A DNA stretch of 64,000 nt from an uncultured Verrucomicrobiae bacterium (GCA_963772365.1 CAVYXA010000001.1:288001-352000); one strand, 5' to 3'; counted from the stretch's first letter, positions 1-64,000 are shown. Translations and numbers: made by a program. The notes: generated by a model from the sequence alone, not told the origin.

Positions 1-872
1 GTCGATCCCTGCCGGTTGAAATCGATCTTGTGCGATCATGTTGTTGAACGCCCAGATGCTGTGACATTGGCCACAATCCAAGCCCGGCGTGGGGACCGGA
101 CAGGCGCGAAGGATTCGTGATCGACGAGTCAGATTTGGTGATCAGATGTGTTTTGAATCGCCGAAAGGGATCGTGATTCCGCGCGATATGGTCGCGTCCT
201 TCGCTGTGGCACGCTTCGCACGCGATTCCGAATTCGGCCACGTGCGTATCCCATTTATTACCGGAAACAAAACGGGATTGGCCCTCCGTTACATGACAAT
301 CCATGCAGGCGCCATTCCACGCGCCTATCGAGTAATATTCTTTCGTGTCCGGCGGCATGAGAAAGGTTTGCGTAACCGGCGCCCACATTTTTTCGGAGAT
401 AATGTAGGCGAATGGGAGTTGGTCGAGGGTGCGGCCCTGGCCGGTCTCGAGCCAGAGAATCTGCAAATTGTGCGAACCGGTGAGAAGAACTACCTGGCGA
501 GGCGGGCCGTATTCGCCGCCTGCAGGCCGGATCCGAACAACGATTTTATCGGCGTCGCGTTCCAATTTGTATTCACGACCGTTGAACGAAAGCTCCACGG
601 GCCGATCGACATCGAGAATGTTCTCGGGCCTGGCGACCTGAGTCATGGTGCGGTGAAAAGAGGCGTGCCAGCTTTTGTAATTACCAAGGTGGCAAGATCG
701 ACACGCGTTTGAAGTCGTGTAATTGGCGACAGACGATTGAATTGGCCGATTCTCCGGCGGCTGCGTCTTACTCGACGAAACGCCGAAGTGATAAGAGGGT
801 CAATAAGAAGGCCAGGCCAATCACGACGATTGCAAACAGCCCATGCCAAAAAAATCGTCTAAAATGCGGCAC
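1..872 (-). CDS. Membrane-anchored multiheme c-type cytochrome (runs off left edge; two apparent 1-nt frameshifts)
   Basis: Not in the ORF track. Manual minus-strand translation gives an N-terminal TM segment (GLFAIVVIGLAFLLTLL), then CRSCH, CMDCH and CEACH in one frame, and CGQCH after a frame change near 85. A second frame change lies near 779. Putative GTG start at 872. Confidence 0.8.
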
Positions 873-996
873 GATCGGATTCCCCTTCAGCGCCGACGAT
901 AGGAAAATACGAAGTGCGAGCAAAGCGCAATCCGCGGAGCAATTCGACGCCGAGTTGCAAACCGCGATTACAAACTTACAATCTAGCCTCTTACTC

Positions 997-1069
997 GGGG
1001 TCGTAGCTCAGTTGGTAGAGCACCACAATGGCATTGTGGGGGTCAGGGGTTCGAATCCCCTCGGCTCCA
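997..1069 (+). tRNA. tRNA-Ala (anticodon GGC)
   Basis: Cloverleaf GGGGTCG-TA-GCTC-AGTTGGTA-GAGC-A-CCACA-ATGGCAT-TGTGG-GGGTC-AGGGG-TTCGAAT-CCCCT-CGGCTCC-A. G3:U70 Ala identity pair is present; CCA is not encoded. Confidence 0.97.
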
Positions 1070-1233
1070 GTCTTCGCTCGCGTCGTAGAGGTGAGCGAAG
1101 ACTGTCGCGCCGTAGTTTCAACGAAGGCGGACCTATTGACCTGCTAAACGATTCGCGCGAGCTACGACTCAGCAAGCTAGTGATTGAAAAGCTCGCGTCG
1201 TAGAGGTGAGCGAAGACTGTCGCGCCGTAGTTT
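1068..1233. repeat. REP-like element: 43-bp direct repeat plus hairpin immediately after the tRNA
   Basis: GCTCGCGTCGTAGAGGTGAGCGAAGACTGTCGCGCCGTAGTTT at 1076-1118 and 1191-1233; 12-bp stem CAGTCTTCGCTC/GAGCGAAGACTG at 1068-1104. Confidence 0.85.
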
Positions 1234-1250
1234 TAACAACGTCGTGTGAT

Positions 1251-2060
1251 TTACGGTTTCCGGCTCGGCGCGGGAAACGGCGTGCGGAAAGATACCGGGG
1301 TTGGCGTCGGGGCCATTTTTTGTTTCAGTGCCTTCAAACGCGTTTGAGCATCTGCGTCTCCGGGCTTGAGCTTTAGGATCATCTGGAGATCATCGAGCGC
1401 TTTTTGGTTGTCGTTTAACTGGTTGTAAGCATAAGCCCGGCGCCGGTACGCTTCGGGATCTTTCGGATTTTGCTCGATCACTTTCGTAAAGTCGGCAACC
1501 GCTTCCTTGTATTTCCCAAGACTACGGTAGGCGAAGCCGCGTCGCTCGTGTGCCCGTTCGTCGTTTGGTTCCTGGTCGAGGAGCTTGCCGTAATCCTCGA
1601 CAGCCTTGTTCCAGTTCTTCTTTTGCAGATCGACATAGGCGCGAAGCCGCAGCGCAGATTTATCTTTTGGCTCGATGCTCAGCGCTTTGTCCAGATCGGC
1701 CATTGCCTCATTGATCTTCTTTTGGCTCAACTCTAAGTCGGCGCGGCCGGTATATGCTTCCGCCGATTTCGGTTCCAAGTCGATGACCTTGGAATAATCG
1801 GAGCGGGCCTCGTCCAATTTCTGGACAATTTTGTAAACTAACGCGCGATTGAGATAATTTTTTGGATCGTTTGGCTGCTCCTCAATGGCCTTCGTAAATT
1901 CGTCGATCGCTTCGTCGTACTGCTTGTCGCGGGCATAATGAACTCCACGATTCGTATGCCCGCCGGGATCTTCCGATTTTGCCTGGGCCGGCGGCGACGC
2001 CAGGAAAGGAATCAGCACAAACAAAGAAACCGCGTAAGCTGTGAACTTGTTTGTCTTCAT
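1251..2060 (-). CDS. Exported tetratricopeptide-repeat protein
   Basis: Signal peptide (MKTNKF...AQA) followed by about 6 TPR units (A..NRG...A..D.TKAI...P) and a Pro-rich tail. Confidence 0.88.
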   Translation of the reverse strand: MKTNKFTAYAVSLFVLIPFLASPPAQAKSEDPGGHTNRGVHYARDKQYDEAIDEFTKAIEEQPNDPKNYLNRALVYKIVQKLDEARSDYSKVIDLEPKSAEAYTGRADLELSQKKINEAMADLDKALSIEPKDKSALRLRAYVDLQKKNWNKAVEDYGKLLDQEPNDERAHERRGFAYRSLGKYKEAVADFTKVIEQNPKDPEAYRRRAYAYNQLNDNQKALDDLQMILKLKPGDADAQTRLKALKQKMAPTPTPVSFRTPFPAPSRKP

Positions 2061-2488
2061 ACGTGGAACAATAGCAAAATTGCTCTCTTGCAATAGTTTC
2101 GCATGGAGGCACACATCTGCTCGGCATTTTCTTCCAAGGCAAGTAGTAATTTGAAAATCGCCCTGAGTTGTCAGGCAGCGTTGCCACTCGGCAGGGCGGA
2201 TGCTCGCGAAAAAAGCGACCCATACAGCCAAACGTTATCCCGGAATCGCGCGTAAAGCCGCCTATCTAAAAATGCGGGCCAGAATCGGAGCGCGAACAGC
2301 ACCAGCATCAGGAAAAGAAAAACACGGTCGTTATTCCAAAAAGGGCGTAGCCGAGATGTTCGAGCTTGGTTGATGGAGCATGAATGTGGTCTGGTTGGGG
2401 TCAACATAGACTTCCGATCAAATCGCACGACTGTTCCGGGTCGAAATTAGTAGGAATCAATTGCGAACAATATTTTCTCCGAAGGACG

Positions 2489-2871
2489 ATGTGTAATTGG
2501 CTTCGATACATTCTCATCACTGCAATTATTTTCGTGACAGTGGGTTGTGTCAGCACCGCCCCCCGCCGGCTCGACCTCGCAGCGGCGGGCCGTTACAGCC
2601 ATCAAATGCACGATCGTTCTACGAAGAATGGGAGCAGCCTCGCGCGGTCGGTTTGCCTGCCGGACGAGTCTCGGTGCCGGTGAAAGTAGCGATCGATCAT
2701 CAGGGTCGGGTTCTGGATTTCCGAATTGTTAAACACTCCGGTAATGCGAGGATCGACAACTCCATTGCGGCGGTGGGAGGAAAGGTCAGACAAGTCGCGC
2801 CACCTCCGAACACACCGCCCAGCAGGAAGTTTAAGCTCACAATCTTTTTCGAACTCGATGTGAAGCATTAG
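2489..2871 (+). pseudogene. TonB/TolA C-terminal domain lipoprotein (1-nt frameshift near 2617, likely sequencing error)
   Basis: Lipoprotein-like leader (VTVGC) is in one frame. FYEEWEQP...VKVAIDHQGRVLDFRIVKHSGNARID...PPP is in the next frame, and adding one T at CGTTCTAC joins them. Confidence 0.7.
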
Positions 2872-2910
2872 AAAGTTGACGCAACGCGACGGCACAATAC
2901 TTTGCGACAA

Positions 2911-2972
2911 GGCAATGGAGTTTGCCCTCTCTCGATCTAGAAGAGTAAACCGCGCAAGCTGATGACTCCTTC
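2911..2972 (+). ncRNA. Fluoride riboswitch (crcB motif)
   Basis: GGCAATGGAGTTTGCC...TAAACCGC-GCAA-GCTGATGACTCCT matches the crcB consensus and sits directly upstream of crcB. Confidence 0.93.
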
Positions 2973-2992
2973 CCAGCGGAAGGAGATTTTTT
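2966..2992 (+). terminator. Riboswitch expression platform: terminator / SD-sequestering hairpin
   Basis: CTCCTTCC-CAGC-GGAAGGAG followed by ATTTTTT. It overlaps the aptamer 3' end and contains the AGGAG Shine-Dalgarno of crcB. Confidence 0.8.
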
Positions 2993-3382
2993 ATGCTCAA
3001 TTACATCTGGATTATGGCGGGCGGCGCAATCGGGACGGCGGCACGGTTCTGGGCTTCCGGATTTGTAGCTCAACGGATCGGCGAGTTTTTCCCATTCGGC
3101 ACTCTCGTCGTGAATGTGACTGGATGCTTTCTTGTCGGTTTCTTTGCCGCAATCACCGATCCTTTAGGGCCATTTCTGGTAACACCGCGGTTTCGGCAAT
3201 TCTTTTTAATCGGCGTCTGCGGCGGTTACACGACATTTTCGTCATTCAGCTTGCAGACTATCGATCTTTTTCAGGATGGCGACTGGCTCAAAGCCGCCTT
3301 AAATACATTGCTTTCATTCGCGTGCTGTCTGATTGCCGTCTGGCTGGGCCGCACCATTGCCCTCGCGCTCGTATCAAGATAG
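2993..3382 (+). CDS. crcB: Fluoride efflux channel Fluc/CrcB
   Basis: GGAIGT..R, FPFGTLVVN and GVCGGYTTFSSF motifs; 4 TM segments. Confidence 0.97.
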   Translation: MLNYIWIMAGGAIGTAARFWASGFVAQRIGEFFPFGTLVVNVTGCFLVGFFAAITDPLGPFLVTPRFRQFFLIGVCGGYTTFSSFSLQTIDLFQDGDWLKAALNTLLSFACCLIAVWLGRTIALALVSR

Positions 3383-3391
3383 GAGAAATCA

Positions 3392-3733
3392 ATGACCCTT
3401 CCCAAAGACGCCGTGCTGCTGAGGATTTTCATCGGCGAGAGTGATCGCTACAAACATCGTCCGTTATACGAAGCGATCGTGATGAAAGCGCGCGAGTCGC
3501 AATTGGCAGGAGCGACTGTCTTGCGCGGCCCGATGGGTTTCGGCAAATCGAGCCATCTTCACACCGCAAAAATTCTGCGGCTCTCGATGGATCTTCCGAT
3601 CGTGATTGAAATCGTGGACGGCGAGGAAAAGGTGAATGCGTTCCTTCCTGTTCTGGATGAAATGATGGGCGGCGGTCTGGTCACGATCGAGAAGGCAAAA
3701 GTGATCCGATACCAGCACCAGGAGACAAGTTAA
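3392..3733 (+). CDS. DUF190 (PII-like) protein
   Basis: LRIFIGESD...GATVLRG..GFG...LS.DLPIVIEIVD; usual crcB neighbour. Confidence 0.93.
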   Translation: MTLPKDAVLLRIFIGESDRYKHRPLYEAIVMKARESQLAGATVLRGPMGFGKSSHLHTAKILRLSMDLPIVIEIVDGEEKVNAFLPVLDEMMGGGLVTIEKAKVIRYQHQETS

Positions 3734-3764
3734 ACGAGATGCAGCTTAGGTTCGGGCGAAAGGC

Positions 3765-6434
3765 GTGGCGGCTTCGATTATGGAAGTAGCGTTTTACTGG
3801 AATCGGCGAGTGACCGGACTTTTGCTGGCTACAATCTGCGCCGGTGCTTTCCAGGGCTCGTTCGCTGCCAAACCGCGAAGTTTGGGCGAACAATCGGATG
3901 GAACCTTTCTTGTTCCCACAAACCAAGTCGTCAGCCCGGTGGGAAAGGTTCGACAAATCCCCAACGAATGGCCCAAAGACGTCGCGCTTTCGCCCAATGG
4001 CAAAATCGTGGCGGTGTTAACCCAGAATGCCGTTTACTTGTTTTCCCGGGATGGAGAAGAAATAACGCGAGTAAAAATCGCCGCCGGCCCTCTTGGCCTG
4101 GCCTGGATGCCCGATAGCGGTACGCTGTTCGCCTCCGGCAACAATGGCGAAGTTTACCGTATAGTTACCAAGGGCAAGACGTGGAGCATCGCTAATCCAT
4201 TCTTCATTACCGAAAAACGCGAAACAGGAATAAAACCGCAATCCCGTTTGAACGCCGGCGAACATTTGACGAGACCCACGCTCACAGCGGAAATGCCACT
4301 GATCGACAGCACTGACCTGCATTCGCGTCACGAAGGCAATCCGCAAGTAACGGGATTGGCTGTTTCACGAGACGGTAAGCGTCTTTATGCGGCGCTGGGA
4401 ATGATGAATTCGGTAGTGGTTGTAGATGCAACCGCCGAAAAGTTGATCGCGACGGTTCCAGTGGGCATTGCGCCTTATCGCATCCTGTTGAGTCCGGATG
4501 GGAAAACGCTCATTGTAGGAAACCGTGGCGGACGTCCTCCTCAGGAAAAGGAAGCTAGCGCGCACTCCGCAGGAACGGCGGTTCGGATTGATCGAATGAC
4601 GGGTGCGGCTTTGGCTGGCAGCGTTTCCTTTGTTGATACCAGAACCTTCGTCACAACGGAGATGGAGGCGGGGCGGCAACCTTCGGCCCTGGCGGTCTCA
4701 AGCGACGGTGCCTCTTTGTACGTCGCCAACGCCGACGACGACACAATTCTTTTGGTGGACACAAAAACGAAGAGTGTCCGCCAAACATTGTCATTAACCC
4801 CTGCAAAGGATCCGGGCTTTGGCCAAATGCCCACGGGGTTGACGTTGTCAGAAGATGGGAAATTTCTTTACGCCACGTGCGGCGGCGGGAATTCAGTCGC
4901 CGTCATTTCTCTTTCGAACTTCTCAATCAATGGCTATCTGCCCACCGGTTGGTTCCCCATAGCGCTCGAGGAAGACAAGGGAGAACTATTTGTGATCAGC
5001 AGCAAAGGGATTGGGACACGATCGGTGGGTCATGGCGGCGCGGTCAGCGTCGATCATGGAGTGGGTATCATTCAATTTATCGATCCATCGGATCGGACAG
5101 ATTTAGCCAGACTGACTGCACAAGTCTCGTCAAATAACCGTTGGGGCATGGCAGAATTACCGGCCCGATCGGGAGAGAAACCGGTGCCTGTGCCGGAACG
5201 CGTGGGTGAACCATCTGTATTCAGTCACGTCGTTTACATCATAAAGGAAAATCACACCTACGATCTCGATTTCGGGGATATGCCGGAGGGCAATGGCGAC
5301 AAACAGCTTTGCCTTTTTGGAGAAAACGTGACCCCTAACGAGCACGCGCTCGCCCGACAGTTCGTTTTGCTGGATAATACGTATGCCAGTGGCACGAACT
5401 CTGGCGATGGACATCAATGGACCGATTCGGCCATTGCGAATGCCTATCTGGAACAGAATTTTCGAGCTTATGCCCGGAGTTATCCGGTGACCGGCAACGA
5501 TCCGTTGGCGCGCTCCCCGGCGGGATTCATTTGGAATGCCGCGCTCAGGGCCGGGCAGAGCGTTCGCGTTTATGGCGAGTTTGCAAACCGGCCTCGCATT
5601 ATCGATCCAATCACCGGACGGATGCCTAACTGGACCGAGCTCTGGAAGGATTATCAAACTGGCGGGCACAAATATCACATAACAGCAGATACTGATGACG
5701 CCGTGCTAAACGCGCATCTGAACCCGACGTACATCGGCTTTCCTCTTCTCGCCTCAGATCAATGGCGCGCCGATCAATTCCTGGCTGAGTTGAAAACCTA
5801 CGAACAGTTCAATGCACTTCCCGACCTTTCCATTCTACTTTTGCCTTGCGACCACACCGCTGGCGACAAGCCTGGAATGCCTACGCCGCGTGCCATGGTC
5901 GCCGACAATGATTTTGCCCTGGGCAGAATTGTCGAAGGTCTCTCGCACTCGCGCTTTTGGAAGGAAACGCTGATCCTTGTGATTGAAGATGACGCGCAGT
6001 TCGGGCTCGATCATGTGGATGGTCATCGCACTGTTGCGTTGTGCATTTCACCCTATACCCGCCGAGGAGCAGTTGTGAGCGAGCTTTATAATCATACTTC
6101 CTTTGTTCGGACGATCGAGCTGGTGTTGGGTTTGCCGGCGATGAATCGATTTGATCGCACCGCCACGCCGCTAAGTGCTTGTTTTGCTGGCCAGCCGGAT
6201 TGTCATCCTTACGTGCATGTTCCCAATCGAATACGGTTTGATGAAATGAATCCGGTGTTGCATACGTTACATGGCGAGCGCTTAAAACTTGGTCGGGCTT
6301 CTAACCGATTCGATTTATCGCAACCGGATCGTGCCGACGCGAAGACGATGGCCCTCGCAGCGTGGAACGAGCAGCATCCTAAGCGACGCTTCCCGTGGCA
6401 TTACTTCAAGCCGGCCAAGGACTCCGATGATTAG
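3765..6434 (+). CDS. YVTN/YncE beta-propeller fused to phosphoesterase (alkaline-phosphatase-like) domain
   Basis: Propeller repeats (SPDGKTL, LYVAN) and C-terminal HVVYIIKENHTYD, S.DGHQW and EDDAQ.G.DHVDGHR. Exact start uncertain. Confidence 0.88.
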   Translation: MAASIMEVAFYWNRRVTGLLLATICAGAFQGSFAAKPRSLGEQSDGTFLVPTNQVVSPVGKVRQIPNEWPKDVALSPNGKIVAVLTQNAVYLFSRDGEEITRVKIAAGPLGLAWMPDSGTLFASGNNGEVYRIVTKGKTWSIANPFFITEKRETGIKPQSRLNAGEHLTRPTLTAEMPLIDSTDLHSRHEGNPQVTGLAVSRDGKRLYAALGMMNSVVVVDATAEKLIATVPVGIAPYRILLSPDGKTLIVGNRGGRPPQEKEASAHSAGTAVRIDRMTGAALAGSVSFVDTRTFVTTEMEAGRQPSALAVSSDGASLYVANADDDTILLVDTKTKSVRQTLSLTPAKDPGFGQMPTGLTLSEDGKFLYATCGGGNSVAVISLSNFSINGYLPTGWFPIALEEDKGELFVISSKGIGTRSVGHGGAVSVDHGVGIIQFIDPSDRTDLARLTAQVSSNNRWGMAELPARSGEKPVPVPERVGEPSVFSHVVYIIKENHTYDLDFGDMPEGNGDKQLCLFGENVTPNEHALARQFVLLDNTYASGTNSGDGHQWTDSAIANAYLEQNFRAYARSYPVTGNDPLARSPAGFIWNAALRAGQSVRVYGEFANRPRIIDPITGRMPNWTELWKDYQTGGHKYHITADTDDAVLNAHLNPTYIGFPLLASDQWRADQFLAELKTYEQFNALPDLSILLLPCDHTAGDKPGMPTPRAMVADNDFALGRIVEGLSHSRFWKETLILVIEDDAQFGLDHVDGHRTVALCISPYTRRGAVVSELYNHTSFVRTIELVLGLPAMNRFDRTATPLSACFAGQPDCHPYVHVPNRIRFDEMNPVLHTLHGERLKLGRASNRFDLSQPDRADAKTMALAAWNEQHPKRRFPWHYFKPAKDSDD

Positions 6435-7482
6435 CGACAAGGGGATTGGCGTTCAGAAGATAGTTCGCAGCGAGGATCCACCGAACCTGGAGATGCCGTT
6501 TGAGTCACTCGACGCGTTTATTACGCCGACACGATCGTTTTACGTGCGAACACATTTCCCGGTACCGAACATGGACAAGAATCAGTGGCGTCTGCAAGTC
6601 GAAGGCGCGGTAGAGGAACCTTTTGAAATTGGTTACGACGAACTAATCGCGCTGAATGCCAAAAAAGCGCCGGCGACGCTCGAGTGCGCCGGCAACAACC
6701 GAAGTTTTCTCGAACCGAAAGTCAAAGGTGTGCAATGGGGGCTGGGAGCCGTCGGCACAGCGGAGTGGACCGGCGTTCCATTGTCGATCCTGCTCGACAG
6801 AGCGCAGCTAAAACCGAACGTCTGCGAAATTATTCTGGAAGGAGCCGATAGCGGCGAAGTCGACGAGGCAAAGGCACCACGCGGAATCATTCGGTTTGCG
6901 CGCAGCATCCCACTGGAAAAAGCACGGGAGGATGTCCTGCTCGCTTATAAGATGAATGATGTCGATCTTCCCCCCGAGCATGGATTTCCGGTGCGCGCCA
7001 TTGTTCCCGGCTGGTACGCAATGGCGTCGGTAAAATGGCTAACCCGCATCGTCGCAGTTGATCGACCCTTCGGCGGTTATTATCAGACTCTCGATTATGC
7101 GTTTTGGAAAAAGGGCGAGCTGACGCCGATTTCTGAAACTCAGGTGAAAGCCCAGATCGCCCGCCCGATTCAAGGCGAAATTGTGCAGGCAAATTCGTGC
7201 GTTCGCGTTCACGGCGCCGCTTGGAGCAGTAAAGAAATCTCCAAGGTCGAAGTCAGCACCGATGGAGGATCGACATGGAACGAGGCTGCGTTGGCTAAAC
7301 GTTCCGATCCCGGCGCATGGCGGCTTTGGGAACTCGATTGGAAAACACCCGGACCCGGAAAAGCGACTCTAATTGCACGCGCGACAGATTCGAAAGGTCA
7401 AACTCAGCAACTGGAGCGGGACCCGGATCGCGGCACTTACATGATTAACCACTTGCAACCAATCGACGTGGAAGTGCGCTGA
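6427..7482 (+). CDS. Sulfite oxidase family molybdoenzyme
   Basis: FYVRTHF, TLECAGN.R, HGFPVR..VPGWY...SVKWL and a C-terminal Ig-like dimerisation domain. ATG overlaps the upstream stop. Confidence 0.9.
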   Translation: MISDKGIGVQKIVRSEDPPNLEMPFESLDAFITPTRSFYVRTHFPVPNMDKNQWRLQVEGAVEEPFEIGYDELIALNAKKAPATLECAGNNRSFLEPKVKGVQWGLGAVGTAEWTGVPLSILLDRAQLKPNVCEIILEGADSGEVDEAKAPRGIIRFARSIPLEKAREDVLLAYKMNDVDLPPEHGFPVRAIVPGWYAMASVKWLTRIVAVDRPFGGYYQTLDYAFWKKGELTPISETQVKAQIARPIQGEIVQANSCVRVHGAAWSSKEISKVEVSTDGGSTWNEAALAKRSDPGAWRLWELDWKTPGPGKATLIARATDSKGQTQQLERDPDRGTYMINHLQPIDVEVR

Positions 7483-7695
7483 TGTTCCGGGGAAGCGTTT
7501 ACATTCTGCAGACACTTTCAAGCCGAAAGTAATTACTCAACATACACAAATAAGTCTTGTATTTTTCTCCGCTATGTATGTAGTGGGTGCGTTTTTCCGC
7601 CACCTCCATGCTCCCACACCTCCGCTTACTGTGCCTGATTAAGTGACCAGTCCCGTTCCGCCGCTGCGCGGCCACCGGCCTGTCATTTTTCGTCG

Positions 7696-8022
7696 ATGAA
7701 GCAATTGCTCTCATTGTTGCTGTTTGTACTTTCGCTGTCCGGCGGAACGGCTTGCGCATCATGGACGATCGCCTGGGACGCTAATGACCCCAGCGAAAAT
7801 GTAGTGAGCTACTACATTTACGAGCATGTGAATGGAAGTTACGAGCTCGCGGGTGCAATCCCAGCGAACCCGACCCCGACCTACGTGATCAACTGGTTAA
7901 TGGAAGGAACCCACTACTTCGTGGTGACCGCAGTAAGCGCTTATGGCGAAAGCAGCTACAGCAACGAAATCAAAATCGAAGCGAGCAACCCCAAACCCGC
8001 GCCGCTGCCACCGGAAACGTAG
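7696..8022 (+). CDS. Small exported fibronectin type III domain protein
   Basis: Signal peptide; AWD.N....V.SY.IY...YFVVTAVSAYGESSYSNE is an FN3 pattern. Confidence 0.8.
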   Translation: MKQLLSLLLFVLSLSGGTACASWTIAWDANDPSENVVSYYIYEHVNGSYELAGAIPANPTPTYVINWLMEGTHYFVVTAVSAYGESSYSNEIKIEASNPKPAPLPPET

Positions 8023-8102
8023 TGAATTCGATCCTGCCCGCCATCGCACGAACTTGCTGTGGCGAGTTGAACTTGGCAGGCGTCTCGTCTTAACTGAGTC
8101 CG

Positions 8103-9507
8103 ATGTCGCTGGTTTTTAAAACGATTCAAACGGAGGGAATCGCGGAACTTTCCTACCTTGTCGGCGACGATGATGAAGGCATCGCGGCCATTTTCGATCC
8201 GCGAGCAGATGTTGATATTTACATCGATATGGCTCGCGAAGCAGGCGTCGCGATTACTCATATTTTTGAGACGCACATTCACGCCGATCTGGTCAGCGGC
8301 TCGCGTGAACTTTGCGCGCGGGTGGAATCGGCAAAAATTTATAACAGCAGCGAAGGCGGTGCCGAGTACGGTTTCGACCGCGAGAAGGTGGAGGACGGCG
8401 ACCAATTCGAATTCGGCGAAGTCCTAGTGACCGCGCGCCACACGCCGGGACATACGCCGGAGCACATGTCGTATTTGCTGGCTGAAGTCGATCACTCCGA
8501 CGAGCCGTGGGGGATTCTCACCGGCGACTCGCTTTTTGTTTCATCTGCCGGGCGGCCCGATTTGCTAGGCGAAAAGCACACAAAACAACTGGCCGAACAG
8601 CAGTTTCACACGTTGCGCGATTTTTATCTGAAAATGCCCGATCATGTGATGATCTATCCCAATCACGGCGCGGGTTCTCCGTGCGGCGCGGACATCGGCG
8701 CGCGGATGAGCAGTACCGATTGGTTATGAGCGAAAGTTTAATAAGTTTCTCCAGTTCGATGAAGTGAAAACGTTCACTGATTATGCGCTGAGCACCGCGC
8801 CGCCGGTGCCGCATTACTATCCTGTGATGAAGCGGATCAACGCGGACGGACCGAAGATCATCGGCAATCTTCCGCATGTGCCAGGGCTTCCGCCCAAAGC
8901 ATTCAAGGAAGCGATCGAGAAAAAGAAAGGTGTGCTGGTCGATGCTCGAATGATGCTCGCATTCGGCGGCGGTCATATCGGGGGAGCACTCAACATTGGC
9001 GGTTCGCCGATCTTGTCGATTTGGGCTGGATGGATGCTCGATCCGGATAGACCCGTTCTGCTTGTGCTGGAAAGTGATGATGATCTTGAAAAGATAGTGC
9101 GGCTGTTTGTCCGAACCGGTTACACAAAATTTGCCGGTTATCTCGTGGGTGGAATGAAAGCGTGGGACGCGGAAGGATTTCCTATCGAGCGAATCGGACA
9201 AATGAGCGTGCGCGAATTAAATCAGCGCAAGTCGTCAATGCAGATTGTCGATGTTCGCACACCGCGAGAATGGAAAAACGGACACGTTCCAGGCGCGCGT
9301 CACATTTTTGTTCCTGAATTGGAAAAGCGAATCAATGAACTCGATCGAAGCAAACCGACAGCGGTTTATTGCGGCAGCGGGTACCGTTCCAGCATCGCCA
9401 GCAGCATTTTGAAATCGGCTGGCTTCAACGATCTTTGGAATATTCCCGGAAGCTGGGAAGCGTGGAAAAAGGCAAAGCTGCCGGTCGAGGGGGCAGACGG
9501 CAAATGA
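8103..9507 (+). pseudogene. MBL-fold persulfide dioxygenase-like hydrolase with rhodanese domains (1-nt frameshift near 8716)
   Basis: ETHIHADL.SG, HTPGHTPEH, GRPDL and PNHGAGSPCG are present. The conserved STIGYE is split across frames (ACCGATTGGTTATGAG). C-terminal rhodanese CGSGYRS. Confidence 0.85.
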
Positions 9508-9589
9508 AGGCAATGCCTGTCGCACTGCGCAGAATCCGTCACATCGCTTTTCGAGAATTCTCCATATGTGGCCACGTGGATTGTAGCCA

Positions 9590-10372
9590 ATGAACGGAAC
9601 CACCACGTTATCGCCAAGACAATCATTCGGCCAAACGATGCGGTCCGATCTTTGGTGGTTGCAGCCGCTTCTCGTCTTCATCGGATTATCGGCCTTCCTC
9701 GTTTATTCCACTTGGGCGGCGTTTCAAGGAAGGAATTACTACTTCGGTAATTACGTCTCGCCGTTTTATTCGCCGGAACTATTCGGCGATTCACCGCACA
9801 GTTGGTTCGGACCGAAACCGAGTTGGTGGCCGAGCTGGCTGTTATTTTCTCCCGCGCTGTTGATTCTCTGGGCGCCCGGCGGATTCCGGCTCACCTGCTA
9901 TTATTATAGGGGCGCATATTACAAGGCATTTTGGGCCGACCCGCCGGCCTGCACTGTGGGTGAGCCGCGCAAAACCTATCTCGGTGAACGCTCATTCCCG
10001 CTCATTATGCAGAATGTGCATCGCTACTTTCTTTACGTCGCGATCATCTTCATCGGGATTCTCGCTTACGACGCGTGGAAGGCGCTCTGGTTTGATGGGA
10101 AGTTCGGCATTGGAATTGGCACGATTGTTCTCGCGATCAATGTGTATCTGCTCGGCGGTTATACATTTGGCTGTCATTCACTCCGGCATTTGATCGGCGG
10201 ATTCCGCGATCAGCTTTCAAGATCGACAACCTATCGCGCTTATCGCTGCGTGACTTGTCTGAATCAGCGCCACATGCTCTGGGCCTGGATGAGTCTGTTT
10301 TGGGTCGGCTTCACCGATCTTTACGTGCGGCTTTGCTCGATGGGCATCTGGCACGATTTGCGTCTGATCTGA
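9590..10372 (+). CDS. Succinate dehydrogenase membrane anchor, actinobacterial Sdh1 (Rv0249c-like) type
   Basis: Y.SPFYSP, FRLTCYYYR.AYY.AFW.DPPAC.V.EP, QN.HRYF, GCHSLRH and N.RHM.WAW.SL motifs. Confidence 0.85.
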   Translation: MNGTTTLSPRQSFGQTMRSDLWWLQPLLVFIGLSAFLVYSTWAAFQGRNYYFGNYVSPFYSPELFGDSPHSWFGPKPSWWPSWLLFSPALLILWAPGGFRLTCYYYRGAYYKAFWADPPACTVGEPRKTYLGERSFPLIMQNVHRYFLYVAIIFIGILAYDAWKALWFDGKFGIGIGTIVLAINVYLLGGYTFGCHSLRHLIGGFRDQLSRSTTYRAYRCVTCLNQRHMLWAWMSLFWVGFTDLYVRLCSMGIWHDLRLI

Positions 10373-10622
10373 TTTGCAAGAATTCGCAACCGAATCGGGG
10401 TGAAGCCATTGACGGCTTTACCAATCGCGTTCGATCGCCGCTGCGAACCGCGGCAGCATTTCCCCGCTATGCCGCTGGCGAAGTCTTGGCGATAGCGCTT
10501 CCTTGCGATGGAAGGGGCTTTGGTGAGGCGCTACGTCGCGGCAAGAGTAGCAACGGGCTTTTACGCGAAGGTCTGATTTTCCGCAGGTCCTGCTCGCGAC
10601 ATAAACTGGGAAAAAAAATTAT

Positions 10623-10656
10623 TTGACAACTGTGTTCCAGTAGTGCATATACACAC
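10623..10656 (+). promoter_or_regulatory. marR promoter (-35 TTGACA) overlapped by palindromic operator GTGCATATACAC
   Basis: TTGACA at 10623-10628. The palindrome at 10643-10654 covers the -10 region, and its reverse complement recurs at 11146-11157. Confidence 0.65.
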
Positions 10657-10659
10657 CAC

Positions 10660-11100
10660 ATGGCAAAAGAACTGGATATGACGGCGGCGGAAAACTGCGT
10701 GTGCTTCAACCTGCGTTGGGTGACACGGGCAGTGACGCAGTTTTATGACGCGGAAATGCGGCGGCATGGAATTCGTCCCACGCAAGGCACAATCCTGGCG
10801 TCGTTGCAAACCAAGGACAGTTGGAACATGGCGGAGTTGAGCGACTGGCTGGGAATGGATCGCACGACGCTCGTGCGGAATCTCCGGCCATTGCAGCGGG
10901 ACGGTTTCGTAAAGGCCATCGGCGGCGGGCGCGGCAATCGGGTGGAACTCACGATCACAACAAAAGGCCGAAAACAGATTGCGAAGCTGGCGCCGGCCTG
11001 GAAGTCCGCTCAAAGCGCTGCGGTCAAAACTCTCGGTGAAAAGCGCTGGTCCGCCATTCTTGCCGATCTCGAAACGGCGGCGCTGGCTCTGAACAAATAA
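10660..11100 (+). CDS. MarR family transcriptional regulator
   Basis: C.CFNLR..TRAVTQFYD...MDRTTL.RNL.PL..DG winged helix. Confidence 0.93.
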   Translation: MAKELDMTAAENCVCFNLRWVTRAVTQFYDAEMRRHGIRPTQGTILASLQTKDSWNMAELSDWLGMDRTTLVRNLRPLQRDGFVKAIGGGRGNRVELTITTKGRKQIAKLAPAWKSAQSAAVKTLGEKRWSAILADLETAALALNK

Positions 11101-11151
11101 CAAAACCCTGAATGCCTTCCAAGGCGATCAACTAGAAACTAAATAGTGTAT

Positions 11152-11967
11152 ATGCACACAACATTGACAAACAAAGTCACCCTCGTCACCGGAGCTTCCT
11201 CCGGTATTGGCCGAGAAATCGCTCAACTCCTCGCGCAGCGAGGCGCTCGTGTCTTCGGCACGGCCCGCGATCCAAAATCCGCGAAACCCATCCCTGGCGT
11301 GGAGATCGTCCGCATGGACGTGACGGATGACGCCAGCGTCAGCGAAGCGATTCAAGGAATTGTTCAGAAAGCAGGCCCCGTTGAGGTTCTGGTGAACAAC
11401 GCCGGTTACGGCCTCACGGGGGCGTTGGAGGAAACAACCCTCAAGGAAGCACGAGACCAATTTGAAACCAATTTCTTTGGCGTGCTGCGGGTGACCAACG
11501 CCGTGCTGGCCCGGATGCGGCAAGCTGGCTACGGTCGCATCGTCAACATCAGCTCGGTGGTCGGTTTCATCCCCGCCCCATTCATGGGCATGTATGCTGC
11601 GAGCAAGCACGCGGTCGAGGGCTACACCGAGACCTTGGATCATGAAGTGAGGCAATTCGGTGTGCGCGCGGTGTTGATCCAACCCTCTTATACCAAGAGC
11701 AACATCAACCAGAACGAGAAGACCGCCCAAACCAACCTCGAAGCCTATGCGGTTCACCGGCAGCGCATGCACGAGGTGGTGGAGAAAGGCGTCGAGCATG
11801 GGGATGAACCGCAGCTCGTGGCAGAAGCCGTTTGGCGCGCGGTGACGGCGAAATCGCCCCGGCTGCGTTATCCGGTTGGCAAGGGCGTCCTTTTGAGCCG
11901 ACTGCGCCGTTTTGCTCCTGTCGCTCTATTCGACCGGGCTATTCGAAAAGCATCCAGTCTGAACTGA
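11152..11967 (+). CDS. SDR family oxidoreductase
   Basis: TGASSGIG, NNAG and YAASK motifs. Confidence 0.93.
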   Translation: MHTTLTNKVTLVTGASSGIGREIAQLLAQRGARVFGTARDPKSAKPIPGVEIVRMDVTDDASVSEAIQGIVQKAGPVEVLVNNAGYGLTGALEETTLKEARDQFETNFFGVLRVTNAVLARMRQAGYGRIVNISSVVGFIPAPFMGMYAASKHAVEGYTETLDHEVRQFGVRAVLIQPSYTKSNINQNEKTAQTNLEAYAVHRQRMHEVVEKGVEHGDEPQLVAEAVWRAVTAKSPRLRYPVGKGVLLSRLRRFAPVALFDRAIRKASSLN

Positions 11968-12043
11968 TTCTTCAAACCTCGCAGGAAGACAAACGTTTCA
12001 TAAGCAATTTCAACTCGATTGATTGATGACGGAGATGAACCAA

Positions 12044-12830
12044 ATGAAAACAATAGACAAAACCTGGGTTCTCATCACGGGCGCATCGAGTGGCTTCGGC
12101 GAGGAGTTCGCCCGCCAATATGCCGGGCAAGGCCATTCGCTCGTTCTGGTCGCGCGCCGGCTGGATCGGCTGCAAAAACTCGCCGAGGAGCTGCGGCGGC
12201 AGTTCAGTGTCGAGGTCGTCGTGGAGCAGGTAGATCTTTCAGATGTTGCGGCAATCATCCAATTGCATCAGCGACTTCGCGAGCGGGACATTGCGATTGA
12301 CATCCTGATCAACAACGCAGGCCACGGTCTGCAAGGAGCATTCATCGACAGCAAACTTGATGCGGCGTTGGCGATGGTGCAGCTCGACATCGCGAGCCTG
12401 ACTGCGATCACCCACATCTTTGCACAAGATATGCGGAAGCGAGGACGCGGGAAGATTCTGCTGGTCGCAAGTATGCTGGCCTATCAGGGGGTGGAGAACT
12501 TCGCCGTGTATTCAGCCGCCAAGGCTTTCGTGCTGCGCCTGGGTGAAGCTCTTCATCGCGAACTCAAGCGCGATGGCGTCACGGTCACGACGCTTTGTCC
12601 CGGCATGTCGGACACCGGATTCGCCACCGCAGCGCAACAGAAGCTCACACCCGCATTGAAGTTATTCATGATGCGGGCCCGCGCCTGTGGTGCGCGCCAG
12701 CATCCGTGCGTCGCAGTCCGGGCGCATCAGTGTCGTCCCGGGCTGGGCCAACAAAGCAGCCGTAATCTTTATGTGGGCCACACCACGCTGGCTGCATCAG
12801 GCCATGTTCGCGCGCGTCATGAGCGCATGA
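12044..12830 (+). pseudogene. SDR family oxidoreductase (1-nt frameshift near 12676)
   Basis: TGASSGFG, NNAG and YSAAK motifs. The typical C-terminus (PAPVVRASIRA...VVPGWANK) continues in another frame to TGA at 12830. Confidence 0.8.
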
Positions 12831-12864
12831 ACCGCATGATCCGAAAGGAGACACGAAACCATTT

Positions 12865-13866
12865 ATGAAAGCACTCGTCTTGAAACGATACGGCGGGCCC
12901 GATCAGGTCGCGTTCGCCGACATTCCCCGGCCTGCGCTAAAGCCGGACGAAATTCTCGTCCAGGTCCACGCCGCTGGCTTGAATCCGATTGATTACGCGA
13001 TTCCGAAAGGAACGTTTAAGGCCATCCTCAAGTTGCAGCTTCCGGCCACGCTGGGCAGCGATTTGGCGGGCGTCGTGGTGGAGGTGGGAAATCGCGTGAC
13101 TCGCTACAAGCCGGGCAATGCGGTCTTCGCGAGCATCTTTGATTTGGGCATAGGCTCGCTCGCTGAGTTTGCGGTCGTGCCCGAGAACGCCGCCGCGCTT
13201 AAACCGTCGAATCTGGACTTCGTGCAGGCGGCTTCGATTCCGATGGTCGGGCTCACATCGTGGCAAGCGCTGAAGGAACGTGCAAAACTCAAGCCCGGCC
13301 AAAAGGTGTTCATTCCCGCAGGCTCGGGCGGCATTGGCACGTTCGCAATCCAACTTGCGAAGCACCTCGGCGCAATAGTGGGGACGACCACGAGCACGGG
13401 TAACGTGGAATTGGTGAAGAGTCTCGGGGCGGATGAGGTGATTGATTACAAGAAACAGGAATTTGAAGACGTGTTGCGAAACTACGACGCCGTGCTCGGC
13501 ACTGTGAGAGGCAATGCGCTCGAGAAATCACTCGGGATTTTGAAGTCCGGGAGCAGCGTTGTCTCGCTCGTCGGACCACCGGACGCCGCCTTTGCTCGCG
13601 GACGTGACATGGGTCTTTTCTTCACATTCCTCTTCGGCTTGTTGAGTCGTAAGATCATTCGCCAAACCAGGAAACGCGGCGGCGAGTATTCATTTCTGTT
13701 CGTTCATCCGGACGGCGGCCAACTCGCGCAAATTGGCAAGCTGCTCGACGCGGGAACGATTCGGCCGGTAATCGACAAAGTATTTCCGTTCGATCAAACG
13801 AAGGAAGCGCTGGCGTATCTCGAAAAGGGCCGGGCCAAAGGAAAGGTTGTCGTGCAACTCCTATGA
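12865..13866 (+). CDS. NADP-dependent oxidoreductase (MDR / quinone reductase family)
   Basis: VHAAGLNP.D, G.DLAGVV, AGSGGIG and GRAKGKVV motifs. Confidence 0.92.
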   Translation: MKALVLKRYGGPDQVAFADIPRPALKPDEILVQVHAAGLNPIDYAIPKGTFKAILKLQLPATLGSDLAGVVVEVGNRVTRYKPGNAVFASIFDLGIGSLAEFAVVPENAAALKPSNLDFVQAASIPMVGLTSWQALKERAKLKPGQKVFIPAGSGGIGTFAIQLAKHLGAIVGTTTSTGNVELVKSLGADEVIDYKKQEFEDVLRNYDAVLGTVRGNALEKSLGILKSGSSVVSLVGPPDAAFARGRDMGLFFTFLFGLLSRKIIRQTRKRGGEYSFLFVHPDGGQLAQIGKLLDAGTIRPVIDKVFPFDQTKEALAYLEKGRAKGKVVVQLL

Positions 13867-13942
13867 AGGCTAGCGTCAGCACCGTGCCAACGGCTGTGCC
13901 TCCGATCAGCACACAGGCGATGGGATCCGCTGATGGAATCAT
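13863..13942 (-). pseudogene. Remnant of an RND efflux permease C-terminal helix
   Basis: PIACVLIGGTAVGTVLTLAFI resembles the last TM of AcrB-family proteins; the rest of the gene is absent. Confidence 0.5.
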
Positions 13943-14200
13943 CGCAGAATTGCGATAGGCACCGCAGAATCGTGAGAGAAGGATTCCTCAACACGAGCCC
14001 GAGTTTTTTCGCGACGGTCTTACGGCGCGTGACCGGTCTGACACCGATAAAGTTCCGGAACGCATTCTAAAGGGGCGCTGGCGCATCGGCGCGTCGCCGG
14101 CGATCGATGCACTGACTATTGAGTGAGCCACGGCGGCGCAATATTCTCGCATCAAAGCTGAGCGCATTGATGCCACACGTTAGCAGCTACGGCCGATCTG

Positions 14201-14308
14201 AGCGCCGTGCCGAAAACGGCGATGACCCACATCGCCATTCAGGAAGCGTTCAATGGCAAAGTCGTCGAGTAGTTTGACAACGTGACTGGCGAGCACCCCG
14301 GCGAGTAA
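14201..14308 (+). pseudogene. Remnant of a cupin-domain protein C-terminus
   Basis: SAVPKTAMTHIAIQEAFNGKVVE*FDNVTGE matches the cupin C-terminal AMTHIAIQE..G..V.W...V motif, with the Trp codon changed to TAG. Confidence 0.65.
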
Positions 14309-14356
14309 TTGTCGATCTTGAGCGAATCCGCATTCGCATTTAGAAGTGGGAGCGCG

Positions 14357-16171
14357 ATGGCCGAATACGACACTTTCACACACGACGTTTTGATCATCGG
14401 CTCCGGCGGAGCGGGATTGCGCGCGGCGATCGAAGCCTCGGCTGCGGGCGTTTCTGTCGGCATGGTTTGCAAATCCTTGTTAGGCAAAGCGCACACGGTG
14501 ATGGCCGAGGGCGGGATTGCTGCGGCGCTGGCGAATGTCGATGATCGCGACAATTGGAAAGTCCATTTCGCCGATACGATGCGCGGCGGCCAATACGTGA
14601 ACAATTGGCGGATGGCGGAGCTGCACGCGAAGGAAGCGCCGGATCGAGTGCGTGAACTCGAAGCCTGGGGTGCGGTTTTCGACCGAACGAAAGACGGCCG
14701 AATTCTTCAGAGAAATTTCGGCGGCCACAAGTATCCACGGCTAGCGCATGTGGGCGATCGGACCGGGCTCGAGATGATTCGGACTTTGCAGGATCACGGA
14801 GTCCACCGCGGAATCGATGTCCACATGGAGATTTGTATCACTTCGTTGTTGAAGGATGGAGAGCGTTGCATTGGCGCGTTTGGATACAATCGAGAACGCG
14901 GTCGCTTCAAGATCTTTCACGCGCGAGCGGTCGTGCTGGCGACGGGAGGGATCGGCAAAGCTTACAAGATCACGAGCAACAGTTGGGATTGTACGGGCGA
15001 CGGTCACTCGCTTGCCTATCACGCAGGCGCTGCATTAATCGACATGGAGTATGTCCAATTTCACCCCACGGGAATGGTCTGGCCACCGAGCGTGGCAGGG
15101 ATGCTCGTGACCGAAGGCGTGCGCGGCGAAGGCGGAATCCTAACGAATGCCGATGGCAAACGTTTCATGTTCGATTCGATACCCGACAACTACAAAGCCC
15201 AGACCGCCGACAACGAAGAGGAAGGCTGGCGCTACACACAGGGTGACAGAAATGCGCGGCGTCCGCCGGAGCTACTGACTCGCGATCACGTGGCGCGTTG
15301 CATCGTGCGCGAGATCAAGGAAGGGCGGGGGACACCGCACGGTGGCGTTTATCTCGACATTTCATGGATCAAGAAAAAACTTCCGAACGCGGAAGAACAC
15401 ATCAAACGCAAATTGCCGAGCATGTATCATCAGTTTAAAGCGCTCGGCGATATCGATATTACCGATGAAGCGATGGAAGTCGGCCCGACCACGCATTACA
15501 TCATGGGCGGCGTGCACGTGAACGCGGATACGCAAATGTCCGATGTGCCGGGATTATTCGCTGCTGGCGAATGCGCTGCCGGAATCAATGGGGCAAACCG
15601 GCTTGGCGGGAATTCGCTCTCCGATTTGATCGTGTTCGGTAAACGGGCCGGCGAATACGCGGCGAAGTTCGCGAAAGAGAATCCGCACGGCGGGATCGAC
15701 AACAACAACAAGATCGACAATTACGCGCGCGAAGCGTTGCGCCCATTCGAAAATGATCGGGGAGAAAACCCGTATTCGGTCCAGCGCGATCTCCAGGAGA
15801 TCATGCAGCATAATGTCGGCATCGTGCGTGATGAAGGCGAGATGTTGTCGGCGCTCGAGCACATCAAAGCATTTACAGAACGCGCCGCGAAAGTAGGTGT
15901 GATCGGTAATCGTGATTTTAATCCGGGTTGGCACACTGCTCTAGATCTAAAGAATTTGCTTACCGTCTCGGAGGCAATTACGCGAGCTGCCTTGGAAAGA
16001 AAAGAGAGCCGGGGCGCTCAATTTCGAGAAGATTATCCAAACAAGGACGACAAATTTTCCAAGGTGAACACAATAATCCGAAACGCCAATGATGGTTTAA
16101 TGGAAGTTCGTCTGGAACCGCTGCCGGAAATGCCGGATTATTTAAAGCAGGTTGTCGAAGAGAATCGTTAA
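14357..16171 (+). CDS. sdhA: Succinate dehydrogenase/fumarate reductase flavoprotein subunit
   Basis: GSGGAG, KAHTVMAEGG (covalent FAD His), QFHPTG, TEGVRGEGG, GANRLGGNSL and ESRG motifs. Confidence 0.95.
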   Translation: MAEYDTFTHDVLIIGSGGAGLRAAIEASAAGVSVGMVCKSLLGKAHTVMAEGGIAAALANVDDRDNWKVHFADTMRGGQYVNNWRMAELHAKEAPDRVRELEAWGAVFDRTKDGRILQRNFGGHKYPRLAHVGDRTGLEMIRTLQDHGVHRGIDVHMEICITSLLKDGERCIGAFGYNRERGRFKIFHARAVVLATGGIGKAYKITSNSWDCTGDGHSLAYHAGAALIDMEYVQFHPTGMVWPPSVAGMLVTEGVRGEGGILTNADGKRFMFDSIPDNYKAQTADNEEEGWRYTQGDRNARRPPELLTRDHVARCIVREIKEGRGTPHGGVYLDISWIKKKLPNAEEHIKRKLPSMYHQFKALGDIDITDEAMEVGPTTHYIMGGVHVNADTQMSDVPGLFAAGECAAGINGANRLGGNSLSDLIVFGKRAGEYAAKFAKENPHGGIDNNNKIDNYAREALRPFENDRGENPYSVQRDLQEIMQHNVGIVRDEGEMLSALEHIKAFTERAAKVGVIGNRDFNPGWHTALDLKNLLTVSEAITRAALERKESRGAQFREDYPNKDDKFSKVNTIIRNANDGLMEVRLEPLPEMPDYLKQVVEENR

Positions 16172-16183
16172 GGCGTTGGGAAC

Positions 16184-16678
16184 GTGAATCGAGAATCGTT
16201 ACATCGTGAATCGGCCGGGAAATCGCGTAGGCGAATTTCGACGTTCGAGGATTTGGAAGTTTATCAAGTCGCACGGGAGTTTCGAGAGAAGAGGTACCAG
16301 GTATCGAGGCGATTGCCCGATGTCGAAAAGTTCGGTATGGCCTCGCAAATTCGACGCGCGGCCCTTTCACTGACGAACAACATCGCTGAAGGACACGGAC
16401 GCTATCATTATCTGGATCAAATCAAGTTTATGTTGCAGTCACGTGGCTCGTTAGAGGAACTGATCGACGATTTGAACGCGTCTGATGACGAAAATTATTT
16501 GCCTATGCCGGAAATCGGCGCGCTGAAAGAGCAAGGCTGGCGGGTCCGACAGCTGATCGACGGCTACATACGCTATCTGAGAGAACAGAACAGGTCAGAT
16601 AAGTCCTCATCAATCCGAGAAACATCGCCCGCTTACGGCGAGGACGCGGATCTTCTCGATGTAACGATTAACGGATGA
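16184..16678 (+). CDS. Four-helix-bundle (23S rRNA intervening-sequence family) protein
   Basis: FEDLEVYQ.A...LP..EKFG.ASQIRRAA.S..NNIAEG.GR...RGSL.E; the stop overlaps the sdhB ATG. Confidence 0.92.
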   Translation: MNRESLHRESAGKSRRRISTFEDLEVYQVAREFREKRYQVSRRLPDVEKFGMASQIRRAALSLTNNIAEGHGRYHYLDQIKFMLQSRGSLEELIDDLNASDDENYLPMPEIGALKEQGWRVRQLIDGYIRYLREQNRSDKSSSIRETSPAYGEDADLLDVTING

Positions 16679-17442
16679 ATACGGCAGTTTTCCGAATTTG
16701 GCGCGGCGACGCGAATGGCGGCGAGTTTCGCGACTATGAAACCGGCGTCTCCGAAGGGATGGTCGTGCTCGATGCGGTGAATCATATTCAGGCGACACAA
16801 GCGAACGATCTGGCTTGTCGATGGAACTGCAAAGCCGGCAAATGCGGTTCGTGTTCGGCGGAAATCAACGGAATGCCCAAACTTATGTGCATGACGCGAT
16901 TGAGCGACCTCCCACTGGAGAAACCTGTGACGGTCCAGCCGATGAAAGCTTTTCCGAACGTGAAAGATCTGATTACCGACGTTTCCTGGAACTTCGCGGT
17001 GAAAAAGAAAATTAAGCCGTTTACGCCGCGTCCGCCGGATGCGCCGGACGGCACGTGGCGGATGCAACAGAAAGACATCGATCGGGTCCAGGAATTCCGG
17101 AAGTGCATTGAATGCTTTTTATGTCAGGACGTCTGCCATGTGCTGCGCGATCATCAGATGCACGACCGATTCATTGGTCCGCGCTTTCTCATTTACACGG
17201 CGGCATTGGAGATGCATCCGCTTGACGTCGAAGATCGCACCGAGGAATTGCGCAATGCCCACGGTATCGGCTACTGCAACATTACGAAATGTTGCACCAA
17301 GGTTTGCCCCGAAAGCATTCACATCACTGACAACGGCATCATTCCATTAAAGGAGCGGGTGGCGGACAACTTCTATGATCCCCTGGGTTGGTTTTGGCGA
17401 TGGTTGAAGAGGAGGAGCGATTCCGTGAATCGAGAATCGTGA
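16675..17442 (+). CDS. sdhB: Succinate dehydrogenase/fumarate reductase iron-sulfur subunit
   Basis: CKAGKCGSC, CIECFLCQDVC and CNITKCCTKVCP clusters. Confidence 0.95.
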   Translation: MNTAVFRIWRGDANGGEFRDYETGVSEGMVVLDAVNHIQATQANDLACRWNCKAGKCGSCSAEINGMPKLMCMTRLSDLPLEKPVTVQPMKAFPNVKDLITDVSWNFAVKKKIKPFTPRPPDAPDGTWRMQQKDIDRVQEFRKCIECFLCQDVCHVLRDHQMHDRFIGPRFLIYTAALEMHPLDVEDRTEELRNAHGIGYCNITKCCTKVCPESIHITDNGIIPLKERVADNFYDPLGWFWRWLKRRSDSVNRES

Positions 17443-17540
17443 ATTGTGAATCGATTTGCCTTCGGCCCGATTCACGATGTAACAATGTAACGAATCCCGC
17501 CTTCTTTCGATGTAACGATTTAGCGATTCACGAATTACGA
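17424..17540. repeat. Degenerate 7-8-mer tandem/inverted repeat tract
   Basis: GTGAATC/GAGAATC units followed by complementary GATTCAC/GATGTAAC units. The same units flank the four-helix-bundle gene. Confidence 0.8.
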
Positions 17541-17548
17541 GCGAAGCC

Positions 17549-18049
17549 ATGCCTGAGCTGAAATCCCTCCACAAAGGCGCCATTCCGGCCGCGCTCGAAA
17601 AAGCGGAGCGCTACCGTTTGCTCAATGAGCCGGGCGAAGCGGAGAGCATCTGCCTCGACATTCTTGATGTCGATCCTGAGAACCGGCAGGCGATCATAAC
17701 ATTGCTGCTTGCCCTAACGGATCGGTTTGAAAGGGGCTATGGTGTAAGCGATACCCAGGCGAAAGAATTGCTCTCCCGGATGAAGTCCGATTACGACCGG
17801 GCGTATTATTCGGGAATTGTCGCGGAGCGACGTGCCAAAATGAAGCTGCGCCAAAACACTCCCGACTGCCGGTTTCAAGCTTACGATCTTTTGCGCGAAG
17901 CAATGAGCTGTTTTGAGAGGGCGGAACCGATTCGGCCAGCTGGCCATGATGATGCGATTTTGCGATGGAATACCTGCGCGCGGATCATCCAGCGCAATCA
18001 TCTTATGCCGCGAGAACCGGAAGAGCGGATCGAATTACCGCTCGAATAA
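17549..18049 (+). CDS. Conserved hypothetical alpha-helical protein downstream of sdhB
   Basis: Clean ORF (AL.KAERYRLLNEP.EAESICLD...DAILRWNTCAR) with normal composition. Confidence 0.8.
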   Translation: MPELKSLHKGAIPAALEKAERYRLLNEPGEAESICLDILDVDPENRQAIITLLLALTDRFERGYGVSDTQAKELLSRMKSDYDRAYYSGIVAERRAKMKLRQNTPDCRFQAYDLLREAMSCFERAEPIRPAGHDDAILRWNTCARIIQRNHLMPREPEERIELPLE

Positions 18050-18110
18050 GCTTAGAACTGGCTGGCTTTTGACCTGAAGAGAGGCTCAACGAAAAAGAAG
18101 AGAAAGCTCA

Positions 18111-18488
18111 CTATTTCAAAACCGGCGTATCACCATGAATCCACCCGGCTGTGAATGTGTAAGTTACGCCAGGCGTGACATCGATGTGCCGAACAACTTT
18201 TGGTCCTAACCCGCCAGAAATCGGAGCGGGTTGGATGGCAATGTCATGCGGACCGGGGGCCAACCGGCCTTTATAACTTGCGCCGTAGGGGAGAATGGCA
18301 ACGGTCACTCCATCGACGTAGACGATTACGTTCTCGTTATTACCATAATTTGCAGCGCGTCTGATGATTAGATGGCCATCGGATTGAGAATTCCCGAATG
18401 GATAGCCGACGATCACGCGTCCACCCTGAACCTTGCTGAAGGTCCATATGCACAAAACTGTAAGAAGCAACAACAGAGAACGTTTCAT
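18111..18488 (-). CDS. Small exported hypothetical protein
   Basis: Signal peptide and a beta-rich domain (VYVDG...L.PGPH.I). Confidence 0.7.
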   Translation of the reverse strand: MKRSLLLLLTVLCIWTFSKVQGGRVIVGYPFGNSQSDGHLIIRRAANYGNNENVIVYVDGVTVAILPYGASYKGRLAPGPHDIAIQPAPISGGLGPKVVRHIDVTPGVTYTFTAGWIHGDTPVLK

Positions 18489-18621
18489 ATTTCACTATCG
18501 AGCAAGAAATGCCGAATCCATAACGCAAAGCCAGTTTTTCTTTTCGCGCAGCGACGCGAGAAAGGCGGCTTACGTTAACAACTTGAGCAAGCGTTAGCTC
18601 AAGACAGAATTACATTTCGCC

Positions 18622-19404
18622 ATGCTTTTTGGTTTCCTGAAGCAACGCCGAAGACACTGGTTGCGATCCCAGCCGTTCCGCAGTGAATGGATGCAAACGG
18701 TGACACGTAACCTCCCTTTTTTTCACAGGCTTTCCGGAGCCGATCAGGCCGAGCTTCTGGGGCACATCCAGGTGTTTCTCGCGGAGAAACGGTTCGAAGG
18801 TTGTGACGGTCTGGAACTCAGTGACGAGATGCGCGTCACCATCGCAGCCCAGGCGTGCCTCCTTCTTTTGCATCGCAAAACGGATTATTTCCCGCGGCTG
18901 GTTACAATTCTCGTTTATCCTTCGGCTTACATGGTCGATCAGCACCGGCATGTGGAAGGTCCGATCTGGGAAGAAGGAAAAATGGCGCGTTTGGGAGAGA
19001 GCGGTCAACGAATGGGGACCGTTGTTCTGGCATGGGACGCAGTGCAATCCGGCGCGGCTGACCCGGGGGATGGCAAGAACCTCGTCGTGCATGAGTTTGC
19101 GCATCTGCTCGATTACGAAAACGATGCCGCTGATGGCGCGCCTGCATTGGCAACTCGGGAACAACAAACGTCGTGGCGAGATGTGATGAGAATGGAGTTT
19201 GCATCGTTGCGAGCCGCGGACGAAACGGGCATTCCCATGCTCCTCGACAATTACGGCGCGACTAACCCAGCGGAATTTTTCGCTGTCGCAACGGAAGCTT
19301 TTTTTGAGCGTCCTAGGTCGCTCCGGGCCTATCACCCGAAGTTGTACGCCGAATTGACGGGATATTTTCAGCAGGACCCGACCGAATATTCCGCTGAACG
19401 CTAA
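18622..19404 (+). CDS. Zinc-dependent peptidase, MtfA/M90 family
   Basis: IAAQACL, ILVYP, NLVVHEFAH.LD and YGATNPAEFFAV.TEAFFE motifs. Confidence 0.92.
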   Translation: MLFGFLKQRRRHWLRSQPFRSEWMQTVTRNLPFFHRLSGADQAELLGHIQVFLAEKRFEGCDGLELSDEMRVTIAAQACLLLLHRKTDYFPRLVTILVYPSAYMVDQHRHVEGPIWEEGKMARLGESGQRMGTVVLAWDAVQSGAADPGDGKNLVVHEFAHLLDYENDAADGAPALATREQQTSWRDVMRMEFASLRAADETGIPMLLDNYGATNPAEFFAVATEAFFERPRSLRAYHPKLYAELTGYFQQDPTEYSAER

Positions 19405-20387
19405 TTCGATACTGAACCGACCAGCTCGCAGAATTTTCCGATGTCGATGTTACCACCCGAGATTATGGCCACGATCGGACCTTTGCCTGCTTTGCCACTT
19501 AAAGCTGCCGCGAGCGCCAGCGCGCCTGCGCCTTCTGAGATCACTCGCGCTTTTTCCGCCAGCAACCGCATCGCTTTCTTTGTCTCTTCCAAAGTGACGA
19601 CAATATAATCGTCCACCACCGGCTGCATCCGTTCCCACATTCGAGGAAACATGCTCTGGCCGCCGGCGCCATCGACAAACGATGCCTTCCAATTCTTGAA
19701 AACCTGCGGCGAACCCATCTCGAACGAAAGCGCAGCGGGCGCAGCCGTCTCCGGTTCAACGCCGAAAATTTTCACGTTCGGTTTGAGGGCTTTAATTGCG
19801 CTCCCCACACCGGTGATCAGCCCGCCACCACCGATCCCCGCGATGACCGCTGCCGTGTCCGGCGCATCATCCAGAATCTCGATCCCCATCGTGCCGTGGC
19901 CGGCGATGAAATTGTGATCGTCGAAGGGATGAACAAATGTTCCTTCCACTCCGGGAAACGCGCGTGCTTCCAGCGCGTTCCAGGCGGCATCGTAGGAAAC
20001 TAGAACTAACTTCGTGCCGAGCGCGCGCATCCTGTCGACCTTCGATTGCGGCGCGGTCTCGATGGCAACGACCGTGCACGGAATACCAGCTTGCCTCGCC
20101 GCGTAGGCAACACCCTGGCCGGCATTTCCGGCGCTGATTGTCCAAACGCCGCGCTTCCGCTCCGAATCAGAAAGCATCGCCACGGCATTGGCCGCGCCGC
20201 GCAGTTTGTAAGCATTGATTGGCTGCAGATTTTCGAGCTTGAGCCGAATATCCGGGAAGTCCGCGCCCAGCTCCAAGCGCACCAATGGTGTGCGCACAAT
20301 CGTTTCGCCAATTCGCTCTTGCGCCTCCTGGATTTCGCGCAGGCCGATTGGACGAACAGATTCAAGATTCATGGAATCAATGGTCAT
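19401..20387 (-). CDS. PLP-dependent threonine/serine dehydratase family protein
   Basis: KLENLQ...AYKLRGA, SAGNAGQG, GGGGL and SGGN motifs. Confidence 0.9.
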   Translation of the reverse strand: MTIDSMNLESVRPIGLREIQEAQERIGETIVRTPLVRLELGADFPDIRLKLENLQPINAYKLRGAANAVAMLSDSERKRGVWTISAGNAGQGVAYAARQAGIPCTVVAIETAPQSKVDRMRALGTKLVLVSYDAAWNALEARAFPGVEGTFVHPFDDHNFIAGHGTMGIEILDDAPDTAAVIAGIGGGGLITGVGSAIKALKPNVKIFGVEPETAAPAALSFEMGSPQVFKNWKASFVDGAGGQSMFPRMWERMQPVVDDYIVVTLEETKKAMRLLAEKARVISEGAGALALAAALSGKAGKGPIVAIISGGNIDIGKFCELVGSVSN

Positions 20388-21107
20388 TTATCGATTCAGA
20401 TTTAATTGGGCGAGAATTTCAGGATCGCGCACATCGGCCCATTCGCCAGTCAGCTCAATGACTTGAATTTTTTTCCCGGATTTGGCCAGATCGCGAATCG
20501 CATCGGTCAATTCATACTCGCCGCGAGGCGACGGTTTCAGTTTTGCGGTGAACTCGAAAATGCTGGCTCGAAATGCATACAGGCCCGCGTTATACCACGG
20601 GCTGGTTGCCTCGCCGGGTTTAGACTTTTCGCGAAGATCGACAAGTTCCATATTATCGTTCACGAACACTGCGCCACCTTTACTGACATCTTCATCCCGC
20701 CGCACAGTGACGATCGCCTCGACCTCATCCGGAAGATCGACAACTTTCTTGTAATTGGCGGGATCGGCCAGGATATCGCCGTAAGCGAGAACAAACGCGG
20801 AATCGCCGGCGAAATTGCGCGCAAGATCCACCACGCGGCCGGTGCCGTCTTGAACGATCTGGGTCGCGTATTGGATGTCGATGTTGTAGCGAGAGCCGTC
20901 GCCAAAAAAATTCTGAACGGCATCGGCCCGATAACCGACGACGATGAGGAAGCGTTGGATTCCGGCATCGCGCAAGCCTTCAACGAGGGATTGCAAAACA
21001 GGTTTCCCGCGGACCTCGATCATCGGTTTCGGTAACTCGTTCGTGAGCTCGCGCATTCGGGTCCCACGCCCGGCTGCGAGCAAAACTGCCTGATCGATTC
21101 TGCTCAC
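20388..21107 (-). CDS. Sugar-phosphate nucleotidyltransferase
   Basis: LLAAGRGTRM..LT...PKP and SPRGEYELTDA motifs. Confidence 0.92.
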   Translation of the reverse strand: MSRIDQAVLLAAGRGTRMRELTNELPKPMIEVRGKPVLQSLVEGLRDAGIQRFLIVVGYRADAVQNFFGDGSRYNIDIQYATQIVQDGTGRVVDLARNFAGDSAFVLAYGDILADPANYKKVVDLPDEVEAIVTVRRDEDVSKGGAVFVNDNMELVDLREKSKPGEATSPWYNAGLYAFRASIFEFTAKLKPSPRGEYELTDAIRDLAKSGKKIQVIELTGEWADVRDPEILAQLNLNR

Positions 21108-21150
21108 GAAATCAACGTCACCCTCGTGCCACTGATGCGATCTCCCAGCT

Positions 21151-21320
21151 TGTCATTCTGAGCGAAGCGAAGAATGGAGCGAATGGGATGAGCGACATGG
21201 GCTGTAAGGCCGCAAGGGTAGCGGCGAGTAAGTCGGGAGACGAACGAGTTCAATCTCCGATCATTCCGCTGGAATGTGCAAAAGAATAGCTTGAGATGTT
21301 TCGCTTCGCTCAACATGACA
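21151..21320. mobile_element. 170-bp REP/MITE-like element with 21-bp terminal inverted repeats
   Basis: TGTCATTCTGAGCGAAGCGAA ... TTCGCTTCGCTCAACATGACA (19/21 complementary); intergenic. Confidence 0.7.
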
Positions 21321-21328
21321 GTAAGGCA

Positions 21329-24300
21329 TCAACTTTTGCTTTCCGTAATGATGATCGCCGGCAGGTCCGCTTGTTTGATGAGATTACTCACCTTTGGAAC
21401 TTCCTGCGATTTGATCTGAGCCCAGTTTTTCAACTGCTCCTCTAATTTGCCACTGAGTAATTTGAAAACCTCCAACTGCTGCCTGGTTGGTTCGTTGTCG
21501 CCGGCTTCGATGAAATGACTAAAGCTGTCGAATCGCTCGTTCAGCATATTGGGAAACGCGAGGTTCGCTTCCGATCCCTTCATGTTTACCTGAATCAGTT
21601 GTTCTTCGACTGGAGACATCTTTTTATCGAGTTCATCCGCTGCGGCGAGCGCCGGTTTCACTCGTGCTTCTTCATTATACCGTTGATGGAGAGATTTGAT
21701 CTGGGATCTCACTGCGCGAATTTCGTTAACGGCCTGATGAAGTTGAGAAATCCGATTCTTTACCTGCATCGACAATGCAAACTGCTTTTGCAATGCCGGC
21801 TCGGCGTCCGGCAGCTGCCGGGTGCGCGGGTCGATCGCCAGATGCAGCGGCACCGTCTGAGATTTACCGGCGGCCGTTAACTTCACCTGGTAATCGCCTG
21901 GCAGGGCGAGCGGCCCTTTCGGTCCGTTCCCAGAATAGAACGCGCCCGGTATCTGGATCGGATCATCATAACGCAAATCCCACGCGAAACGATTCATGCC
22001 GTCATGCGCCGGAATGGTCTTGGCGTGCTCGACTCGATCTGGCCATTCCGGCGGTTGCTCGCCTTCTTGTTTCTCCTTGTTCGACAAATGTCGGACGAGT
22101 TTCCCGCCGGCATCCAGGATGTCGATGGTAACTTCATCGTTCGGCGCAGTTTTGAAATAATAATCGATGATCGCGCCGGGCGGTGGGTTATCGCCGACCG
22201 GGCGGCGTTTATCGAACTCTTCGGGGTAATGCAATCGCAGCGCAGTTTGCGGTTCGTAAAGCAGCACATCGGCCTTCGCCTTTTCCGAATTAATCTGGCG
22301 CAGCGGCGTAACATCGTCGAGGACCCAGAAAGAACGTCCGTGCGTGGCCACTACAAGATCATCGTCCTTAACGACCAAATCGTGAATCGGCGTGATTGGG
22401 AGATTCAACTCCAACGGTTGCCAATGTGCGCCATCGTCAAACGAAACAAACACGCCGAGCTCCGTGCCCGCGAAAAGCAAGCCGCGTCGCCTTGGATCCT
22501 CGCGAACAGCATGAACATAAGCGCCGTCCGGAATTCCGTTCATGATCGCCTTCCAAGTTTTTCCCAGATCAGCCGTCTTAAAGATGTAGGGCTTGAAATC
22601 ATCGAGCTTATGTCGATCCACTGCGATGTAGGCGGTGCTGCCATCATGCGGTGAAGCATCGATAAGATCGACAGTGCTCCATTCCGGCATTTTCGGCGTC
22701 ACGTTCGACCAGTGCTGTCCATCGTCTGTGCTCAACTGGACCAAGCCATCGTCCGTTCCGGCCCAAAGAATTCCCGTTTTCACGGGCGATTCGGCCAAGG
22801 CGAAAATGGTGTCGTAATATTCGACCGAAGTGATGTCGTTAGTGATCGGGCCGCCGCTGGGCTGCTGCTTGCTCTTATCATTGCGAGTGAGATCGCCGCT
22901 GATCTGCGCCCAGCTTTGGCCGTGATCGGTCGATTTGAAGACGCACTCGCCTGCGGTGTAAAGCACATCGGGATTATGCGGTGAGAGCATGAGCGGCGAG
23001 ACCCACTGAAATCGATGGACCAGATCGGCGGCGCCGTGCCCGGAATTGTCGAGGGGCCACGGACTGATGTCGTGCACTTCCTCTTTGCTCTTGTCGTAAC
23101 GAACGGCGAAACCTTCGCTGTTTGAATAGATGATGTGCCAGTCGCGCGGATCGGGCACGACAAAGCCGCATTCGCCATCGCCCGCTTGAAACCAGTTCTC
23201 GCGGCCGATCACACCGGAATCAGTCCGACTGGCGATGCCGACGTTCGAGTTATCCTGTTGCGCACCGTAAATGTGATACGGAAACGCGTTATCAACGGCG
23301 ACGTGATAAAATTGCGCGGTAGGCTGATTATTCTGGAGCGTCCAATTCTTTCCGCCGTCGGTCGAAATGCTCGCGCCGCCATCGCTGACGTTCGCAATCC
23401 GCTCCGGATCGTTCGGATCGATCCAGAGGCCATGATGGTCGCCATGTCGCGCGGGCAGCAGAGTGAAATTTTTCCCGCCATCAACCGATCGGAACAAACC
23501 AGTGTTCAAGAGATATACCGTGTCTGCCGACTTCGGATCGGCGTAAACTTTGCTGAAATACCAAGCGCGCTGCCGGAATCGACCATCCTCGTTCACGCGC
23601 GTCCATTTCTGGCCCGCATCGTCCGATCGAAACAGGCCGCCTTCTTTGGCTTCGATAATCGCATAAACGCGGTTTGAATCCGCGCCCGAAACGGCCACAC
23701 CGATGCGCCCAAGAATTCCATCCGGAAGACCATTGCCTTCGAGACGTTTCCAAGTCACGCCGTTATCATCGGAGCGGTAAAGACCGCTGCCCGGACCGCC
23801 GCTGGAGAAGAACCAGGGTTGCCGTCTTGTCTGCCAAAGCGCAGCGAACACAATGTTCGAATTGTGTGGATCGAACACAACATCGATACCGCCGGTGTTT
23901 TCGTCTTTGAACAGAACGTTAGTCCAGGTTTTGCCACCGTCGCCGGTGCGAAAAATTCCGCGCTCTTTATTTGGCCCAAAGGCATGTCCTAACGCCGCCA
24001 CCAGCGCGACGTCGGCATTGTGAGGATCGACAATTAACGCGCCGATCTGGTGAGTATCGCGAAGACCGACATTTTTCCAGGTCTTGCCGGCATCAATGGA
24101 TTTATAAACTCCAGTTCCGTAAGTGATATTGCCGCGGATTGCCGCTTCGCCCGTTCCAACATAAATCACGTTGTGATCCGATGGCGCCACGGCGATCGCG
24201 CCAATCGAAGAGATGTCTTCCTTATCAAAGAGCGGTTGCCACGTCGCGCCGCCATCGATTGTTTTCCAAACACCGCCTGCTACGGCACCGAAATAGTACG

Positions 24301-24568
24301 TGCCCGGGTCCCCCGGAACACCTTCGACCGCTAGCGCGCGTCCACCGCGAAACGGCCCGATCTGCCGCCATTGCATTCCGTTAAATAATTTTTCATCAAA
24401 AAGAGCGGCTGGCGCGGGTAATGGCTTCGCGGTTGACGTCGGGGTCGTTGCAGAGTGAGTGCCCGGACCGCCGCCCCGGATTGGAGTGGGTTTTGCCGCG
24501 AAACAAATCGACCCGGCGATAACGAAAACGGGGAGCAGAGTGATTCGACGAAATCTGGAGTTAAGCAT
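21329..24568 (-). CDS. BNR/Asp-box repeat (VPS10/sortilin-like) glycosyl hydrolase
   Basis: Signal peptide, WR.IGPFRGGR, many S.D.G.TW boxes and HGDHH. Confidence 0.9.
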   Translation of the reverse strand: MLNSRFRRITLLPVFVIAGSICFAAKPTPIRGGGPGTHSATTPTSTAKPLPAPAALFDEKLFNGMQWRQIGPFRGGRALAVEGVPGDPGTYYFGAVAGGVWKTIDGGATWQPLFDKEDISSIGAIAVAPSDHNVIYVGTGEAAIRGNITYGTGVYKSIDAGKTWKNVGLRDTHQIGALIVDPHNADVALVAALGHAFGPNKERGIFRTGDGGKTWTNVLFKDENTGGIDVVFDPHNSNIVFAALWQTRRQPWFFSSGGPGSGLYRSDDNGVTWKRLEGNGLPDGILGRIGVAVSGADSNRVYAIIEAKEGGLFRSDDAGQKWTRVNEDGRFRQRAWYFSKVYADPKSADTVYLLNTGLFRSVDGGKNFTLLPARHGDHHGLWIDPNDPERIANVSDGGASISTDGGKNWTLQNNQPTAQFYHVAVDNAFPYHIYGAQQDNSNVGIASRTDSGVIGRENWFQAGDGECGFVVPDPRDWHIIYSNSEGFAVRYDKSKEEVHDISPWPLDNSGHGAADLVHRFQWVSPLMLSPHNPDVLYTAGECVFKSTDHGQSWAQISGDLTRNDKSKQQPSGGPITNDITSVEYYDTIFALAESPVKTGILWAGTDDGLVQLSTDDGQHWSNVTPKMPEWSTVDLIDASPHDGSTAYIAVDRHKLDDFKPYIFKTADLGKTWKAIMNGIPDGAYVHAVREDPRRRGLLFAGTELGVFVSFDDGAHWQPLELNLPITPIHDLVVKDDDLVVATHGRSFWVLDDVTPLRQINSEKAKADVLLYEPQTALRLHYPEEFDKRRPVGDNPPPGAIIDYYFKTAPNDEVTIDILDAGGKLVRHLSNKEKQEGEQPPEWPDRVEHAKTIPAHDGMNRFAWDLRYDDPIQIPGAFYSGNGPKGPLALPGDYQVKLTAAGKSQTVPLHLAIDPRTRQLPDAEPALQKQFALSMQVKNRISQLHQAVNEIRAVRSQIKSLHQRYNEEARVKPALAAADELDKKMSPVEEQLIQVNMKGSEANLAFPNMLNERFDSFSHFIEAGDNEPTRQQLEVFKLLSGKLEEQLKNWAQIKSQEVPKVSNLIKQADLPAIIITESKS

Positions 24569-24656
24569 TCGCTAAGGTGAAAGGCTTACGCCGCCATTCA
24601 ACTGTAATCTAGCAGGTAACCTTTTTGCTGGGGCGCGACCGCCGGGCGCGCCTCCA

Positions 24657-27002
24657 TCAGGTCCGGGGCGCGAGCGGATTTGCGGCTGCGGTCTGTTGAG
24701 TTATCTCTCGCCGCAATGCCGTTGCGCCACCGCCGCGCAGACGCGTCCACCAAAGCACGATGGGCGAGGCGATGAAGATCGACGAATAGGTTCCCACGAT
24801 CACGCCGATGATAATGGCTAGCGCGAAATCACGCAGAACTGCGCCGCCGAGGAAAAACAGACACAAGATTGGAATCAGAGTGGAACCGCTAGTCAGGATC
24901 GTCCGGCTCAGCGTCTGATTCACGCTATCGTTCATGATTTGCTCGATGGATCCTTTCCGTCCGCTGGCCAAACCTTCTCGGATTCGATCGTAGACGACGA
25001 TTGTGTCGTTGATCGAATAACCGGCGACAGTTAGTACCGCGCCGACGATGGGGAGACTCAATTCTCGTCCAAGAATCGCAAACATTCCGACTGTGATCAG
25101 GACATCATGAAGCAAGGCGACAATCGCTCCCACCGCGAACGAAAGCTCAAAACGAAATGTGACGTAAATTAAAATGCCAAAAATGCCGAGCCCGAGCGCA
25201 ATTAATGAAGTTCGAGCCAGCTCACCTCCAACTAACGCACCCACTCGTTCCGAGCCTTCAATCCGGAGATCGGCGCCCGGCATATTTTGGGTGAGTTGTT
25301 GTTCGACTTTATCGCTCGTGTTTAGCGCCGTACGCACGGTGATGTAACTTCGTGCTCCCTGCTGTGATTCCTGGATTAAAGCATCGGCAAACCCGATCGG
25401 GCGAAGTGTATTGCGGACCTGACCGATGTCGATCTTATGTGCGGCACTTAAAGTCACCAAATCGCCGCCCCGGAAGTCGACTCCGAAATTCTTCTCGCCT
25501 CGCGAGCAGAACACGACCGCGCACGCTATGATCAGGGCGAGCGAGCACATGCAGGCTAGAAAGCCTTTCCCCAGAAAGTTAATATTTTTGGCGGAGATCA
25601 AATGGAGCATCGAGATCCGTTTGAGTCGTCCGGCATCGACCAGCCAACCCAGAGCGTTCTTGCCCACAATCAAAGCCGTAAAGAGAGAAGCCAGAATGCC
25701 GAGGGTCAGTGTGATGGCGAAACCTTTGACGGGTCCGGTCGCTTTCCAAAACAGAATGGCGGCGGTGATTAGTGTAGTGACGTTGGCGTCGAAGATTGAG
25801 CTGAACGCTTTGTTGTAAGCGGCAGGCATTGCCGCCTTGAGCGATTTGCCGGAAGCCATTTCCTCACGAAGACGTTCGTAAATCAGGACGCTAGCGTCCA
25901 CTGCCATGCCGATGGTCAAAATGATTCCAGCGATTCCGGGCAAAGTAAGCACAAACCGAAACATGGTGAGCGCGCCTAACAGCAGGATCAGGTTGATGAT
26001 CAGCATCAGGTTCACCACCAGGCCGGCGAATTTGTAATAGACCAAGACGCAAAAGAGCGTGATGGCCAGGCCTATCAAACCGGCGATCACGCTTACCCGA
26101 ATCGAGTCCATACCCAGCGTGGGCGAAACGCTTCGCTCCTCTTCGATGCTCACCGGCGTTTGCAGCGGATTCTCCAAAACACTGGACAGCCCCCGCGCTT
26201 CTTGTTCAGTGAAATTTCCCGTAATCTGAGCGTCGCCGCCGTAGATTGCCGTGCGGATTACGGGCGCAGATTGAATGACTCCGTCGAGCACAATAGCGAA
26301 GCGATGACCGACGTTGGCTGCGGTAATGTCCCCAAATATTTTGGCGCCTTCGCTATCGAACTTCATGTTAACGGCCCAGCCTTCATTGCCGTAATAGGCG
26401 TGGGACTCGGAAACGTGATTGCCGGTCAGGTCTGCTTTTTTCTTTACCAGAAGACGTTCTTCCTTCGGCGGTTCGTTCTCTTCGGTATGAATCTTGTAAG
26501 TCTCAATGCGGTACTCGGGCGGAATAACCTGTTTGCCTTCGTCGATCTCTTTCAGTCGAGTGCCGTTATCGGGATACACCAGCCGAAATTCCAACTTGGC
26601 CACACGGGAAAGCTGTTCACGCGCTTCCTGAATTTGTGCCGGCTTGAGACCTGGTAACTGAACAAGGATCCGGTCAGCACCGACCGGGCTGATGATTGGT
26701 TCACCCGTACCGAAAAAATCGACGCGTTTGCGGATCACTTCGACCGCCTGATCGAGCATCGCTTTGGTCACTTCCTTGTCGCCTTTGACCAGGCGAATGA
26801 GAAAGGACGTGCCGCCCTTAATATCGAGACCGAGCGTGATCTTATCCTTTGGCGGCCAAATCGTGGCTACACTGAACGCGACCAGCAACACCATCAGCGC
26901 CAGCGCGAGAAGATGCTTCCGCAAGCCCATATCGGTGGCGAAATACCAGCCGAACAGAACGAGCATTCCCAGACCGATGAAAAATGTGACGAGAGGAGTC
27001 AT
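24657..27002 (-). CDS. secDF: Fused protein translocase subunit SecDF
   Basis: LGLDIKGG, GMAVDA.VLIYER, GVDFRGG and GYSINDTIVVYDRIRE motifs. Confidence 0.96.
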   Translation of the reverse strand: MTPLVTFFIGLGMLVLFGWYFATDMGLRKHLLALALMVLLVAFSVATIWPPKDKITLGLDIKGGTSFLIRLVKGDKEVTKAMLDQAVEVIRKRVDFFGTGEPIISPVGADRILVQLPGLKPAQIQEAREQLSRVAKLEFRLVYPDNGTRLKEIDEGKQVIPPEYRIETYKIHTEENEPPKEERLLVKKKADLTGNHVSESHAYYGNEGWAVNMKFDSEGAKIFGDITAANVGHRFAIVLDGVIQSAPVIRTAIYGGDAQITGNFTEQEARGLSSVLENPLQTPVSIEEERSVSPTLGMDSIRVSVIAGLIGLAITLFCVLVYYKFAGLVVNLMLIINLILLLGALTMFRFVLTLPGIAGIILTIGMAVDASVLIYERLREEMASGKSLKAAMPAAYNKAFSSIFDANVTTLITAAILFWKATGPVKGFAITLTLGILASLFTALIVGKNALGWLVDAGRLKRISMLHLISAKNINFLGKGFLACMCSLALIIACAVVFCSRGEKNFGVDFRGGDLVTLSAAHKIDIGQVRNTLRPIGFADALIQESQQGARSYITVRTALNTSDKVEQQLTQNMPGADLRIEGSERVGALVGGELARTSLIALGLGIFGILIYVTFRFELSFAVGAIVALLHDVLITVGMFAILGRELSLPIVGAVLTVAGYSINDTIVVYDRIREGLASGRKGSIEQIMNDSVNQTLSRTILTSGSTLIPILCLFFLGGAVLRDFALAIIIGVIVGTYSSIFIASPIVLWWTRLRGGGATALRREITQQTAAANPLAPRT

Positions 27003-27047
27003 CAGAAGTTCGAAGGTTGATGTCTGATGTTTGAGGTTTTCATCCGA

Positions 27048-27368
27048 TCAACTCTCGGCCGTTTTCAAGACGTTCGTTACGGCGGATTTCTCAATCTCGA
27101 TCTTTACGTTATCAGCCACTTTCAGCAATACGGTCGTTTCCTTCACGTTAGAGATGAGGCCGTGAATCCCCGCACTCGTCACGACCCGATCACCTGTTTT
27201 TAAAGCTGAGACCAGTCGTTTCTGTTCGTCCTGCCGCTTCTTTTGCGGACGGATCATCACAAAATACATGATGACGAAGATGAAGATCAGCGGCACGAAA
27301 AAGCCGAACCCGCCGCCGGGGCTCGGCGCTGCGGGAGAAGCGGCTTGCGCTAGCATCAACGAAATCAT
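27048..27368 (-). CDS. yajC: Preprotein translocase subunit YajC
   Basis: YF.MIRPQKKR...L..GDRVVT.AGIHG; lies between tgt and secDF. Confidence 0.96.
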   Translation of the reverse strand: MISLMLAQAASPAAPSPGGGFGFFVPLIFIFVIMYFVMIRPQKKRQDEQKRLVSALKTGDRVVTSAGIHGLISNVKETTVLLKVADNVKIEIEKSAVTNVLKTAES

Positions 27369-27451
27369 GGGAACGAAGCGGAGCGCACCTTAAACGCGAA
27401 ACTGTTCGGCGCAATTAAGAATCGCGGTCGCTCTGAATTCAAACTGAAGCC

Positions 27452-27533
27452 GCCACAGATTTATACGGATGAAACACAGATGGTCCTTAGAGTCATTCTT
27501 GCACATCCGTGAAAATCCGTGTTCATCTGTGGC
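27452..27533. repeat. Long inverted repeat built from ~10-bp periodic units
   Basis: GCCACAGATTTATACGGATGAAACACAGATG ... CATCCGTGAAAATCCGTGTTCATCTGTGGC. Confidence 0.75.
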
Positions 27534-28678
27534 TAAATGTTTTCCGCAAGATCGACATCGCGGGTTCTGTAATTGGAAACGAATGTCCGGCGAAATTCGT
27601 TGAAGGTGCCATTGTCGATGTTGTCTCGCGCCTGTCGCATCAGATCTAAATAGAAATGTAAGTTATGCAGCGTAATTAAACGAAGACCGAGAATCTCTTC
27701 GGCCTTGATCAAATGGCGGATGTAGCCGCGCGAAAATTCGCGACAGCCATAGCAGGCGCAGTTTTCTTCAATCGGTTTCTTGTCCATTGCGAACTCGGCG
27801 TTTTTCAAATTCATTGTCCCTGTAGATGTGAAGGCCGTTCCGTTGCGCGCGAGTCGCGTCGGCAGAACGCAATCAAACATGTCGATCCCGCGGGCAATCA
27901 TCTCCAGCATTTGCGGCGGCGTGCCCAGCCCCATTGCGTAACGCGGCTTTTCCCTTGGCAAAAACGGTTCGCTCGATTCCACGGCTCGCATCATTTCTTC
28001 CTCCGGCTCGCCCACGCTCACTCCGCCAATGGCATAGCCATCAAAACCAAGATCGACAATCGCCTGCGCGGATTGCTTGCGCAGATCGTCGAATGTGGCG
28101 CCTTGGACGATGCCGAAGATTAACTGCTTTCTAGCAGATTCGGCGTTCGGCGTTCCGCGTTCCGCGTTTTCCTTGCATCTCTTCGCCCAGCGCGTGGTCA
28201 TTTCTGTACTGCGCGTTGCATAATCGCGCTCGCACGGATAAGGCGCGCATTCATCCAGCACCATGGCGATATCGCTTCCAAGCGTCACCTGAATGTCCAT
28301 CGCAATTTCCGGCGAAATAAACGCCGGCGTACCATCGACATGATTCTGAAAATGCGCGCCTTCCTCTGTGATCTTCCGCAGCTTCGCCAACGAAAAGATC
28401 TGGTAGCCGCCGCTGTCGGTCAGAATCGGCCCATCCCAACTCATGAACTTGTGCAGCCCCCCAAAGTGCTGGATCACATCAAGCCCCGGTCGAACGAAGA
28501 GATGATAAGTATTACCGAGAATGATCTGCGCGTTCAGCTCGCGCAGTTCGCGCGGCGTCACGGCCTTGACTGTCCCCTGCGTTCCCACCGGCATGAAAGC
28601 CGGCGTCTCGATCACGCCATGCCCGGTCGTTAACTCTCCGTGGCGTGCTTTTGAATCTTGGCTCAGTAGTTGGAACAC
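27533..28678 (-). CDS. tgt: tRNA guanosine(34) transglycosylase
   Basis: TPAFMPVGT, NTYHL, TDSGG.Q, DCVLPTR..RNG and C.C..C zinc site. Confidence 0.97.
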   Translation of the reverse strand: MFQLLSQDSKARHGELTTGHGVIETPAFMPVGTQGTVKAVTPRELRELNAQIILGNTYHLFVRPGLDVIQHFGGLHKFMSWDGPILTDSGGYQIFSLAKLRKITEEGAHFQNHVDGTPAFISPEIAMDIQVTLGSDIAMVLDECAPYPCERDYATRSTEMTTRWAKRCKENAERGTPNAESARKQLIFGIVQGATFDDLRKQSAQAIVDLGFDGYAIGGVSVGEPEEEMMRAVESSEPFLPREKPRYAMGLGTPPQMLEMIARGIDMFDCVLPTRLARNGTAFTSTGTMNLKNAEFAMDKKPIEENCACYGCREFSRGYIRHLIKAEEILGLRLITLHNLHFYLDLMRQARDNIDNGTFNEFRRTFVSNYRTRDVDLAENI

Positions 28679-28792
28679 GGCTCACCGTGAGCGGGAGGGC
28701 CGTTTATAGCAAATCCGCTCAGCGAATGAGGCGAAAAGAATTCGTTTGCCGGGCTGGCGTTCTTTTTAGTAACAAGGTGGGAACTCCACGAA

Positions 28793-29587
28793 ATGCCGAA
28801 ACGGAAGACAAACAAAGCGAAGAAGAAAAAATCTAAGACGAAGGTCGTCTCGAAGTCGCATTCGATTTTGAAAAAGGCCCGGCGTTCGGCCGCCAAAGCA
28901 CCGCCTTTGGCTGAGGGCCGCGTCCTCTTGGATGGGACAGTTGTCGGCACTGGATTTGTGCAGGAATCCGATCCGCGCGATGACGATTTTCCGCTCGGCG
29001 CAGTGGTCGGGGCCGTAAATGATCCTCGATCGAAGGAAAAGGTGTGGCAATTGCCGGCGCATTTGCTTAATCAAGGCAGCACAAACTCCTGCGTTGGCCA
29101 TTCCTGTACGCATTTTATTATGGCGGCGCCGATCATGAGTCACTCTGTCGATGCAATTGCGATCTGGCGGCGGGCTCAAGAGATCGACGAGTTTCCGGGC
29201 AATGAAGGAACCAACAGCGGGACGAGTGTGCGCGCCGGATTTAAGGTATTGCAGGAGAAAAATCTAATTACGGCCGATTATCGATGGGCTGCGGATGCCG
29301 ACGAAACATTGCGATTCATTCTGACCCGCGGTCCGGTTGTCGCCGGAACGAAGTGGTATCCCGGGATGAGTCAACCAGTAAACGGAACCATGCGGCTCAG
29401 CGGTAACGCTGGTTCGATGGGACACGCTTATCTTCTATTTGGATTTAGCCCCGATCATGACGCGTTTCTGATGGCCAATTCGTGGGGAGGGAGCTGGGGA
29501 ATTGATGGCTGCGCTTTTCTACCATACGACGCGCTGAATCAACTGATGCAACAGGGAGGAGTGGTATGTTCGGCTATCGAAGATTAA
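28793..29587 (+). CDS. Papain-like (C1) cysteine peptidase with Lys-rich N-terminus
   Basis: NQG..NSCVG (catalytic Cys), GHAY (His) and NSWG.SWG.DG (Asn). Confidence 0.85.
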   Translation: MPKRKTNKAKKKKSKTKVVSKSHSILKKARRSAAKAPPLAEGRVLLDGTVVGTGFVQESDPRDDDFPLGAVVGAVNDPRSKEKVWQLPAHLLNQGSTNSCVGHSCTHFIMAAPIMSHSVDAIAIWRRAQEIDEFPGNEGTNSGTSVRAGFKVLQEKNLITADYRWAADADETLRFILTRGPVVAGTKWYPGMSQPVNGTMRLSGNAGSMGHAYLLFGFSPDHDAFLMANSWGGSWGIDGCAFLPYDALNQLMQQGGVVCSAIED

Positions 29588-29847
29588 TCGCCGTCTGGTT
29601 CATTTGCTTTGCGGCGTTGACCGCATGCGTGTCGACTACCCCGGGCCCGGGTCCCATCCAGCCGACACCCGCGCCAGCGCACGGATTTCACATCACGCTT
29701 TATGACGTGAACGGAAACGTCGCGCATCGATATGATGTTAACTCGAATGACATCGTCCGAGACGATCCAATTCATCAAAACCTGTGGTTTCGAGTAAATG
29801 GACAGGAACAACACTTTCATGGCTCTTATCAAAAAGAGCCTTTTTAA
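29566..29847 (+). CDS. Small putative lipoprotein
   Basis: Hydrophobic leader ending in the lipobox LTAC, then a Pro-rich linker. Confidence 0.65.
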   Translation: MFGYRRLIAVWFICFAALTACVSTTPGPGPIQPTPAPAHGFHITLYDVNGNVAHRYDVNSNDIVRDDPIHQNLWFRVNGQEQHFHGSYQKEPF

Positions 29848-29954
29848 CGATTAGGGCGCTCGCAGCTCTTCGGTTCGTTGATCTTGGAATTAGCGGCGAT
29901 GCGGATTCAGTTTTGCACAGACTGCGGCATGGGGTTACATGATCGTTCTATTCA

Positions 29955-30419
29955 ATGAAGTTTTGGGTCCTAAGTCTCAGCCTCGTCTTTGCGGTTACTG
30001 CGTTTGGCGTGGATCCCGCGGAGCCAATCACAAAAGAAAAAATCTTCAACGCGATGCTGGCTTTTCGGGCGAATCCAATATCGCCAAGTGGCCACGCCGC
30101 AGGCGGATTAGTTATGCGGTTTGTCGATCAAAGTCACGACGTGGTGGTAAACCTTAATCCAAAGACGCTCCCGTTTCTCTCCGATCAATCGATACCGCCA
30201 AGACTTCGCAATACCCTGGTGGCGGCCTTTGTCATTGGGAATGTTGATTCGCAGCTCTTGCGCAACGAGAAAAAGAACGATTCGTACGCCGGCTTACTTC
30301 AGGTGATCGACACCTACAAGCAAATACAACAAAAGAATCCGCGGTTTCGAGTTTTCGACATCGAGCAATTGATCGAGATGCAAAAGAACGGGACGTTGAA
30401 AGAGTACGCTGCAGAGTAG
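29955..30419 (+). CDS. Exported hypothetical protein
   Basis: Signal peptide (MKFWVL...AFG); clean 154-aa ORF. Confidence 0.7.
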   Translation: MKFWVLSLSLVFAVTAFGVDPAEPITKEKIFNAMLAFRANPISPSGHAAGGLVMRFVDQSHDVVVNLNPKTLPFLSDQSIPPRLRNTLVAAFVIGNVDSQLLRNEKKNDSYAGLLQVIDTYKQIQQKNPRFRVFDIEQLIEMQKNGTLKEYAAE

Positions 30420-30514
30420 GAGCTACGGTGTGGGCGTTGGAAAAGCGTCACCAATATTCAAGTTTCAGTCCGTTTTAGCTAGCGGCAAAGCCGGATGAGC
30501 TCCGCAAAAATCCT

Positions 30515-30542
30515 TTGCAGCTTCTGATTTTGCTTCTATATT
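30515..30542 (+). promoter_or_regulatory. Putative sigma70 promoter of the str operon
   Basis: TTGCAG-N16-TATATT about 100 bp upstream of rpsL. Confidence 0.5.
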
Positions 30543-30643
30543 CGCCGCTCACCGCATCAGGCGCGTGACAGTTTAAACGCGGCCCGGTGCGGGTTTTTTG
30601 TCGCCGGAATCTCAACCCTTCAGGCGGCGCTTTGTTTAGAAAA

Positions 30644-31072
<429 letters not shown>

Positions 31073-31094
31073 GTTTTGAATTTTAGGATCGACA

Positions 31095-31568
31095 ATGTCG
31101 CGACGGAGAAAAGTCTACAAAAAAGAGGAGCGTGTCGATTCCCGTTATGGGAGTCCGGCGGTCGCCCGACTCATTTCTACCGTCATGAAGCGCGGCAAAA
31201 AATCGCTGGCTGAGCGGATAGTTTACACGGCGATCGATAAATCGCGCGAAGGCTCTGATTCCGTCGATCCGCTCGAGGTCGTAAACAAGGCGATCGAAAA
31301 CGTTCGCCCGCGTTTGGAAGTCAAATCCCGCCGAGTCGGCGGTGCGACCTATCAAGTACCGATGGAAGTAACGCCGGCGCGACAAATCTCGCTAGCCACG
31401 CGTTGGATCGTGCAATACGCGGATAAGCGCAAAGGCATGCCAATCTCGGATGCTTTGGCGCATGAAATTAAAGACGCTGCTTCCGGTCAGGGCAATGCAA
31501 TCAAGAAGCGCGAAGACACGCACAAGATGGCGCAAGCGAACCGCGCGTTTGCGCATTTCCGGTGGTAA
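31095..31568 (+). CDS. rpsG: 30S ribosomal protein S7
   Basis: [15 protein letters not shown]...[10 protein letters not shown]. Confidence 0.99.
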
Positions 31569-33757
31569 TGACTATGGCAACGGCGACAATCGAGAAAGAA
31601 AAGAAAGCTCCGGCGAAGAATCCGAATTCGCCGAACCGCAAGTTTCCGCTCGAGCGGACGCGTAACATTGGAATCGCGGCTCACATTGATGCGGGTAAAA
31701 CCACGATCACGGAGCGCGTGCTGTTTTACACGGGCATGATTCACAAGATGGGTGAGGTGCATGAAGGCACGACCGTCACCGACTGGATGGAGCAGGAACG
31801 TGAAAGGGGAATCACTATCACTTCGGCCGCGACGACTTGTTCCTGGTCCCAGAAGAAGGAAGAAGGCGTTTACAAGATTTTCGAAGGAATCAAGGAGCGT
31901 ATCAACATCATCGACACTCCTGGCCACGTCGATTTCACGGCCGAGGTCGAACGTTCGTTGCGAGTGCTCGATGGCGCGATCGCAGTTTTCGACGGAGTGG
32001 CCGGCGTGCAGCCGCAATCAGAAACGGTCTGGCGTCAGGCGACCAAGTACGACGTGCCGCGGCTCGCCTTTATTAATAAAATGGACCGGGTCGGCGCTGA
32101 CTTTGAGATGTCCGTGGGCAGCATTCACAAGAAACTGGGCGCGAACGCGTGGCCCGTTTTGCTACCGCTTGGCAAAGAGGACCAGCTTAAGGGGCAATTA
32201 GACGTTATTAATAAGAAGGCGATCATTTATTCCGACAGCGACCAGCTTGGATCGACATATGAAGTCACGGATTTGCCCAAGGAACATGTTGCTGCTGTCG
32301 ATAAGGCTTACAACAATCTGGTCGAGCAAATTTCGAATCTCGACGACGAAGTCGCCGAAGCTGTTTTGGAAGAAAAACCAATTACGCCGGAGCTTTTGAA
32401 GGCCGGCATTCGCCGGCAAACCATCGCGAATAAGTTCGTCCCAGTCATCGGTGGTTCGGCTTTGAAGAACATCGGTGTGCAGTATCTGGTCGATGCGGTA
32501 GTCGATTATCTGCCGAGTCCTCTCGATATTCCGGCAGCGAAAGGAATGGAGCCCGACACGCACGAGCCAATGGATGCGCCGACGGATGACAACGGAAACT
32601 TCTGCTCGCTGGCATTCAAACTTTGGAGCGATCCGTTTGTCGGGAAACTCGTTTTCTTCCGTGTTTACTCGGGCACGCTCAGCAAAGGCGACACGGTTTA
32701 CAATCCGCGCACGAATAAACGCGAACGCATTTCGCGTCTCATTCAGATTCAAGCCGATAAACGCGAAGACATCGAGACCTGTTACTCTGGCGACATCGCG
32801 GCGATTGTAGGAATCAAGAACATTACAACGGGTGACACGCTTTGCGACGAAGACCATCCGATTCTGCTCGAGCCGCCCACGTTTCCCGATCCTGTTATTT
32901 CAATGGCGATCGAGCCAAAAACAAAATTGGACCAGGAAAAAATGGGAATCGCGCTGCAGCGACTGGCCGAAGAAGATCCGACTTTCCGCGTCTACACTCA
33001 CGAGGACACCGGCCAGACGATCATCGCCGGCATGGGCGAGTTGCATTTGGAAATCATTCGCGACCGCATGTTCCGCGAGTTTAAAGTGGACGCGAACGCG
33101 GGCAAACCGCAGATCGCTTATCGGGAGACGATCACTGGAAGCGCCCATGGCGTTGGGAAGTTGATCAAGCAATCAGGCGGGCGAGGTCAGTACGGCCATG
33201 TGGAAGTGGATGTGCGGCCCGGCAGCCGCGGCACGGGTTTGGTTCTTGAGAATAAGATCGTCGGTGGCGTTATCCCACGCGAATACATCCCGGCGGTTAA
33301 GAAAGGCGTCGAAGAAGCGGTGCTCAACGGCGTGCTCGGCGGTTATCCCGTTGTCGATGTGGAAGTCGATATTGTTTACGGATCGTTCCACGAAGTCGAT
33401 TCGAACGAGCTCGCGTTCAAGATGGCGGCGATTTTCGCGATGAAAGACGGCTTCAAACAGGGCAAACCGATTTTGCTCGAACCGATCATGAAAGTGGAAA
33501 ACATCACGCCGGACGAATTTCAGGGCGACATTTGCGGTGACTTGAGTCGGCGCCGTGGCAGCATTAACAGCATTGAATCGCGCGGCAATCTGGCGATTAT
33601 TCATGCGGATGTTCCACTTGCCGAATTGTTCGGTTACGCGACCGCGATTCGGTCGTTGTCCAAAGGCCGATCGAGTTACTCGATGGAACCGTCACATTTC
33701 CAACAAGTGCCGGCGAATTTGGTCGCGGCGATTCTCGATCAGAAGGAGACAAAATGA
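31568..33757 (+). CDS. fusA: Elongation factor G
   Basis: [21 protein letters not shown] and GMGELHLE motifs. Confidence 0.99.
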
Positions 33758-34065
33758 GCAACGGCCAGCGCATTCGCATCCGGTTGAAAGCTTTCGATCA
33801 CCGGATGCTGGATCAATCGGCCGTTGAAATCGTCGAAACGGCGAAGCGGACCGGTGCCCGCGTGGCCGGACCGATTCCGCTTCCGACATTGATCGAGAAG
33901 TTCACGGTGAATCGCTCACCCCATGTCGATAAGAAATCGATGGATCAATTTGAAATCCGCACCCACAAACGGCTGCTCGACATCATCGAGCCGACTGCGA
34001 AGACGGTGGATGAACTCAAGAAACTGAACCTGCCCGCCGGCGTGGACATTACGATCAAGATCTAA
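33754..34065 (+). CDS. rpsJ: 30S ribosomal protein S10
   Basis: [11 protein letters not shown]...GPIPLPT...RSPHVDKKS. Confidence 0.99.
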
Positions 34066-34093
34066 CGAAAACGAGAGTTGCAGACATACAATC

Positions 34094-34846
34094 ATGAGCA
34101 TCGGGTTACTTGGACAAAAGATCGGAATGACCAGCGTTTACGACGCCGATGGTCGCATGCGTCCTGTGACCGTGATCGCAGCAGGCGACAATGTTTTAGT
34201 CCGGCGTGTGACGATGGAGAATGATGGTTACTCAGCTGTTCAGGTGGGATACGATTCACAAAAGGAATCGCGAGTCGGAAAAGCCTTGTTAGGGGGATTC
34301 AAGAAGGCCGGCGTGGAACCAAAGAAATTCATCCGTGAATTCCGGCTCGAGGCAGATCTTCCTGAAGGAGAGATCGATCTTAGAGTGACCCAGTTTCAAG
34401 CGGGCGATTTTGTCGATGTTATCGGGCGCTCGAAAGGCAAAGGCTTCCAGGGCGTGATGAAGAAACACAACTTCCATGGTCAGGGCGCGGCCCATGGATC
34501 GAAGACGCATCGACGCAATGGGGCGATCGGAAATCGTTCCACGCCCGGACGAATCTGGAAAAATATGGGCATGCCTGGTCACCTCGGCGATGAGCGCGTG
34601 ACCGTACAAAATCTTCAGGTTATGCAGGTGCGAGAAGCGGAGAAGATTATCTTAATTAGCGGCGCGGTTCCGGGTGCGAATGGGAGTTATGTAGTGGTTC
34701 GCCCGGCGATCAAGAACCCTGGCGCGCGCATTGCGGCGCACCAGGCTCACGCAAAGGCGGACAAGGCCTCCGTGGTGAAAAGTCCGGCTGCGAGGAGGGC
34801 TGAGGCGCTTGCGGCAGCCAAGCCAGGCGAGGCGGAGAAGAAATGA
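34094..34846 (+). CDS. rplC: 50S ribosomal protein L3
   Basis: GLLG.KIGMT...SKGKGFQG. Confidence 0.99.
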   Translation: MSIGLLGQKIGMTSVYDADGRMRPVTVIAAGDNVLVRRVTMENDGYSAVQVGYDSQKESRVGKALLGGFKKAGVEPKKFIREFRLEADLPEGEIDLRVTQFQAGDFVDVIGRSKGKGFQGVMKKHNFHGQGAAHGSKTHRRNGAIGNRSTPGRIWKNMGMPGHLGDERVTVQNLQVMQVREAEKIILISGAVPGANGSYVVVRPAIKNPGARIAAHQAHAKADKASVVKSPAARRAEALAAAKPGEAEKK

Positions 34847-35451
34847 GCGCGAAAGTTTTAAGTAAAGCCGCCGCGAAAGAAGCGAAGATCGACATCATCG
34901 AAGATGGTCGTGGTACGCAAGCTCTTCACGATACTGTCGTGGCGATGCGAGCTGCGAGACGTTCCGGGACCGCCAATACGAAGACCAAAGCGGAAGTCGA
35001 TCTGTCGGGCGCGAAACCATGGCGACAGAAAGGAACCGGTCGCGCTCGCGCCGGCTACAAGTCTTCGCCCCTGTGGCGTGGAGGCGGAGTCGTATTTGGA
35101 CCGAAACCGCGCGACTATTCCAAGAAAGTATCCAAATCGGTGCGCCAGCTCGCATTTCGCAAAGCGCTGAGCGAGCGGATCAATGCCGGCGACGTGCTCA
35201 CCATCGAGAAATTTACTGTGCCGGAGATCAAGACCAAATCGTTCGTCGCGTTGCTGAAGAAACAAACAGATGCGGACAAGGTCCTTCTGATCTCAGATTC
35301 ATTTGACGAACCAACGTTCAAGTCAGCCCGGAACGTAAAGCCGATCAAACTGGCGACCGCGTCAGATGTAAATGCAGAACAATTGCTCGCCTTCGATAAA
35401 ATTTTGGTGACGCAGAAAGGGCTCGAACAACTAGCGGGAAGATTGAAATGA
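34843..35451 (+). CDS. rplD: 50S ribosomal protein L4
   Basis: KPWRQKGTGRARAG...GGGVVFGPKPR. Confidence 0.99.
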   Translation: MSAKVLSKAAAKEAKIDIIEDGRGTQALHDTVVAMRAARRSGTANTKTKAEVDLSGAKPWRQKGTGRARAGYKSSPLWRGGGVVFGPKPRDYSKKVSKSVRQLAFRKALSERINAGDVLTIEKFTVPEIKTKSFVALLKKQTDADKVLLISDSFDEPTFKSARNVKPIKLATASDVNAEQLLAFDKILVTQKGLEQLAGRLK

Positions 35452-35726
35452 ACGATCACGATATCATTCAGACCGCTTCATTGACCGAGAAGTCGACGTT
35501 AATGAGCGAGAAGCAGAACAAGTACGTTTTTCGCGTCAATCCCCGAGCGAACAAGATTCAGATCAAACAGGCGGTGCAGCGCTTGTTTCAGAAGCAGGTT
35601 GTCGATGTAAACACGTGCAATTATGCCGGCAAAGAAAAGCGGCTTCGCGGTCCGCTCGGGCGGCGTCCACATTGGAAAAAGGCAATTGTCACGTTGAAGG
35701 AAGGCGAGAAGATCGATCTCGTGTGA
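35448..35726 (+). CDS. rplW: 50S ribosomal protein L23
   Basis: TEKS...ANK.QIKQAV...WKKAIVTL. Confidence 0.98.
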
Positions 35727-35733
35727 TTTTGCC

Positions 35734-36579
35734 ATGGCACTGAAAAATTATCGTCCACTGACACCGCCGCAGCGGTTCAAGTTGCTTCCTGGTTTTGACG
35801 AAATCACGAAGTGGAAACCGCATAAGGCTCTGGTTGAGCCAAAGAAGAAAACCGGCGGCCGGAACAATTACGGCCGATTAACTTCGCGACACATCGGCGG
35901 TGGTCACAAGCAGAAATATCGCAAGATCGATTTCAAGCGAGCCAAGCGCGGAGTAACGGCCGAAGTGCTCGGGATCGAATACGACCCGAACCGCTCGGCG
36001 CGAATTGCCCTGATCAAATATAGCGATGGCGAGCTGAGCTATATTCTTGCTCCAAATGGGCTCGCGGTAGGATCGACAGTCGCTGCTGGAGAGGATGTCG
36101 CGCCGCACATCGGCAACGCCTTGCCGCTTCGCGTCATTCCGTTAGGCACAAACATTCACAACATCGAATTGAAGCCGGGACGTGGTGGGCAAGTCGCGCG
36201 AAGCGCGGGGCAACAGGCAATCCTGAATAACCTCGAAGGCGGTTATGCGCTGGTGAAAATGCCTTCCGGTGAAGTGCGACGGATTCATGAGAACTGCTTT
36301 GCCACGATCGGTCAGGTCGGAAATGTCGATCACATGAACGTGGCCAGCGGCAAAGCCGGCCGCACTCGCTGGCAGGGACGACGACCGCACGTGCGCGGAA
36401 TGGTAATGAACCCGATTGATCACCCGATGGGCGGCGGCCAAGGTAAATCGAAGGGTGGCGGCGGCCGACATCATCCCGTCAGTCCATGGGGACAATTGGC
36501 AAAAGGATTTAAGACGCGTGCGAAACGGAAACCGAGCGATCGCTTTATTTTGGAAAGGCGAAAGAAGAAGAAGGCGTAA
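35734..36579 (+). CDS. rplB: 50S ribosomal protein L2
   Basis: IEYDPNRSA...[11 protein letters not shown]. Confidence 0.99.
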
Positions 36580-36625
36580 CGAGTCGTCATGCGCCGCCGG
36601 ATTCATCCGCAAGAATTTGACTTTT

Positions 36626-36904
36626 ATGGCTAGATCATTGAAAAAAGGCCCCTTCGTCGATTTTCATCTTTTGGACAAGATCGACAAGATGAACGCCTCG
36701 GGCGGAAAAAAAGCGATCAAGACCTGGTCGCGCCGCTCGATGGTGACGCCGGATTTTGTCGGCCACACGTTTTTGGTTCATAACGGAAAGAATTTTAATT
36801 CTGTCTTTATCACCGAAAACATGGTGGGCCACAAACTTGGCGAATTTTCGCCTACGCGCGTGTTCAAGAAACACGGCGCGCATACGGCGAAGGTTACGAA
36901 ATAG
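36626..36904 (+). CDS. rpsS: 30S ribosomal protein S19
   Basis: [12 protein letters not shown]...[11 protein letters not shown]. Confidence 0.99.
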
Positions 36905-36910
36905 AGAGAA

Positions 36911-36995
36911 GTTCCAATTGCCAATTTCCAATTTCCAATTGAGGAGACACGGCGGTTGCCGCACTCAATTGGCGATTGGCATTTGGCAATTGGCG
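36911..36995. repeat. Inverted heptamer repeat tract
   Basis: (TTCCAAT/TGCCAAT)x4 followed by complementary (ATTGGCG/ATTGGCA/TTTGGCA) units. Confidence 0.75.
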
Positions 36996-37760
36996 GTGTT
37001 AGGCGCGTTTGTCTGTTACGGCAGCGACGCGGGAAATAGTTCTTTGTCAGAATCCAAAGAGAGCGCGCAACCCACGGTCACGGCCACGGCGTTGCTGGCG
37101 CAGAATGAAGAGTTACGACACGAGTTGTCGATTGCTCAGGAGTCGGTGAAGACATTAAGCAGCAGTCTGGCGGAATCGAATGCCGAAGCAGAATTGTTTC
37201 GGCGCAAATATTCCGATTTAGAGCTGCGGATGGAAGGTCTGGGGCTCGCCGCGGCTAATAAAGACCGGGCGAAACTCGAACAGCGTCTCCTGACGGCGGT
37301 GAGCGATTTGCATCTCGCGCAGAAAGAACGCGAAGAATATCGCGATCAGATGCTCCGATTGCAGGAGGCGATGTTGCATTATTTGAAAACATCGCAGGCG
37401 GGCGACGCTCAGGCACGAATGGATGTGGAAACGCAACTGCGCAGCACGACCCAGCTCACGACAAGATCGACAAATTCTCCGGCCGATCCGGCAAGGCCGG
37501 GTTTGATGGACGGCAGCGTGATCAGTGTGAAGGAGGATTGGTCGTTTGTGGTCGGCAATATCGGGGGAAACCATGGCGTGAAAATTGGCATGCCGATGCG
37601 AGTGATGCAGGGCGATCAGAGGATTGCGAGTGTGCGAGTGGTTGATGTTCGACAGAGAATTTGCGGTGCAATTGTTCAGGAAATGGATTCGAAAAAAGAA
37701 CGGATAAAAGTGGGCGATCGCCTTCAGGTGGACGCGAAGCCCAACGTAAGTTTGAAATAA
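36918..37760 (+). CDS. Hypothetical exported/membrane-anchored coiled-coil protein inside the S10 operon
   Basis: The ORF fills the rpsS-rplV gap. It has an N-terminal hydrophobic stretch, long heptad helices and a C-terminal beta domain (FVV.NIG..HGVKIG...VGD). Start uncertain (TTG 36918 or 36939). Confidence 0.8.
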   Translation: MPISNFQLRRHGGCRTQLAIGIWQLAVLGAFVCYGSDAGNSSLSESKESAQPTVTATALLAQNEELRHELSIAQESVKTLSSSLAESNAEAELFRRKYSDLELRMEGLGLAAANKDRAKLEQRLLTAVSDLHLAQKEREEYRDQMLRLQEAMLHYLKTSQAGDAQARMDVETQLRSTTQLTTRSTNSPADPARPGLMDGSVISVKEDWSFVVGNIGGNHGVKIGMPMRVMQGDQRIASVRVVDVRQRICGAIVQEMDSKKERIKVGDRLQVDAKPNVSLK

Positions 37761-37762
37761 AA

Positions 37763-38242
37763 ATGGAAGTTAGATCGATTTACAAATATGCGCGGATTTC
37801 GCCGTTTAAGGTGCGCGAAGTCACGCGAGAGATTCAGGGACTGCCGGTCTCGGCGGCGCTCGATCTACTCGCTTTTACTCCGAAAAAAGCGGCGTTTCTC
37901 ATTGGTAAAACGCTGAAGAGCGCTGTCGCAAACGCGGAGAACAACGCGAACCTCAAGCCTGATGGTTTGGTGGTGAAAGAGGCTGTCGTGGGCGAAGGAC
38001 CAACGATCAAGCGGATCATGGCGCGTGCCCGAGGTAGCGCCAGTGGAATCCTGAAGCGGACGAGTCATATCCGCATCGTGCTGTCGGATGAAATTGCGAT
38101 TGAAACGCGCGAGACGCGAAAAGCAAAACGCAAAACCGAAGAAAAGGCCGCAAAGAAAACGACAGCGGGCGAGGAAGGATCGACAACAGAAGAGAAAAAA
38201 CCGAAGGGCAAGAGAGCGGTATCGAAGAAACCGAAAAAGTAA
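37763..38242 (+). CDS. rplV: 50S ribosomal protein L22
   Basis: ARISPFKVR...SAVANAENN...KRTSHI; Lys-rich tail. Confidence 0.99.
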
Positions 38243-38247
38243 TCGTT

Positions 38248-38937
38248 ATGGGACAAAAAGTTAATCCGATTGGTTTTCGACTGGGCGTAAATCGCGACTG
38301 GCGCTCGCGCTGGTACGCATCGCCTCAGGAATTGCCGGCTTTTCTTCATAGCGATCTGGAGATTCGCGGTTACGTGAAAAAGAAGCTCCAGTTCGCCGCG
38401 GTATCCAAAATTGTCATCGAGCGGGCGTGGAACAGCATTCGCGTCACCATTTTTACCGCGCGTCCAGGGATAGTGATCGGACGCAAAGGCGCCGAGATCG
38501 AGAAGATGACCGAAGAAATTTCCAAGATGGCCCAGGGCAAACAGATTAAGATCGACATCCAGGAGATCAAACAGCCCGAGCTCGACGCGCAGTTAGTCGC
38601 GGAGAACGTGGCGCTGCAAATCGAGCGTCGGATTGCCTATCGGCGCGCGATGAAAAAGGCGGTGCAAACGGCGATGGATTTCGGTGCGCAGGGCATTCGC
38701 CTCCGGTGCTCCGGACGCCTCAATGGCGCGGAAATTTCGCGCTCGGAATGGTATCGGGAAGGGAAAGTACCGCTGCACACGTTGCGCACTGGAATTGATT
38801 ATGGATTCGCCGAGGCGAATACGGTTTACGGGAAGATCGGCGTGAAATGCTGGATGTGTAAGAAAGAAGAGGCTCCGAGCGAACCACCCCCCGCAGCTGC
38901 GCCACCGCCACCACCCGCTGAGCCTGCTGCAGTTTAA
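38248..38937 (+). CDS. rpsC: 30S ribosomal protein S3
   Basis: [13 protein letters not shown]...PLHTLR. Confidence 0.99.
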
Positions 38938-38951
38938 CGGAGAAGAGAAGT

Positions 38952-39377
38952 ATGCCATTAATGCCCAAACGTGTGAAGTATCGGAAGACCCAGCGGGGAA
39001 GCCGCAAGGGGACTGCTTCGCGCAATCTTAAGATCGATTTCGGCGAATTCGGCCTGCAGACTCTCGAGCGAGCGTGGATTACTAACACGCAATTGGAGGC
39101 CGCGCGCGTGGCGCTAACTCGCAACATGAAGCGCAAAGGCAAATTGTGGATCCGCATTTTCCCTGACAAATCAGTTACGGCGCGTCCGCCGGAAACGCGA
39201 ATGGGTAAGGGAAAAGGCCAGCCGGAATTCTGGGTCGCAACGGTCAAGCCTGGAAATATCCTTTTCGAATTGGATGGAGTGCCGGAGTCAGTCGCGCGCG
39301 AATCGCTTCGCCTGGCGGCGGACAAATTACCGGTCCGAACCAAGTTTTTAACACGTCACCATGTGAGGGCAGCCTAA
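38952..39377 (+). CDS. rplP: 50S ribosomal protein L16
   Basis: PKRVKYRK...RMGKGKG. Confidence 0.99.
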
Positions 39378-39378
39378 G

Positions 39379-39582
39379 ATGAAGATGAAGGAAATCATCG
39401 ACATGACGACGGATGAATTGCACACGAAGACGCGCGATCTGCGTCAGGAAAAGCTGCACCTGCGTCTGCAACAACAAAGTGGACAGTTGGAACAGCCAAG
39501 CCGTTTACGGCTGGTTCGACGCGACATCGCCCGGATTGAAACCGTTCTGACGCAGAGATCGAAGCAAGAGGTGCAGAAATAA
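39379..39582 (+). CDS. rpmC: 50S ribosomal protein L29
   Basis: GQLE.PSR.R.VRRDIARI.T. Confidence 0.97.
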   Translation: MKMKEIIDMTTDELHTKTRDLRQEKLHLRLQQQSGQLEQPSRLRLVRRDIARIETVLTQRSKQEVQK

Positions 39583-39585
39583 TTT

Positions 39586-39918
39586 ATGGCCGAACAAGAT
39601 CGACAATCGATGGAGCAGGCTGGGCCAACTCCCCCGGCTACAGCGACGCCGCCACCATTGCCGGCCTCTGTTACCCGAAGCTCGCGCAAGACACGAACCG
39701 GGGAAGTAATTTCCGATCGGATGAACAAAACGATCGTCGTGCGCACAGTGACGCGCGTGCCGCACCCGCGCTTCGGCAAGATCGTTAAGCAAATGAAGAA
39801 GTTTTACGTGCACGACGAAGAGAACAAAGCAAAGACGGGCGACACGGTCCGGATCATGGAGACGCGCCCCTTGAGCAAGTTGAAGCGGTGGCGTCTCGTT
39901 GAGGTTTTGCAGAAATAA
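39586..39918 (+). CDS. rpsQ: 30S ribosomal protein S17
   Basis: G.V.SDRM.KTIVV...ETRPLSK.KRW; Pro-rich N-terminal extension. Confidence 0.98.
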
Positions 39919-39940
39919 ATGGAGTGAGAGGACAAACTCG

Positions 39941-40306
39941 ATGGTACAGATTCGATCCAGATTGGATGTAGCTGATAACACTGGCGCGCGCATGGCGACG
40001 ATGATCGGTGTGATCGGCAAGCGTACCCTGTATGCGCGGGTCGGGGACGTCATTACTGCGAACGTGAAAGAAGCCAGTGCGAGCGGCACTGTAAAAAAAG
40101 GTGAAGTCGTTCGGGCAGTGCTGGTGCGCACACGGCAACCTGTAAAGCGCGAAGATGGATCGCTGTTGCGCTTTGATAACAATGCAATCGTTATCATCGA
40201 CAAAGATTTGAATCCGCGCGGAACGCGCATTTTCGGACCGGTCGCGCGCGAACTGCGCGAGCGCAACTTCATGAAAATTGTTTCGCTGGCTCCGGAGGTT
40301 TTATGA
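39941..40306 (+). CDS. rplN: 50S ribosomal protein L14
   Basis: VADNTGA...[13 protein letters not shown]...SLAPEVL. Confidence 0.99.
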
Positions 40307-40602
40307 ATCGGATGAAATTTCACGTGAAGAAGGGCGATGAGGTCGAAGTGATCTCGGGGAATTTTCGCGGCTCGACTGGCAAAGTTCTCGCGGTGATCCC
40401 GAGCAAACAGCGTGTGCTTATTGAGGGCGTGCGGATTATTAAAAAGCATCTGCGCAAATCGCAGGACAATCCCACGGGCAAGATCGCCGAGCGTGAGGGC
40501 CCGATCCATATTTCGAACGTGAAGTTAATTGGCGCCGAGAAAAAGGCGGACAGGAAAACTAAGAAGAAGCCCAAAAAAGAAGCTGAGAAGAAGGCGGCAT
40601 GA
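40303..40602 (+). CDS. rplX: 50S ribosomal protein L24
   Basis: KKGDEV.VISG...E.PIHISNV. Confidence 0.98.
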
Positions 40603-41177
40603 TCGAGAACGAATTTTATCGACACTACAAGGAACGCGTAATGCCGGCACTCCGGGAACGGCACGGCTACAAGAACGTCCACCAGATTCCGAAGGTGGAG
40701 AAAGTCGTGATTAATACGTCAGTCGGGTCCCAGGCGGACGTGAAGACTGCATTGGGCGAAGCAAAGGCGGAACTTGCGTTAATCACTGGACAACGCGCGG
40801 CCGAGACGCGGGCCAAAAAAAGCATCGCGAATTTCAAGCTGCGCAAAGACCAGGCGATCGGTGCGAAAGTGACCTTGCGCGGCCAGCGGATGTACGAATT
40901 TCTGGAGCGCTTGATCAAAGCTGCGCTGCCGCGGATTCGCGACTTTCGCGGTGTTTCACCTCGTTGTTTCGATAGCAATGGTAACTATACGCTGGGTGTC
41001 TCCGACCAGTCGATTTTCCCCGAAGTCGAGCTCGATAAAATCAAGCGCAACATCGGATTTGATGTTACAATCGTCACGACTGCGAAGACGAACGAGGAAG
41101 CCAAATCGCTGTTGAGCGAAATGGGAATGCCCTTCAGCGACCGGGCGAAAAAGCCGGCCGCCCAACCCACGTCCTGA
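40599..41177 (+). CDS. rplE: 50S ribosomal protein L5
   Basis: ITGQ...KVTLRG..MYEFL...LPRIRDFRG. Confidence 0.99.
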   Translation: MIENEFYRHYKERVMPALRERHGYKNVHQIPKVEKVVINTSVGSQADVKTALGEAKAELALITGQRAAETRAKKSIANFKLRKDQAIGAKVTLRGQRMYEFLERLIKAALPRIRDFRGVSPRCFDSNGNYTLGVSDQSIFPEVELDKIKRNIGFDVTIVTTAKTNEEAKSLLSEMGMPFSDRAKKPAAQPTS

Positions 41178-41180
41178 TTT

Positions 41181-41579
41181 ATGAGTACCGTTACCGATCC
41201 AATTGCCGATTTAATCGCGCGACTGCGCAATGGAGCGCAGGCGCAGAAGATCGACATGTTCGTTCCGTACTCGCGAATCAAAGCCGAGGTTGTCCGAATT
41301 TTGAAAGAGGAAGGATATATCAGCGAGTACGCGATCGATACCGAAGCGGCCCGTCCACGAATAAAAATCACGAATAAATTAGTGGACCGCTCCTGCGCGA
41401 TTACTGGCTTGAAACGGGTGAGCCGGCCTGGGTTACGCCGGTACGTTGGGGCTGACGAGATTCCGCGCGTGCTTGGCGGAATGGGCGTGGCGATTTTGTC
41501 CACATCGCGCGGAGTGTTGTCGGGTCGGGAGGCGAAGAAGCAAAAGATCGGCGGCGAGTTGCTAGCCTACGTTTGGTAA
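41181..41579 (+). CDS. rpsH: 30S ribosomal protein S8
   Basis: TDPIAD...SRPGLR.Y...GGELLAYVW. Confidence 0.99.
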   Translation: MSTVTDPIADLIARLRNGAQAQKIDMFVPYSRIKAEVVRILKEEGYISEYAIDTEAARPRIKITNKLVDRSCAITGLKRVSRPGLRRYVGADEIPRVLGGMGVAILSTSRGVLSGREAKKQKIGGELLAYVW

Positions 41580-41595
41580 TAATTTCACAAATATC

Positions 41596-42135
41596 ATGTC
41601 ACGAATTGGAAATAAACCGGTCGAGATTCCCGACAAAGTAAAAGTGAATGTCGGCAATGATGGATCTGTTGCGGTGGAAGGCCCGAAAGGGAAACTGAAC
41701 TGGAAACTGCCGCGCCAGATTTCGGCTAAAATCGATAACAATCGTGTTCTGGTTGCTCGAGCGGCTGAGTCGCGGAGTGTGAAGGCGTTGCACGGCCTTT
41801 CCCGCAGTCTGGTTCACAACATGGTCCAGGGTGTGAGTCAGGGTTTTACCAAACAGCTTGAGATTGAAGGCGTCGGATTCAAGGCCGCTGTGCAAGGGTC
41901 GAACCTGAATCTGAGTCTCGGCTTTTCGCATCCCGTTCTATTTCCGATTCCCAAGGAAATTAAAATCACTGTGACCGACTCGACCAAGATCAACATCGAA
42001 GGTGTGGACAAAAAACTAGTCGGTCAGGTCGCTGCGGATATCCGCCGATTCTATCCGCCAGAGCCGTACAAAGGCAAAGGCGTGCGCTATGCCGGGGAGC
42101 AGATTCGCCGCAAGGAAGGCAAGACGGTCCAGTAG
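41596..42135 (+). CDS. rplF: 50S ribosomal protein L6
   Basis: MSRIG..P...[11 protein letters not shown]. Confidence 0.99.
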
Positions 42136-42137
42136 TT

Positions 42138-42503
42138 ATGGCAACGTTCAATCGAAAAGCGGCGCGGGAGCGTTTGCATCGGCGGATTCGGAAAAAGGTT
42201 TCGGGCACGGCAGAGCGGCCGCGTCTAGCCATCCATTTTTCTGGGAAGCACATCTATGCACAGGTGATCGACGATTCAGTCGGCAAAACATTGATTGCAG
42301 CATCGACAACCCAGAAAGATGTGCTGGGGAAAAACAAAGTTGCAGCCAACCGCACGACAGCCGAGATGGTCGGTAAAGTGATCGCCGAACGGGCAATTGG
42401 TAAGAAGATCGACAAGGTTGTCTTCGACCGCGGCGGTTTCCAGTACCAAGGCAAAGTAAAAGCATTGGCGGACGCAGCGCGCGCCGGTGGCCTAAAGTTT
42501 TAA
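42138..42503 (+). CDS. rplR: 50S ribosomal protein L18
   Basis: GTAERPRL...[12 protein letters not shown]. Confidence 0.99.
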
Positions 42504-42507
42504 TTTC

Positions 42508-43071
42508 ATGGCACAAGGAACTTCAGGTAGCAGACGACCCGATTCGCGCACGACCGAGAGGATGCCGGCAGCGAGGGGTGACACGACTGAGAAAGTCGTT
42601 TTCATCAATCGTTGCGCAAAAGTCGTGAAAGGCGGGCGACGGTTCAGCTTCAGCGCGTTGATCGTGGCCGGCGATCATGATGGAAAAGTCGGTGTTGGTT
42701 TTGGCAAGGCGAATGAAGTCTCGGAAGCGATTCGTAAGGCTTCTGACGCGGCCAAAAAATCGATGCAAAAAGTTTCGTTACACGAAAACACAATTCCGCA
42801 CGAAGTGGTGGGTGAATATGACGGCGCGCGCGTACTTTTGCGGCCGGCATCGCCCGGAACCGGTGTTATCGCAGGTGGTGGAGTGCGAGCTGTAGCGGAA
42901 GCCGCTGGAATTCGAGATGTGTTGGCGAAATCACTCGGCTCGAGCAATCACGCCAATGTAGTAAAGGCTACGATCGCAGCGTTACGCTCTTTGCGCCGTC
43001 GCGATGAAATTTTTAAAGTGCGCGGGTTACGATCTGATGGGGAAACGAAGCAATATGTTACGACTTCATAA
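42508..43071 (+). CDS. rpsE: 30S ribosomal protein S5
   Basis: [11 protein letters not shown]...GTGVIAGG. Confidence 0.99.
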
Positions 43072-43642
43072 TCTACGCCCGCGTCCCGGCGCCCGGCATC
43101 GAGTGAAACGTCTCGGCTGTGGCGAGAGCTCTGGTCATGGCAAAACCAGCGGCAAAGGGCATAAGGGACAAAAGGCGCGATCGGGTGGCAGCCTTCGGCT
43201 TGGATTTGAAGGTGGCCAGATGCCGTTGATCCGAAGGTTGCCTAAGCGGGGGTTTAATAATGCGGCGTTTCACAAACGCTACGCGACTGTAAATCTCGAT
43301 GATCTCAATGCTTTCAAGAGCGGGACTCTGGTGAACGAGCAGTTGCTTCGTGAATCGAATTTGGTACGCGGGAAGGTGGCCGGAATCAAAATCCTTGGCG
43401 ATGGTGAATTGAAACATGGTCTTACGGTCGAGGTCGACAAGATCAGTGCGGGAGCCCGGGAAAAGATCGAAAAAGCTGGCGGAACAATTACCTTGCGCGC
43501 TCGCGGTACCGAGCGAAGAGCTGTCGATCTTCCGGCTGAAGCGGGTCCGGCAGCGCAAGTGGCAGAGGAGTCGAAAAAATCAGTGAAAAAGTCGGTGGCG
43601 AAAAGCAAATCGCCAAAGAAAAGGGCGGCACGTAAGAGTTAG
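43055..43642 (+). CDS. rplO: 50S ribosomal protein L15
   Basis: [16 protein letters not shown]...[16 protein letters not shown]; Lys-rich tail. Confidence 0.99.
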
Positions 43643-43727
43643 TCGCGATGATCAGTTGTCGGCTGGTTTTATCTCGAATCGCGCGGAAGCTGGCATTTTG
43701 CCGGCTTGTGACCTAGGGGATTAACAA

Positions 43728-45233
43728 ATGGTTTCGGCCTTTCTAAACTCCGTCAAGATTCCAGAGTTACGCCGGCGAATCCTGTTTACGCTTGCCGTGA
43801 TCGTCATTGTCCGTCTGGGCGCCGCGATTACGACACCTGGCGTGAACCCAGCCGTATTGCAGGAATGGTTTGCAACCGCAGCCAAGGGTGGCGGTGGTGG
43901 CCTGGGCGCGCTGTTTAATTTATTCAGCGGCGGTGCTCTGGAGAATTGCGCTGTGTTTTCGTTAGGGATCATGCCGTACATCAGCGCGCAGATCATGATG
44001 CAGTTGCTCACAGCGGTGATACCGCAGCTGGGAAGAATGGCGCGGGAAGATAACGGTCGTCAGAAGATCATGCAGCTGACTCGATATGCGACGGTCGCCA
44101 TATGTATTTTTCAAGGTTACATGCTGGCTTTGTCGTTTCAGCATCCAGAGTCGTATCACATTGTGCTGGGAGGTATTTCCGACACAATCCAGCGACTCGG
44201 CATTCCGCTGGTCGAAGACACGGGCTGGTGGTTTCGCATCGTAACGGTGATCTCACTCACCACCGGCACGCTTTTCCTGATGTGGTTGGGCGATCAGATT
44301 ACCGACCGCGGAATAGGAAATGGAATTTCCCTCATTATAACGATCGGTATCGTCGCACGCTTGCCCGCGGCGTTGGCGCAGGCATGGAAAACTTTCGTGC
44401 CGTCGGCCCAAACCGGGACCAGCCAGGTTAATCCGGCGATTCTGGTGCTGATGGTGGCGTTCTTATTCATTGTGATCGCCGGCGTCATCGCAATTACCCA
44501 GGGTGTGCGCAAAATCACGGTCCAGTACGCCAAGCGCGTGGTGGGCCGAAAAATGTACGGCGGGCAGACGCAATACATGCCCTTGAAGGTGAATTATGCA
44601 GGAGTGATGCCGATCATTTTCGCCTGGGCGTTGCTCTTATTCCCGACGACGATCGTAAGCTTCGCTTTCAAGAACAGCCCTACGGCTGCGCGCATCGCCG
44701 CTGCTCTTTCAACCGGCTGGCCACACTATGTGGTTCTGGCAGGAATGATTTTCTTCTTCAGTTATTTCTGGGTCGCGACGCAGTTTCAACCGGCGCAAAT
44801 CGCTGACGATCTGAAGAAGTACGGCGGTTATATCCCGGGTGTGCGTCCGGGAAAACCGACTGCAGATTTTCTGGATTTCACGATGACGCGACTAACTTTT
44901 GCCGGCGCGGTATTTTTGACGCTGATTGCAATTTTGCCGGCGTTAATGAGCCAGGGATTGAACGTGCCGACGATTACGGCGCAGTTTTTCGGGGGCACGA
45001 GCTTGCTAATTATCGTGGGCGTAATTTTGGACACAATGCGACAGGTGGAGACGCATCTGATCCAGCGGCATTACGACGGGTTTTTGAGAAAAGGCCGCAT
45101 TCGTGGTCGATCATTTGATCGAGCATCCTATAGTCGCGGCGACGCGGCTGCTCAAGGGACGTTGATGTGGCTTTACGTTGGCATCGCGGCACTCGTTATT
45201 GCCGGCGTGGCAATTTTTCTTTACGGCCGCTAG
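43728..45233 (+). CDS. secY: Preprotein translocase subunit SecY
   Basis: LGIMPYISA, GIGNGISL, AGVMPIIFA, IPGVRPG and GGTSLLI.VGV motifs. Confidence 0.99.
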   Translation: MVSAFLNSVKIPELRRRILFTLAVIVIVRLGAAITTPGVNPAVLQEWFATAAKGGGGGLGALFNLFSGGALENCAVFSLGIMPYISAQIMMQLLTAVIPQLGRMAREDNGRQKIMQLTRYATVAICIFQGYMLALSFQHPESYHIVLGGISDTIQRLGIPLVEDTGWWFRIVTVISLTTGTLFLMWLGDQITDRGIGNGISLIITIGIVARLPAALAQAWKTFVPSAQTGTSQVNPAILVLMVAFLFIVIAGVIAITQGVRKITVQYAKRVVGRKMYGGQTQYMPLKVNYAGVMPIIFAWALLLFPTTIVSFAFKNSPTAARIAAALSTGWPHYVVLAGMIFFFSYFWVATQFQPAQIADDLKKYGGYIPGVRPGKPTADFLDFTMTRLTFAGAVFLTLIAILPALMSQGLNVPTITAQFFGGTSLLIIVGVILDTMRQVETHLIQRHYDGFLRKGRIRGRSFDRASYSRGDAAAQGTLMWLYVGIAALVIAGVAIFLYGR

Positions 45234-45242
45234 ACTTCCGGG

Positions 45243-45902
45243 GTGAAAAGACGACTCGTTCTTCTCGGCGCGCCAGGTTCCGGAAAGGGGACACAGGCCG
45301 AATTGATCACCCGTCAGTTCGGGATTCCCGTAACATCGCCCGGTGCGATTTTGCGACGGGAACGCGATCTCGGAACGCCGCTGGGTTTGGCTACGGCTGA
45401 AATTACCCAGCGTGGCGGATTGGTGTCGGATGAGATCATCGTTAAACTGATTGAGGATTGGTTGCGGCTGCACGGCGCGCATGGTTTCGTGTTCGACGGA
45501 TTTCCCCGCACGTTACCGCAGGCGCAAAGTTTGGAAGCAATTTTGAAACGTGTGCGTACCGCACTCGATCTCGCCATCTGGCTGGAAGTTTCTGAAAAGA
45601 CAGTGCTGGATCGGATCTCTGGCCGTTTGCAATGCGGCGAGTGCGGCTTCACTACGAGTGCATCGAGTGCAAAATTTTCCGAGCGGCCGATTTGTCCCTA
45701 CTGTGACGGACCGTTGGTTCGGCGTAACGACGACGATGCGAGTGTGCTGCAAACGCGACTCCAGGAATATCGAGGTAAAACTGAGCCGCTGGCGACTTTT
45801 TACAGCAAGATGTCGATCTTACATCGGATCGACGGCAATCGGGATCGGGAAACGGTTTTTGGGGATATCTCTCGATTAATCGAGAACAAATTGCCGGCAT
45901 GA
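45243..45902 (+). CDS. adk: Adenylate kinase
   Basis: GAPGSGKGT, DGFPRT and a Zn-type LID (CGEC...CPYC). Confidence 0.95.
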   Translation: MKRRLVLLGAPGSGKGTQAELITRQFGIPVTSPGAILRRERDLGTPLGLATAEITQRGGLVSDEIIVKLIEDWLRLHGAHGFVFDGFPRTLPQAQSLEAILKRVRTALDLAIWLEVSEKTVLDRISGRLQCGECGFTTSASSAKFSERPICPYCDGPLVRRNDDDASVLQTRLQEYRGKTEPLATFYSKMSILHRIDGNRDRETVFGDISRLIENKLPA

Positions 45903-46675
45903 TTCCAATTAAGAGCCCGAAAGAAGCCGACAAAATGCGGCAGGCTTGTCGCACCGCGAGCGATGTTCTCGACCGCGTAACGGAACTAATTCGCCCGGGA
46001 ATCTCGACCAAGGAAGTGGATGAGGCGGCAGCTGATTTCATGCAGGAAGCAAACGTGAAGAGCGCCTTTCTCGGTTATCGGCTGGGTCATCGCATTTTCC
46101 CGGGAAACATCTGTATTTCGCTCAATGACGAAGTCGTGCACGGGATTGGCAGCCAACGGCGGATCCAATACGGGGATATCGTAAAGCTAGATATTGGCGT
46201 GATCCAAAATGGATGGGTGGGGGACACAGCGGCAACGATCCCGGTGGGGATGATCGGCGACCGCGTGGAATTATTGTTGCGCGCGACTCAGAACGCACTG
46301 GATCGAGCTATTCGTATCGCACATGAAGGCGCACGGCTGGGTGATATTTGCGCGGAAATCGAAGATGAAGCGAAACGCCATCGCTTTTCAGTAGTTCGAG
46401 AATTTGTTGGACACGGAGTAGGACGAAAATTGCACGAAGAACCGCAGATCCCCAATTATGGCAAGCGCGGCAGCGGTCCAAGGCTGAAAGCCGGCATGAC
46501 GCTCGCCATCGAACCAATGATCAACATGGGCGCAGCAGACGTGCGGTTACTGGAAGATGGCTGGACGGTCCGAACCGCCGATGGGCTGCCTTCGGCCCAT
46601 TTTGAACACACAGTTCTAATTACGAAGGACGAGCCGGAAATCCTTACATGGCGCGGAAAGACGCAATTGAAGTAG
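45899..46675 (+). CDS. map: Type I methionyl aminopeptidase
   Basis: [24 protein letters not shown] and SAHFEHT motifs. Confidence 0.98.
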
Positions 46676-46866
46676 AAGGCACAGTTGTCGAACTGCTGCC
46701 CAATACGATGTTCCGGGTCCAACTGGCCAATGGCCATCGCGTCCTCGCGCATATCTCAGGCAAAATGCGGCTGCACTTCATTCGCATCTTGCCAGGAGAC
46801 AAAGTTATGCTAGAGATTTCTCCCTACGATTTGTCGAAGGGCCGGATAACGTTCCGGCAAAAGTGA
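46648..46866 (+). CDS. infA: Translation initiation factor IF-1
   Basis: [21 protein letters not shown]. Confidence 0.99.
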
Positions 46867-46904
46867 CACGCTGGCTGATCGCCGCGTTGTTTGTTTTGTA
46901 GACG

Positions 46905-47018
46905 ATGAAAGTACGACCATCAGTTAAGAGGCTTTGTGCCAGTTGTAGAATTGTGAAACGCAAGAATGTGATCCGCGTGATTTGCAAAAATCCGCGCCAC
47001 AAACAGCGCCAGGGGTGA
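46905..47018 (+). CDS. rpmJ: 50S ribosomal protein L36 (zinc-binding type)
   Basis: Manual translation [37 protein letters not shown]; below the ORF-track cutoff. Confidence 0.98.
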
Positions 47019-47059
47019 GCCTTGTAGACGAATTCGAGGATTTAACGATTTAATAGAAC

Positions 47060-47455
47060 ATGCCAAGATTACTCGGGGTTGAGATTCCAGCGGATAAACG
47101 CATCGAAGCGTCGCTCACCTATATCTACGGAATCGGGCTGGCCACCGCCAAACGAATTCTGGAGCAGACTAATATCGACCCAAATTTACGGGCGAAGAAC
47201 CTGACGCCTCAGCAGTTGAACGAAATCATTCACGCCATCACGAATAACAAACTGAAAATCGAGGGCGATCTGCGTCGCGAAGTGCAGAGTAATTTAAAGC
47301 GTTTACAGGCAATCAATTGTTACCGGGGCATTCGACACCGGCGCGGCTTACCAGTCCGAGGCCAGCGAACATCGACAAATGCCCGAACCCGCAAAGGCCC
47401 GCGCAAGACCGTCGGCGTCATCCGAAGCAAGGAAGCAAAATCGGGTGTGGTCTAA
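47060..47455 (+). CDS. rpsM: 30S ribosomal protein S13
   Basis: LTYIYGIG...[18 protein letters not shown]. Confidence 0.99.
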
Positions 47456-47467
47456 AGATTAATCATT

Positions 47468-48064
47468 ATGGCTGAACCGAAGCATCCGAAGAACGAAAAG
47501 GAAACAGCAGAGCCTACCACGACTGTCGACGCGAAAGTTGTGGCATCGGGAGATGGTGGGGCGGCTGCTCCGGCCGAAGTTGCGCCGAAAACAGAGAAGA
47601 AGCCGGCGAAAGGAAAAAAAACTGAAGTAGCAACAGCGGCGCCTCCGGCGGAGAATCTTTCGCTGTCACCCGATGACATCGAGAAACCGAAGATCGTTAA
47701 GGCAAAAGGCGCAAAGAACATCCATTCAGGAATCGCACACGTTCTGGCCACGTTTAACAACACGATCGTGACGATCACCGATATGAACGGGAACGTGATC
47801 GGTTGGTCCAGCGCGGGAAAAGTTGGCTTCAAAGGATCGCGCAAGAGCACAGCCTACGCAGCGCAAATGGTGGCGCAGGACGCATCCCGCCAGGCGATGG
47901 GCCACGGCCTGAAAGAAGTCGAGGTCTTGGTTAAAGGACCTGGTGCGGGCCGCGAATCCGCTGTCCGAGCGTTACAGGCAATTGGTCTCGATCTCACTTT
48001 AATTCGTGACGTGACGCCAGTTCCGCACAATGGCTGCCGCCCACCCAAACAACGCCGCGTCTAA
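47468..48064 (+). CDS. rpsK: 30S ribosomal protein S11 with long N-terminal extension
   Basis: [12 protein letters not shown]...GFKGSRKST...[12 protein letters not shown]. Confidence 0.99.
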
Positions 48065-48100
48065 AGTCCCGTCACTCGTACCTATTACTCATTACCCTGC

Positions 48101-48712
48101 ATGGCTAGATACACCGGACCAAAAACAAAAGTCAGCCGACGATATGGTGTGCCGATCTTCGGCTCATCGAAGTCGCTCGAACGAAAGAATTACCCTCCGG
48201 GGATGCACGGTCCCAGAGGTTCCCGGCGCAAACAATCTGATTACGCGATCGCGCTCGGCGAGAAGCAGAAGCTTCGATATCAGTACGGCCTTCTGGAACG
48301 CCAGTTCCGACGAATCTTCCAGAGTGCATTACGCAAACGTGGTGTTACCGGCGAAACGCTTCTCCAGCTTCTGGAGACGAGGATCGACAATGTCGTGTAT
48401 CGGCTGGGTCTGGCCAACACGCGAAGCGCAGCCCGCCAGCTGGTTTCGCACGGGCATGTTTTGGTCAATGGCCGACGCGTGAATATTGCCTCCTATAACG
48501 TGAAAGCCGGCGACGAAATTTCGATTAAGGACAAACCGAAATCTCGTCAGCTCGTCCTTCGCAATCTCGATCTCACCCAGATCTCACCCGTCCCTGATTG
48601 GCTGACAGTCGATCGCGACGCCCTTAAGGGCAAAGTCGCGCGGATTCCGACCCGGGAAGAGATGCAGCCGATCGTGAACGAGCAGCTTATCGTCGAGTTG
48701 TATTCTCGATAA
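48101..48712 (+). CDS. rpsD: 30S ribosomal protein S4
   Basis: MARYTGP...LETR.DNVVYR.G...ARQLV.HGH. Confidence 0.99.
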   Translation: MARYTGPKTKVSRRYGVPIFGSSKSLERKNYPPGMHGPRGSRRKQSDYAIALGEKQKLRYQYGLLERQFRRIFQSALRKRGVTGETLLQLLETRIDNVVYRLGLANTRSAARQLVSHGHVLVNGRRVNIASYNVKAGDEISIKDKPKSRQLVLRNLDLTQISPVPDWLTVDRDALKGKVARIPTREEMQPIVNEQLIVELYSR

Positions 48713-48926
48713 AGTCGAGCGCTTTATCGTAGCTCTTTCGCTGGAGAAAGTGGTTCAATCGCGGGTCGACTGACCCCGACAAGGCGGCCTGCAATTGATC
48801 GATCTTTTCAGAAACGGCGCGCAATCGCGCCATGTGCTTCGCTTCATCGCGCCGACTTTCTTGATCTTGAATAATGGCGAGTCGTTCCCGCAGAGCATCG
48901 GCAAGATCGACAATGCCATTTTCCAT
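48687..48926 (-). CDS. Small hypothetical helical protein convergent with rpsD
   Basis: 79-aa amphipathic ORF ending L.HFLQR.SYDKAL; 3' ends overlap rpsD by 26 bp. Confidence 0.7.
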   Translation of the reverse strand: MENGIVDLADALRERLAIIQDQESRRDEAKHMARLRAVSEKIDQLQAALSGSVDPRLNHFLQRKSYDKALDFIENTTRR

Positions 48927-48984
48927 CGGCTAATAATAAACAATTGATGTTCATCGGTGTCTATTCGGGGTTAAAATCTGCCGT

Positions 48985-49425
48985 GTGAGCAAGAACCCGC
49001 CGAAGCGAATCCTGATCGTCGACGATGAGGTCGGTTTGCTTCGCATAATGCGCGAAGCGCTCGCAGCTTCGTTCCACTGCGAGGTCGATACTTCGCCGCG
49101 GCCGGAATACGGTTTCGAACTGGCCCTCAGGAAGACCTACGATTTGTTCATCTTCGATTTTTCCATGCCGATGATCGATGGCGCGATGCTCTTTTTTTTG
49201 ATCGGTAAAGTGTATGGCAATGTTGAACCGGTACGGGTGGTCCCGCCGCTTTTGCTCGTGTCGGGCAGGGGCGACGAAAGGCGGGTCCAGGAGCTTTTGA
49301 AAGAACCCAGTGTGGGTGGTTTCGTTGCGAAACCATTTTCGATGAATCGGCTTCTCGATAAAGTGCGAGAGATTTGCCGGGGGATCAAGACCGCCAGCTC
49401 CAGCGCGAATTTAACGGGTGCCTGA
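48985..49425 (+). CDS. Single-domain response regulator
   Basis: ILIVDDE, D.SMP..DG, VSG and KPF motifs. Confidence 0.9.
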   Translation: MSKNPPKRILIVDDEVGLLRIMREALAASFHCEVDTSPRPEYGFELALRKTYDLFIFDFSMPMIDGAMLFFLIGKVYGNVEPVRVVPPLLLVSGRGDERRVQELLKEPSVGGFVAKPFSMNRLLDKVREICRGIKTASSSANLTGA

Positions 49426-49731
49426 CTCAGACAAAAGCTGACGCTTCCCTTCCAGCCAATCCGAATCCGAATCGCCCGGCAGACCGAGCCGATGTCGACG
49501 CTCAGAAATGAAATAGGCGCGCATACGGATTTGTTCATCGCTCGGCTCTGACGATGGCGCCTGCTTTGGGCTTTTTGCCGGCGCGATTTTTGCAGATTTC
49601 TTACCGCGGGAGGAAACGCCTTTGCGGACTGATGTCGATCTTCGACGCGTTGTTTTCTTCTCGCCGCCAACCCCGCAAGAGCCCCTCGCCTCCGGCGAGC
49701 CATTGTTCCTTGTATTCGAATTTTTCGGCAC
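49411..49731 (-). CDS. DUF2934 domain protein with basic N-terminal region
   Basis: EQIR.RAYFI.E.R...G....DWLE. Confidence 0.8.
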   Translation of the reverse strand: MPKNSNTRNNGSPEARGSCGVGGEKKTTRRRSTSVRKGVSSRGKKSAKIAPAKSPKQAPSSEPSDEQIRMRAYFISERRHRLGLPGDSDSDWLEGKRQLLSESGTR

Positions 49732-49837
49732 AGAATTCGATTAACCTGCAGTGCGCGATTCGCAAATTTTTTCTCAGTTCAACGCTCATTTTCTATGCTG
49801 CTTGGACAGTCACTCGATTCGGCATACCCTTGTCGTC

Positions 49838-50248
49838 ATGCGGCATTTCGTTTTCCGGTGGGGAATCACGACTCTGGCAGTCATGGTTGCCTCATCGTTG
49901 ATCGAGGGGATTCGCTACGACAGCGTAGCCGCTTTGATCGGGGCGGCGCTGTTGCTCGGAATTTTAAACGCTTTTCTCCGGCCGATCTTGTTGATTCTGA
50001 GCGCACCGCTTATTTTGCTGAGTCTGGGGTTCTTCATTCTAATCGTAAACGGGCTAATGCTCCTCATCGTCCCGCACATCGTCTGGGGTTTTCAGGTAGA
50101 TAGTTTCTGGAGCGCATTTTGGGGCGCAATCGTGATCAGTATTGTCAGCTGGATTCTGAGTGCATTTTTCCGCGGCAGTGATGGCCGGGTTCACGTATTA
50201 ACGCATCACACTCAGATCAAACGTGTGCAGGGTCGCGTTGTGAAATAG
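49838..50248 (+). CDS. YvlD/DUF360 (phage holin 4 family) membrane protein
   Basis: ALLLGILNA.LRPIL..L..P...LGFF.L.VNG...F.SAFWGA. Confidence 0.88.
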   Translation: MRHFVFRWGITTLAVMVASSLIEGIRYDSVAALIGAALLLGILNAFLRPILLILSAPLILLSLGFFILIVNGLMLLIVPHIVWGFQVDSFWSAFWGAIVISIVSWILSAFFRGSDGRVHVLTHHTQIKRVQGRVVK

Positions 50249-50299
50249 CAGTGGCGATCCGGAACATAACTCGGGAAAAAAGCTCCACGATCACTTAAA

Positions 50300-50495
50300 C
50301 ACGGATAGTCGACAGAGGTGGTCCGTGGATTGGCGGTTCGCCTTTGCGTGGGGAGTTGTTGAAACTCTGTCTTTTCCAGGGCGTTGGCTCCCGCGCAGCT
50401 CTGGCGAATCCTGCCGAGATTCCCACAAAAGGGAGAGTGCAAAACCGGCCTCCGGGCTGGTCTGCTTCCTGCTTTACACAGCCGAGCACTTTTAA
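50300..50495 (+). ncRNA. Candidate structured RNA leader upstream of the secretin gene
   Basis: Four nested or serial stems with many G-U pairs that work only on the + strand, and a cUCCGg tetraloop. Confidence 0.45.
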
Positions 50496-50510
50496 CCTGC
50501 AATCGTAATT

Positions 50511-52217
50511 ATGGTAAACCTTCTCAAATCCCTGGGCTGTGCGGCGGCGGCGTTGCTCGGTGCATTGTCCTTTTCTCAAGCACAAACCAGCGCGCCAGAC
50601 CCAGCGACCGGACAAGCTCCAGCTACTGCGGTTTCATCTACCGGTTCGACTGCGAAGAGCGCGGACAACTCGTCCTTGACGTTGGTGCAGGCGCCCACAG
50701 GTAACGCACCCACGCCGGGAGCACCTGCAGTTGCTGTGAAGAGCGATACCGCGTCTCCGGCAGATGAACAGGGCGGAGGTGTTGGAGTTCGCGAATTTCA
50801 AGGCGACGATGTCGGCCAGGTTCTGCGATTGCTTGCTCGTCAGGCGAAAATCAATCTTGTGGTGAGTGAAGCTGTGACCGGCACAGTCACGATGCGGTTG
50901 GAAGACGTCACTGCGCTTCAGGCAATCGAGATCATCGTCAAAGCCAAGGGACTGTTCCTGGATAAAATCGACAATGTCTATTACGTGAAGACGGATGCGG
51001 AACGCGCCAAGGAACCGACGGAATCGGACAGCTACCAATTTAGCTATGCTCGGGCGAAAGATGTTGCCCCGTTAATCGCGTCGCAGTTGGCCAGCGGGGT
51101 CGCGCCGCAAGTTGACGAGAGAACGAACACCGTCTTCTTCCGCGAGACCCGCAGCAATATCGATCACATTCGCGGGATGCTGGTGCAGATCGATAAACCG
51201 ACCCGGCAGGTGATGATCGAAGCGCGTCTGGTCGAAGTGACGGCCAATCCCAAGCAGAGCTACGGAATCAATTGGGGCGGGGTGCTTGGAAGTTCTACCA
51301 ATCCCCAGACATTCTCTTATACAGGAACGAATGGCAAAGTGGATCCGATCACCGGGCAACTGATTAAAAGCGATCCTCAATTGGGCAACGCAGCGAATTC
51401 GAATTTCTATGGCAACCTTTCCCATTTGACCGGTCAGTTTGCGATTCTTACATTACCACAGTTTTCGGCTACTCTGCGCCTGCTCAACGAGGATAGTGAT
51501 GCCGAATTTCTGGCTAACCCGCGAATCGTCACGGCCGACAATCAGCAGGCTAAAATTGAAATCTCTCGGGCCCAGCCCGTGCCGCAGTTGAATTTCAACG
51601 AGCAAACCGCTCAGGCGGTCTTCAGCGGATTCCAGGATAAAAAGTTTGGCAACACCCTGCTGGTTCGCCCTTCTGTAAACAAAGACAATTTTGTCACGCT
51701 AAGCGTAAAACCAGAGATCAGCAACAAGGTCGGTGATCAGACGTTCACCTTCAGCGGCGCGACCGTGGCGAGTCCGATTATCGACACACGCTCTCTCGAC
51801 TCGAATGTTCTTATCAGAAGCGGTGACACTCTGGCGATCGGCGGCTTGCTGCAAGACGAAGTGAGCAAGGGGCGAAGCAAGGTCCCGGTGCTCGGGGATG
51901 TCCCCATTTTCGGCTATTTCTTCCAGGAACGCTTAAATGCGCGCACGAAACGCAACCTGCTGGTGTTTGTTACCCCGACAATTCTGGATGCGCGATATGG
52001 CACGGGATTGGAGGACCAGGTCTCAGGAATTCATCACAGTGGCGAAGAGTTTGCCGATCCTGACGGCTGGCGCAATAACGCGAAGGGCGCCATTCGTCTG
52101 GTTCCGACAGCACAGCGTCAGGTCGCCGCGGATTACGCCAAGCCAGGCGTGCCGCCGGCGCCGGAAGCAGCGTCCGAAGTGCAATTTAAGTCTTCAGCCA
52201 AGGATCGCGATTTTTAG
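50511..52217 (+). CDS. Secretin (PilQ/GspD family)
   Basis: Signal peptide, N-domains (VLRLLA.Q..INLVV, VDERTN), QVMIEARLVEV, A.PRIVT.DN, IGGLL...KVPVLGD.P.FG.FF and LLVFVTP.I. Confidence 0.93.
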   Translation: MVNLLKSLGCAAAALLGALSFSQAQTSAPDPATGQAPATAVSSTGSTAKSADNSSLTLVQAPTGNAPTPGAPAVAVKSDTASPADEQGGGVGVREFQGDDVGQVLRLLARQAKINLVVSEAVTGTVTMRLEDVTALQAIEIIVKAKGLFLDKIDNVYYVKTDAERAKEPTESDSYQFSYARAKDVAPLIASQLASGVAPQVDERTNTVFFRETRSNIDHIRGMLVQIDKPTRQVMIEARLVEVTANPKQSYGINWGGVLGSSTNPQTFSYTGTNGKVDPITGQLIKSDPQLGNAANSNFYGNLSHLTGQFAILTLPQFSATLRLLNEDSDAEFLANPRIVTADNQQAKIEISRAQPVPQLNFNEQTAQAVFSGFQDKKFGNTLLVRPSVNKDNFVTLSVKPEISNKVGDQTFTFSGATVASPIIDTRSLDSNVLIRSGDTLAIGGLLQDEVSKGRSKVPVLGDVPIFGYFFQERLNARTKRNLLVFVTPTILDARYGTGLEDQVSGIHHSGEEFADPDGWRNNAKGAIRLVPTAQRQVAADYAKPGVPPAPEAASEVQFKSSAKDRDF

Positions 52218-52240
52218 ATCGACAACGAATGTGGGGTTGA

Positions 52241-52282
52241 GAGGGGGCGGATGCTCGCAAGGTGTCCGCCCTCTTTTGTTTT
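52241..52282 (+). terminator. Intrinsic terminator after the secretin gene
   Basis: GGGCGGATGC...GTGTCCGCCC stem followed by TCTTTTGTTTT. Confidence 0.8.
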
Positions 52283-52288
52283 GCTAAA

Positions 52289-52888
52289 CTACCCATTCAA
52301 ATATTTCGATAGTCGCGCACGCAACTCCGTCCGCGCTCGAAAGAGAACGCTCTTCACTGCAGGCACGGATAAACCGAGAATCTCTCCGATCTCTTCATAA
52401 CTGAGCTCCTCATATCTTCGAAGGATTAGCGCCATGCGCTGCGTTTCAGGCAGCTGCATGATCGTGTCTTCAATAGCCCGCTGCAGCTCGGCCTCCAGTA
52501 GCGATGAATCCGGCGTCGGATTGTTCTGATCTCTTACGGGAAGTTCTCCGTCGCCGCTTTCAATTTGTAACGGAACGTGAGAATGCCGTTTGGTCCGGCG
52601 GAGTTCATTGAAAACGAGGTTACGCGTAATTTTGAGCAACCAGGTGGTGAATCTTGCTCGGGCTACGTAACGCCCCGAGCTCTTCCACACGCGAATGAAG
52701 ACTTGTTGCGCAATATCTTCGACATCGGAATTGCTGCCGAGCATTCGCGCGACTGTTCCCACGACCAAACCCTGATGTCGTTCGATCAATCGTTCGAACG
52801 CTTGCGTATCTCTATCGGCCACGAGGCGCATCAGACGAACGTCCTCGATTTGTTCGAGGTCATCCGGCGGTTTCGGATTCGTGGACAT
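52289..52888 (-). CDS. ECF sigma-70 factor (RpoE-like)
   Basis: AFE.L..RH, EDIAQ.VF..VW, F.TWL.KI..N and LSYEEI..ILG.S..AVKS.LFRAR. Confidence 0.93.
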   Translation of the reverse strand: MSTNPKPPDDLEQIEDVRLMRLVADRDTQAFERLIERHQGLVVGTVARMLGSNSDVEDIAQQVFIRVWKSSGRYVARARFTTWLLKITRNLVFNELRRTKRHSHVPLQIESGDGELPVRDQNNPTPDSSLLEAELQRAIEDTIMQLPETQRMALILRRYEELSYEEIGEILGLSVPAVKSVLFRARTELRARLSKYLNG

Positions 52889-52995
52889 TGCGAACAATAC
52901 GGCAGGAGTCACGCGCGAGCACGAATGAGCACGGGGCGACTAAGCTGTTTTCCGTTGCAACGCAAGGCGTAGCCATGCATGATTCCGCGGCAAAG

Positions 52996-54144
52996 ATGAA
53001 TCACCGGCTCATTCCTACCGAACTCAGGTCCATCGCGAAAAAGATTGAGGCCGGCCGGCGAATCTCCGAATCCGACGCTCTCGATCTCTATCGCTCGAAC
53101 GATCTGAACGCGCTCGGAATGATGGCGAACGTCGTGCGCGAAAGAAAGAACGGGAACTTCGCGACTTACATCCACAATCGATACATCAATTATTCCAATA
53201 TCTGCCTGCTCTCCTGTCAGTTCTGCGCCTTTGCAGCTAAAAAGCGCGATGCGCACGCATTTGAATACGCGATCGATGAGATCGTTCGGGCCGTTCGCGA
53301 CGCTCTCCCGCTTGGGATTACCGAAGTCCACATGGTGGGAGGCCTGCATCCGACTCTGAAAAAGCAATGGTATCTCGATCTGCTGCACGAATTGCGGGCG
53401 CTCGATCCCGATCTTCACATCAAAGCTTTCACCGCCATTGAAGTGCGCCATCTAGCCCAGCGGATTTTCAAAATGTCGATCCGCGAAACATTAGAAACGC
53501 TGCGCGAAGCCGGCCTCGGCTCGATCACCGGTGGCGGCGCAGAGATTTTCGATCCAGAAGTCCGGGATCGGATCTGTCGTGGCAAAGAAACGGCGACTGA
53601 ATGGCTCGATGTGCATCGCACCTGGCATGGCATGGGCGGACGCAGCACCTGCACGATGCTGTATGGTCATATTGAAACTCTATCCCAACGCGTCGACCAT
53701 CTGTGTCAGTTGCGCGAATTACAGGACGAGACCAATGGGTTTACCGGTTTTGTTCCATTCGCGTTTGAACCGTCCCGCTCCTTCGGAATTCTTTCTGATA
53801 TCAAGCCGACCTCGCCCTTTGAACAGCTTCGGAATCTGGCCGTAAGCCGGATTTACCTCGATAACATCGATCATCTCACCGCTTATTGGGTTAGTCTGGG
53901 ACTACCGCTCGCTCAGGTTTCGCTGAGCTACGGCGTAGACGATCTGCATGGAACAATCCTCGAGGAGAAGATTTTCCACATGGCTGGCGCGACTACTCCG
54001 CAACAGCAGACGATCGCAGCACTCGAACATGCAATTCGAGAGGCCGGTCGCGATCCAAGGCAGCGCGATAGTCATTACCGGCACATTTCTGCGGGGCCCG
54101 TAAATGGCGAAAAGGTAGATTCGACAGAATTGGCCTGGGCGTAA
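52996..54144 (+). CDS. mqnE: Aminofutalosine synthase (radical SAM, CofH/MqnE family)
   Basis: NIC...C.FCAF, VGGLHP, HIKAFTA.E, GGGAEIF, TMLYGHIE and EEKIFHMAGA; adjacent to mqnA. Confidence 0.88.
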   Translation: MNHRLIPTELRSIAKKIEAGRRISESDALDLYRSNDLNALGMMANVVRERKNGNFATYIHNRYINYSNICLLSCQFCAFAAKKRDAHAFEYAIDEIVRAVRDALPLGITEVHMVGGLHPTLKKQWYLDLLHELRALDPDLHIKAFTAIEVRHLAQRIFKMSIRETLETLREAGLGSITGGGAEIFDPEVRDRICRGKETATEWLDVHRTWHGMGGRSTCTMLYGHIETLSQRVDHLCQLRELQDETNGFTGFVPFAFEPSRSFGILSDIKPTSPFEQLRNLAVSRIYLDNIDHLTAYWVSLGLPLAQVSLSYGVDDLHGTILEEKIFHMAGATTPQQQTIAALEHAIREAGRDPRQRDSHYRHISAGPVNGEKVDSTELAWA

Positions 54145-54909
54145 TTGAAGCCACTCCACCTCGGCTGCGTAAAATACCTGAACGCCCGGCCGCTCGTTCA
54201 CGGCTGGCCCGAGCGGGTGGTATTGGATCACCCGGCTTCACTCTGCGCCCAATTAGCCAGGGGCGACCTAGACGTGGCGCTTGTATCCAGCTTCGAATTC
54301 TTGCGCAATCCGATCTATCGGATTGTGGATGGCATCTCCATATCTTCTGATGGCCCCGTTTATAGCGTCGTAGTTGCGCACGGTGGTGCGCTCAGCGATG
54401 TGGAAGAAATCGAGCTCGATCCCGCTTCGGAAACTTCGGTCAATCTTTTGCGTTGTCTCCTGGCTTCTAAAAATTTCGCGCCGCGGTTAACGACAGTATC
54501 GACAGCCTGGATCAGTTCGCATCGGGCCCGACTTTTCATCGGTGATCAAGCCATTCGTTTTCGTCAGGAACACGAAACGGAATTCGAATTTTGGGATCTC
54601 GGCGCGGCTTGGAAGGAACTTGTCAATCTACCGTTCGTCTACGCGCTCTGGCTGGTCAGGCCGGAGTTTCCTGAACCTGACACTGTCGCACAGAAGTTGC
54701 GGGAGTTGCGCGACCGGAACCTGCCTCGAATCAAGCAACTGATTTCGAAAGAAACGAAGTTCGATCTCGATTTTTGCGAACGCTATTTTGCAGAGAACAT
54801 CCGATTCAGCTTTGGGGAACGAGAAAAGAAAGGTCTGCTCACTTTCGCCAATTTATGCGTCAAGCACGGTCTGCTGCCCGACCGAAATCGTTCGCTCGAG
54901 CTCGTCTAG
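54145..54909 (+). CDS. mqnA: Chorismate dehydratase (futalosine menaquinone pathway)
   Basis: G.V.YLNARPL, S.TSV.LL, IGD.A and DLG..W....LPFVYALW motifs. Confidence 0.92.
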   Translation: MKPLHLGCVKYLNARPLVHGWPERVVLDHPASLCAQLARGDLDVALVSSFEFLRNPIYRIVDGISISSDGPVYSVVVAHGGALSDVEEIELDPASETSVNLLRCLLASKNFAPRLTTVSTAWISSHRARLFIGDQAIRFRQEHETEFEFWDLGAAWKELVNLPFVYALWLVRPEFPEPDTVAQKLRELRDRNLPRIKQLISKETKFDLDFCERYFAENIRFSFGEREKKGLLTFANLCVKHGLLPDRNRSLELV

Positions 54910-55848
54910 ATAAGATCGACATCCGCGTCGGGATCTCCGGCTGGCGTTATCCGGGGTGGCGGGGCAAATTTTACCCGAAAGACCTGCCGCAACGCCGCGA
55001 GCTCGAATTTGCTGCGAGCAAATTCAATTCCGTTGAGATCAACGGCTCGTTCTACTCACTTCAGCTTCCCTCCAGCTATCAGCGCTGGTATGCGGAAACG
55101 CCCGATGATTTTCTCTTTGCGGTCAAAGGAGGGCGATTCATCACTCACATGAAAAAGCTTCGCGAGGTTAGAACTCCGCTGGCCAACTTCTTTGCTTCGG
55201 GTGTACTCTGCGTTGCGAGAAAAACTTGGCCCGATCCTGTGGCAGTTGCCTCCCAATCTCGGGTGGGACCGACAGCGCTTGCAGACTTTTCTTGGGTTGC
55301 TCCCTCGTGAAACGGCCGAGGCGGCGAAGCTCGCAACCAAACACGACGACAAACTAAAAGCGCCAGCCTGGACCAGGATCGACATCTCGCGTCTCCTTCG
55401 TTATGCCATCGAAGTCCGTCACGATAGTTTCATGACTCCTGATTTTTTCGATCTGCTGCGCCGGTGCAATGTCGCATTCGTCTTCGCCGATACTGCCAAG
55501 AAATGGCCTTACGCCGAAGATTTGACCGCAGATTTCATTTACATCCGCCTTCATGGCGCCGAAGAAATTTATGTCAGTGGTTATGGCGACCACGCGTTGA
55601 ATTGGTGGGCAGAGCGGATCGAGAAATGGCAGCATGGCCGACAACCTCTCGACGCGACTGTTATTGGGTCTGCCCGAGGCGACAATAGAGCGCGTGATGT
55701 GTTTGTTTATTTCGATAACGACGCCAAAGTATTCGCGCCGTTTGACGCCATCCGGCTTTGCCAGAGATTGCAGCGCGTCGAACAGTTGCCGGTTGATCGG
55801 CCGGAGCGTGAACCAAGAGCAAAACGAAAATGCGCACCATCATTGTAA
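54855..55848 (+). pseudogene. DUF72 family protein (1-nt frameshift near 55209)
   Basis: IRVGISGWRY..W...FYP and VEINGSFY are in one frame; LREKLGPILWQLPP, EVRH.SF, YIRLHG and YFDNDAK are in the next. Confidence 0.85.
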
Positions 55849-56891
55849 CCGGTTCAGCCGGCCTGATTGGTTCTGAAACCGCCAGGTATTTTGCCGGAAA
55901 AGGCGGGCGCATCGTGGGAATCGACAACGATATGCGCTCGCAATTTTTCGGGCCAGAAGCTTCGACAAAGAAAACGCGCGACGCTTTGATCAAGAATCTC
56001 CGCAGTTACGAGCATCATAGCATCGACATTCGAGATGCGGCCAAGATCGACAGTTTATTCAAACAACATTCCGGTAACGTTGACGCGATCGTGCATACTG
56101 CTTCTCAGCCGTCGCATGACTGGGCGGCGCGCGATCCGCAAACCGATTTCACGGTAAACGCGAACGGCACCCTCAACTTATTGGAAGCGGCACGGAAGTT
56201 CTGCCCCGAAGCCGCCTTCATTTTTACATCGACAAATAAAGTCTATGGCGACACGCCCAATCGTTTGCCCTTGCGAGAGCTGGAAAAACGCTGGGAGATC
56301 GAACCCGGCCATAAATACGAACCGGGCATCTCCGAGTCGATGAGTATCGACAACACGAAACACTCTTTGTTTGGCGCGTCGAAAGTTGCGGCGGATGTGC
56401 TCGTGCAGGAATACGGACGCTATTTTGGAATGCCGACGGTTTGCTTCCGGGGAGGTTGCCTTACCGGACCGGCCCACGCCGGAACTGAGCTTCACGGGTT
56501 CCTTTCCTATTTAATGATCTGCACTGTCACCGGACGCCCGTATCGCGTTTTCGGTTACAAAGGAAAACAGGTGCGCGACAACATTCACAGCTTCGATCTG
56601 GTCGAAGCGTTTGCGGAATTCCTCCGCGCGCCGCGCGTCGGCGAGGTTTACAACATTGGCGGCGGCCGTCACAGCAATTGCTCGATGCTGGAAGCGATCG
56701 AGATGTGCGAGCAAATCAGCGGCAAGAAACTACTTTGGACTTACGAAGAAACGAACCGGATAGGCGATCACATCTGGTGGATCAGCGATGTGCGAAAGTT
56801 TCAATCCCATTATCCGAATTGGAAGTTCCGCTACGGAATGCGAGAAATTCTGGAAGAAATCCATCGCGCGGTCGCAACCAAGCCGCTTTGA
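55830..56891 (+). CDS. NAD-dependent epimerase/dehydratase (CDP-paratose 2-epimerase-like)
   Basis: [24 protein letters not shown] and GKQVRDNIH motifs. Confidence 0.9.
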
Positions 56892-56908
56892 AATTTGAGC
56901 GACTAACC

Positions 56909-57331
56909 TCAATACTGCTCGCCTTCATCCTCGGTCGGGAGCACGCGATCTTCCGCTGCCCAGGCGTGAATCATCACCCCGATCCAGTAGAAAACGAGGA
57001 TGCCGATTCCAAAGCCGGCGGAAGCGAACGCCGCTAGAAGTCCGAAGGCGATGGCCACCGGCGTGATCAGGAACAGCAAAACCGCGCCCATGACCCGGTG
57101 ACCCTTGTAGATGTGCCCGAGCCCCGGAACAATACTCAGCAGGATTGCCATCGCATCGCTCGCTTTTGGCTCGGCCGGCTTGGTCGCTTCGCGTGTCCAA
57201 TCGCAGTTGGTACACGCCTCGGCGTCCTCCGGTAAAATCGCACCGCAATAGGGACAGGCCATGGTCCCGGGCGGCGTGCTCGGCCCGGTTTGCGTCGGTG
57301 CATCTGTATATTCGACGTCCATAAGATCCAC
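56909..57331 (-). CDS. Zinc-ribbon membrane protein
   Basis: CPYCG...CTNC, then LS.VPGLGHIY.G and TM segments. Confidence 0.8.
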   Translation of the reverse strand: MDLMDVEYTDAPTQTGPSTPPGTMACPYCGAILPEDAEACTNCDWTREATKPAEPKASDAMAILLSIVPGLGHIYKGHRVMGAVLLFLITPVAIAFGLLAAFASAGFGIGILVFYWIGVMIHAWAAEDRVLPTEDEGEQY

Positions 57332-57369
57332 AATTCAAAGTCACAATTTGCATGATGTTCGTCAAGCAA

Positions 57370-57426
57370 TTGTCGGGGTCTCGCGAAAATCCTTTGGGAT
57401 TGGCGTCTGTCACAGACGCCCTACAA
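57370..57426. repeat. REP-like palindrome
   Basis: GGCGTCTG-TCA-CAGACGCC-CTACAA hairpin in the divergent intergenic region. Confidence 0.55.
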
Positions 57427-57433
57427 TTACACG

Positions 57434-58189
57434 ATGCCTTCGCTCGTCGCCGTCGCCGCTTACATTGACGATTTACTTCGTATCCGCGACATCCAGGATT
57501 GGCCAAACGCCCTGAATGGTCTTCAAATCGAAAACTCCGGGCGAGTGACCAAGATCGGCGCATCGGTGGACGTTTCGACGCGAATACTGAAAGCGGCAGC
57601 CAAAAAAAATGTCGATCTTCTGATCGTCCATCACGGTTTGTTCTGGCCGGGACTGCAACCGGTGACAGAGTCATTGCATCGGCAATTGCGGATTGCATTC
57701 GAACACAACATCGCGCTTTACAGCGCACATCTTCCGCTCGATGTGCATTCCCGATTGGGGAACAATTCGCAACTCGCGGCTGCCCTTGGTTTGAAATCGA
57801 CTAAGCCGTTCCTCGAAGAGAAAGGTCAATCGATCGGATTAAGAGCGCGTTTTTCATTATCGAGAGAACAGCTGGTTCGCCGGGTGAGCAGTGTGTTAAA
57901 GGCTCCAGTGAAAACGTTTCGATTCGGACCGAAAACGACGAAAAATATTGCCGTCGTGACCGGCGGCGCGGGCTCGGAAATTTACCGCGTCGCGGAGCAG
58001 CAGATCGATACCTTCATCACCGGCGAAGCGCCGCATTGGGCGGCTATTGCCGCGGAAGAACTCGAAATCAATCTGATTCTCGGCGGCCATTACGCGACCG
58101 AAACCTTCGGCGTCAAAGCTTTAGCCGCGCATTTATCGAAACGCTTCAAACTTCCGTGGGAATTGATTGGTTTTCCCACGGGACTGTAA
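57434..58189 (+). CDS. Nif3-like dinuclear metal centre protein
   Basis: NGLQ, VHHGLFW, HLPLD.H..LGNN, ITGE and GHYATE.FG motifs. Confidence 0.95.
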   Translation: MPSLVAVAAYIDDLLRIRDIQDWPNALNGLQIENSGRVTKIGASVDVSTRILKAAAKKNVDLLIVHHGLFWPGLQPVTESLHRQLRIAFEHNIALYSAHLPLDVHSRLGNNSQLAAALGLKSTKPFLEEKGQSIGLRARFSLSREQLVRRVSSVLKAPVKTFRFGPKTTKNIAVVTGGAGSEIYRVAEQQIDTFITGEAPHWAAIAAEELEINLILGGHYATETFGVKALAAHLSKRFKLPWELIGFPTGL

Positions 58190-58193
58190 GCCA

Positions 58194-59807
58194 ATGGCAG
58201 CGGCGCAAGATCGACAATCGAGCACGCGCGCGACTGGCGTCGTTGGGCTGGCGATTCTTTGCAGCCGCCTTCTCGGTCTGATTCGAGAACAGGTGTTTGC
58301 GGGGCTGTTTGGCGCTGGAAGAAATCTCGACGCATTCCTGATGGCGTTTCGCCTGCCGAATCTGCTGCGCGATCTGTTTGCCGAGGGCGCGCTTTCGACA
58401 GCGTTCATTACAACGTTTTCGCAAAAGATCGCAGTCGAAGGTGATGAATCGGCCTGGCGGCTGGCAAATAAAGTCGCGACCCTCACGGCCCTTTTCATGA
58501 GCGCGGTGACGCTGCTCGGGATCATTTTTGCGCCTCAGCTTGTCGATCTTCTCACCTGGGGCGCGTGGTCACCGGACAAGACTGCGCTAACCATTCTGCT
58601 TACGCGGATCATGTGGCCATTCATGCTTCTGGTTTCCCTGGCTGCGCTAGTGATGGGAATGCTGAACGCGAAACATGTGTTTGGACCGCCGGCCATGGCG
58701 TCGAGCTATTTCAATCTCGGCTCGATTATTGCCGGTGTCGGCATTGGTTGGTGGCTGGACCCGCACTTCGGCGCTCGCTCGCTCACCGGTTTAGCAATCG
58801 GAACATTGATCGGCGGCGCCTGGCAATTGAGCGCCCAATTTCCATCTTTGCGACGCGTCGGCTATAAATACAGGCCGGATTTTCACTGGCGTGATGAAGG
58901 CGTGCGCACGGTGCTAACGCTGATGGCTCCAGCCGTAATCGCCGCGAGCGCCGTCCAGGTCAACGTGCTCGTAAATAGCGGATTTGCTGCGAGTCTCGGC
59001 AACGGCCCGGTGAGTTGGCTCAACATCGCCTTTCGGTTGATGCAATTGCCATTGGGAATCTTCGGTGTTGCCATCGGCACGGTCACGCTTCCGCTCGTTT
59101 CGAAAAGTGCCGCGGTGGGAAACATGGATCAGTTCCGCGCGATTCTCGCTCGCGGGATGCGACTCGCGTTCCTACTCACCATCCCGTCCGCGATCGGTCT
59201 GGCGATGCTGGCGTCGCCAATAATCAGCGTGATTTATCAGCACGGTCGATTCACGCCGGAAATGACGCGTCAAACGGCTGGCGCGCTGCGCTTTTACGCT
59301 ATCGGCCTGGTTTCGTATGCAGCGCTTAAAGTGCTGACGCCCGCGTTTTACGCGATTGGAAAACGCAATACGCCGATGATTGTGAGCTTTCTCGCGATCG
59401 GCACAAATCTCTTTCTCAACTGGCTGTTCACCTTTCGCCTCGGGTGGGGTCATCGCGGCCTGGCTTTTTCCACAAGCATCGTGGCGACCATCAATTTCCT
59501 GTTGCTCTACTCGTTGATGCACCAGCAAACGCAGCGGCTCGAGACGCGCCAATTGCTCGAGGGCCTAGGGAAAATCTGCATCGCGGGCGCCTTGCTCGCG
59601 CTCGTCTGTTGGGCGGCAAATTACTGGTGGCTCGGTGCCTGGGCCCAACTGCGTTTTGTTCCCAAGCTTTGGATCCTGCTTGCAACCATTGCTTTTGGTG
59701 CCGGAATATTTTTCGGAACAGCCCTTCTGCTCCGGGTAAGCGAAGTTCAGGAAATTGTCGATCTCTTCCGGCGCAAATTCTGGCGGCCCAATCAGCCGAG
59801 CGCGTGA
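58194..59807 (+). CDS. murJ: Lipid II flippase MurJ (MviN)
   Basis: SRLLGL.RE, DAF..AFRLPNL.R.LFAEGA.S.AF and A.RLMQLPLG.FGVA motifs. Confidence 0.95.
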   Translation: MAAAQDRQSSTRATGVVGLAILCSRLLGLIREQVFAGLFGAGRNLDAFLMAFRLPNLLRDLFAEGALSTAFITTFSQKIAVEGDESAWRLANKVATLTALFMSAVTLLGIIFAPQLVDLLTWGAWSPDKTALTILLTRIMWPFMLLVSLAALVMGMLNAKHVFGPPAMASSYFNLGSIIAGVGIGWWLDPHFGARSLTGLAIGTLIGGAWQLSAQFPSLRRVGYKYRPDFHWRDEGVRTVLTLMAPAVIAASAVQVNVLVNSGFAASLGNGPVSWLNIAFRLMQLPLGIFGVAIGTVTLPLVSKSAAVGNMDQFRAILARGMRLAFLLTIPSAIGLAMLASPIISVIYQHGRFTPEMTRQTAGALRFYAIGLVSYAALKVLTPAFYAIGKRNTPMIVSFLAIGTNLFLNWLFTFRLGWGHRGLAFSTSIVATINFLLLYSLMHQQTQRLETRQLLEGLGKICIAGALLALVCWAANYWWLGAWAQLRFVPKLWILLATIAFGAGIFFGTALLLRVSEVQEIVDLFRRKFWRPNQPSA

Positions 59808-60907
59808 TCCAGGTCTTCAATCAAATCGTCGGCATTTTCGAGCCCGATTGATAAACGCAGCAAGCCGGGCGGTGATGTTGTTCCCGGTCCTTCGATTGAT
59901 GCGCGATGCTCGATCAAACTTTCGACACCACCCAGGCTGGTCGCGCGAGTAAAAATCTTTGTCTTCGCCGCGACTGACATCGCTGCATCGCTTCCATCTT
60001 TGACTTCGAACGACAGCATCCCGCCAAACGAGGACATTTGTTTCGCGGCGATCTCGTGACCAGGATGCGATTTCAATCCGGGATAATGCACACGGCCCAC
60101 TTGTCGATGCTGGGCTAGAAACGTCGCGACTTTGGCTGCGTTCTCGGAATGCGCCCGCATCCTCCAGGGCAAAGTACGCATGCCGCGCAAGATCAGCCAG
60201 CAATCGAAAGGTGAGGGGACCGCGCCACCCTCGTACTGGATATTATGGATGCGTTGAAAGAACTCGCCCTCGGATTTCGATACGACGATTCCTCCGAGCA
60301 CATCGCAGTGGCCGCCGAAATATTTTGTGGTCGAATGCAAAACCAGATCGGCGCCGAGTTCGAAAGGTCGCTGGAGAACCGGCGCCCAGGTGTTGTCGCA
60401 AACACAAATTGCCCCGGCGTCATGAACGACATCTGCCACCGCCTTCAGATCGACAATTTTCAACAGCGGGTTCGATGGCGTCTCCATCCAGGCCAGTTTC
60501 GTTTTCGCTCGAATAGCTTTCTTCACCGCGCTGAGATTGCTCATGTCGATGAAATCGGCCTCAAGGCCCCAACGAAGGAAAATCTCACGGACAATTCGCG
60601 ACGTCCCGTAGTAAGCATCGACGTGGGCAACCACGTGGTCGCCCGGCGCTAACGCCTGGAAGATCGACATCGTGGCGCCGCTTCCCGATGCAAATGCAAC
60701 GGCACTGGTGCCGCCCTCGAGAGCGCTGATCCCTTGCTCGAGCGCCTGGCGATTCGGATTATTGTTCCGGGCGTACATGAATCCGCGCGAATAACTTCCT
60801 TCCACATCGCGCTCGAAGGTCGTCGAAAGATGAATCGGCGGTGAGACTGCGCCTGTAGCCGGATCGATCGACTGACCCGCATGCACCGCGATAGTTTCAA
60901 TTTTCAT
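59792..60907 (-). CDS. Cystathionine gamma-synthase/lyase family PLP enzyme
   Basis: Y.R..NP.R, ETPSNP, DNT, HSTTKY.GGH.D and SLGGVESLIEH motifs. Confidence 0.93.
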   Translation of the reverse strand: MKIETIAVHAGQSIDPATGAVSPPIHLSTTFERDVEGSYSRGFMYARNNNPNRQALEQGISALEGGTSAVAFASGSGATMSIFQALAPGDHVVAHVDAYYGTSRIVREIFLRWGLEADFIDMSNLSAVKKAIRAKTKLAWMETPSNPLLKIVDLKAVADVVHDAGAICVCDNTWAPVLQRPFELGADLVLHSTTKYFGGHCDVLGGIVVSKSEGEFFQRIHNIQYEGGAVPSPFDCWLILRGMRTLPWRMRAHSENAAKVATFLAQHRQVGRVHYPGLKSHPGHEIAAKQMSSFGGMLSFEVKDGSDAAMSVAAKTKIFTRATSLGGVESLIEHRASIEGPGTTSPPGLLRLSIGLENADDLIEDLDHALG

Positions 60908-61063
60908 TTGGCTGTGACGCTACTTGATTTCGCACGCCGCTGTCGATCTTACTGCATGTTTCGTTTGGCTCTCGCGGCTTTGAGAGTTGACTCGCGAACG
61001 CTTTCGGAGTTGACGGCTGGATTTGTCCAGCGCAAATAGCAAGCCTGCCCTTTGGGTAATTCC

Positions 61064-62326
61064 ATGACGATTTACGACGACGAAGTTTTTAAAATGGCGT
61101 GCGACCAGTTTCAGGTCATCGCCGATTACCTCAGCATCGACAAGAACGACCGGGAATGGGCGACCTATCCCAAGCGCGCTGTCGCAGTGACGCTGCCGGT
61201 CCACATGGATGACGGCACTACCAAAGCTTTCCAGGGTTATCGAGTCCAACATCACATCGCCCTCGGACCGACCAAAGGCGGCACGCGTTTCGCGCCATCA
61301 TTGTCGATGGGTGAAACGGCTGCGCTGGCCATGTGGATGAGCTGGAAATGCGCCCTCGCCCAATTGCCTTACGGCGGAGCGAAAGGCGGCGTGGCAGTCG
61401 ATCCAACGAAATTATCGCACGCGGAGCTCGAGGCCGTATCTCGCCGCTATATGCAGGAAATGATCCCATTTGTCGGGCCGCATACCGACATCATGGGACC
61501 CGACATGGGCACGAACGAACAGATCATGTCGTGGTTCATGGATACCTATTCGGTTTACATGGGTTATGCCGTAAACGAAATCGTGACTGGGAAACCGGTT
61601 TCCATCGGCGGGACCGAAGGCAGGCGAGAATCGACCGGGCGTGGTGTGGTTTATCTAATCGAGCGCGCGATGAACATGCTGAAGATGGATCCGGAAAAGT
61701 GCACAGCTATCGTGCAGGGATTTGGGAATGTCGGTTCGGTCGCGGCGCTTTCGCTTGCGCTCAAGAGCGGAGTAAAGGTCGTCGGGATCAGCGATGCCTA
61801 CGCGGCAGTCTACAATTCAAAAGGGATCGACGTGAAGGCAGCCGAGCAACATGTGTTAAAAAAGGGGTCGCTCAAGGCTTTCGACCAGGGCGACCGTGTC
61901 GATCCAAACGAGTTGCTGACGTTACCCTGCGATATTCTGGCGCCGTGCGCGGTTGATCGCGTGATCACTGATAAGAATGCTGGAAACATCAAGTGTCGTA
62001 TTCTGGCTGAAGGAGCGAATGGGCCAACTACGCCTGCAGCGGATTTAATTCTGGATCAGCGTCCAGATGAGGTATTTGTAATTCCCGATATACTTTGCAA
62101 CGCCGGCGGCGTTATTGTCTCGTACTTCGAATGGGTCCAGGGTCTGCAAAGCTTCCTTTGGAGCGAATCCGAAGTGACCGACAAGCTCTTCCGAATTCTC
62201 GAGCACTCTTTCGCGCAGGTGATCCGGCGGGCTCGCGACCATAAAATTTCCCATCGCACGGCAGCCATGGCGATTGGTGTTGAGCGGGTGCTTAAAGCCA
62301 AGCAAATGCGCGGTTTGTTCCCATGA
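61064..62326 (+). CDS. Glu/Leu/Phe/Val (glutamate) dehydrogenase
   Basis: GPTKGG.RF, GGAKGG, VTGKP...GG, QGFGNVG, EGANGPT and NAGGV.VSYFEW motifs. Confidence 0.95.
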   Translation: MTIYDDEVFKMACDQFQVIADYLSIDKNDREWATYPKRAVAVTLPVHMDDGTTKAFQGYRVQHHIALGPTKGGTRFAPSLSMGETAALAMWMSWKCALAQLPYGGAKGGVAVDPTKLSHAELEAVSRRYMQEMIPFVGPHTDIMGPDMGTNEQIMSWFMDTYSVYMGYAVNEIVTGKPVSIGGTEGRRESTGRGVVYLIERAMNMLKMDPEKCTAIVQGFGNVGSVAALSLALKSGVKVVGISDAYAAVYNSKGIDVKAAEQHVLKKGSLKAFDQGDRVDPNELLTLPCDILAPCAVDRVITDKNAGNIKCRILAEGANGPTTPAADLILDQRPDEVFVIPDILCNAGGVIVSYFEWVQGLQSFLWSESEVTDKLFRILEHSFAQVIRRARDHKISHRTAAMAIGVERVLKAKQMRGLFP

Positions 62327-62332
62327 GCCGCG

Positions 62333-63277
62333 ATGAAGGCTTCGCATCGCGAAGATAACCGGCTAGATCGACAACTCGACGTTTTAACGGACGAGGAGAA
62401 CGGCGTGCGGATTATCGTTTCGCGTCTCGGCGCGGAGTTGATTAGCCTGGCCCGAGCGGACGAAACCGGCCAATGGACCGGTTTCCTCAATCGCGATGAT
62501 GACCTCAGCGCACCCGCGTCTGGCTGGGCGAATCACGCCACGGTAATGGGTTACTATTTGCACAGGCTAAAAAATGGCCGGAGTTCTTATCGCGGCCACG
62601 AGATCAAAGGCGGCACGCACGGTTTTCTTCGCCACAAAAAATGGAATCTGGCGGAGTGCGAAACCAACAGTGGCGCATGGCTGACCTATCGCATTACACC
62701 GCGGGATTTTTCCGAGGCCGAATATCCTTTGCGAGTCAGCCTCAATCTCACTTACAGGATCGACAACGAAAAGGTGGTCGTCACTTTTGCTTTTCGAAAT
62801 GAGGAACCGGAATTGACCGCGCACGTCGGCTTTGGGTTACACCCGGGTTTTGGCGCCACTTCTTTCGATGCTTTCCGGTTCCAAATGCCGCGGGGCCTTT
62901 ATCGCCGCTATTTTTCTCGGGAGAATTATCTCTCCGGCGAAACACGCGATATTGAGTTTTCGGGAGGCGAAATGCCGTTTCCCAAGAGTGAGCTTCCCGG
63001 GTCAGTCATCCTTCAATTGCTCGATGTTCCGCGACCTCAATTTTCGTTTGTCGATCCCCCGAGTGGTCGCTGGGTGATTGTCGATCTTAGTGGAGTGCCT
63101 TATCTCACCTTGTGGTCCGATGGCGGGCCGTTTCTCTGTATCGAGCCCTGCTGGGGCCTAACCGATCACCATCAGCAACGCGCTTTTGAAAACAAAGAGG
63201 GAATCCAAATAATCCCGCCTGCTGGTGAATTGCGAGCGTCCTTTAGCATGCTTCCGCAGTTTGCTTCCTGCGATTAG
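62333..63277 (+). CDS. Aldose 1-epimerase (galactose mutarotase-like) family protein
   Basis: GAELIS, HGFLR, G.HPGF and FLCIEPCWG motifs. Confidence 0.85.
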   Translation: MKASHREDNRLDRQLDVLTDEENGVRIIVSRLGAELISLARADETGQWTGFLNRDDDLSAPASGWANHATVMGYYLHRLKNGRSSYRGHEIKGGTHGFLRHKKWNLAECETNSGAWLTYRITPRDFSEAEYPLRVSLNLTYRIDNEKVVVTFAFRNEEPELTAHVGFGLHPGFGATSFDAFRFQMPRGLYRRYFSRENYLSGETRDIEFSGGEMPFPKSELPGSVILQLLDVPRPQFSFVDPPSGRWVIVDLSGVPYLTLWSDGGPFLCIEPCWGLTDHHQQRAFENKEGIQIIPPAGELRASFSMLPQFASCD

Positions 63278-63315
63278 AATTGCTCACTACAAGTTTCTGA
63301 TCTCTGATTGCTGAT

Positions 63316-64000
63316 ATGCGGCTGGCTACAGTCATTCCTGAAGGTAAATCTACCCCGCTGGCGGCGGTTTCGGTGGACCCGAATCGCTTTGTTAGTTTGC
63401 ATACGTTCCTGAATTTTTTCGGTCTGCGCGATCTGCCGGAGAAAGCAACTGCCCCATTGGAGGATTTTCTTCCGCCGATCATGGGCCGGTTATCTGAGCT
63501 CACCCGCAAATTGAGTGACTGGCCGGAGCATCACGTGGTCTTTCAGAAACGCGGCGGAACAACTTTCCGGGCAAAGAGACTTTTAGCGCCCATTCTTCGT
63601 CCACCCACATTGCGCGAGTTCTATGGATTTGAGCAGCATGTGCGCACGGTTCGCAATCGACATGGACTTGATATGCCACAAAGATGGTACGAGATCCCTG
63701 CATTCTATTTCTCGAATCCGAACTCGCTGATCGGCAATGATGCGGAGGTCTTCGCGCCGGCCGGTTCGAATGAATTGGATTACCAACTTGAACTCGGCGT
63801 CGTCATTGGAAAATCAGCTCGCGACATCTCTACGGAACAGGCATGGCAATGCGTGGCTGGATTTACCATTTTCAACGATTTCAGTGCCAGGGATCTGCAA
63901 CGTGCGGAAATGGAGGCAGGGCTCGGTCCCGCCAAGGGGAAAGATTTCGCTACAGCGGTCGGACCCGCTCTTGTGACTCGGGACGAATTCAGCGATAAGA
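63316..64000 (+). CDS. Fumarylacetoacetate hydrolase family protein (runs off right edge)
   Basis: Manual translation: PPTLREFYGFEQH...WYEIPAFYFSNP...LDYQLELGVVIG...NDFSARDLQ..EM...LGPAKGKDFAT. Confidence 0.9.
   Translation, partial: MRLATVIPEGKSTPLAAVSVDPNRFVSLHTFLNFFGLRDLPEKATAPLEDFLPPIMGRLSELTRKLSDWPEHHVVFQKRGGTTFRAKRLLAPILRPPTLREFYGFEQHVRTVRNRHGLDMPQRWYEIPAFYFSNPNSLIGNDAEVFAPAGSNELDYQLELGVVIGKSARDISTEQAWQCVAGFTIFNDFSARDLQRAEMEAGLGPAKGKDFATAVGPALVTRDEFSDK

What the first reader, a model, noticed from the sequence alone, without database searches (positions are those of the whole stretch)
694..63088. Highly iterated non-palindromic 10-mer AAGATCGACA: candidate DNA-uptake (DUS/USS-like) sequence
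Seen, counted by eye: about 30 exact copies. On + at 694, 10219, 15710, 20634, 20733, 22664, 27548, 28049, 34885, 36677, 37463, 38548, 39596, 41247, 42405, 48903, 54912, 56043, 58207 and 60660. As TGTCGATCTT at 6960, 14310, 25427, 43522, 45811, 49633, 57610, 58541, 60941 and 63079. There are also many one-mismatch copies, such as AGGATCGACA and TAGATCGACA. Base composition alone predicts about 0.1 copy. Copies are read in different frames (KID, RST, QDRQ, VDL, MSIL, CRS) and two are intergenic (14310, 60941), so codon bias alone seems insufficient. Known: frame-independent, both-strand 9-10-mers at about kilobase spacing typify Neisseria DUS and Pasteurellaceae USS. Inference: this is a sequence-specific natural transformation signal, and I know of none described in this lineage. 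Alternatives are a nucleoid/segregation protein site, a Chi-like site, or a HIP1-like methylation-linked repeat, since it contains GATC and TCGA.
Basis: partly seen in the sequence, partly recalled or inferred. Interest (0 to 1): 0.9.

Follow-up and report, generated by a model that had tools for sequence, protein, structure and literature searches.

The report
Hyper-abundant DNA word in Udaeobacter genomes
A ten-letter DNA word occurs about a thousand times in this soil bacterium's genome and a second, unrelated word fills its relatives' genomes; they are most likely tags for taking up DNA from kin, a system so far known only in two families of Proteobacteria.

Summary
The window holds 30 exact copies of AAGATCGACA against 0.17 expected. 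The genome holds 1048 copies, and it is the commonest 10-mer.

The enrichment acts on the DNA itself. A synonymous-codon shuffle leaves 63 of 871 genic copies. Copies lie in five reading frames and between genes. KID and VDL are the most over-represented tripeptides. There is no replication polarity and no longer repeat around the word.

New here:
- The word fills about 13 genera of the Candidatus Udaeobacter family, reaching 1.6 copies/kb.
- A second, unrelated word, GCCTAACGA, fills most of the rest of the family, reaching 1.36/kb.
- Neither word is enriched in 12 neighbouring families.

Best reading (about 0.5): these are DNA-uptake sequences that accumulated by molecular drive. PilT, secretins, ComEC and DprA are present. 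No ComP-type receptor was found. In this genome the ComEA-type gene is a truncated pseudogene, and the word is sparser and more degenerate than in ComEA-bearing relatives, so it may be a decaying relic here.

A HIP1-like internal drive is not excluded. Six full-text searches found neither word described.

The parts
694..703 (+). exact copy of word A (AAGATCGACA), outside called genes
6960..6969 (-). exact copy of A, outside called genes
10219..10228 (+). exact copy of A, sense, read S-R-S-T
14310..14319 (-). exact copy of A at the 5' edge of the flavoprotein (FAD_binding_2) ORF; may be intergenic
15710..15719 (+). exact copy of A, sense, K-I-D
20634..20643 (+). exact copy of A, antisense to gene, V-D-L
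20733..20742 (+). exact copy of A, antisense, V-D-L
22664..22673 (+). exact copy of A, antisense, V-D-L
25427..25436 (-). exact copy of A in secDF, sense, K-I-D
27548..27557 (+). exact copy of A in tgt, antisense, V-D-L
28049..28058 (+). exact copy of A in tgt, antisense, V-D-L
34885..34894 (+). exact copy of A in rplD, K-I-D; exact word (GCGAAGATCGACATTA) in 1 of the 6 variants listed for 14 alignable A-clade loci, none listed in other clades
36677..36686 (+). exact copy of A in the ribosomal operon; same word also in loci of other clades (old conserved coding word)
37463..37472 (+). exact copy of A in the ribosomal operon, clade-specific
38548..38557 (+). exact copy of A in rpsC, K-I-D; conserved in all clades and the Chthoniobacter outgroup, so it predates the drive
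39596..39605 (+). exact copy of A in the ribosomal operon
41247..41256 (+). exact copy of A in rpsH, K-I-D; other clades have CTCGAG (L-E), so it was made by substitutions that changed two residues
42405..42414 (+). exact copy of A in rplR, K-I-D
43522..43531 (-). exact copy of A upstream of secY
45811..45820 (-). exact copy of A in adk, antisense, M-S-I-L
48903..48912 (+). exact copy of A, outside called genes
49633..49642 (-). exact copy of A, outside called genes
54912..54921 (+). exact copy of A just after the menaquinone-synthesis gene
56043..56052 (+). exact copy of A, sense, K-I-D
57610..57619 (-). exact copy of A, antisense, V-D-L
58207..58216 (+). exact copy of A in murJ, sense, Q-D-R-Q
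58541..58550 (-). exact copy of A in murJ, antisense, V-D-L
60660..60669 (+). exact copy of A, antisense, M-S-I-F
60941..60950 (-). exact copy of A, intergenic
63079..63088 (-). exact copy of A, antisense, V-D-L

Best explanation
AAGATCGACA (word A; fuller form [C]-A-[A/G]-[G/C]-ATCGACA-[A/T]) is one of two unrelated short DNA words that pervade genomes of the family holding Candidatus Udaeobacter. This family belongs to the soil Verrucomicrobiota, order Chthoniobacterales. The other word is GCCTAACGA (word B).

Shown:
- The words arise in place by point substitutions.
- They occur on both strands, in every open frame and between genes.
- They override codon choice and even amino-acid sequence.
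- They show no replication polarity.
- They are not part of a longer repeat.
- Their copy number runs from background to 1.6 per kb between related genera.

Inferred: they are DNA-uptake sequences. A surface DNA receptor of the type IV pilus machinery, not yet identified and not a ComP homologue, would prefer DNA that carries the word. PilT-driven retraction, a periplasmic ComEA-type protein and ComEC would bring the DNA in. Recombination would then copy the word into the genome. Words would thus accumulate by molecular drive, with mutation eroding them.

B looks like the older specificity of the family, and A like a later one that replaced it in one clade.

In this window's genome the drive seems weakened or lost. 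The ComEA-type gene is a pseudogene, density is about one fifth of that in the densest relatives, and degenerate copies outnumber perfect ones.
For: The enrichment acts on the DNA:
- 871 genic copies against 63.3 after a synonymous-codon shuffle and 11.6 after a codon-order shuffle (20 shuffles each).
- V-D-L is written GTCGATCTT in 471 of 736 cases (22.9 expected). K-I-D is written AAGATCGAC in 316 of 427 (43.7 expected).
- KID (3.5x) and VDL (2.4x) are among the most over-represented tripeptides, KID the highest.
- 171 of 1048 copies are intergenic and 5 frames are used.

Anatomy:
- Sharp 10-11-base logo with flat flanks.
- Spacing close to Poisson, CV 1.07.
- No polarity: the cumulative strand walk matches permutation, p = 0.66, 0.20 and 0.53 on the three largest contigs.

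Phyletic pattern:
- A reaches hundreds to 4653 copies in about 13 genera of one family.
- A is at 0-19 copies in each of the 12 other families of the order that were sampled.
- B reaches 4633 copies in other genera of the family, and stays below its reversed-word control outside the family.
- On a SecY tree, B fills one clade of 16 rows and A another of 21 rows.
- B behaves like A: 113 copies in ORFs against 4.0 after a synonymous shuffle.

Turnover:
- In G039, A has a 1-mismatch/exact ratio of 0.23 and B a ratio of 1.17. Their positions are independent.

Machinery:
- ComEC, DprA, 4 secretins, PilB/PilT-type ATPases and pilins with PilC/PilM/GspK-like genes.
- PilT is found in 199 of 201 family genomes.

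Link to ComEA:
- A ComEA-type HHH_3 gene is found in 22 of 25 genomes with at least 0.6 copies/kb, and in 8 of 8 with at least 0.8/kb.
- It is found in 86 of 176 genomes below 0.6/kb.
- The four ComEA-bearing samples have 1-mismatch/exact ratios of 0.23-0.79. The four ComEA-lacking samples have 1.30-1.86.
- G000 and G047 keep only N-terminal remnants of the gene.
Against: - Uptake bias has not been measured in any of these uncultured organisms.
- G000 has no intact ComEA-type gene by two models. G001, of the same genus, has none either.
- The ComEA association is post hoc and confounded by phylogeny.
- A genus-level rank test shows nothing (p = 0.94).
- ComEA-bearing genera g10 (22 of 22) and g8 (14 of 22) carry little of either word, and 200-kb samples of each show no word above 0.15/kb.
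- Genus g47 lacks the gene in 19 of 21 genomes, yet ranges from 0.05 to 0.77 copies/kb.
- Within genera there is no trend.
- No ComP_DUS member: the best hit scores 22.5 bits against a cut-off of 27.3, covers the pilin N-terminal helix only, and the protein has no cysteine.
- ComEC of the dense genome G007 is split by one frameshift. This may be an assembly error.
- ComEC, DprA and PilT are near-universal, also in families without the words, so they do not discriminate.
- The noncoding/coding density ratio, which I hoped would mark relics, is mixed. It is 0.69-0.77 in G000 and G066, but 1.39 in G017 and 2.71 in G032, both ComEA-lacking. It is 1.02 in ComEA-bearing G038.
- There are no inverted pairs acting as terminators (0 gaps under 30 bases).
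Confidence: 0.5

Rival explanations
1. HIP1-like internal drive. The words are kept abundant by a process inside the cell, such as sequence-specific methylation coupled to biased repair or gene conversion, with no role in DNA uptake. The specificity would switch when the enzyme is replaced.
For: The copy density and the in-frame and intergenic spread match what is reported for cyanobacterial HIP1 (PMC4390886 and PMC5861425; I saw the search listing and abstract openings only). Word A contains GATC and TCGA. ComEA status does not explain density at genus level. G000 carries a Dam-family gene.
Against: Both words are non-palindromic contiguous 9-11-mers, unlike HIP1. AACATCGACA, which lacks GATC, is the third commonest form (299 copies). 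Word B has neither GATC nor TCGA. The Dam-family methyltransferase was not found in the A-dense G007 (99% complete), G015 or G001. I know of no enzyme that corrects mismatches at every position of a 10-mer (recalled knowledge).
Confidence: 0.2
2. The words are binding sites of an abundant lineage-specific chromosomal protein (nucleoid structuring, segregation or self-marking for a defence system), each kept by selection.
For: The profile of a strong core (ATCGA) with weaker edges looks like a protein-DNA recognition profile. The same tolerated variants (G3C, C9G) recur in G000, G007 and G039.
Against: Thousands of sites lie inside coding frames, at the cost of amino-acid changes. Density differs more than tenfold within single genera. 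There is no preference for intergenic or promoter regions in G000. Known site families of this kind number in the tens to hundreds and are often palindromic (recalled knowledge).
Confidence: 0.1
3. A Chi-, KOPS- or AIMS-type polar motif that guides recombination repair or chromosome segregation.
For: These motifs are also lineage-specific, over-represented short words. The window shows 20 copies on + and 10 on -.
Against: Genome-wide the strands are 543 against 505. The cumulative strand walk equals permutation on C1, C3 and C5. There is no switch where the GC skew turns. The window's strand excess follows gene orientation and frame use.
Confidence: 0.01
4. A by-product of codon, dipeptide or peptide preference, or remnants of a longer mobile repeat.
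For: Two frames dominate: V-D-L with 433 copies and K-I-D with 244. A few copies are old conserved coding words, for example in rpsC.
Against: The shuffles remove 93-99% of genic copies. 171 copies are intergenic. Flanks carry no information. Orthologous sites differ by substitutions, not insertions.
Confidence: 0.01

Closest known systems
DNA uptake sequence (DUS) of Neisseriaceae and its ComP receptor
   Same: A non-palindromic 10-12-mer at roughly one copy per kb, on both strands and without polarity. It is shared across genera with variant forms and sits beside type IV pilus, ComEC and DprA genes. Sources: Frye 2013 PMC3630211 and Berry 2013 PMC3868556 (listing and abstract openings only). 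Copy numbers are recalled.
   Different: A different phylum and a different word. No ComP_DUS family member. No inverted pairs serving as terminators. Two unrelated words occur within one family rather than one-base dialects. Uptake is untested.
Uptake signal sequence (USS) of Pasteurellaceae
   Same: Accumulation by substitution inside genes in favoured frames, with distortion of the proteome. Compare Findlay and Redfield PMC2817400 and Bakkali PMC1939737 (listing and abstract openings only). Two types occur within one family. The receptor is still unknown or only predicted (preprint 10.1101/2025.06.16.659825, listing only).
   Different: No AT-rich phased flanks were seen. Spacing is Poisson-like rather than notably even. 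Density varies more than tenfold within genera.
HIP1 (GCGATCGC) of cyanobacteria
   Same: A hyper-abundant short word in coding and noncoding DNA of a whole lineage, of unproven function. Recent work links it to transformation (preprint 10.1101/2024.09.10.611283 and PMC13756078; listing and abstract openings only).
   Different: HIP1 is a palindrome recognised by two orphan methyltransferases. The words here are asymmetric, and a Dam-family gene does not track word A.
Chi and KOPS/AIMS polar motifs
   Same: Lineage-specific, over-represented short words.
   Different: Those are strand-polar with respect to replication. These are not.

Membership tests
DNA uptake sequences (DUS/USS) | Short asymmetric word at about 0.3-2 copies per kb, far above chance | tested here: met
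   1048 copies in 3.35 Mb, the top 10-mer. 30 against 0.17 expected in the window. Up to 1.6/kb in relatives.
DNA uptake sequences (DUS/USS) | Both strands equal, no replichore polarity, no clustering | tested here: met
   543 against 505. Strand walk p = 0.66, 0.20 and 0.53. Gap CV 1.07.
DNA uptake sequences (DUS/USS) | Enrichment independent of coding: it survives codon-preserving shuffles, occurs in several frames and intergenic DNA, and distorts peptide content | tested here: met
   For word B.
DNA uptake sequences (DUS/USS) | Shared by related genera, with variant forms | tested here: met
   Variant spectra differ between G000, G007 and G039.
DNA uptake sequences (DUS/USS) | Complete DNA-uptake machinery in the same genome (type IV pilus with PilT and secretin, ComEA, ComEC, DprA) | tested here: not met
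   ComEC, DprA, secretins and PilT are present. ComEA-type HHH_3 was not found; the syntenic gene is a frameshifted, truncated remnant. The genome is 90% complete.
DNA uptake sequences (DUS/USS) | A sequence-specific receptor (ComP in Neisseria) | tested here: not met
   PF16732 best hit is 22.5 bits against a cut-off of 27.3. It covers the N-terminal helix only, and the protein has no cysteine. Another, unknown receptor is not excluded.
DNA uptake sequences (DUS/USS) | Preferential uptake or transformation by DNA that carries the word | not testable with these tools
DNA uptake sequences (DUS/USS) | Denser in noncoding than in coding DNA | tested here: inconclusive
   Ratios are 0.74-0.77 in G000; 1.85 in G007; 1.86 in G039 (word A); 2.71 in G061; 1.02 in G038; 1.39 in G017; 2.71 in G032. 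Gene calls are crude.
HIP1-type iterated palindromes | Palindromic word | tested here: not met
   Neither A nor B equals its reverse complement (read directly from the sequence).
HIP1-type iterated palindromes | A cognate orphan methyltransferase that tracks the word | tested here: inconclusive
   Only the Dam family (PF02086) was tested. It is present in G000, G011, G014 and G017, and weakly in G009 (1.4e-6, over the cut-off). It was not found in G007, G001 or G015. Other methyltransferase families were not searched.
Chi / KOPS / AIMS | Strand bias that switches at origin and terminus | tested here: not met
REP / MITE-type dispersed repeats | A longer conserved unit, usually intergenic and hairpin-forming | tested here: not met
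   Information is confined to 10-12 bases. 83% of copies lie in genes.

The most novel reading that the evidence does not exclude
The Udaeobacter family, among the most abundant bacteria in soil, would run a sequence-coded system of kin DNA exchange. Its code has been rewritten at least once (GCCTAACGA, then AAGATCGACA). It is read by a receptor unrelated to ComP, and it is switched off and left to erode in some lineages, this genome among them. That would be the first uptake-sequence system outside Proteobacteria. The family would also record the birth, replacement and decay of uptake specificity across about 200 sequenced species.
Probability: 0.45. Interest if true: 0.9.

Novelty: new variant of a known kind. 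Interest (0 to 1): 0.8.

Why it matters
Uptake sequences are the only known way for bacteria to favour DNA of their own kind during transformation. In the papers I found they are described only for Neisseriaceae and Pasteurellaceae (abstract openings).

A comparable signature in uncultured Verrucomicrobia would suggest that sequence-biased gene exchange operates in soil's dominant lineages. It would also offer a natural experiment for finding a new kind of receptor: two unrelated words, with active, mixed and eroded states.

There is a practical use as well. Word density is a simple marker for assigning or checking metagenomic contigs of this family. Two high-GC contig ends of this very assembly lack the word entirely.

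If the cause is not uptake, the words still record a strong, unexplained sequence-specific drive, and that is of equal interest.

Tried and rejected
- Codon or peptide bias: rejected by shuffles.
- Chi/KOPS polarity: rejected.
- Longer repeat unit: rejected.
- Terminator-like inverted pairs: none. There are 0 gaps under 30 bases in G000, and 11 against 11.7 expected in G007.
- Physical linkage of A and B in G039: none. Nearest-neighbour distances are as expected for independent positions.
- A third word in the ComEA-bearing, word-poor genera g8 and g10: 200 kb of each showed only minor repeats of at most 0.15/kb.
- ComEC, DprA-type and PilT presence as discriminators: useless, because they are near-universal.
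- ComEA presence as a predictor of density:
  - It holds only as 'needed for the highest densities'.
  - It fails at genus level and within genera.
- Noncoding/coding density ratio as a marker of relic status: inconsistent.
- ComP homology of the pilin at G000:C1:1329443-1330030: rejected.
- Dam-family methyltransferase as a partner of word A: no consistent link.
- Gains and losses at orthologous sites in the 21-kb SecY region:
  - All 9 alignable G000 sites are shared with another genome, and none is private.
  - L031 has 3 private sites among 10 alignable.
  - The numbers are too small to weigh.
- The careful SecY tree did not finish in time. The tree used is the quick one, and 15 of the 80 loci were left out because they were under 8 kb or lacked a recognisable ORF.
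- Literature: the two words occur only in primer or construct text in the papers listed. For A, 20 of 85 papers were listed; for B, 10 of 130.


Full report
OBSERVATION

Dinucleotide-preserving shuffles give 0.17 (largest 2). Allowing one mismatch gives 62 matches against 5.69 expected. The extra 32 include 11 AGGATCGACA and 6 AACATCGACA.

The window is G000:C1:288001-352000 of a 3,345,792-base assembly in 6 contigs, at 54-56% G+C. Genome-wide there are 1048 exact copies, 543 forward and 505 reverse. It is the most frequent 10-mer. The runners-up are overlapping words or the variant AGGATCGACA.

A logo anchored on TCGACA shows information only over about 11 positions, A-[A/G]-[G/C]-A-T-C-G-A-C-A-[A/T], and the flanks are flat. 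So it is not a piece of a longer repeat.

IS IT MORE THAN CODING BIAS?

I called genes crudely, using long ORFs scored by codon usage. This gave 2427 genes covering 77% of the genome.

Where the 1048 copies lie:
- 866 inside called genes: 343 sense and 523 antisense.
- They use five of the six frames to a real extent: V-D-L 433, K-I-D 244, and the others 45-86 each.
- 11 straddle a gene end.
- 171 are intergenic.

Shuffling synonymous codons within each gene keeps the protein and the gene's codon usage. It leaves 63.3 of 871 genic copies. Shuffling codon order leaves 11.6 (20 shuffles each).

V-D-L is written GTCGATCTT in 471 of 736 cases, against 22.9 expected from codon usage. K-I-D is written AAGATCGAC in 316 of 427 cases, against 43.7 expected.

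The proteome itself is bent. Among tripeptides seen at least 200 times, KID is the most over-represented (3.5x) and VDL is fifth (2.4x).

Comparison of orthologous sites in the ribosomal operon shows how copies arise:
- Some window copies are old conserved coding words, present in all clades and in the Chthoniobacter outgroup. Examples are 38548 in rpsC and 36677.
- Others are specific to the clade and were made by substitution. At 41247 in rpsH, other clades have CTCGAG (L-E) where this genome has ATCGAC (I-D).

DISTRIBUTION ALONG THE GENOME

Counts in 50-kb bins show no strand switch. The range of the cumulative forward-minus-reverse walk equals that of permuted strands on C1 (39 against 42.1, p = 0.66), C3 (p = 0.20) and C5 (p = 0.53). 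It does not turn where the GC skew turns.

The excess of + copies in the window follows gene orientation and frame use.

Gaps between copies are close to Poisson:
- mean 3070 bases, median 2092 against 2128 expected, CV 1.07;
- fewer close pairs than expected: 15 against 33 under 100 bases, and 0 against 10 under 30 bases.

So there are no inverted pairs of the kind that form terminators in Neisseria (that comparison is recalled).

The two longest word-free stretches are contig ends with foreign composition. They are C3:773762-832895 (G+C 0.68) and C1:1-63033 (G+C about 0.70). Composition switches abruptly near C1:59-60 kb and C3:774 kb, and there is no tRNA at either junction.

WHO CARRIES IT?

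The SecY gene of the window retrieved 80 loci from public genomes. All are soil metagenome-assembled genomes titled Verrucomicrobia(ota), Chthoniobacterales, Spartobacteria or Candidatus Udaeobacter, plus two with evidently mis-binned titles.

Among 31 genomes, one per genus of the family plus 12 other families of the order:
- Word A has 699-2607 copies in 7 further family genera.
- It has 114-186 copies in two genera and 12-54 in the rest of the family.
- It has 0-19 copies in each of the 12 other families.
- The reversed-word control gives 0-3.

In a sample of 201 family genomes from 36 genera, A reaches 4653 copies in 2.9 Mb (G039, 1.6/kb). Density is characteristic of the genus but can vary more than tenfold within one: g47 runs from 0.05 to 0.77/kb and g10 from 0.02 to 0.35/kb.

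A SECOND WORD

The commonest 9-mers of the SecY loci revealed GCCTAACGA (word B). It reaches 34 copies in 21.5 kb and has sharp edges.

How B is distributed:
- B has 417-1808 copies in the seven sampled genomes of the family richest in it (G002, G003, G004, G005, G006, G012, G016), all poor in A.
- 16 of the 19 sampled family genomes hold at least twice the reversed-word control.
- Outside the family it is below that control, 0-19 against 12-99.
- In the 201-genome sample it reaches 4633 copies (G189) and 4336 in 3.2 Mb (G061, 1.36/kb).
- Total strand counts are 64,963 and 64,676.

On a quick SecY tree of 65 rows, B fills one clade of 16 rows (support 99). A fills most of another clade of 21 rows (support 84) that includes this genome. 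Chthoniobacter and several other clades have neither word. This is the quick tree, because the careful search did not finish, and 15 loci were left out.

B behaves like A. In 335 kb of B-clade loci there are 175 copies:
- 113 lie in ORFs, in all four frames that lack a stop; a synonymous shuffle gives 4.0.
- 40 are intergenic.
- 22 lie on gene ends; the word contains TAA.

Genus g39 carries both words. In 217 kb of G039:
- A stands at 1.79/kb with few degenerate copies (1-mismatch/exact 0.23).
- B stands at 0.70/kb with many (1.17). Its commonest variants, GCCTAACAA and GCCTAACGG, are transitions.
- Their positions are independent.

My reading is an inference: B is the older specificity of the family, A replaced it in one clade, and B has been eroding there since.

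MACHINERY

G000 encodes:
- ComEC, a 771-aa frame;
- DprA;
- four secretins, one of them in the window at 50511-52217;
- four PilB/GspE-size and three PilT-size ATPases;
- eight prepilin-like ORFs with PilC, PilM-like and GspK-like neighbours.

PilT is found in 199 of 201 family genomes. ComEC is found in 29 of the 31 genomes, including families without either word. These genes permit uptake but do not discriminate.

The ComEA-type helix-hairpin-helix domain was not found in G000 with PF12836 or TIGR00426.

In the A-dense G007 the gene encodes a 303-aa protein with a signal peptide, a staphylococcal-nuclease-like domain and a C-terminal HHH_3 domain. At the syntenic place in G000, after the same thiE-like and sugar-kinase genes, only the N-terminal part remains. 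It is split between two frames and lacks the HhH part (G000:C1:674974-675382). G047 keeps a similar remnant. G001, G066, G017 and G032 show nothing with this query.

No ComP_DUS family member exists in G000. The one sub-threshold hit scores 22.5 bits against a cut-off of 27.3, on the pilin at C1:1329443-1330030. It covers only the generic N-terminal helix, and the protein has no cysteine.

DOES WORD DENSITY FOLLOW ComEA?

In the 201-genome sample the domain (E at most 1e-8) is found in 108 genomes.
- It is found in 22 of the 25 genomes with at least 0.6 copies/kb of A or B.
- It is found in 8 of 8 with at least 0.8/kb.
- It is found in 86 of 176 below 0.6/kb.
- Without the two unpublished genomes among the 25 (G014, G167), the first figure is 20 of 23.
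- The three exceptions belong to genera whose other members have the gene.

The thresholds were chosen after seeing the data, and relatives are not independent. A genus-level rank test shows nothing (p = 0.94). ComEA-bearing genera g10 (22 of 22), g8 (14 of 22), g36 and g45 have little of either word. Within genera there is no trend. Samples of 200 kb from g10 and g8 show no other word above 0.15/kb. At most, the gene looks necessary but not sufficient for the highest densities.

Degeneracy follows the same line. The 1-mismatch/exact ratios are:

| Status | Genome, word | Ratio |
|---|---|---|
| ComEA-bearing | G039, A | 0.23 |
| ComEA-bearing | G007, A | 0.54 |
| ComEA-bearing | G061, B | 0.43 |
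| ComEA-bearing | G038, B | 0.79 |
| ComEA-lacking | G000, A | 1.54 (1.69 genome-wide) |
| ComEA-lacking | G066, A | 1.78 |
| ComEA-lacking | G017, A | 1.30 |
| ComEA-lacking | G032, B | 1.86 |

This ratio is partly tied to density through the chance background.

The erosion is not uniform. In G000 the core T-C-G almost never varies, while A2G (483 copies) and G3C (299 copies) are common. G3C and C9G are also among the leading variants in G007 and G039. This is the profile of a protein-DNA recognition site. A2G looks like a dialect of this lineage.

The noncoding/coding density ratio did not give a clean answer:
- 1.85 in G007, 1.86 in G039 (A) and 2.71 in G061, against 0.74-0.77 in G000, 0.69 in G066 and 0.76 for B in G039;
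- but 1.39 in G017 and 2.71 in G032, both ComEA-lacking, and 1.02 in ComEA-bearing G038.

RIVALS

Chi/KOPS-type polarity and codon bias are refuted above.

A methylation-linked, HIP1-like drive is weakened but not excluded:
- Both words are asymmetric.
- The GATC-less AACATCGACA is the third commonest form.
- B has neither GATC nor TCGA.
- A Dam-family gene is present in G000, G011, G014 and G017, and weakly in G009, but was not found in the A-dense G007, or in G001 or G015.
- Other methyltransferase families were not searched.

A lineage-specific chromosomal binding protein cannot be excluded. It fits poorly with thousands of sites forced into coding frames and with tenfold swings within genera.

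COMPARISON WITH WHAT IS KNOWN

The signature matches the uptake sequences of Neisseriaceae and Pasteurellaceae. The papers I found name these as the two families that have them: preprint 10.1101/2025.10.24.684340, PMC1939737 and PMC7811141 (abstract openings only). The proteome distortion matches what the abstract of PMC2817400 describes.

The system differs in several ways:
- the phylum;
- the words;
- the lack of a ComP homologue;
- the lack of terminator pairs;
- two unrelated words within one family;
- the apparent erosion in lineages without the ComEA-type gene.

In passages of the review PMC12236230, ComEA is described as the DNA-binding protein without which uptake is abolished in Bacillus subtilis.

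Full-text searches for the two words, for Udaeobacter with DNA uptake or competence terms, for uptake sequences with Verrucomicrobia, and for new uptake sequences found nothing describing these words or an uptake sequence in this lineage. The library lacks most subscription journals.

VERDICT

The most likely mechanism, at about even odds, is a DNA-uptake sequence system with switching specificity that is eroding in this particular genome. The main alternative is an unknown internal sequence-specific drive. Either would be new for this phylum.

Claims that include unpublished genomes (G003, G008, G014, G147, G167, G184) are the tallies. None of the conclusions depends on them.

Noticed in passing
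G000:C1:1-59500 and G000:C3:774000-832895 (outside the window): Two contig ends of about 60 kb each have 65-73% G+C against 55% for the rest. They carry no copy of the word and switch composition abruptly, with no tRNA at the junction. They look like chimeric joins or mis-binned DNA in the assembly, or very large foreign islands.
   Followed up: partly
L206:2974-3382 (G000:C1:674974-675382): Remnant of a secreted nuclease-domain plus helix-hairpin-helix (ComEA-type) gene. It is split over two frames and lacks the HhH part. The intact 303-aa form is L099:5555-6466 in G007.
   Followed up: yes
L100:6646-8938 (G007:C9, minus strand): ComEC of the word-dense genome G007 is split into 374-aa and 401-aa frames by one frameshift. 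Whether this is real decay or a long-read assembly error cannot be told.
   Followed up: partly
window 49751-52912: A holin-family membrane protein, a 568-aa secretin and a divergently transcribed ECF-type sigma factor sit just after the ribosomal operon. The secretin has no pilus-assembly genes beside it.
   Followed up: no
L129-L138 (G071) and L119-L128 (G163): Genera poor in both words show moderately repeated words: GGCCGTGTTG with 28 copies and CCGGTTGTGTT with 20 in 200 kb of G071, and GCCGTGTTG with 31 in G163. These may belong to another dispersed repeat.
   Followed up: no
G000 genome-wide: 14-mers such as TGAGCGAAGCGAAA (48 copies) and CGCTCAGAATGACA (47 copies) are also highly repeated. 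They probably belong to the palindromic repeat reported earlier for this genome.
   Followed up: no
G019-G030 (other families of the order): GCCTAACGA is rarer than its reversed control outside the family, 0-19 copies against 12-99. So the word is avoided there, not merely unenriched.
   Followed up: no
G000:C1:69505-70101: The only Dam-family methyltransferase hit of the genome lies in a 24-kb word-free stretch (C1:63033-86813) next to the high-G+C contig end, which suggests acquired DNA.
   Followed up: no
L015-L094: Two SecY loci that are 87-88% identical to the window's gene carry record titles of other phyla (Dormiibacterota, Methylomirabilota). One of them (L082, titled Dormiibacterota) groups inside the Udaeobacter clade; the other (L091) yielded no SecY ORF and was not in the tree. 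These are likely mis-binned contigs.
   Followed up: no
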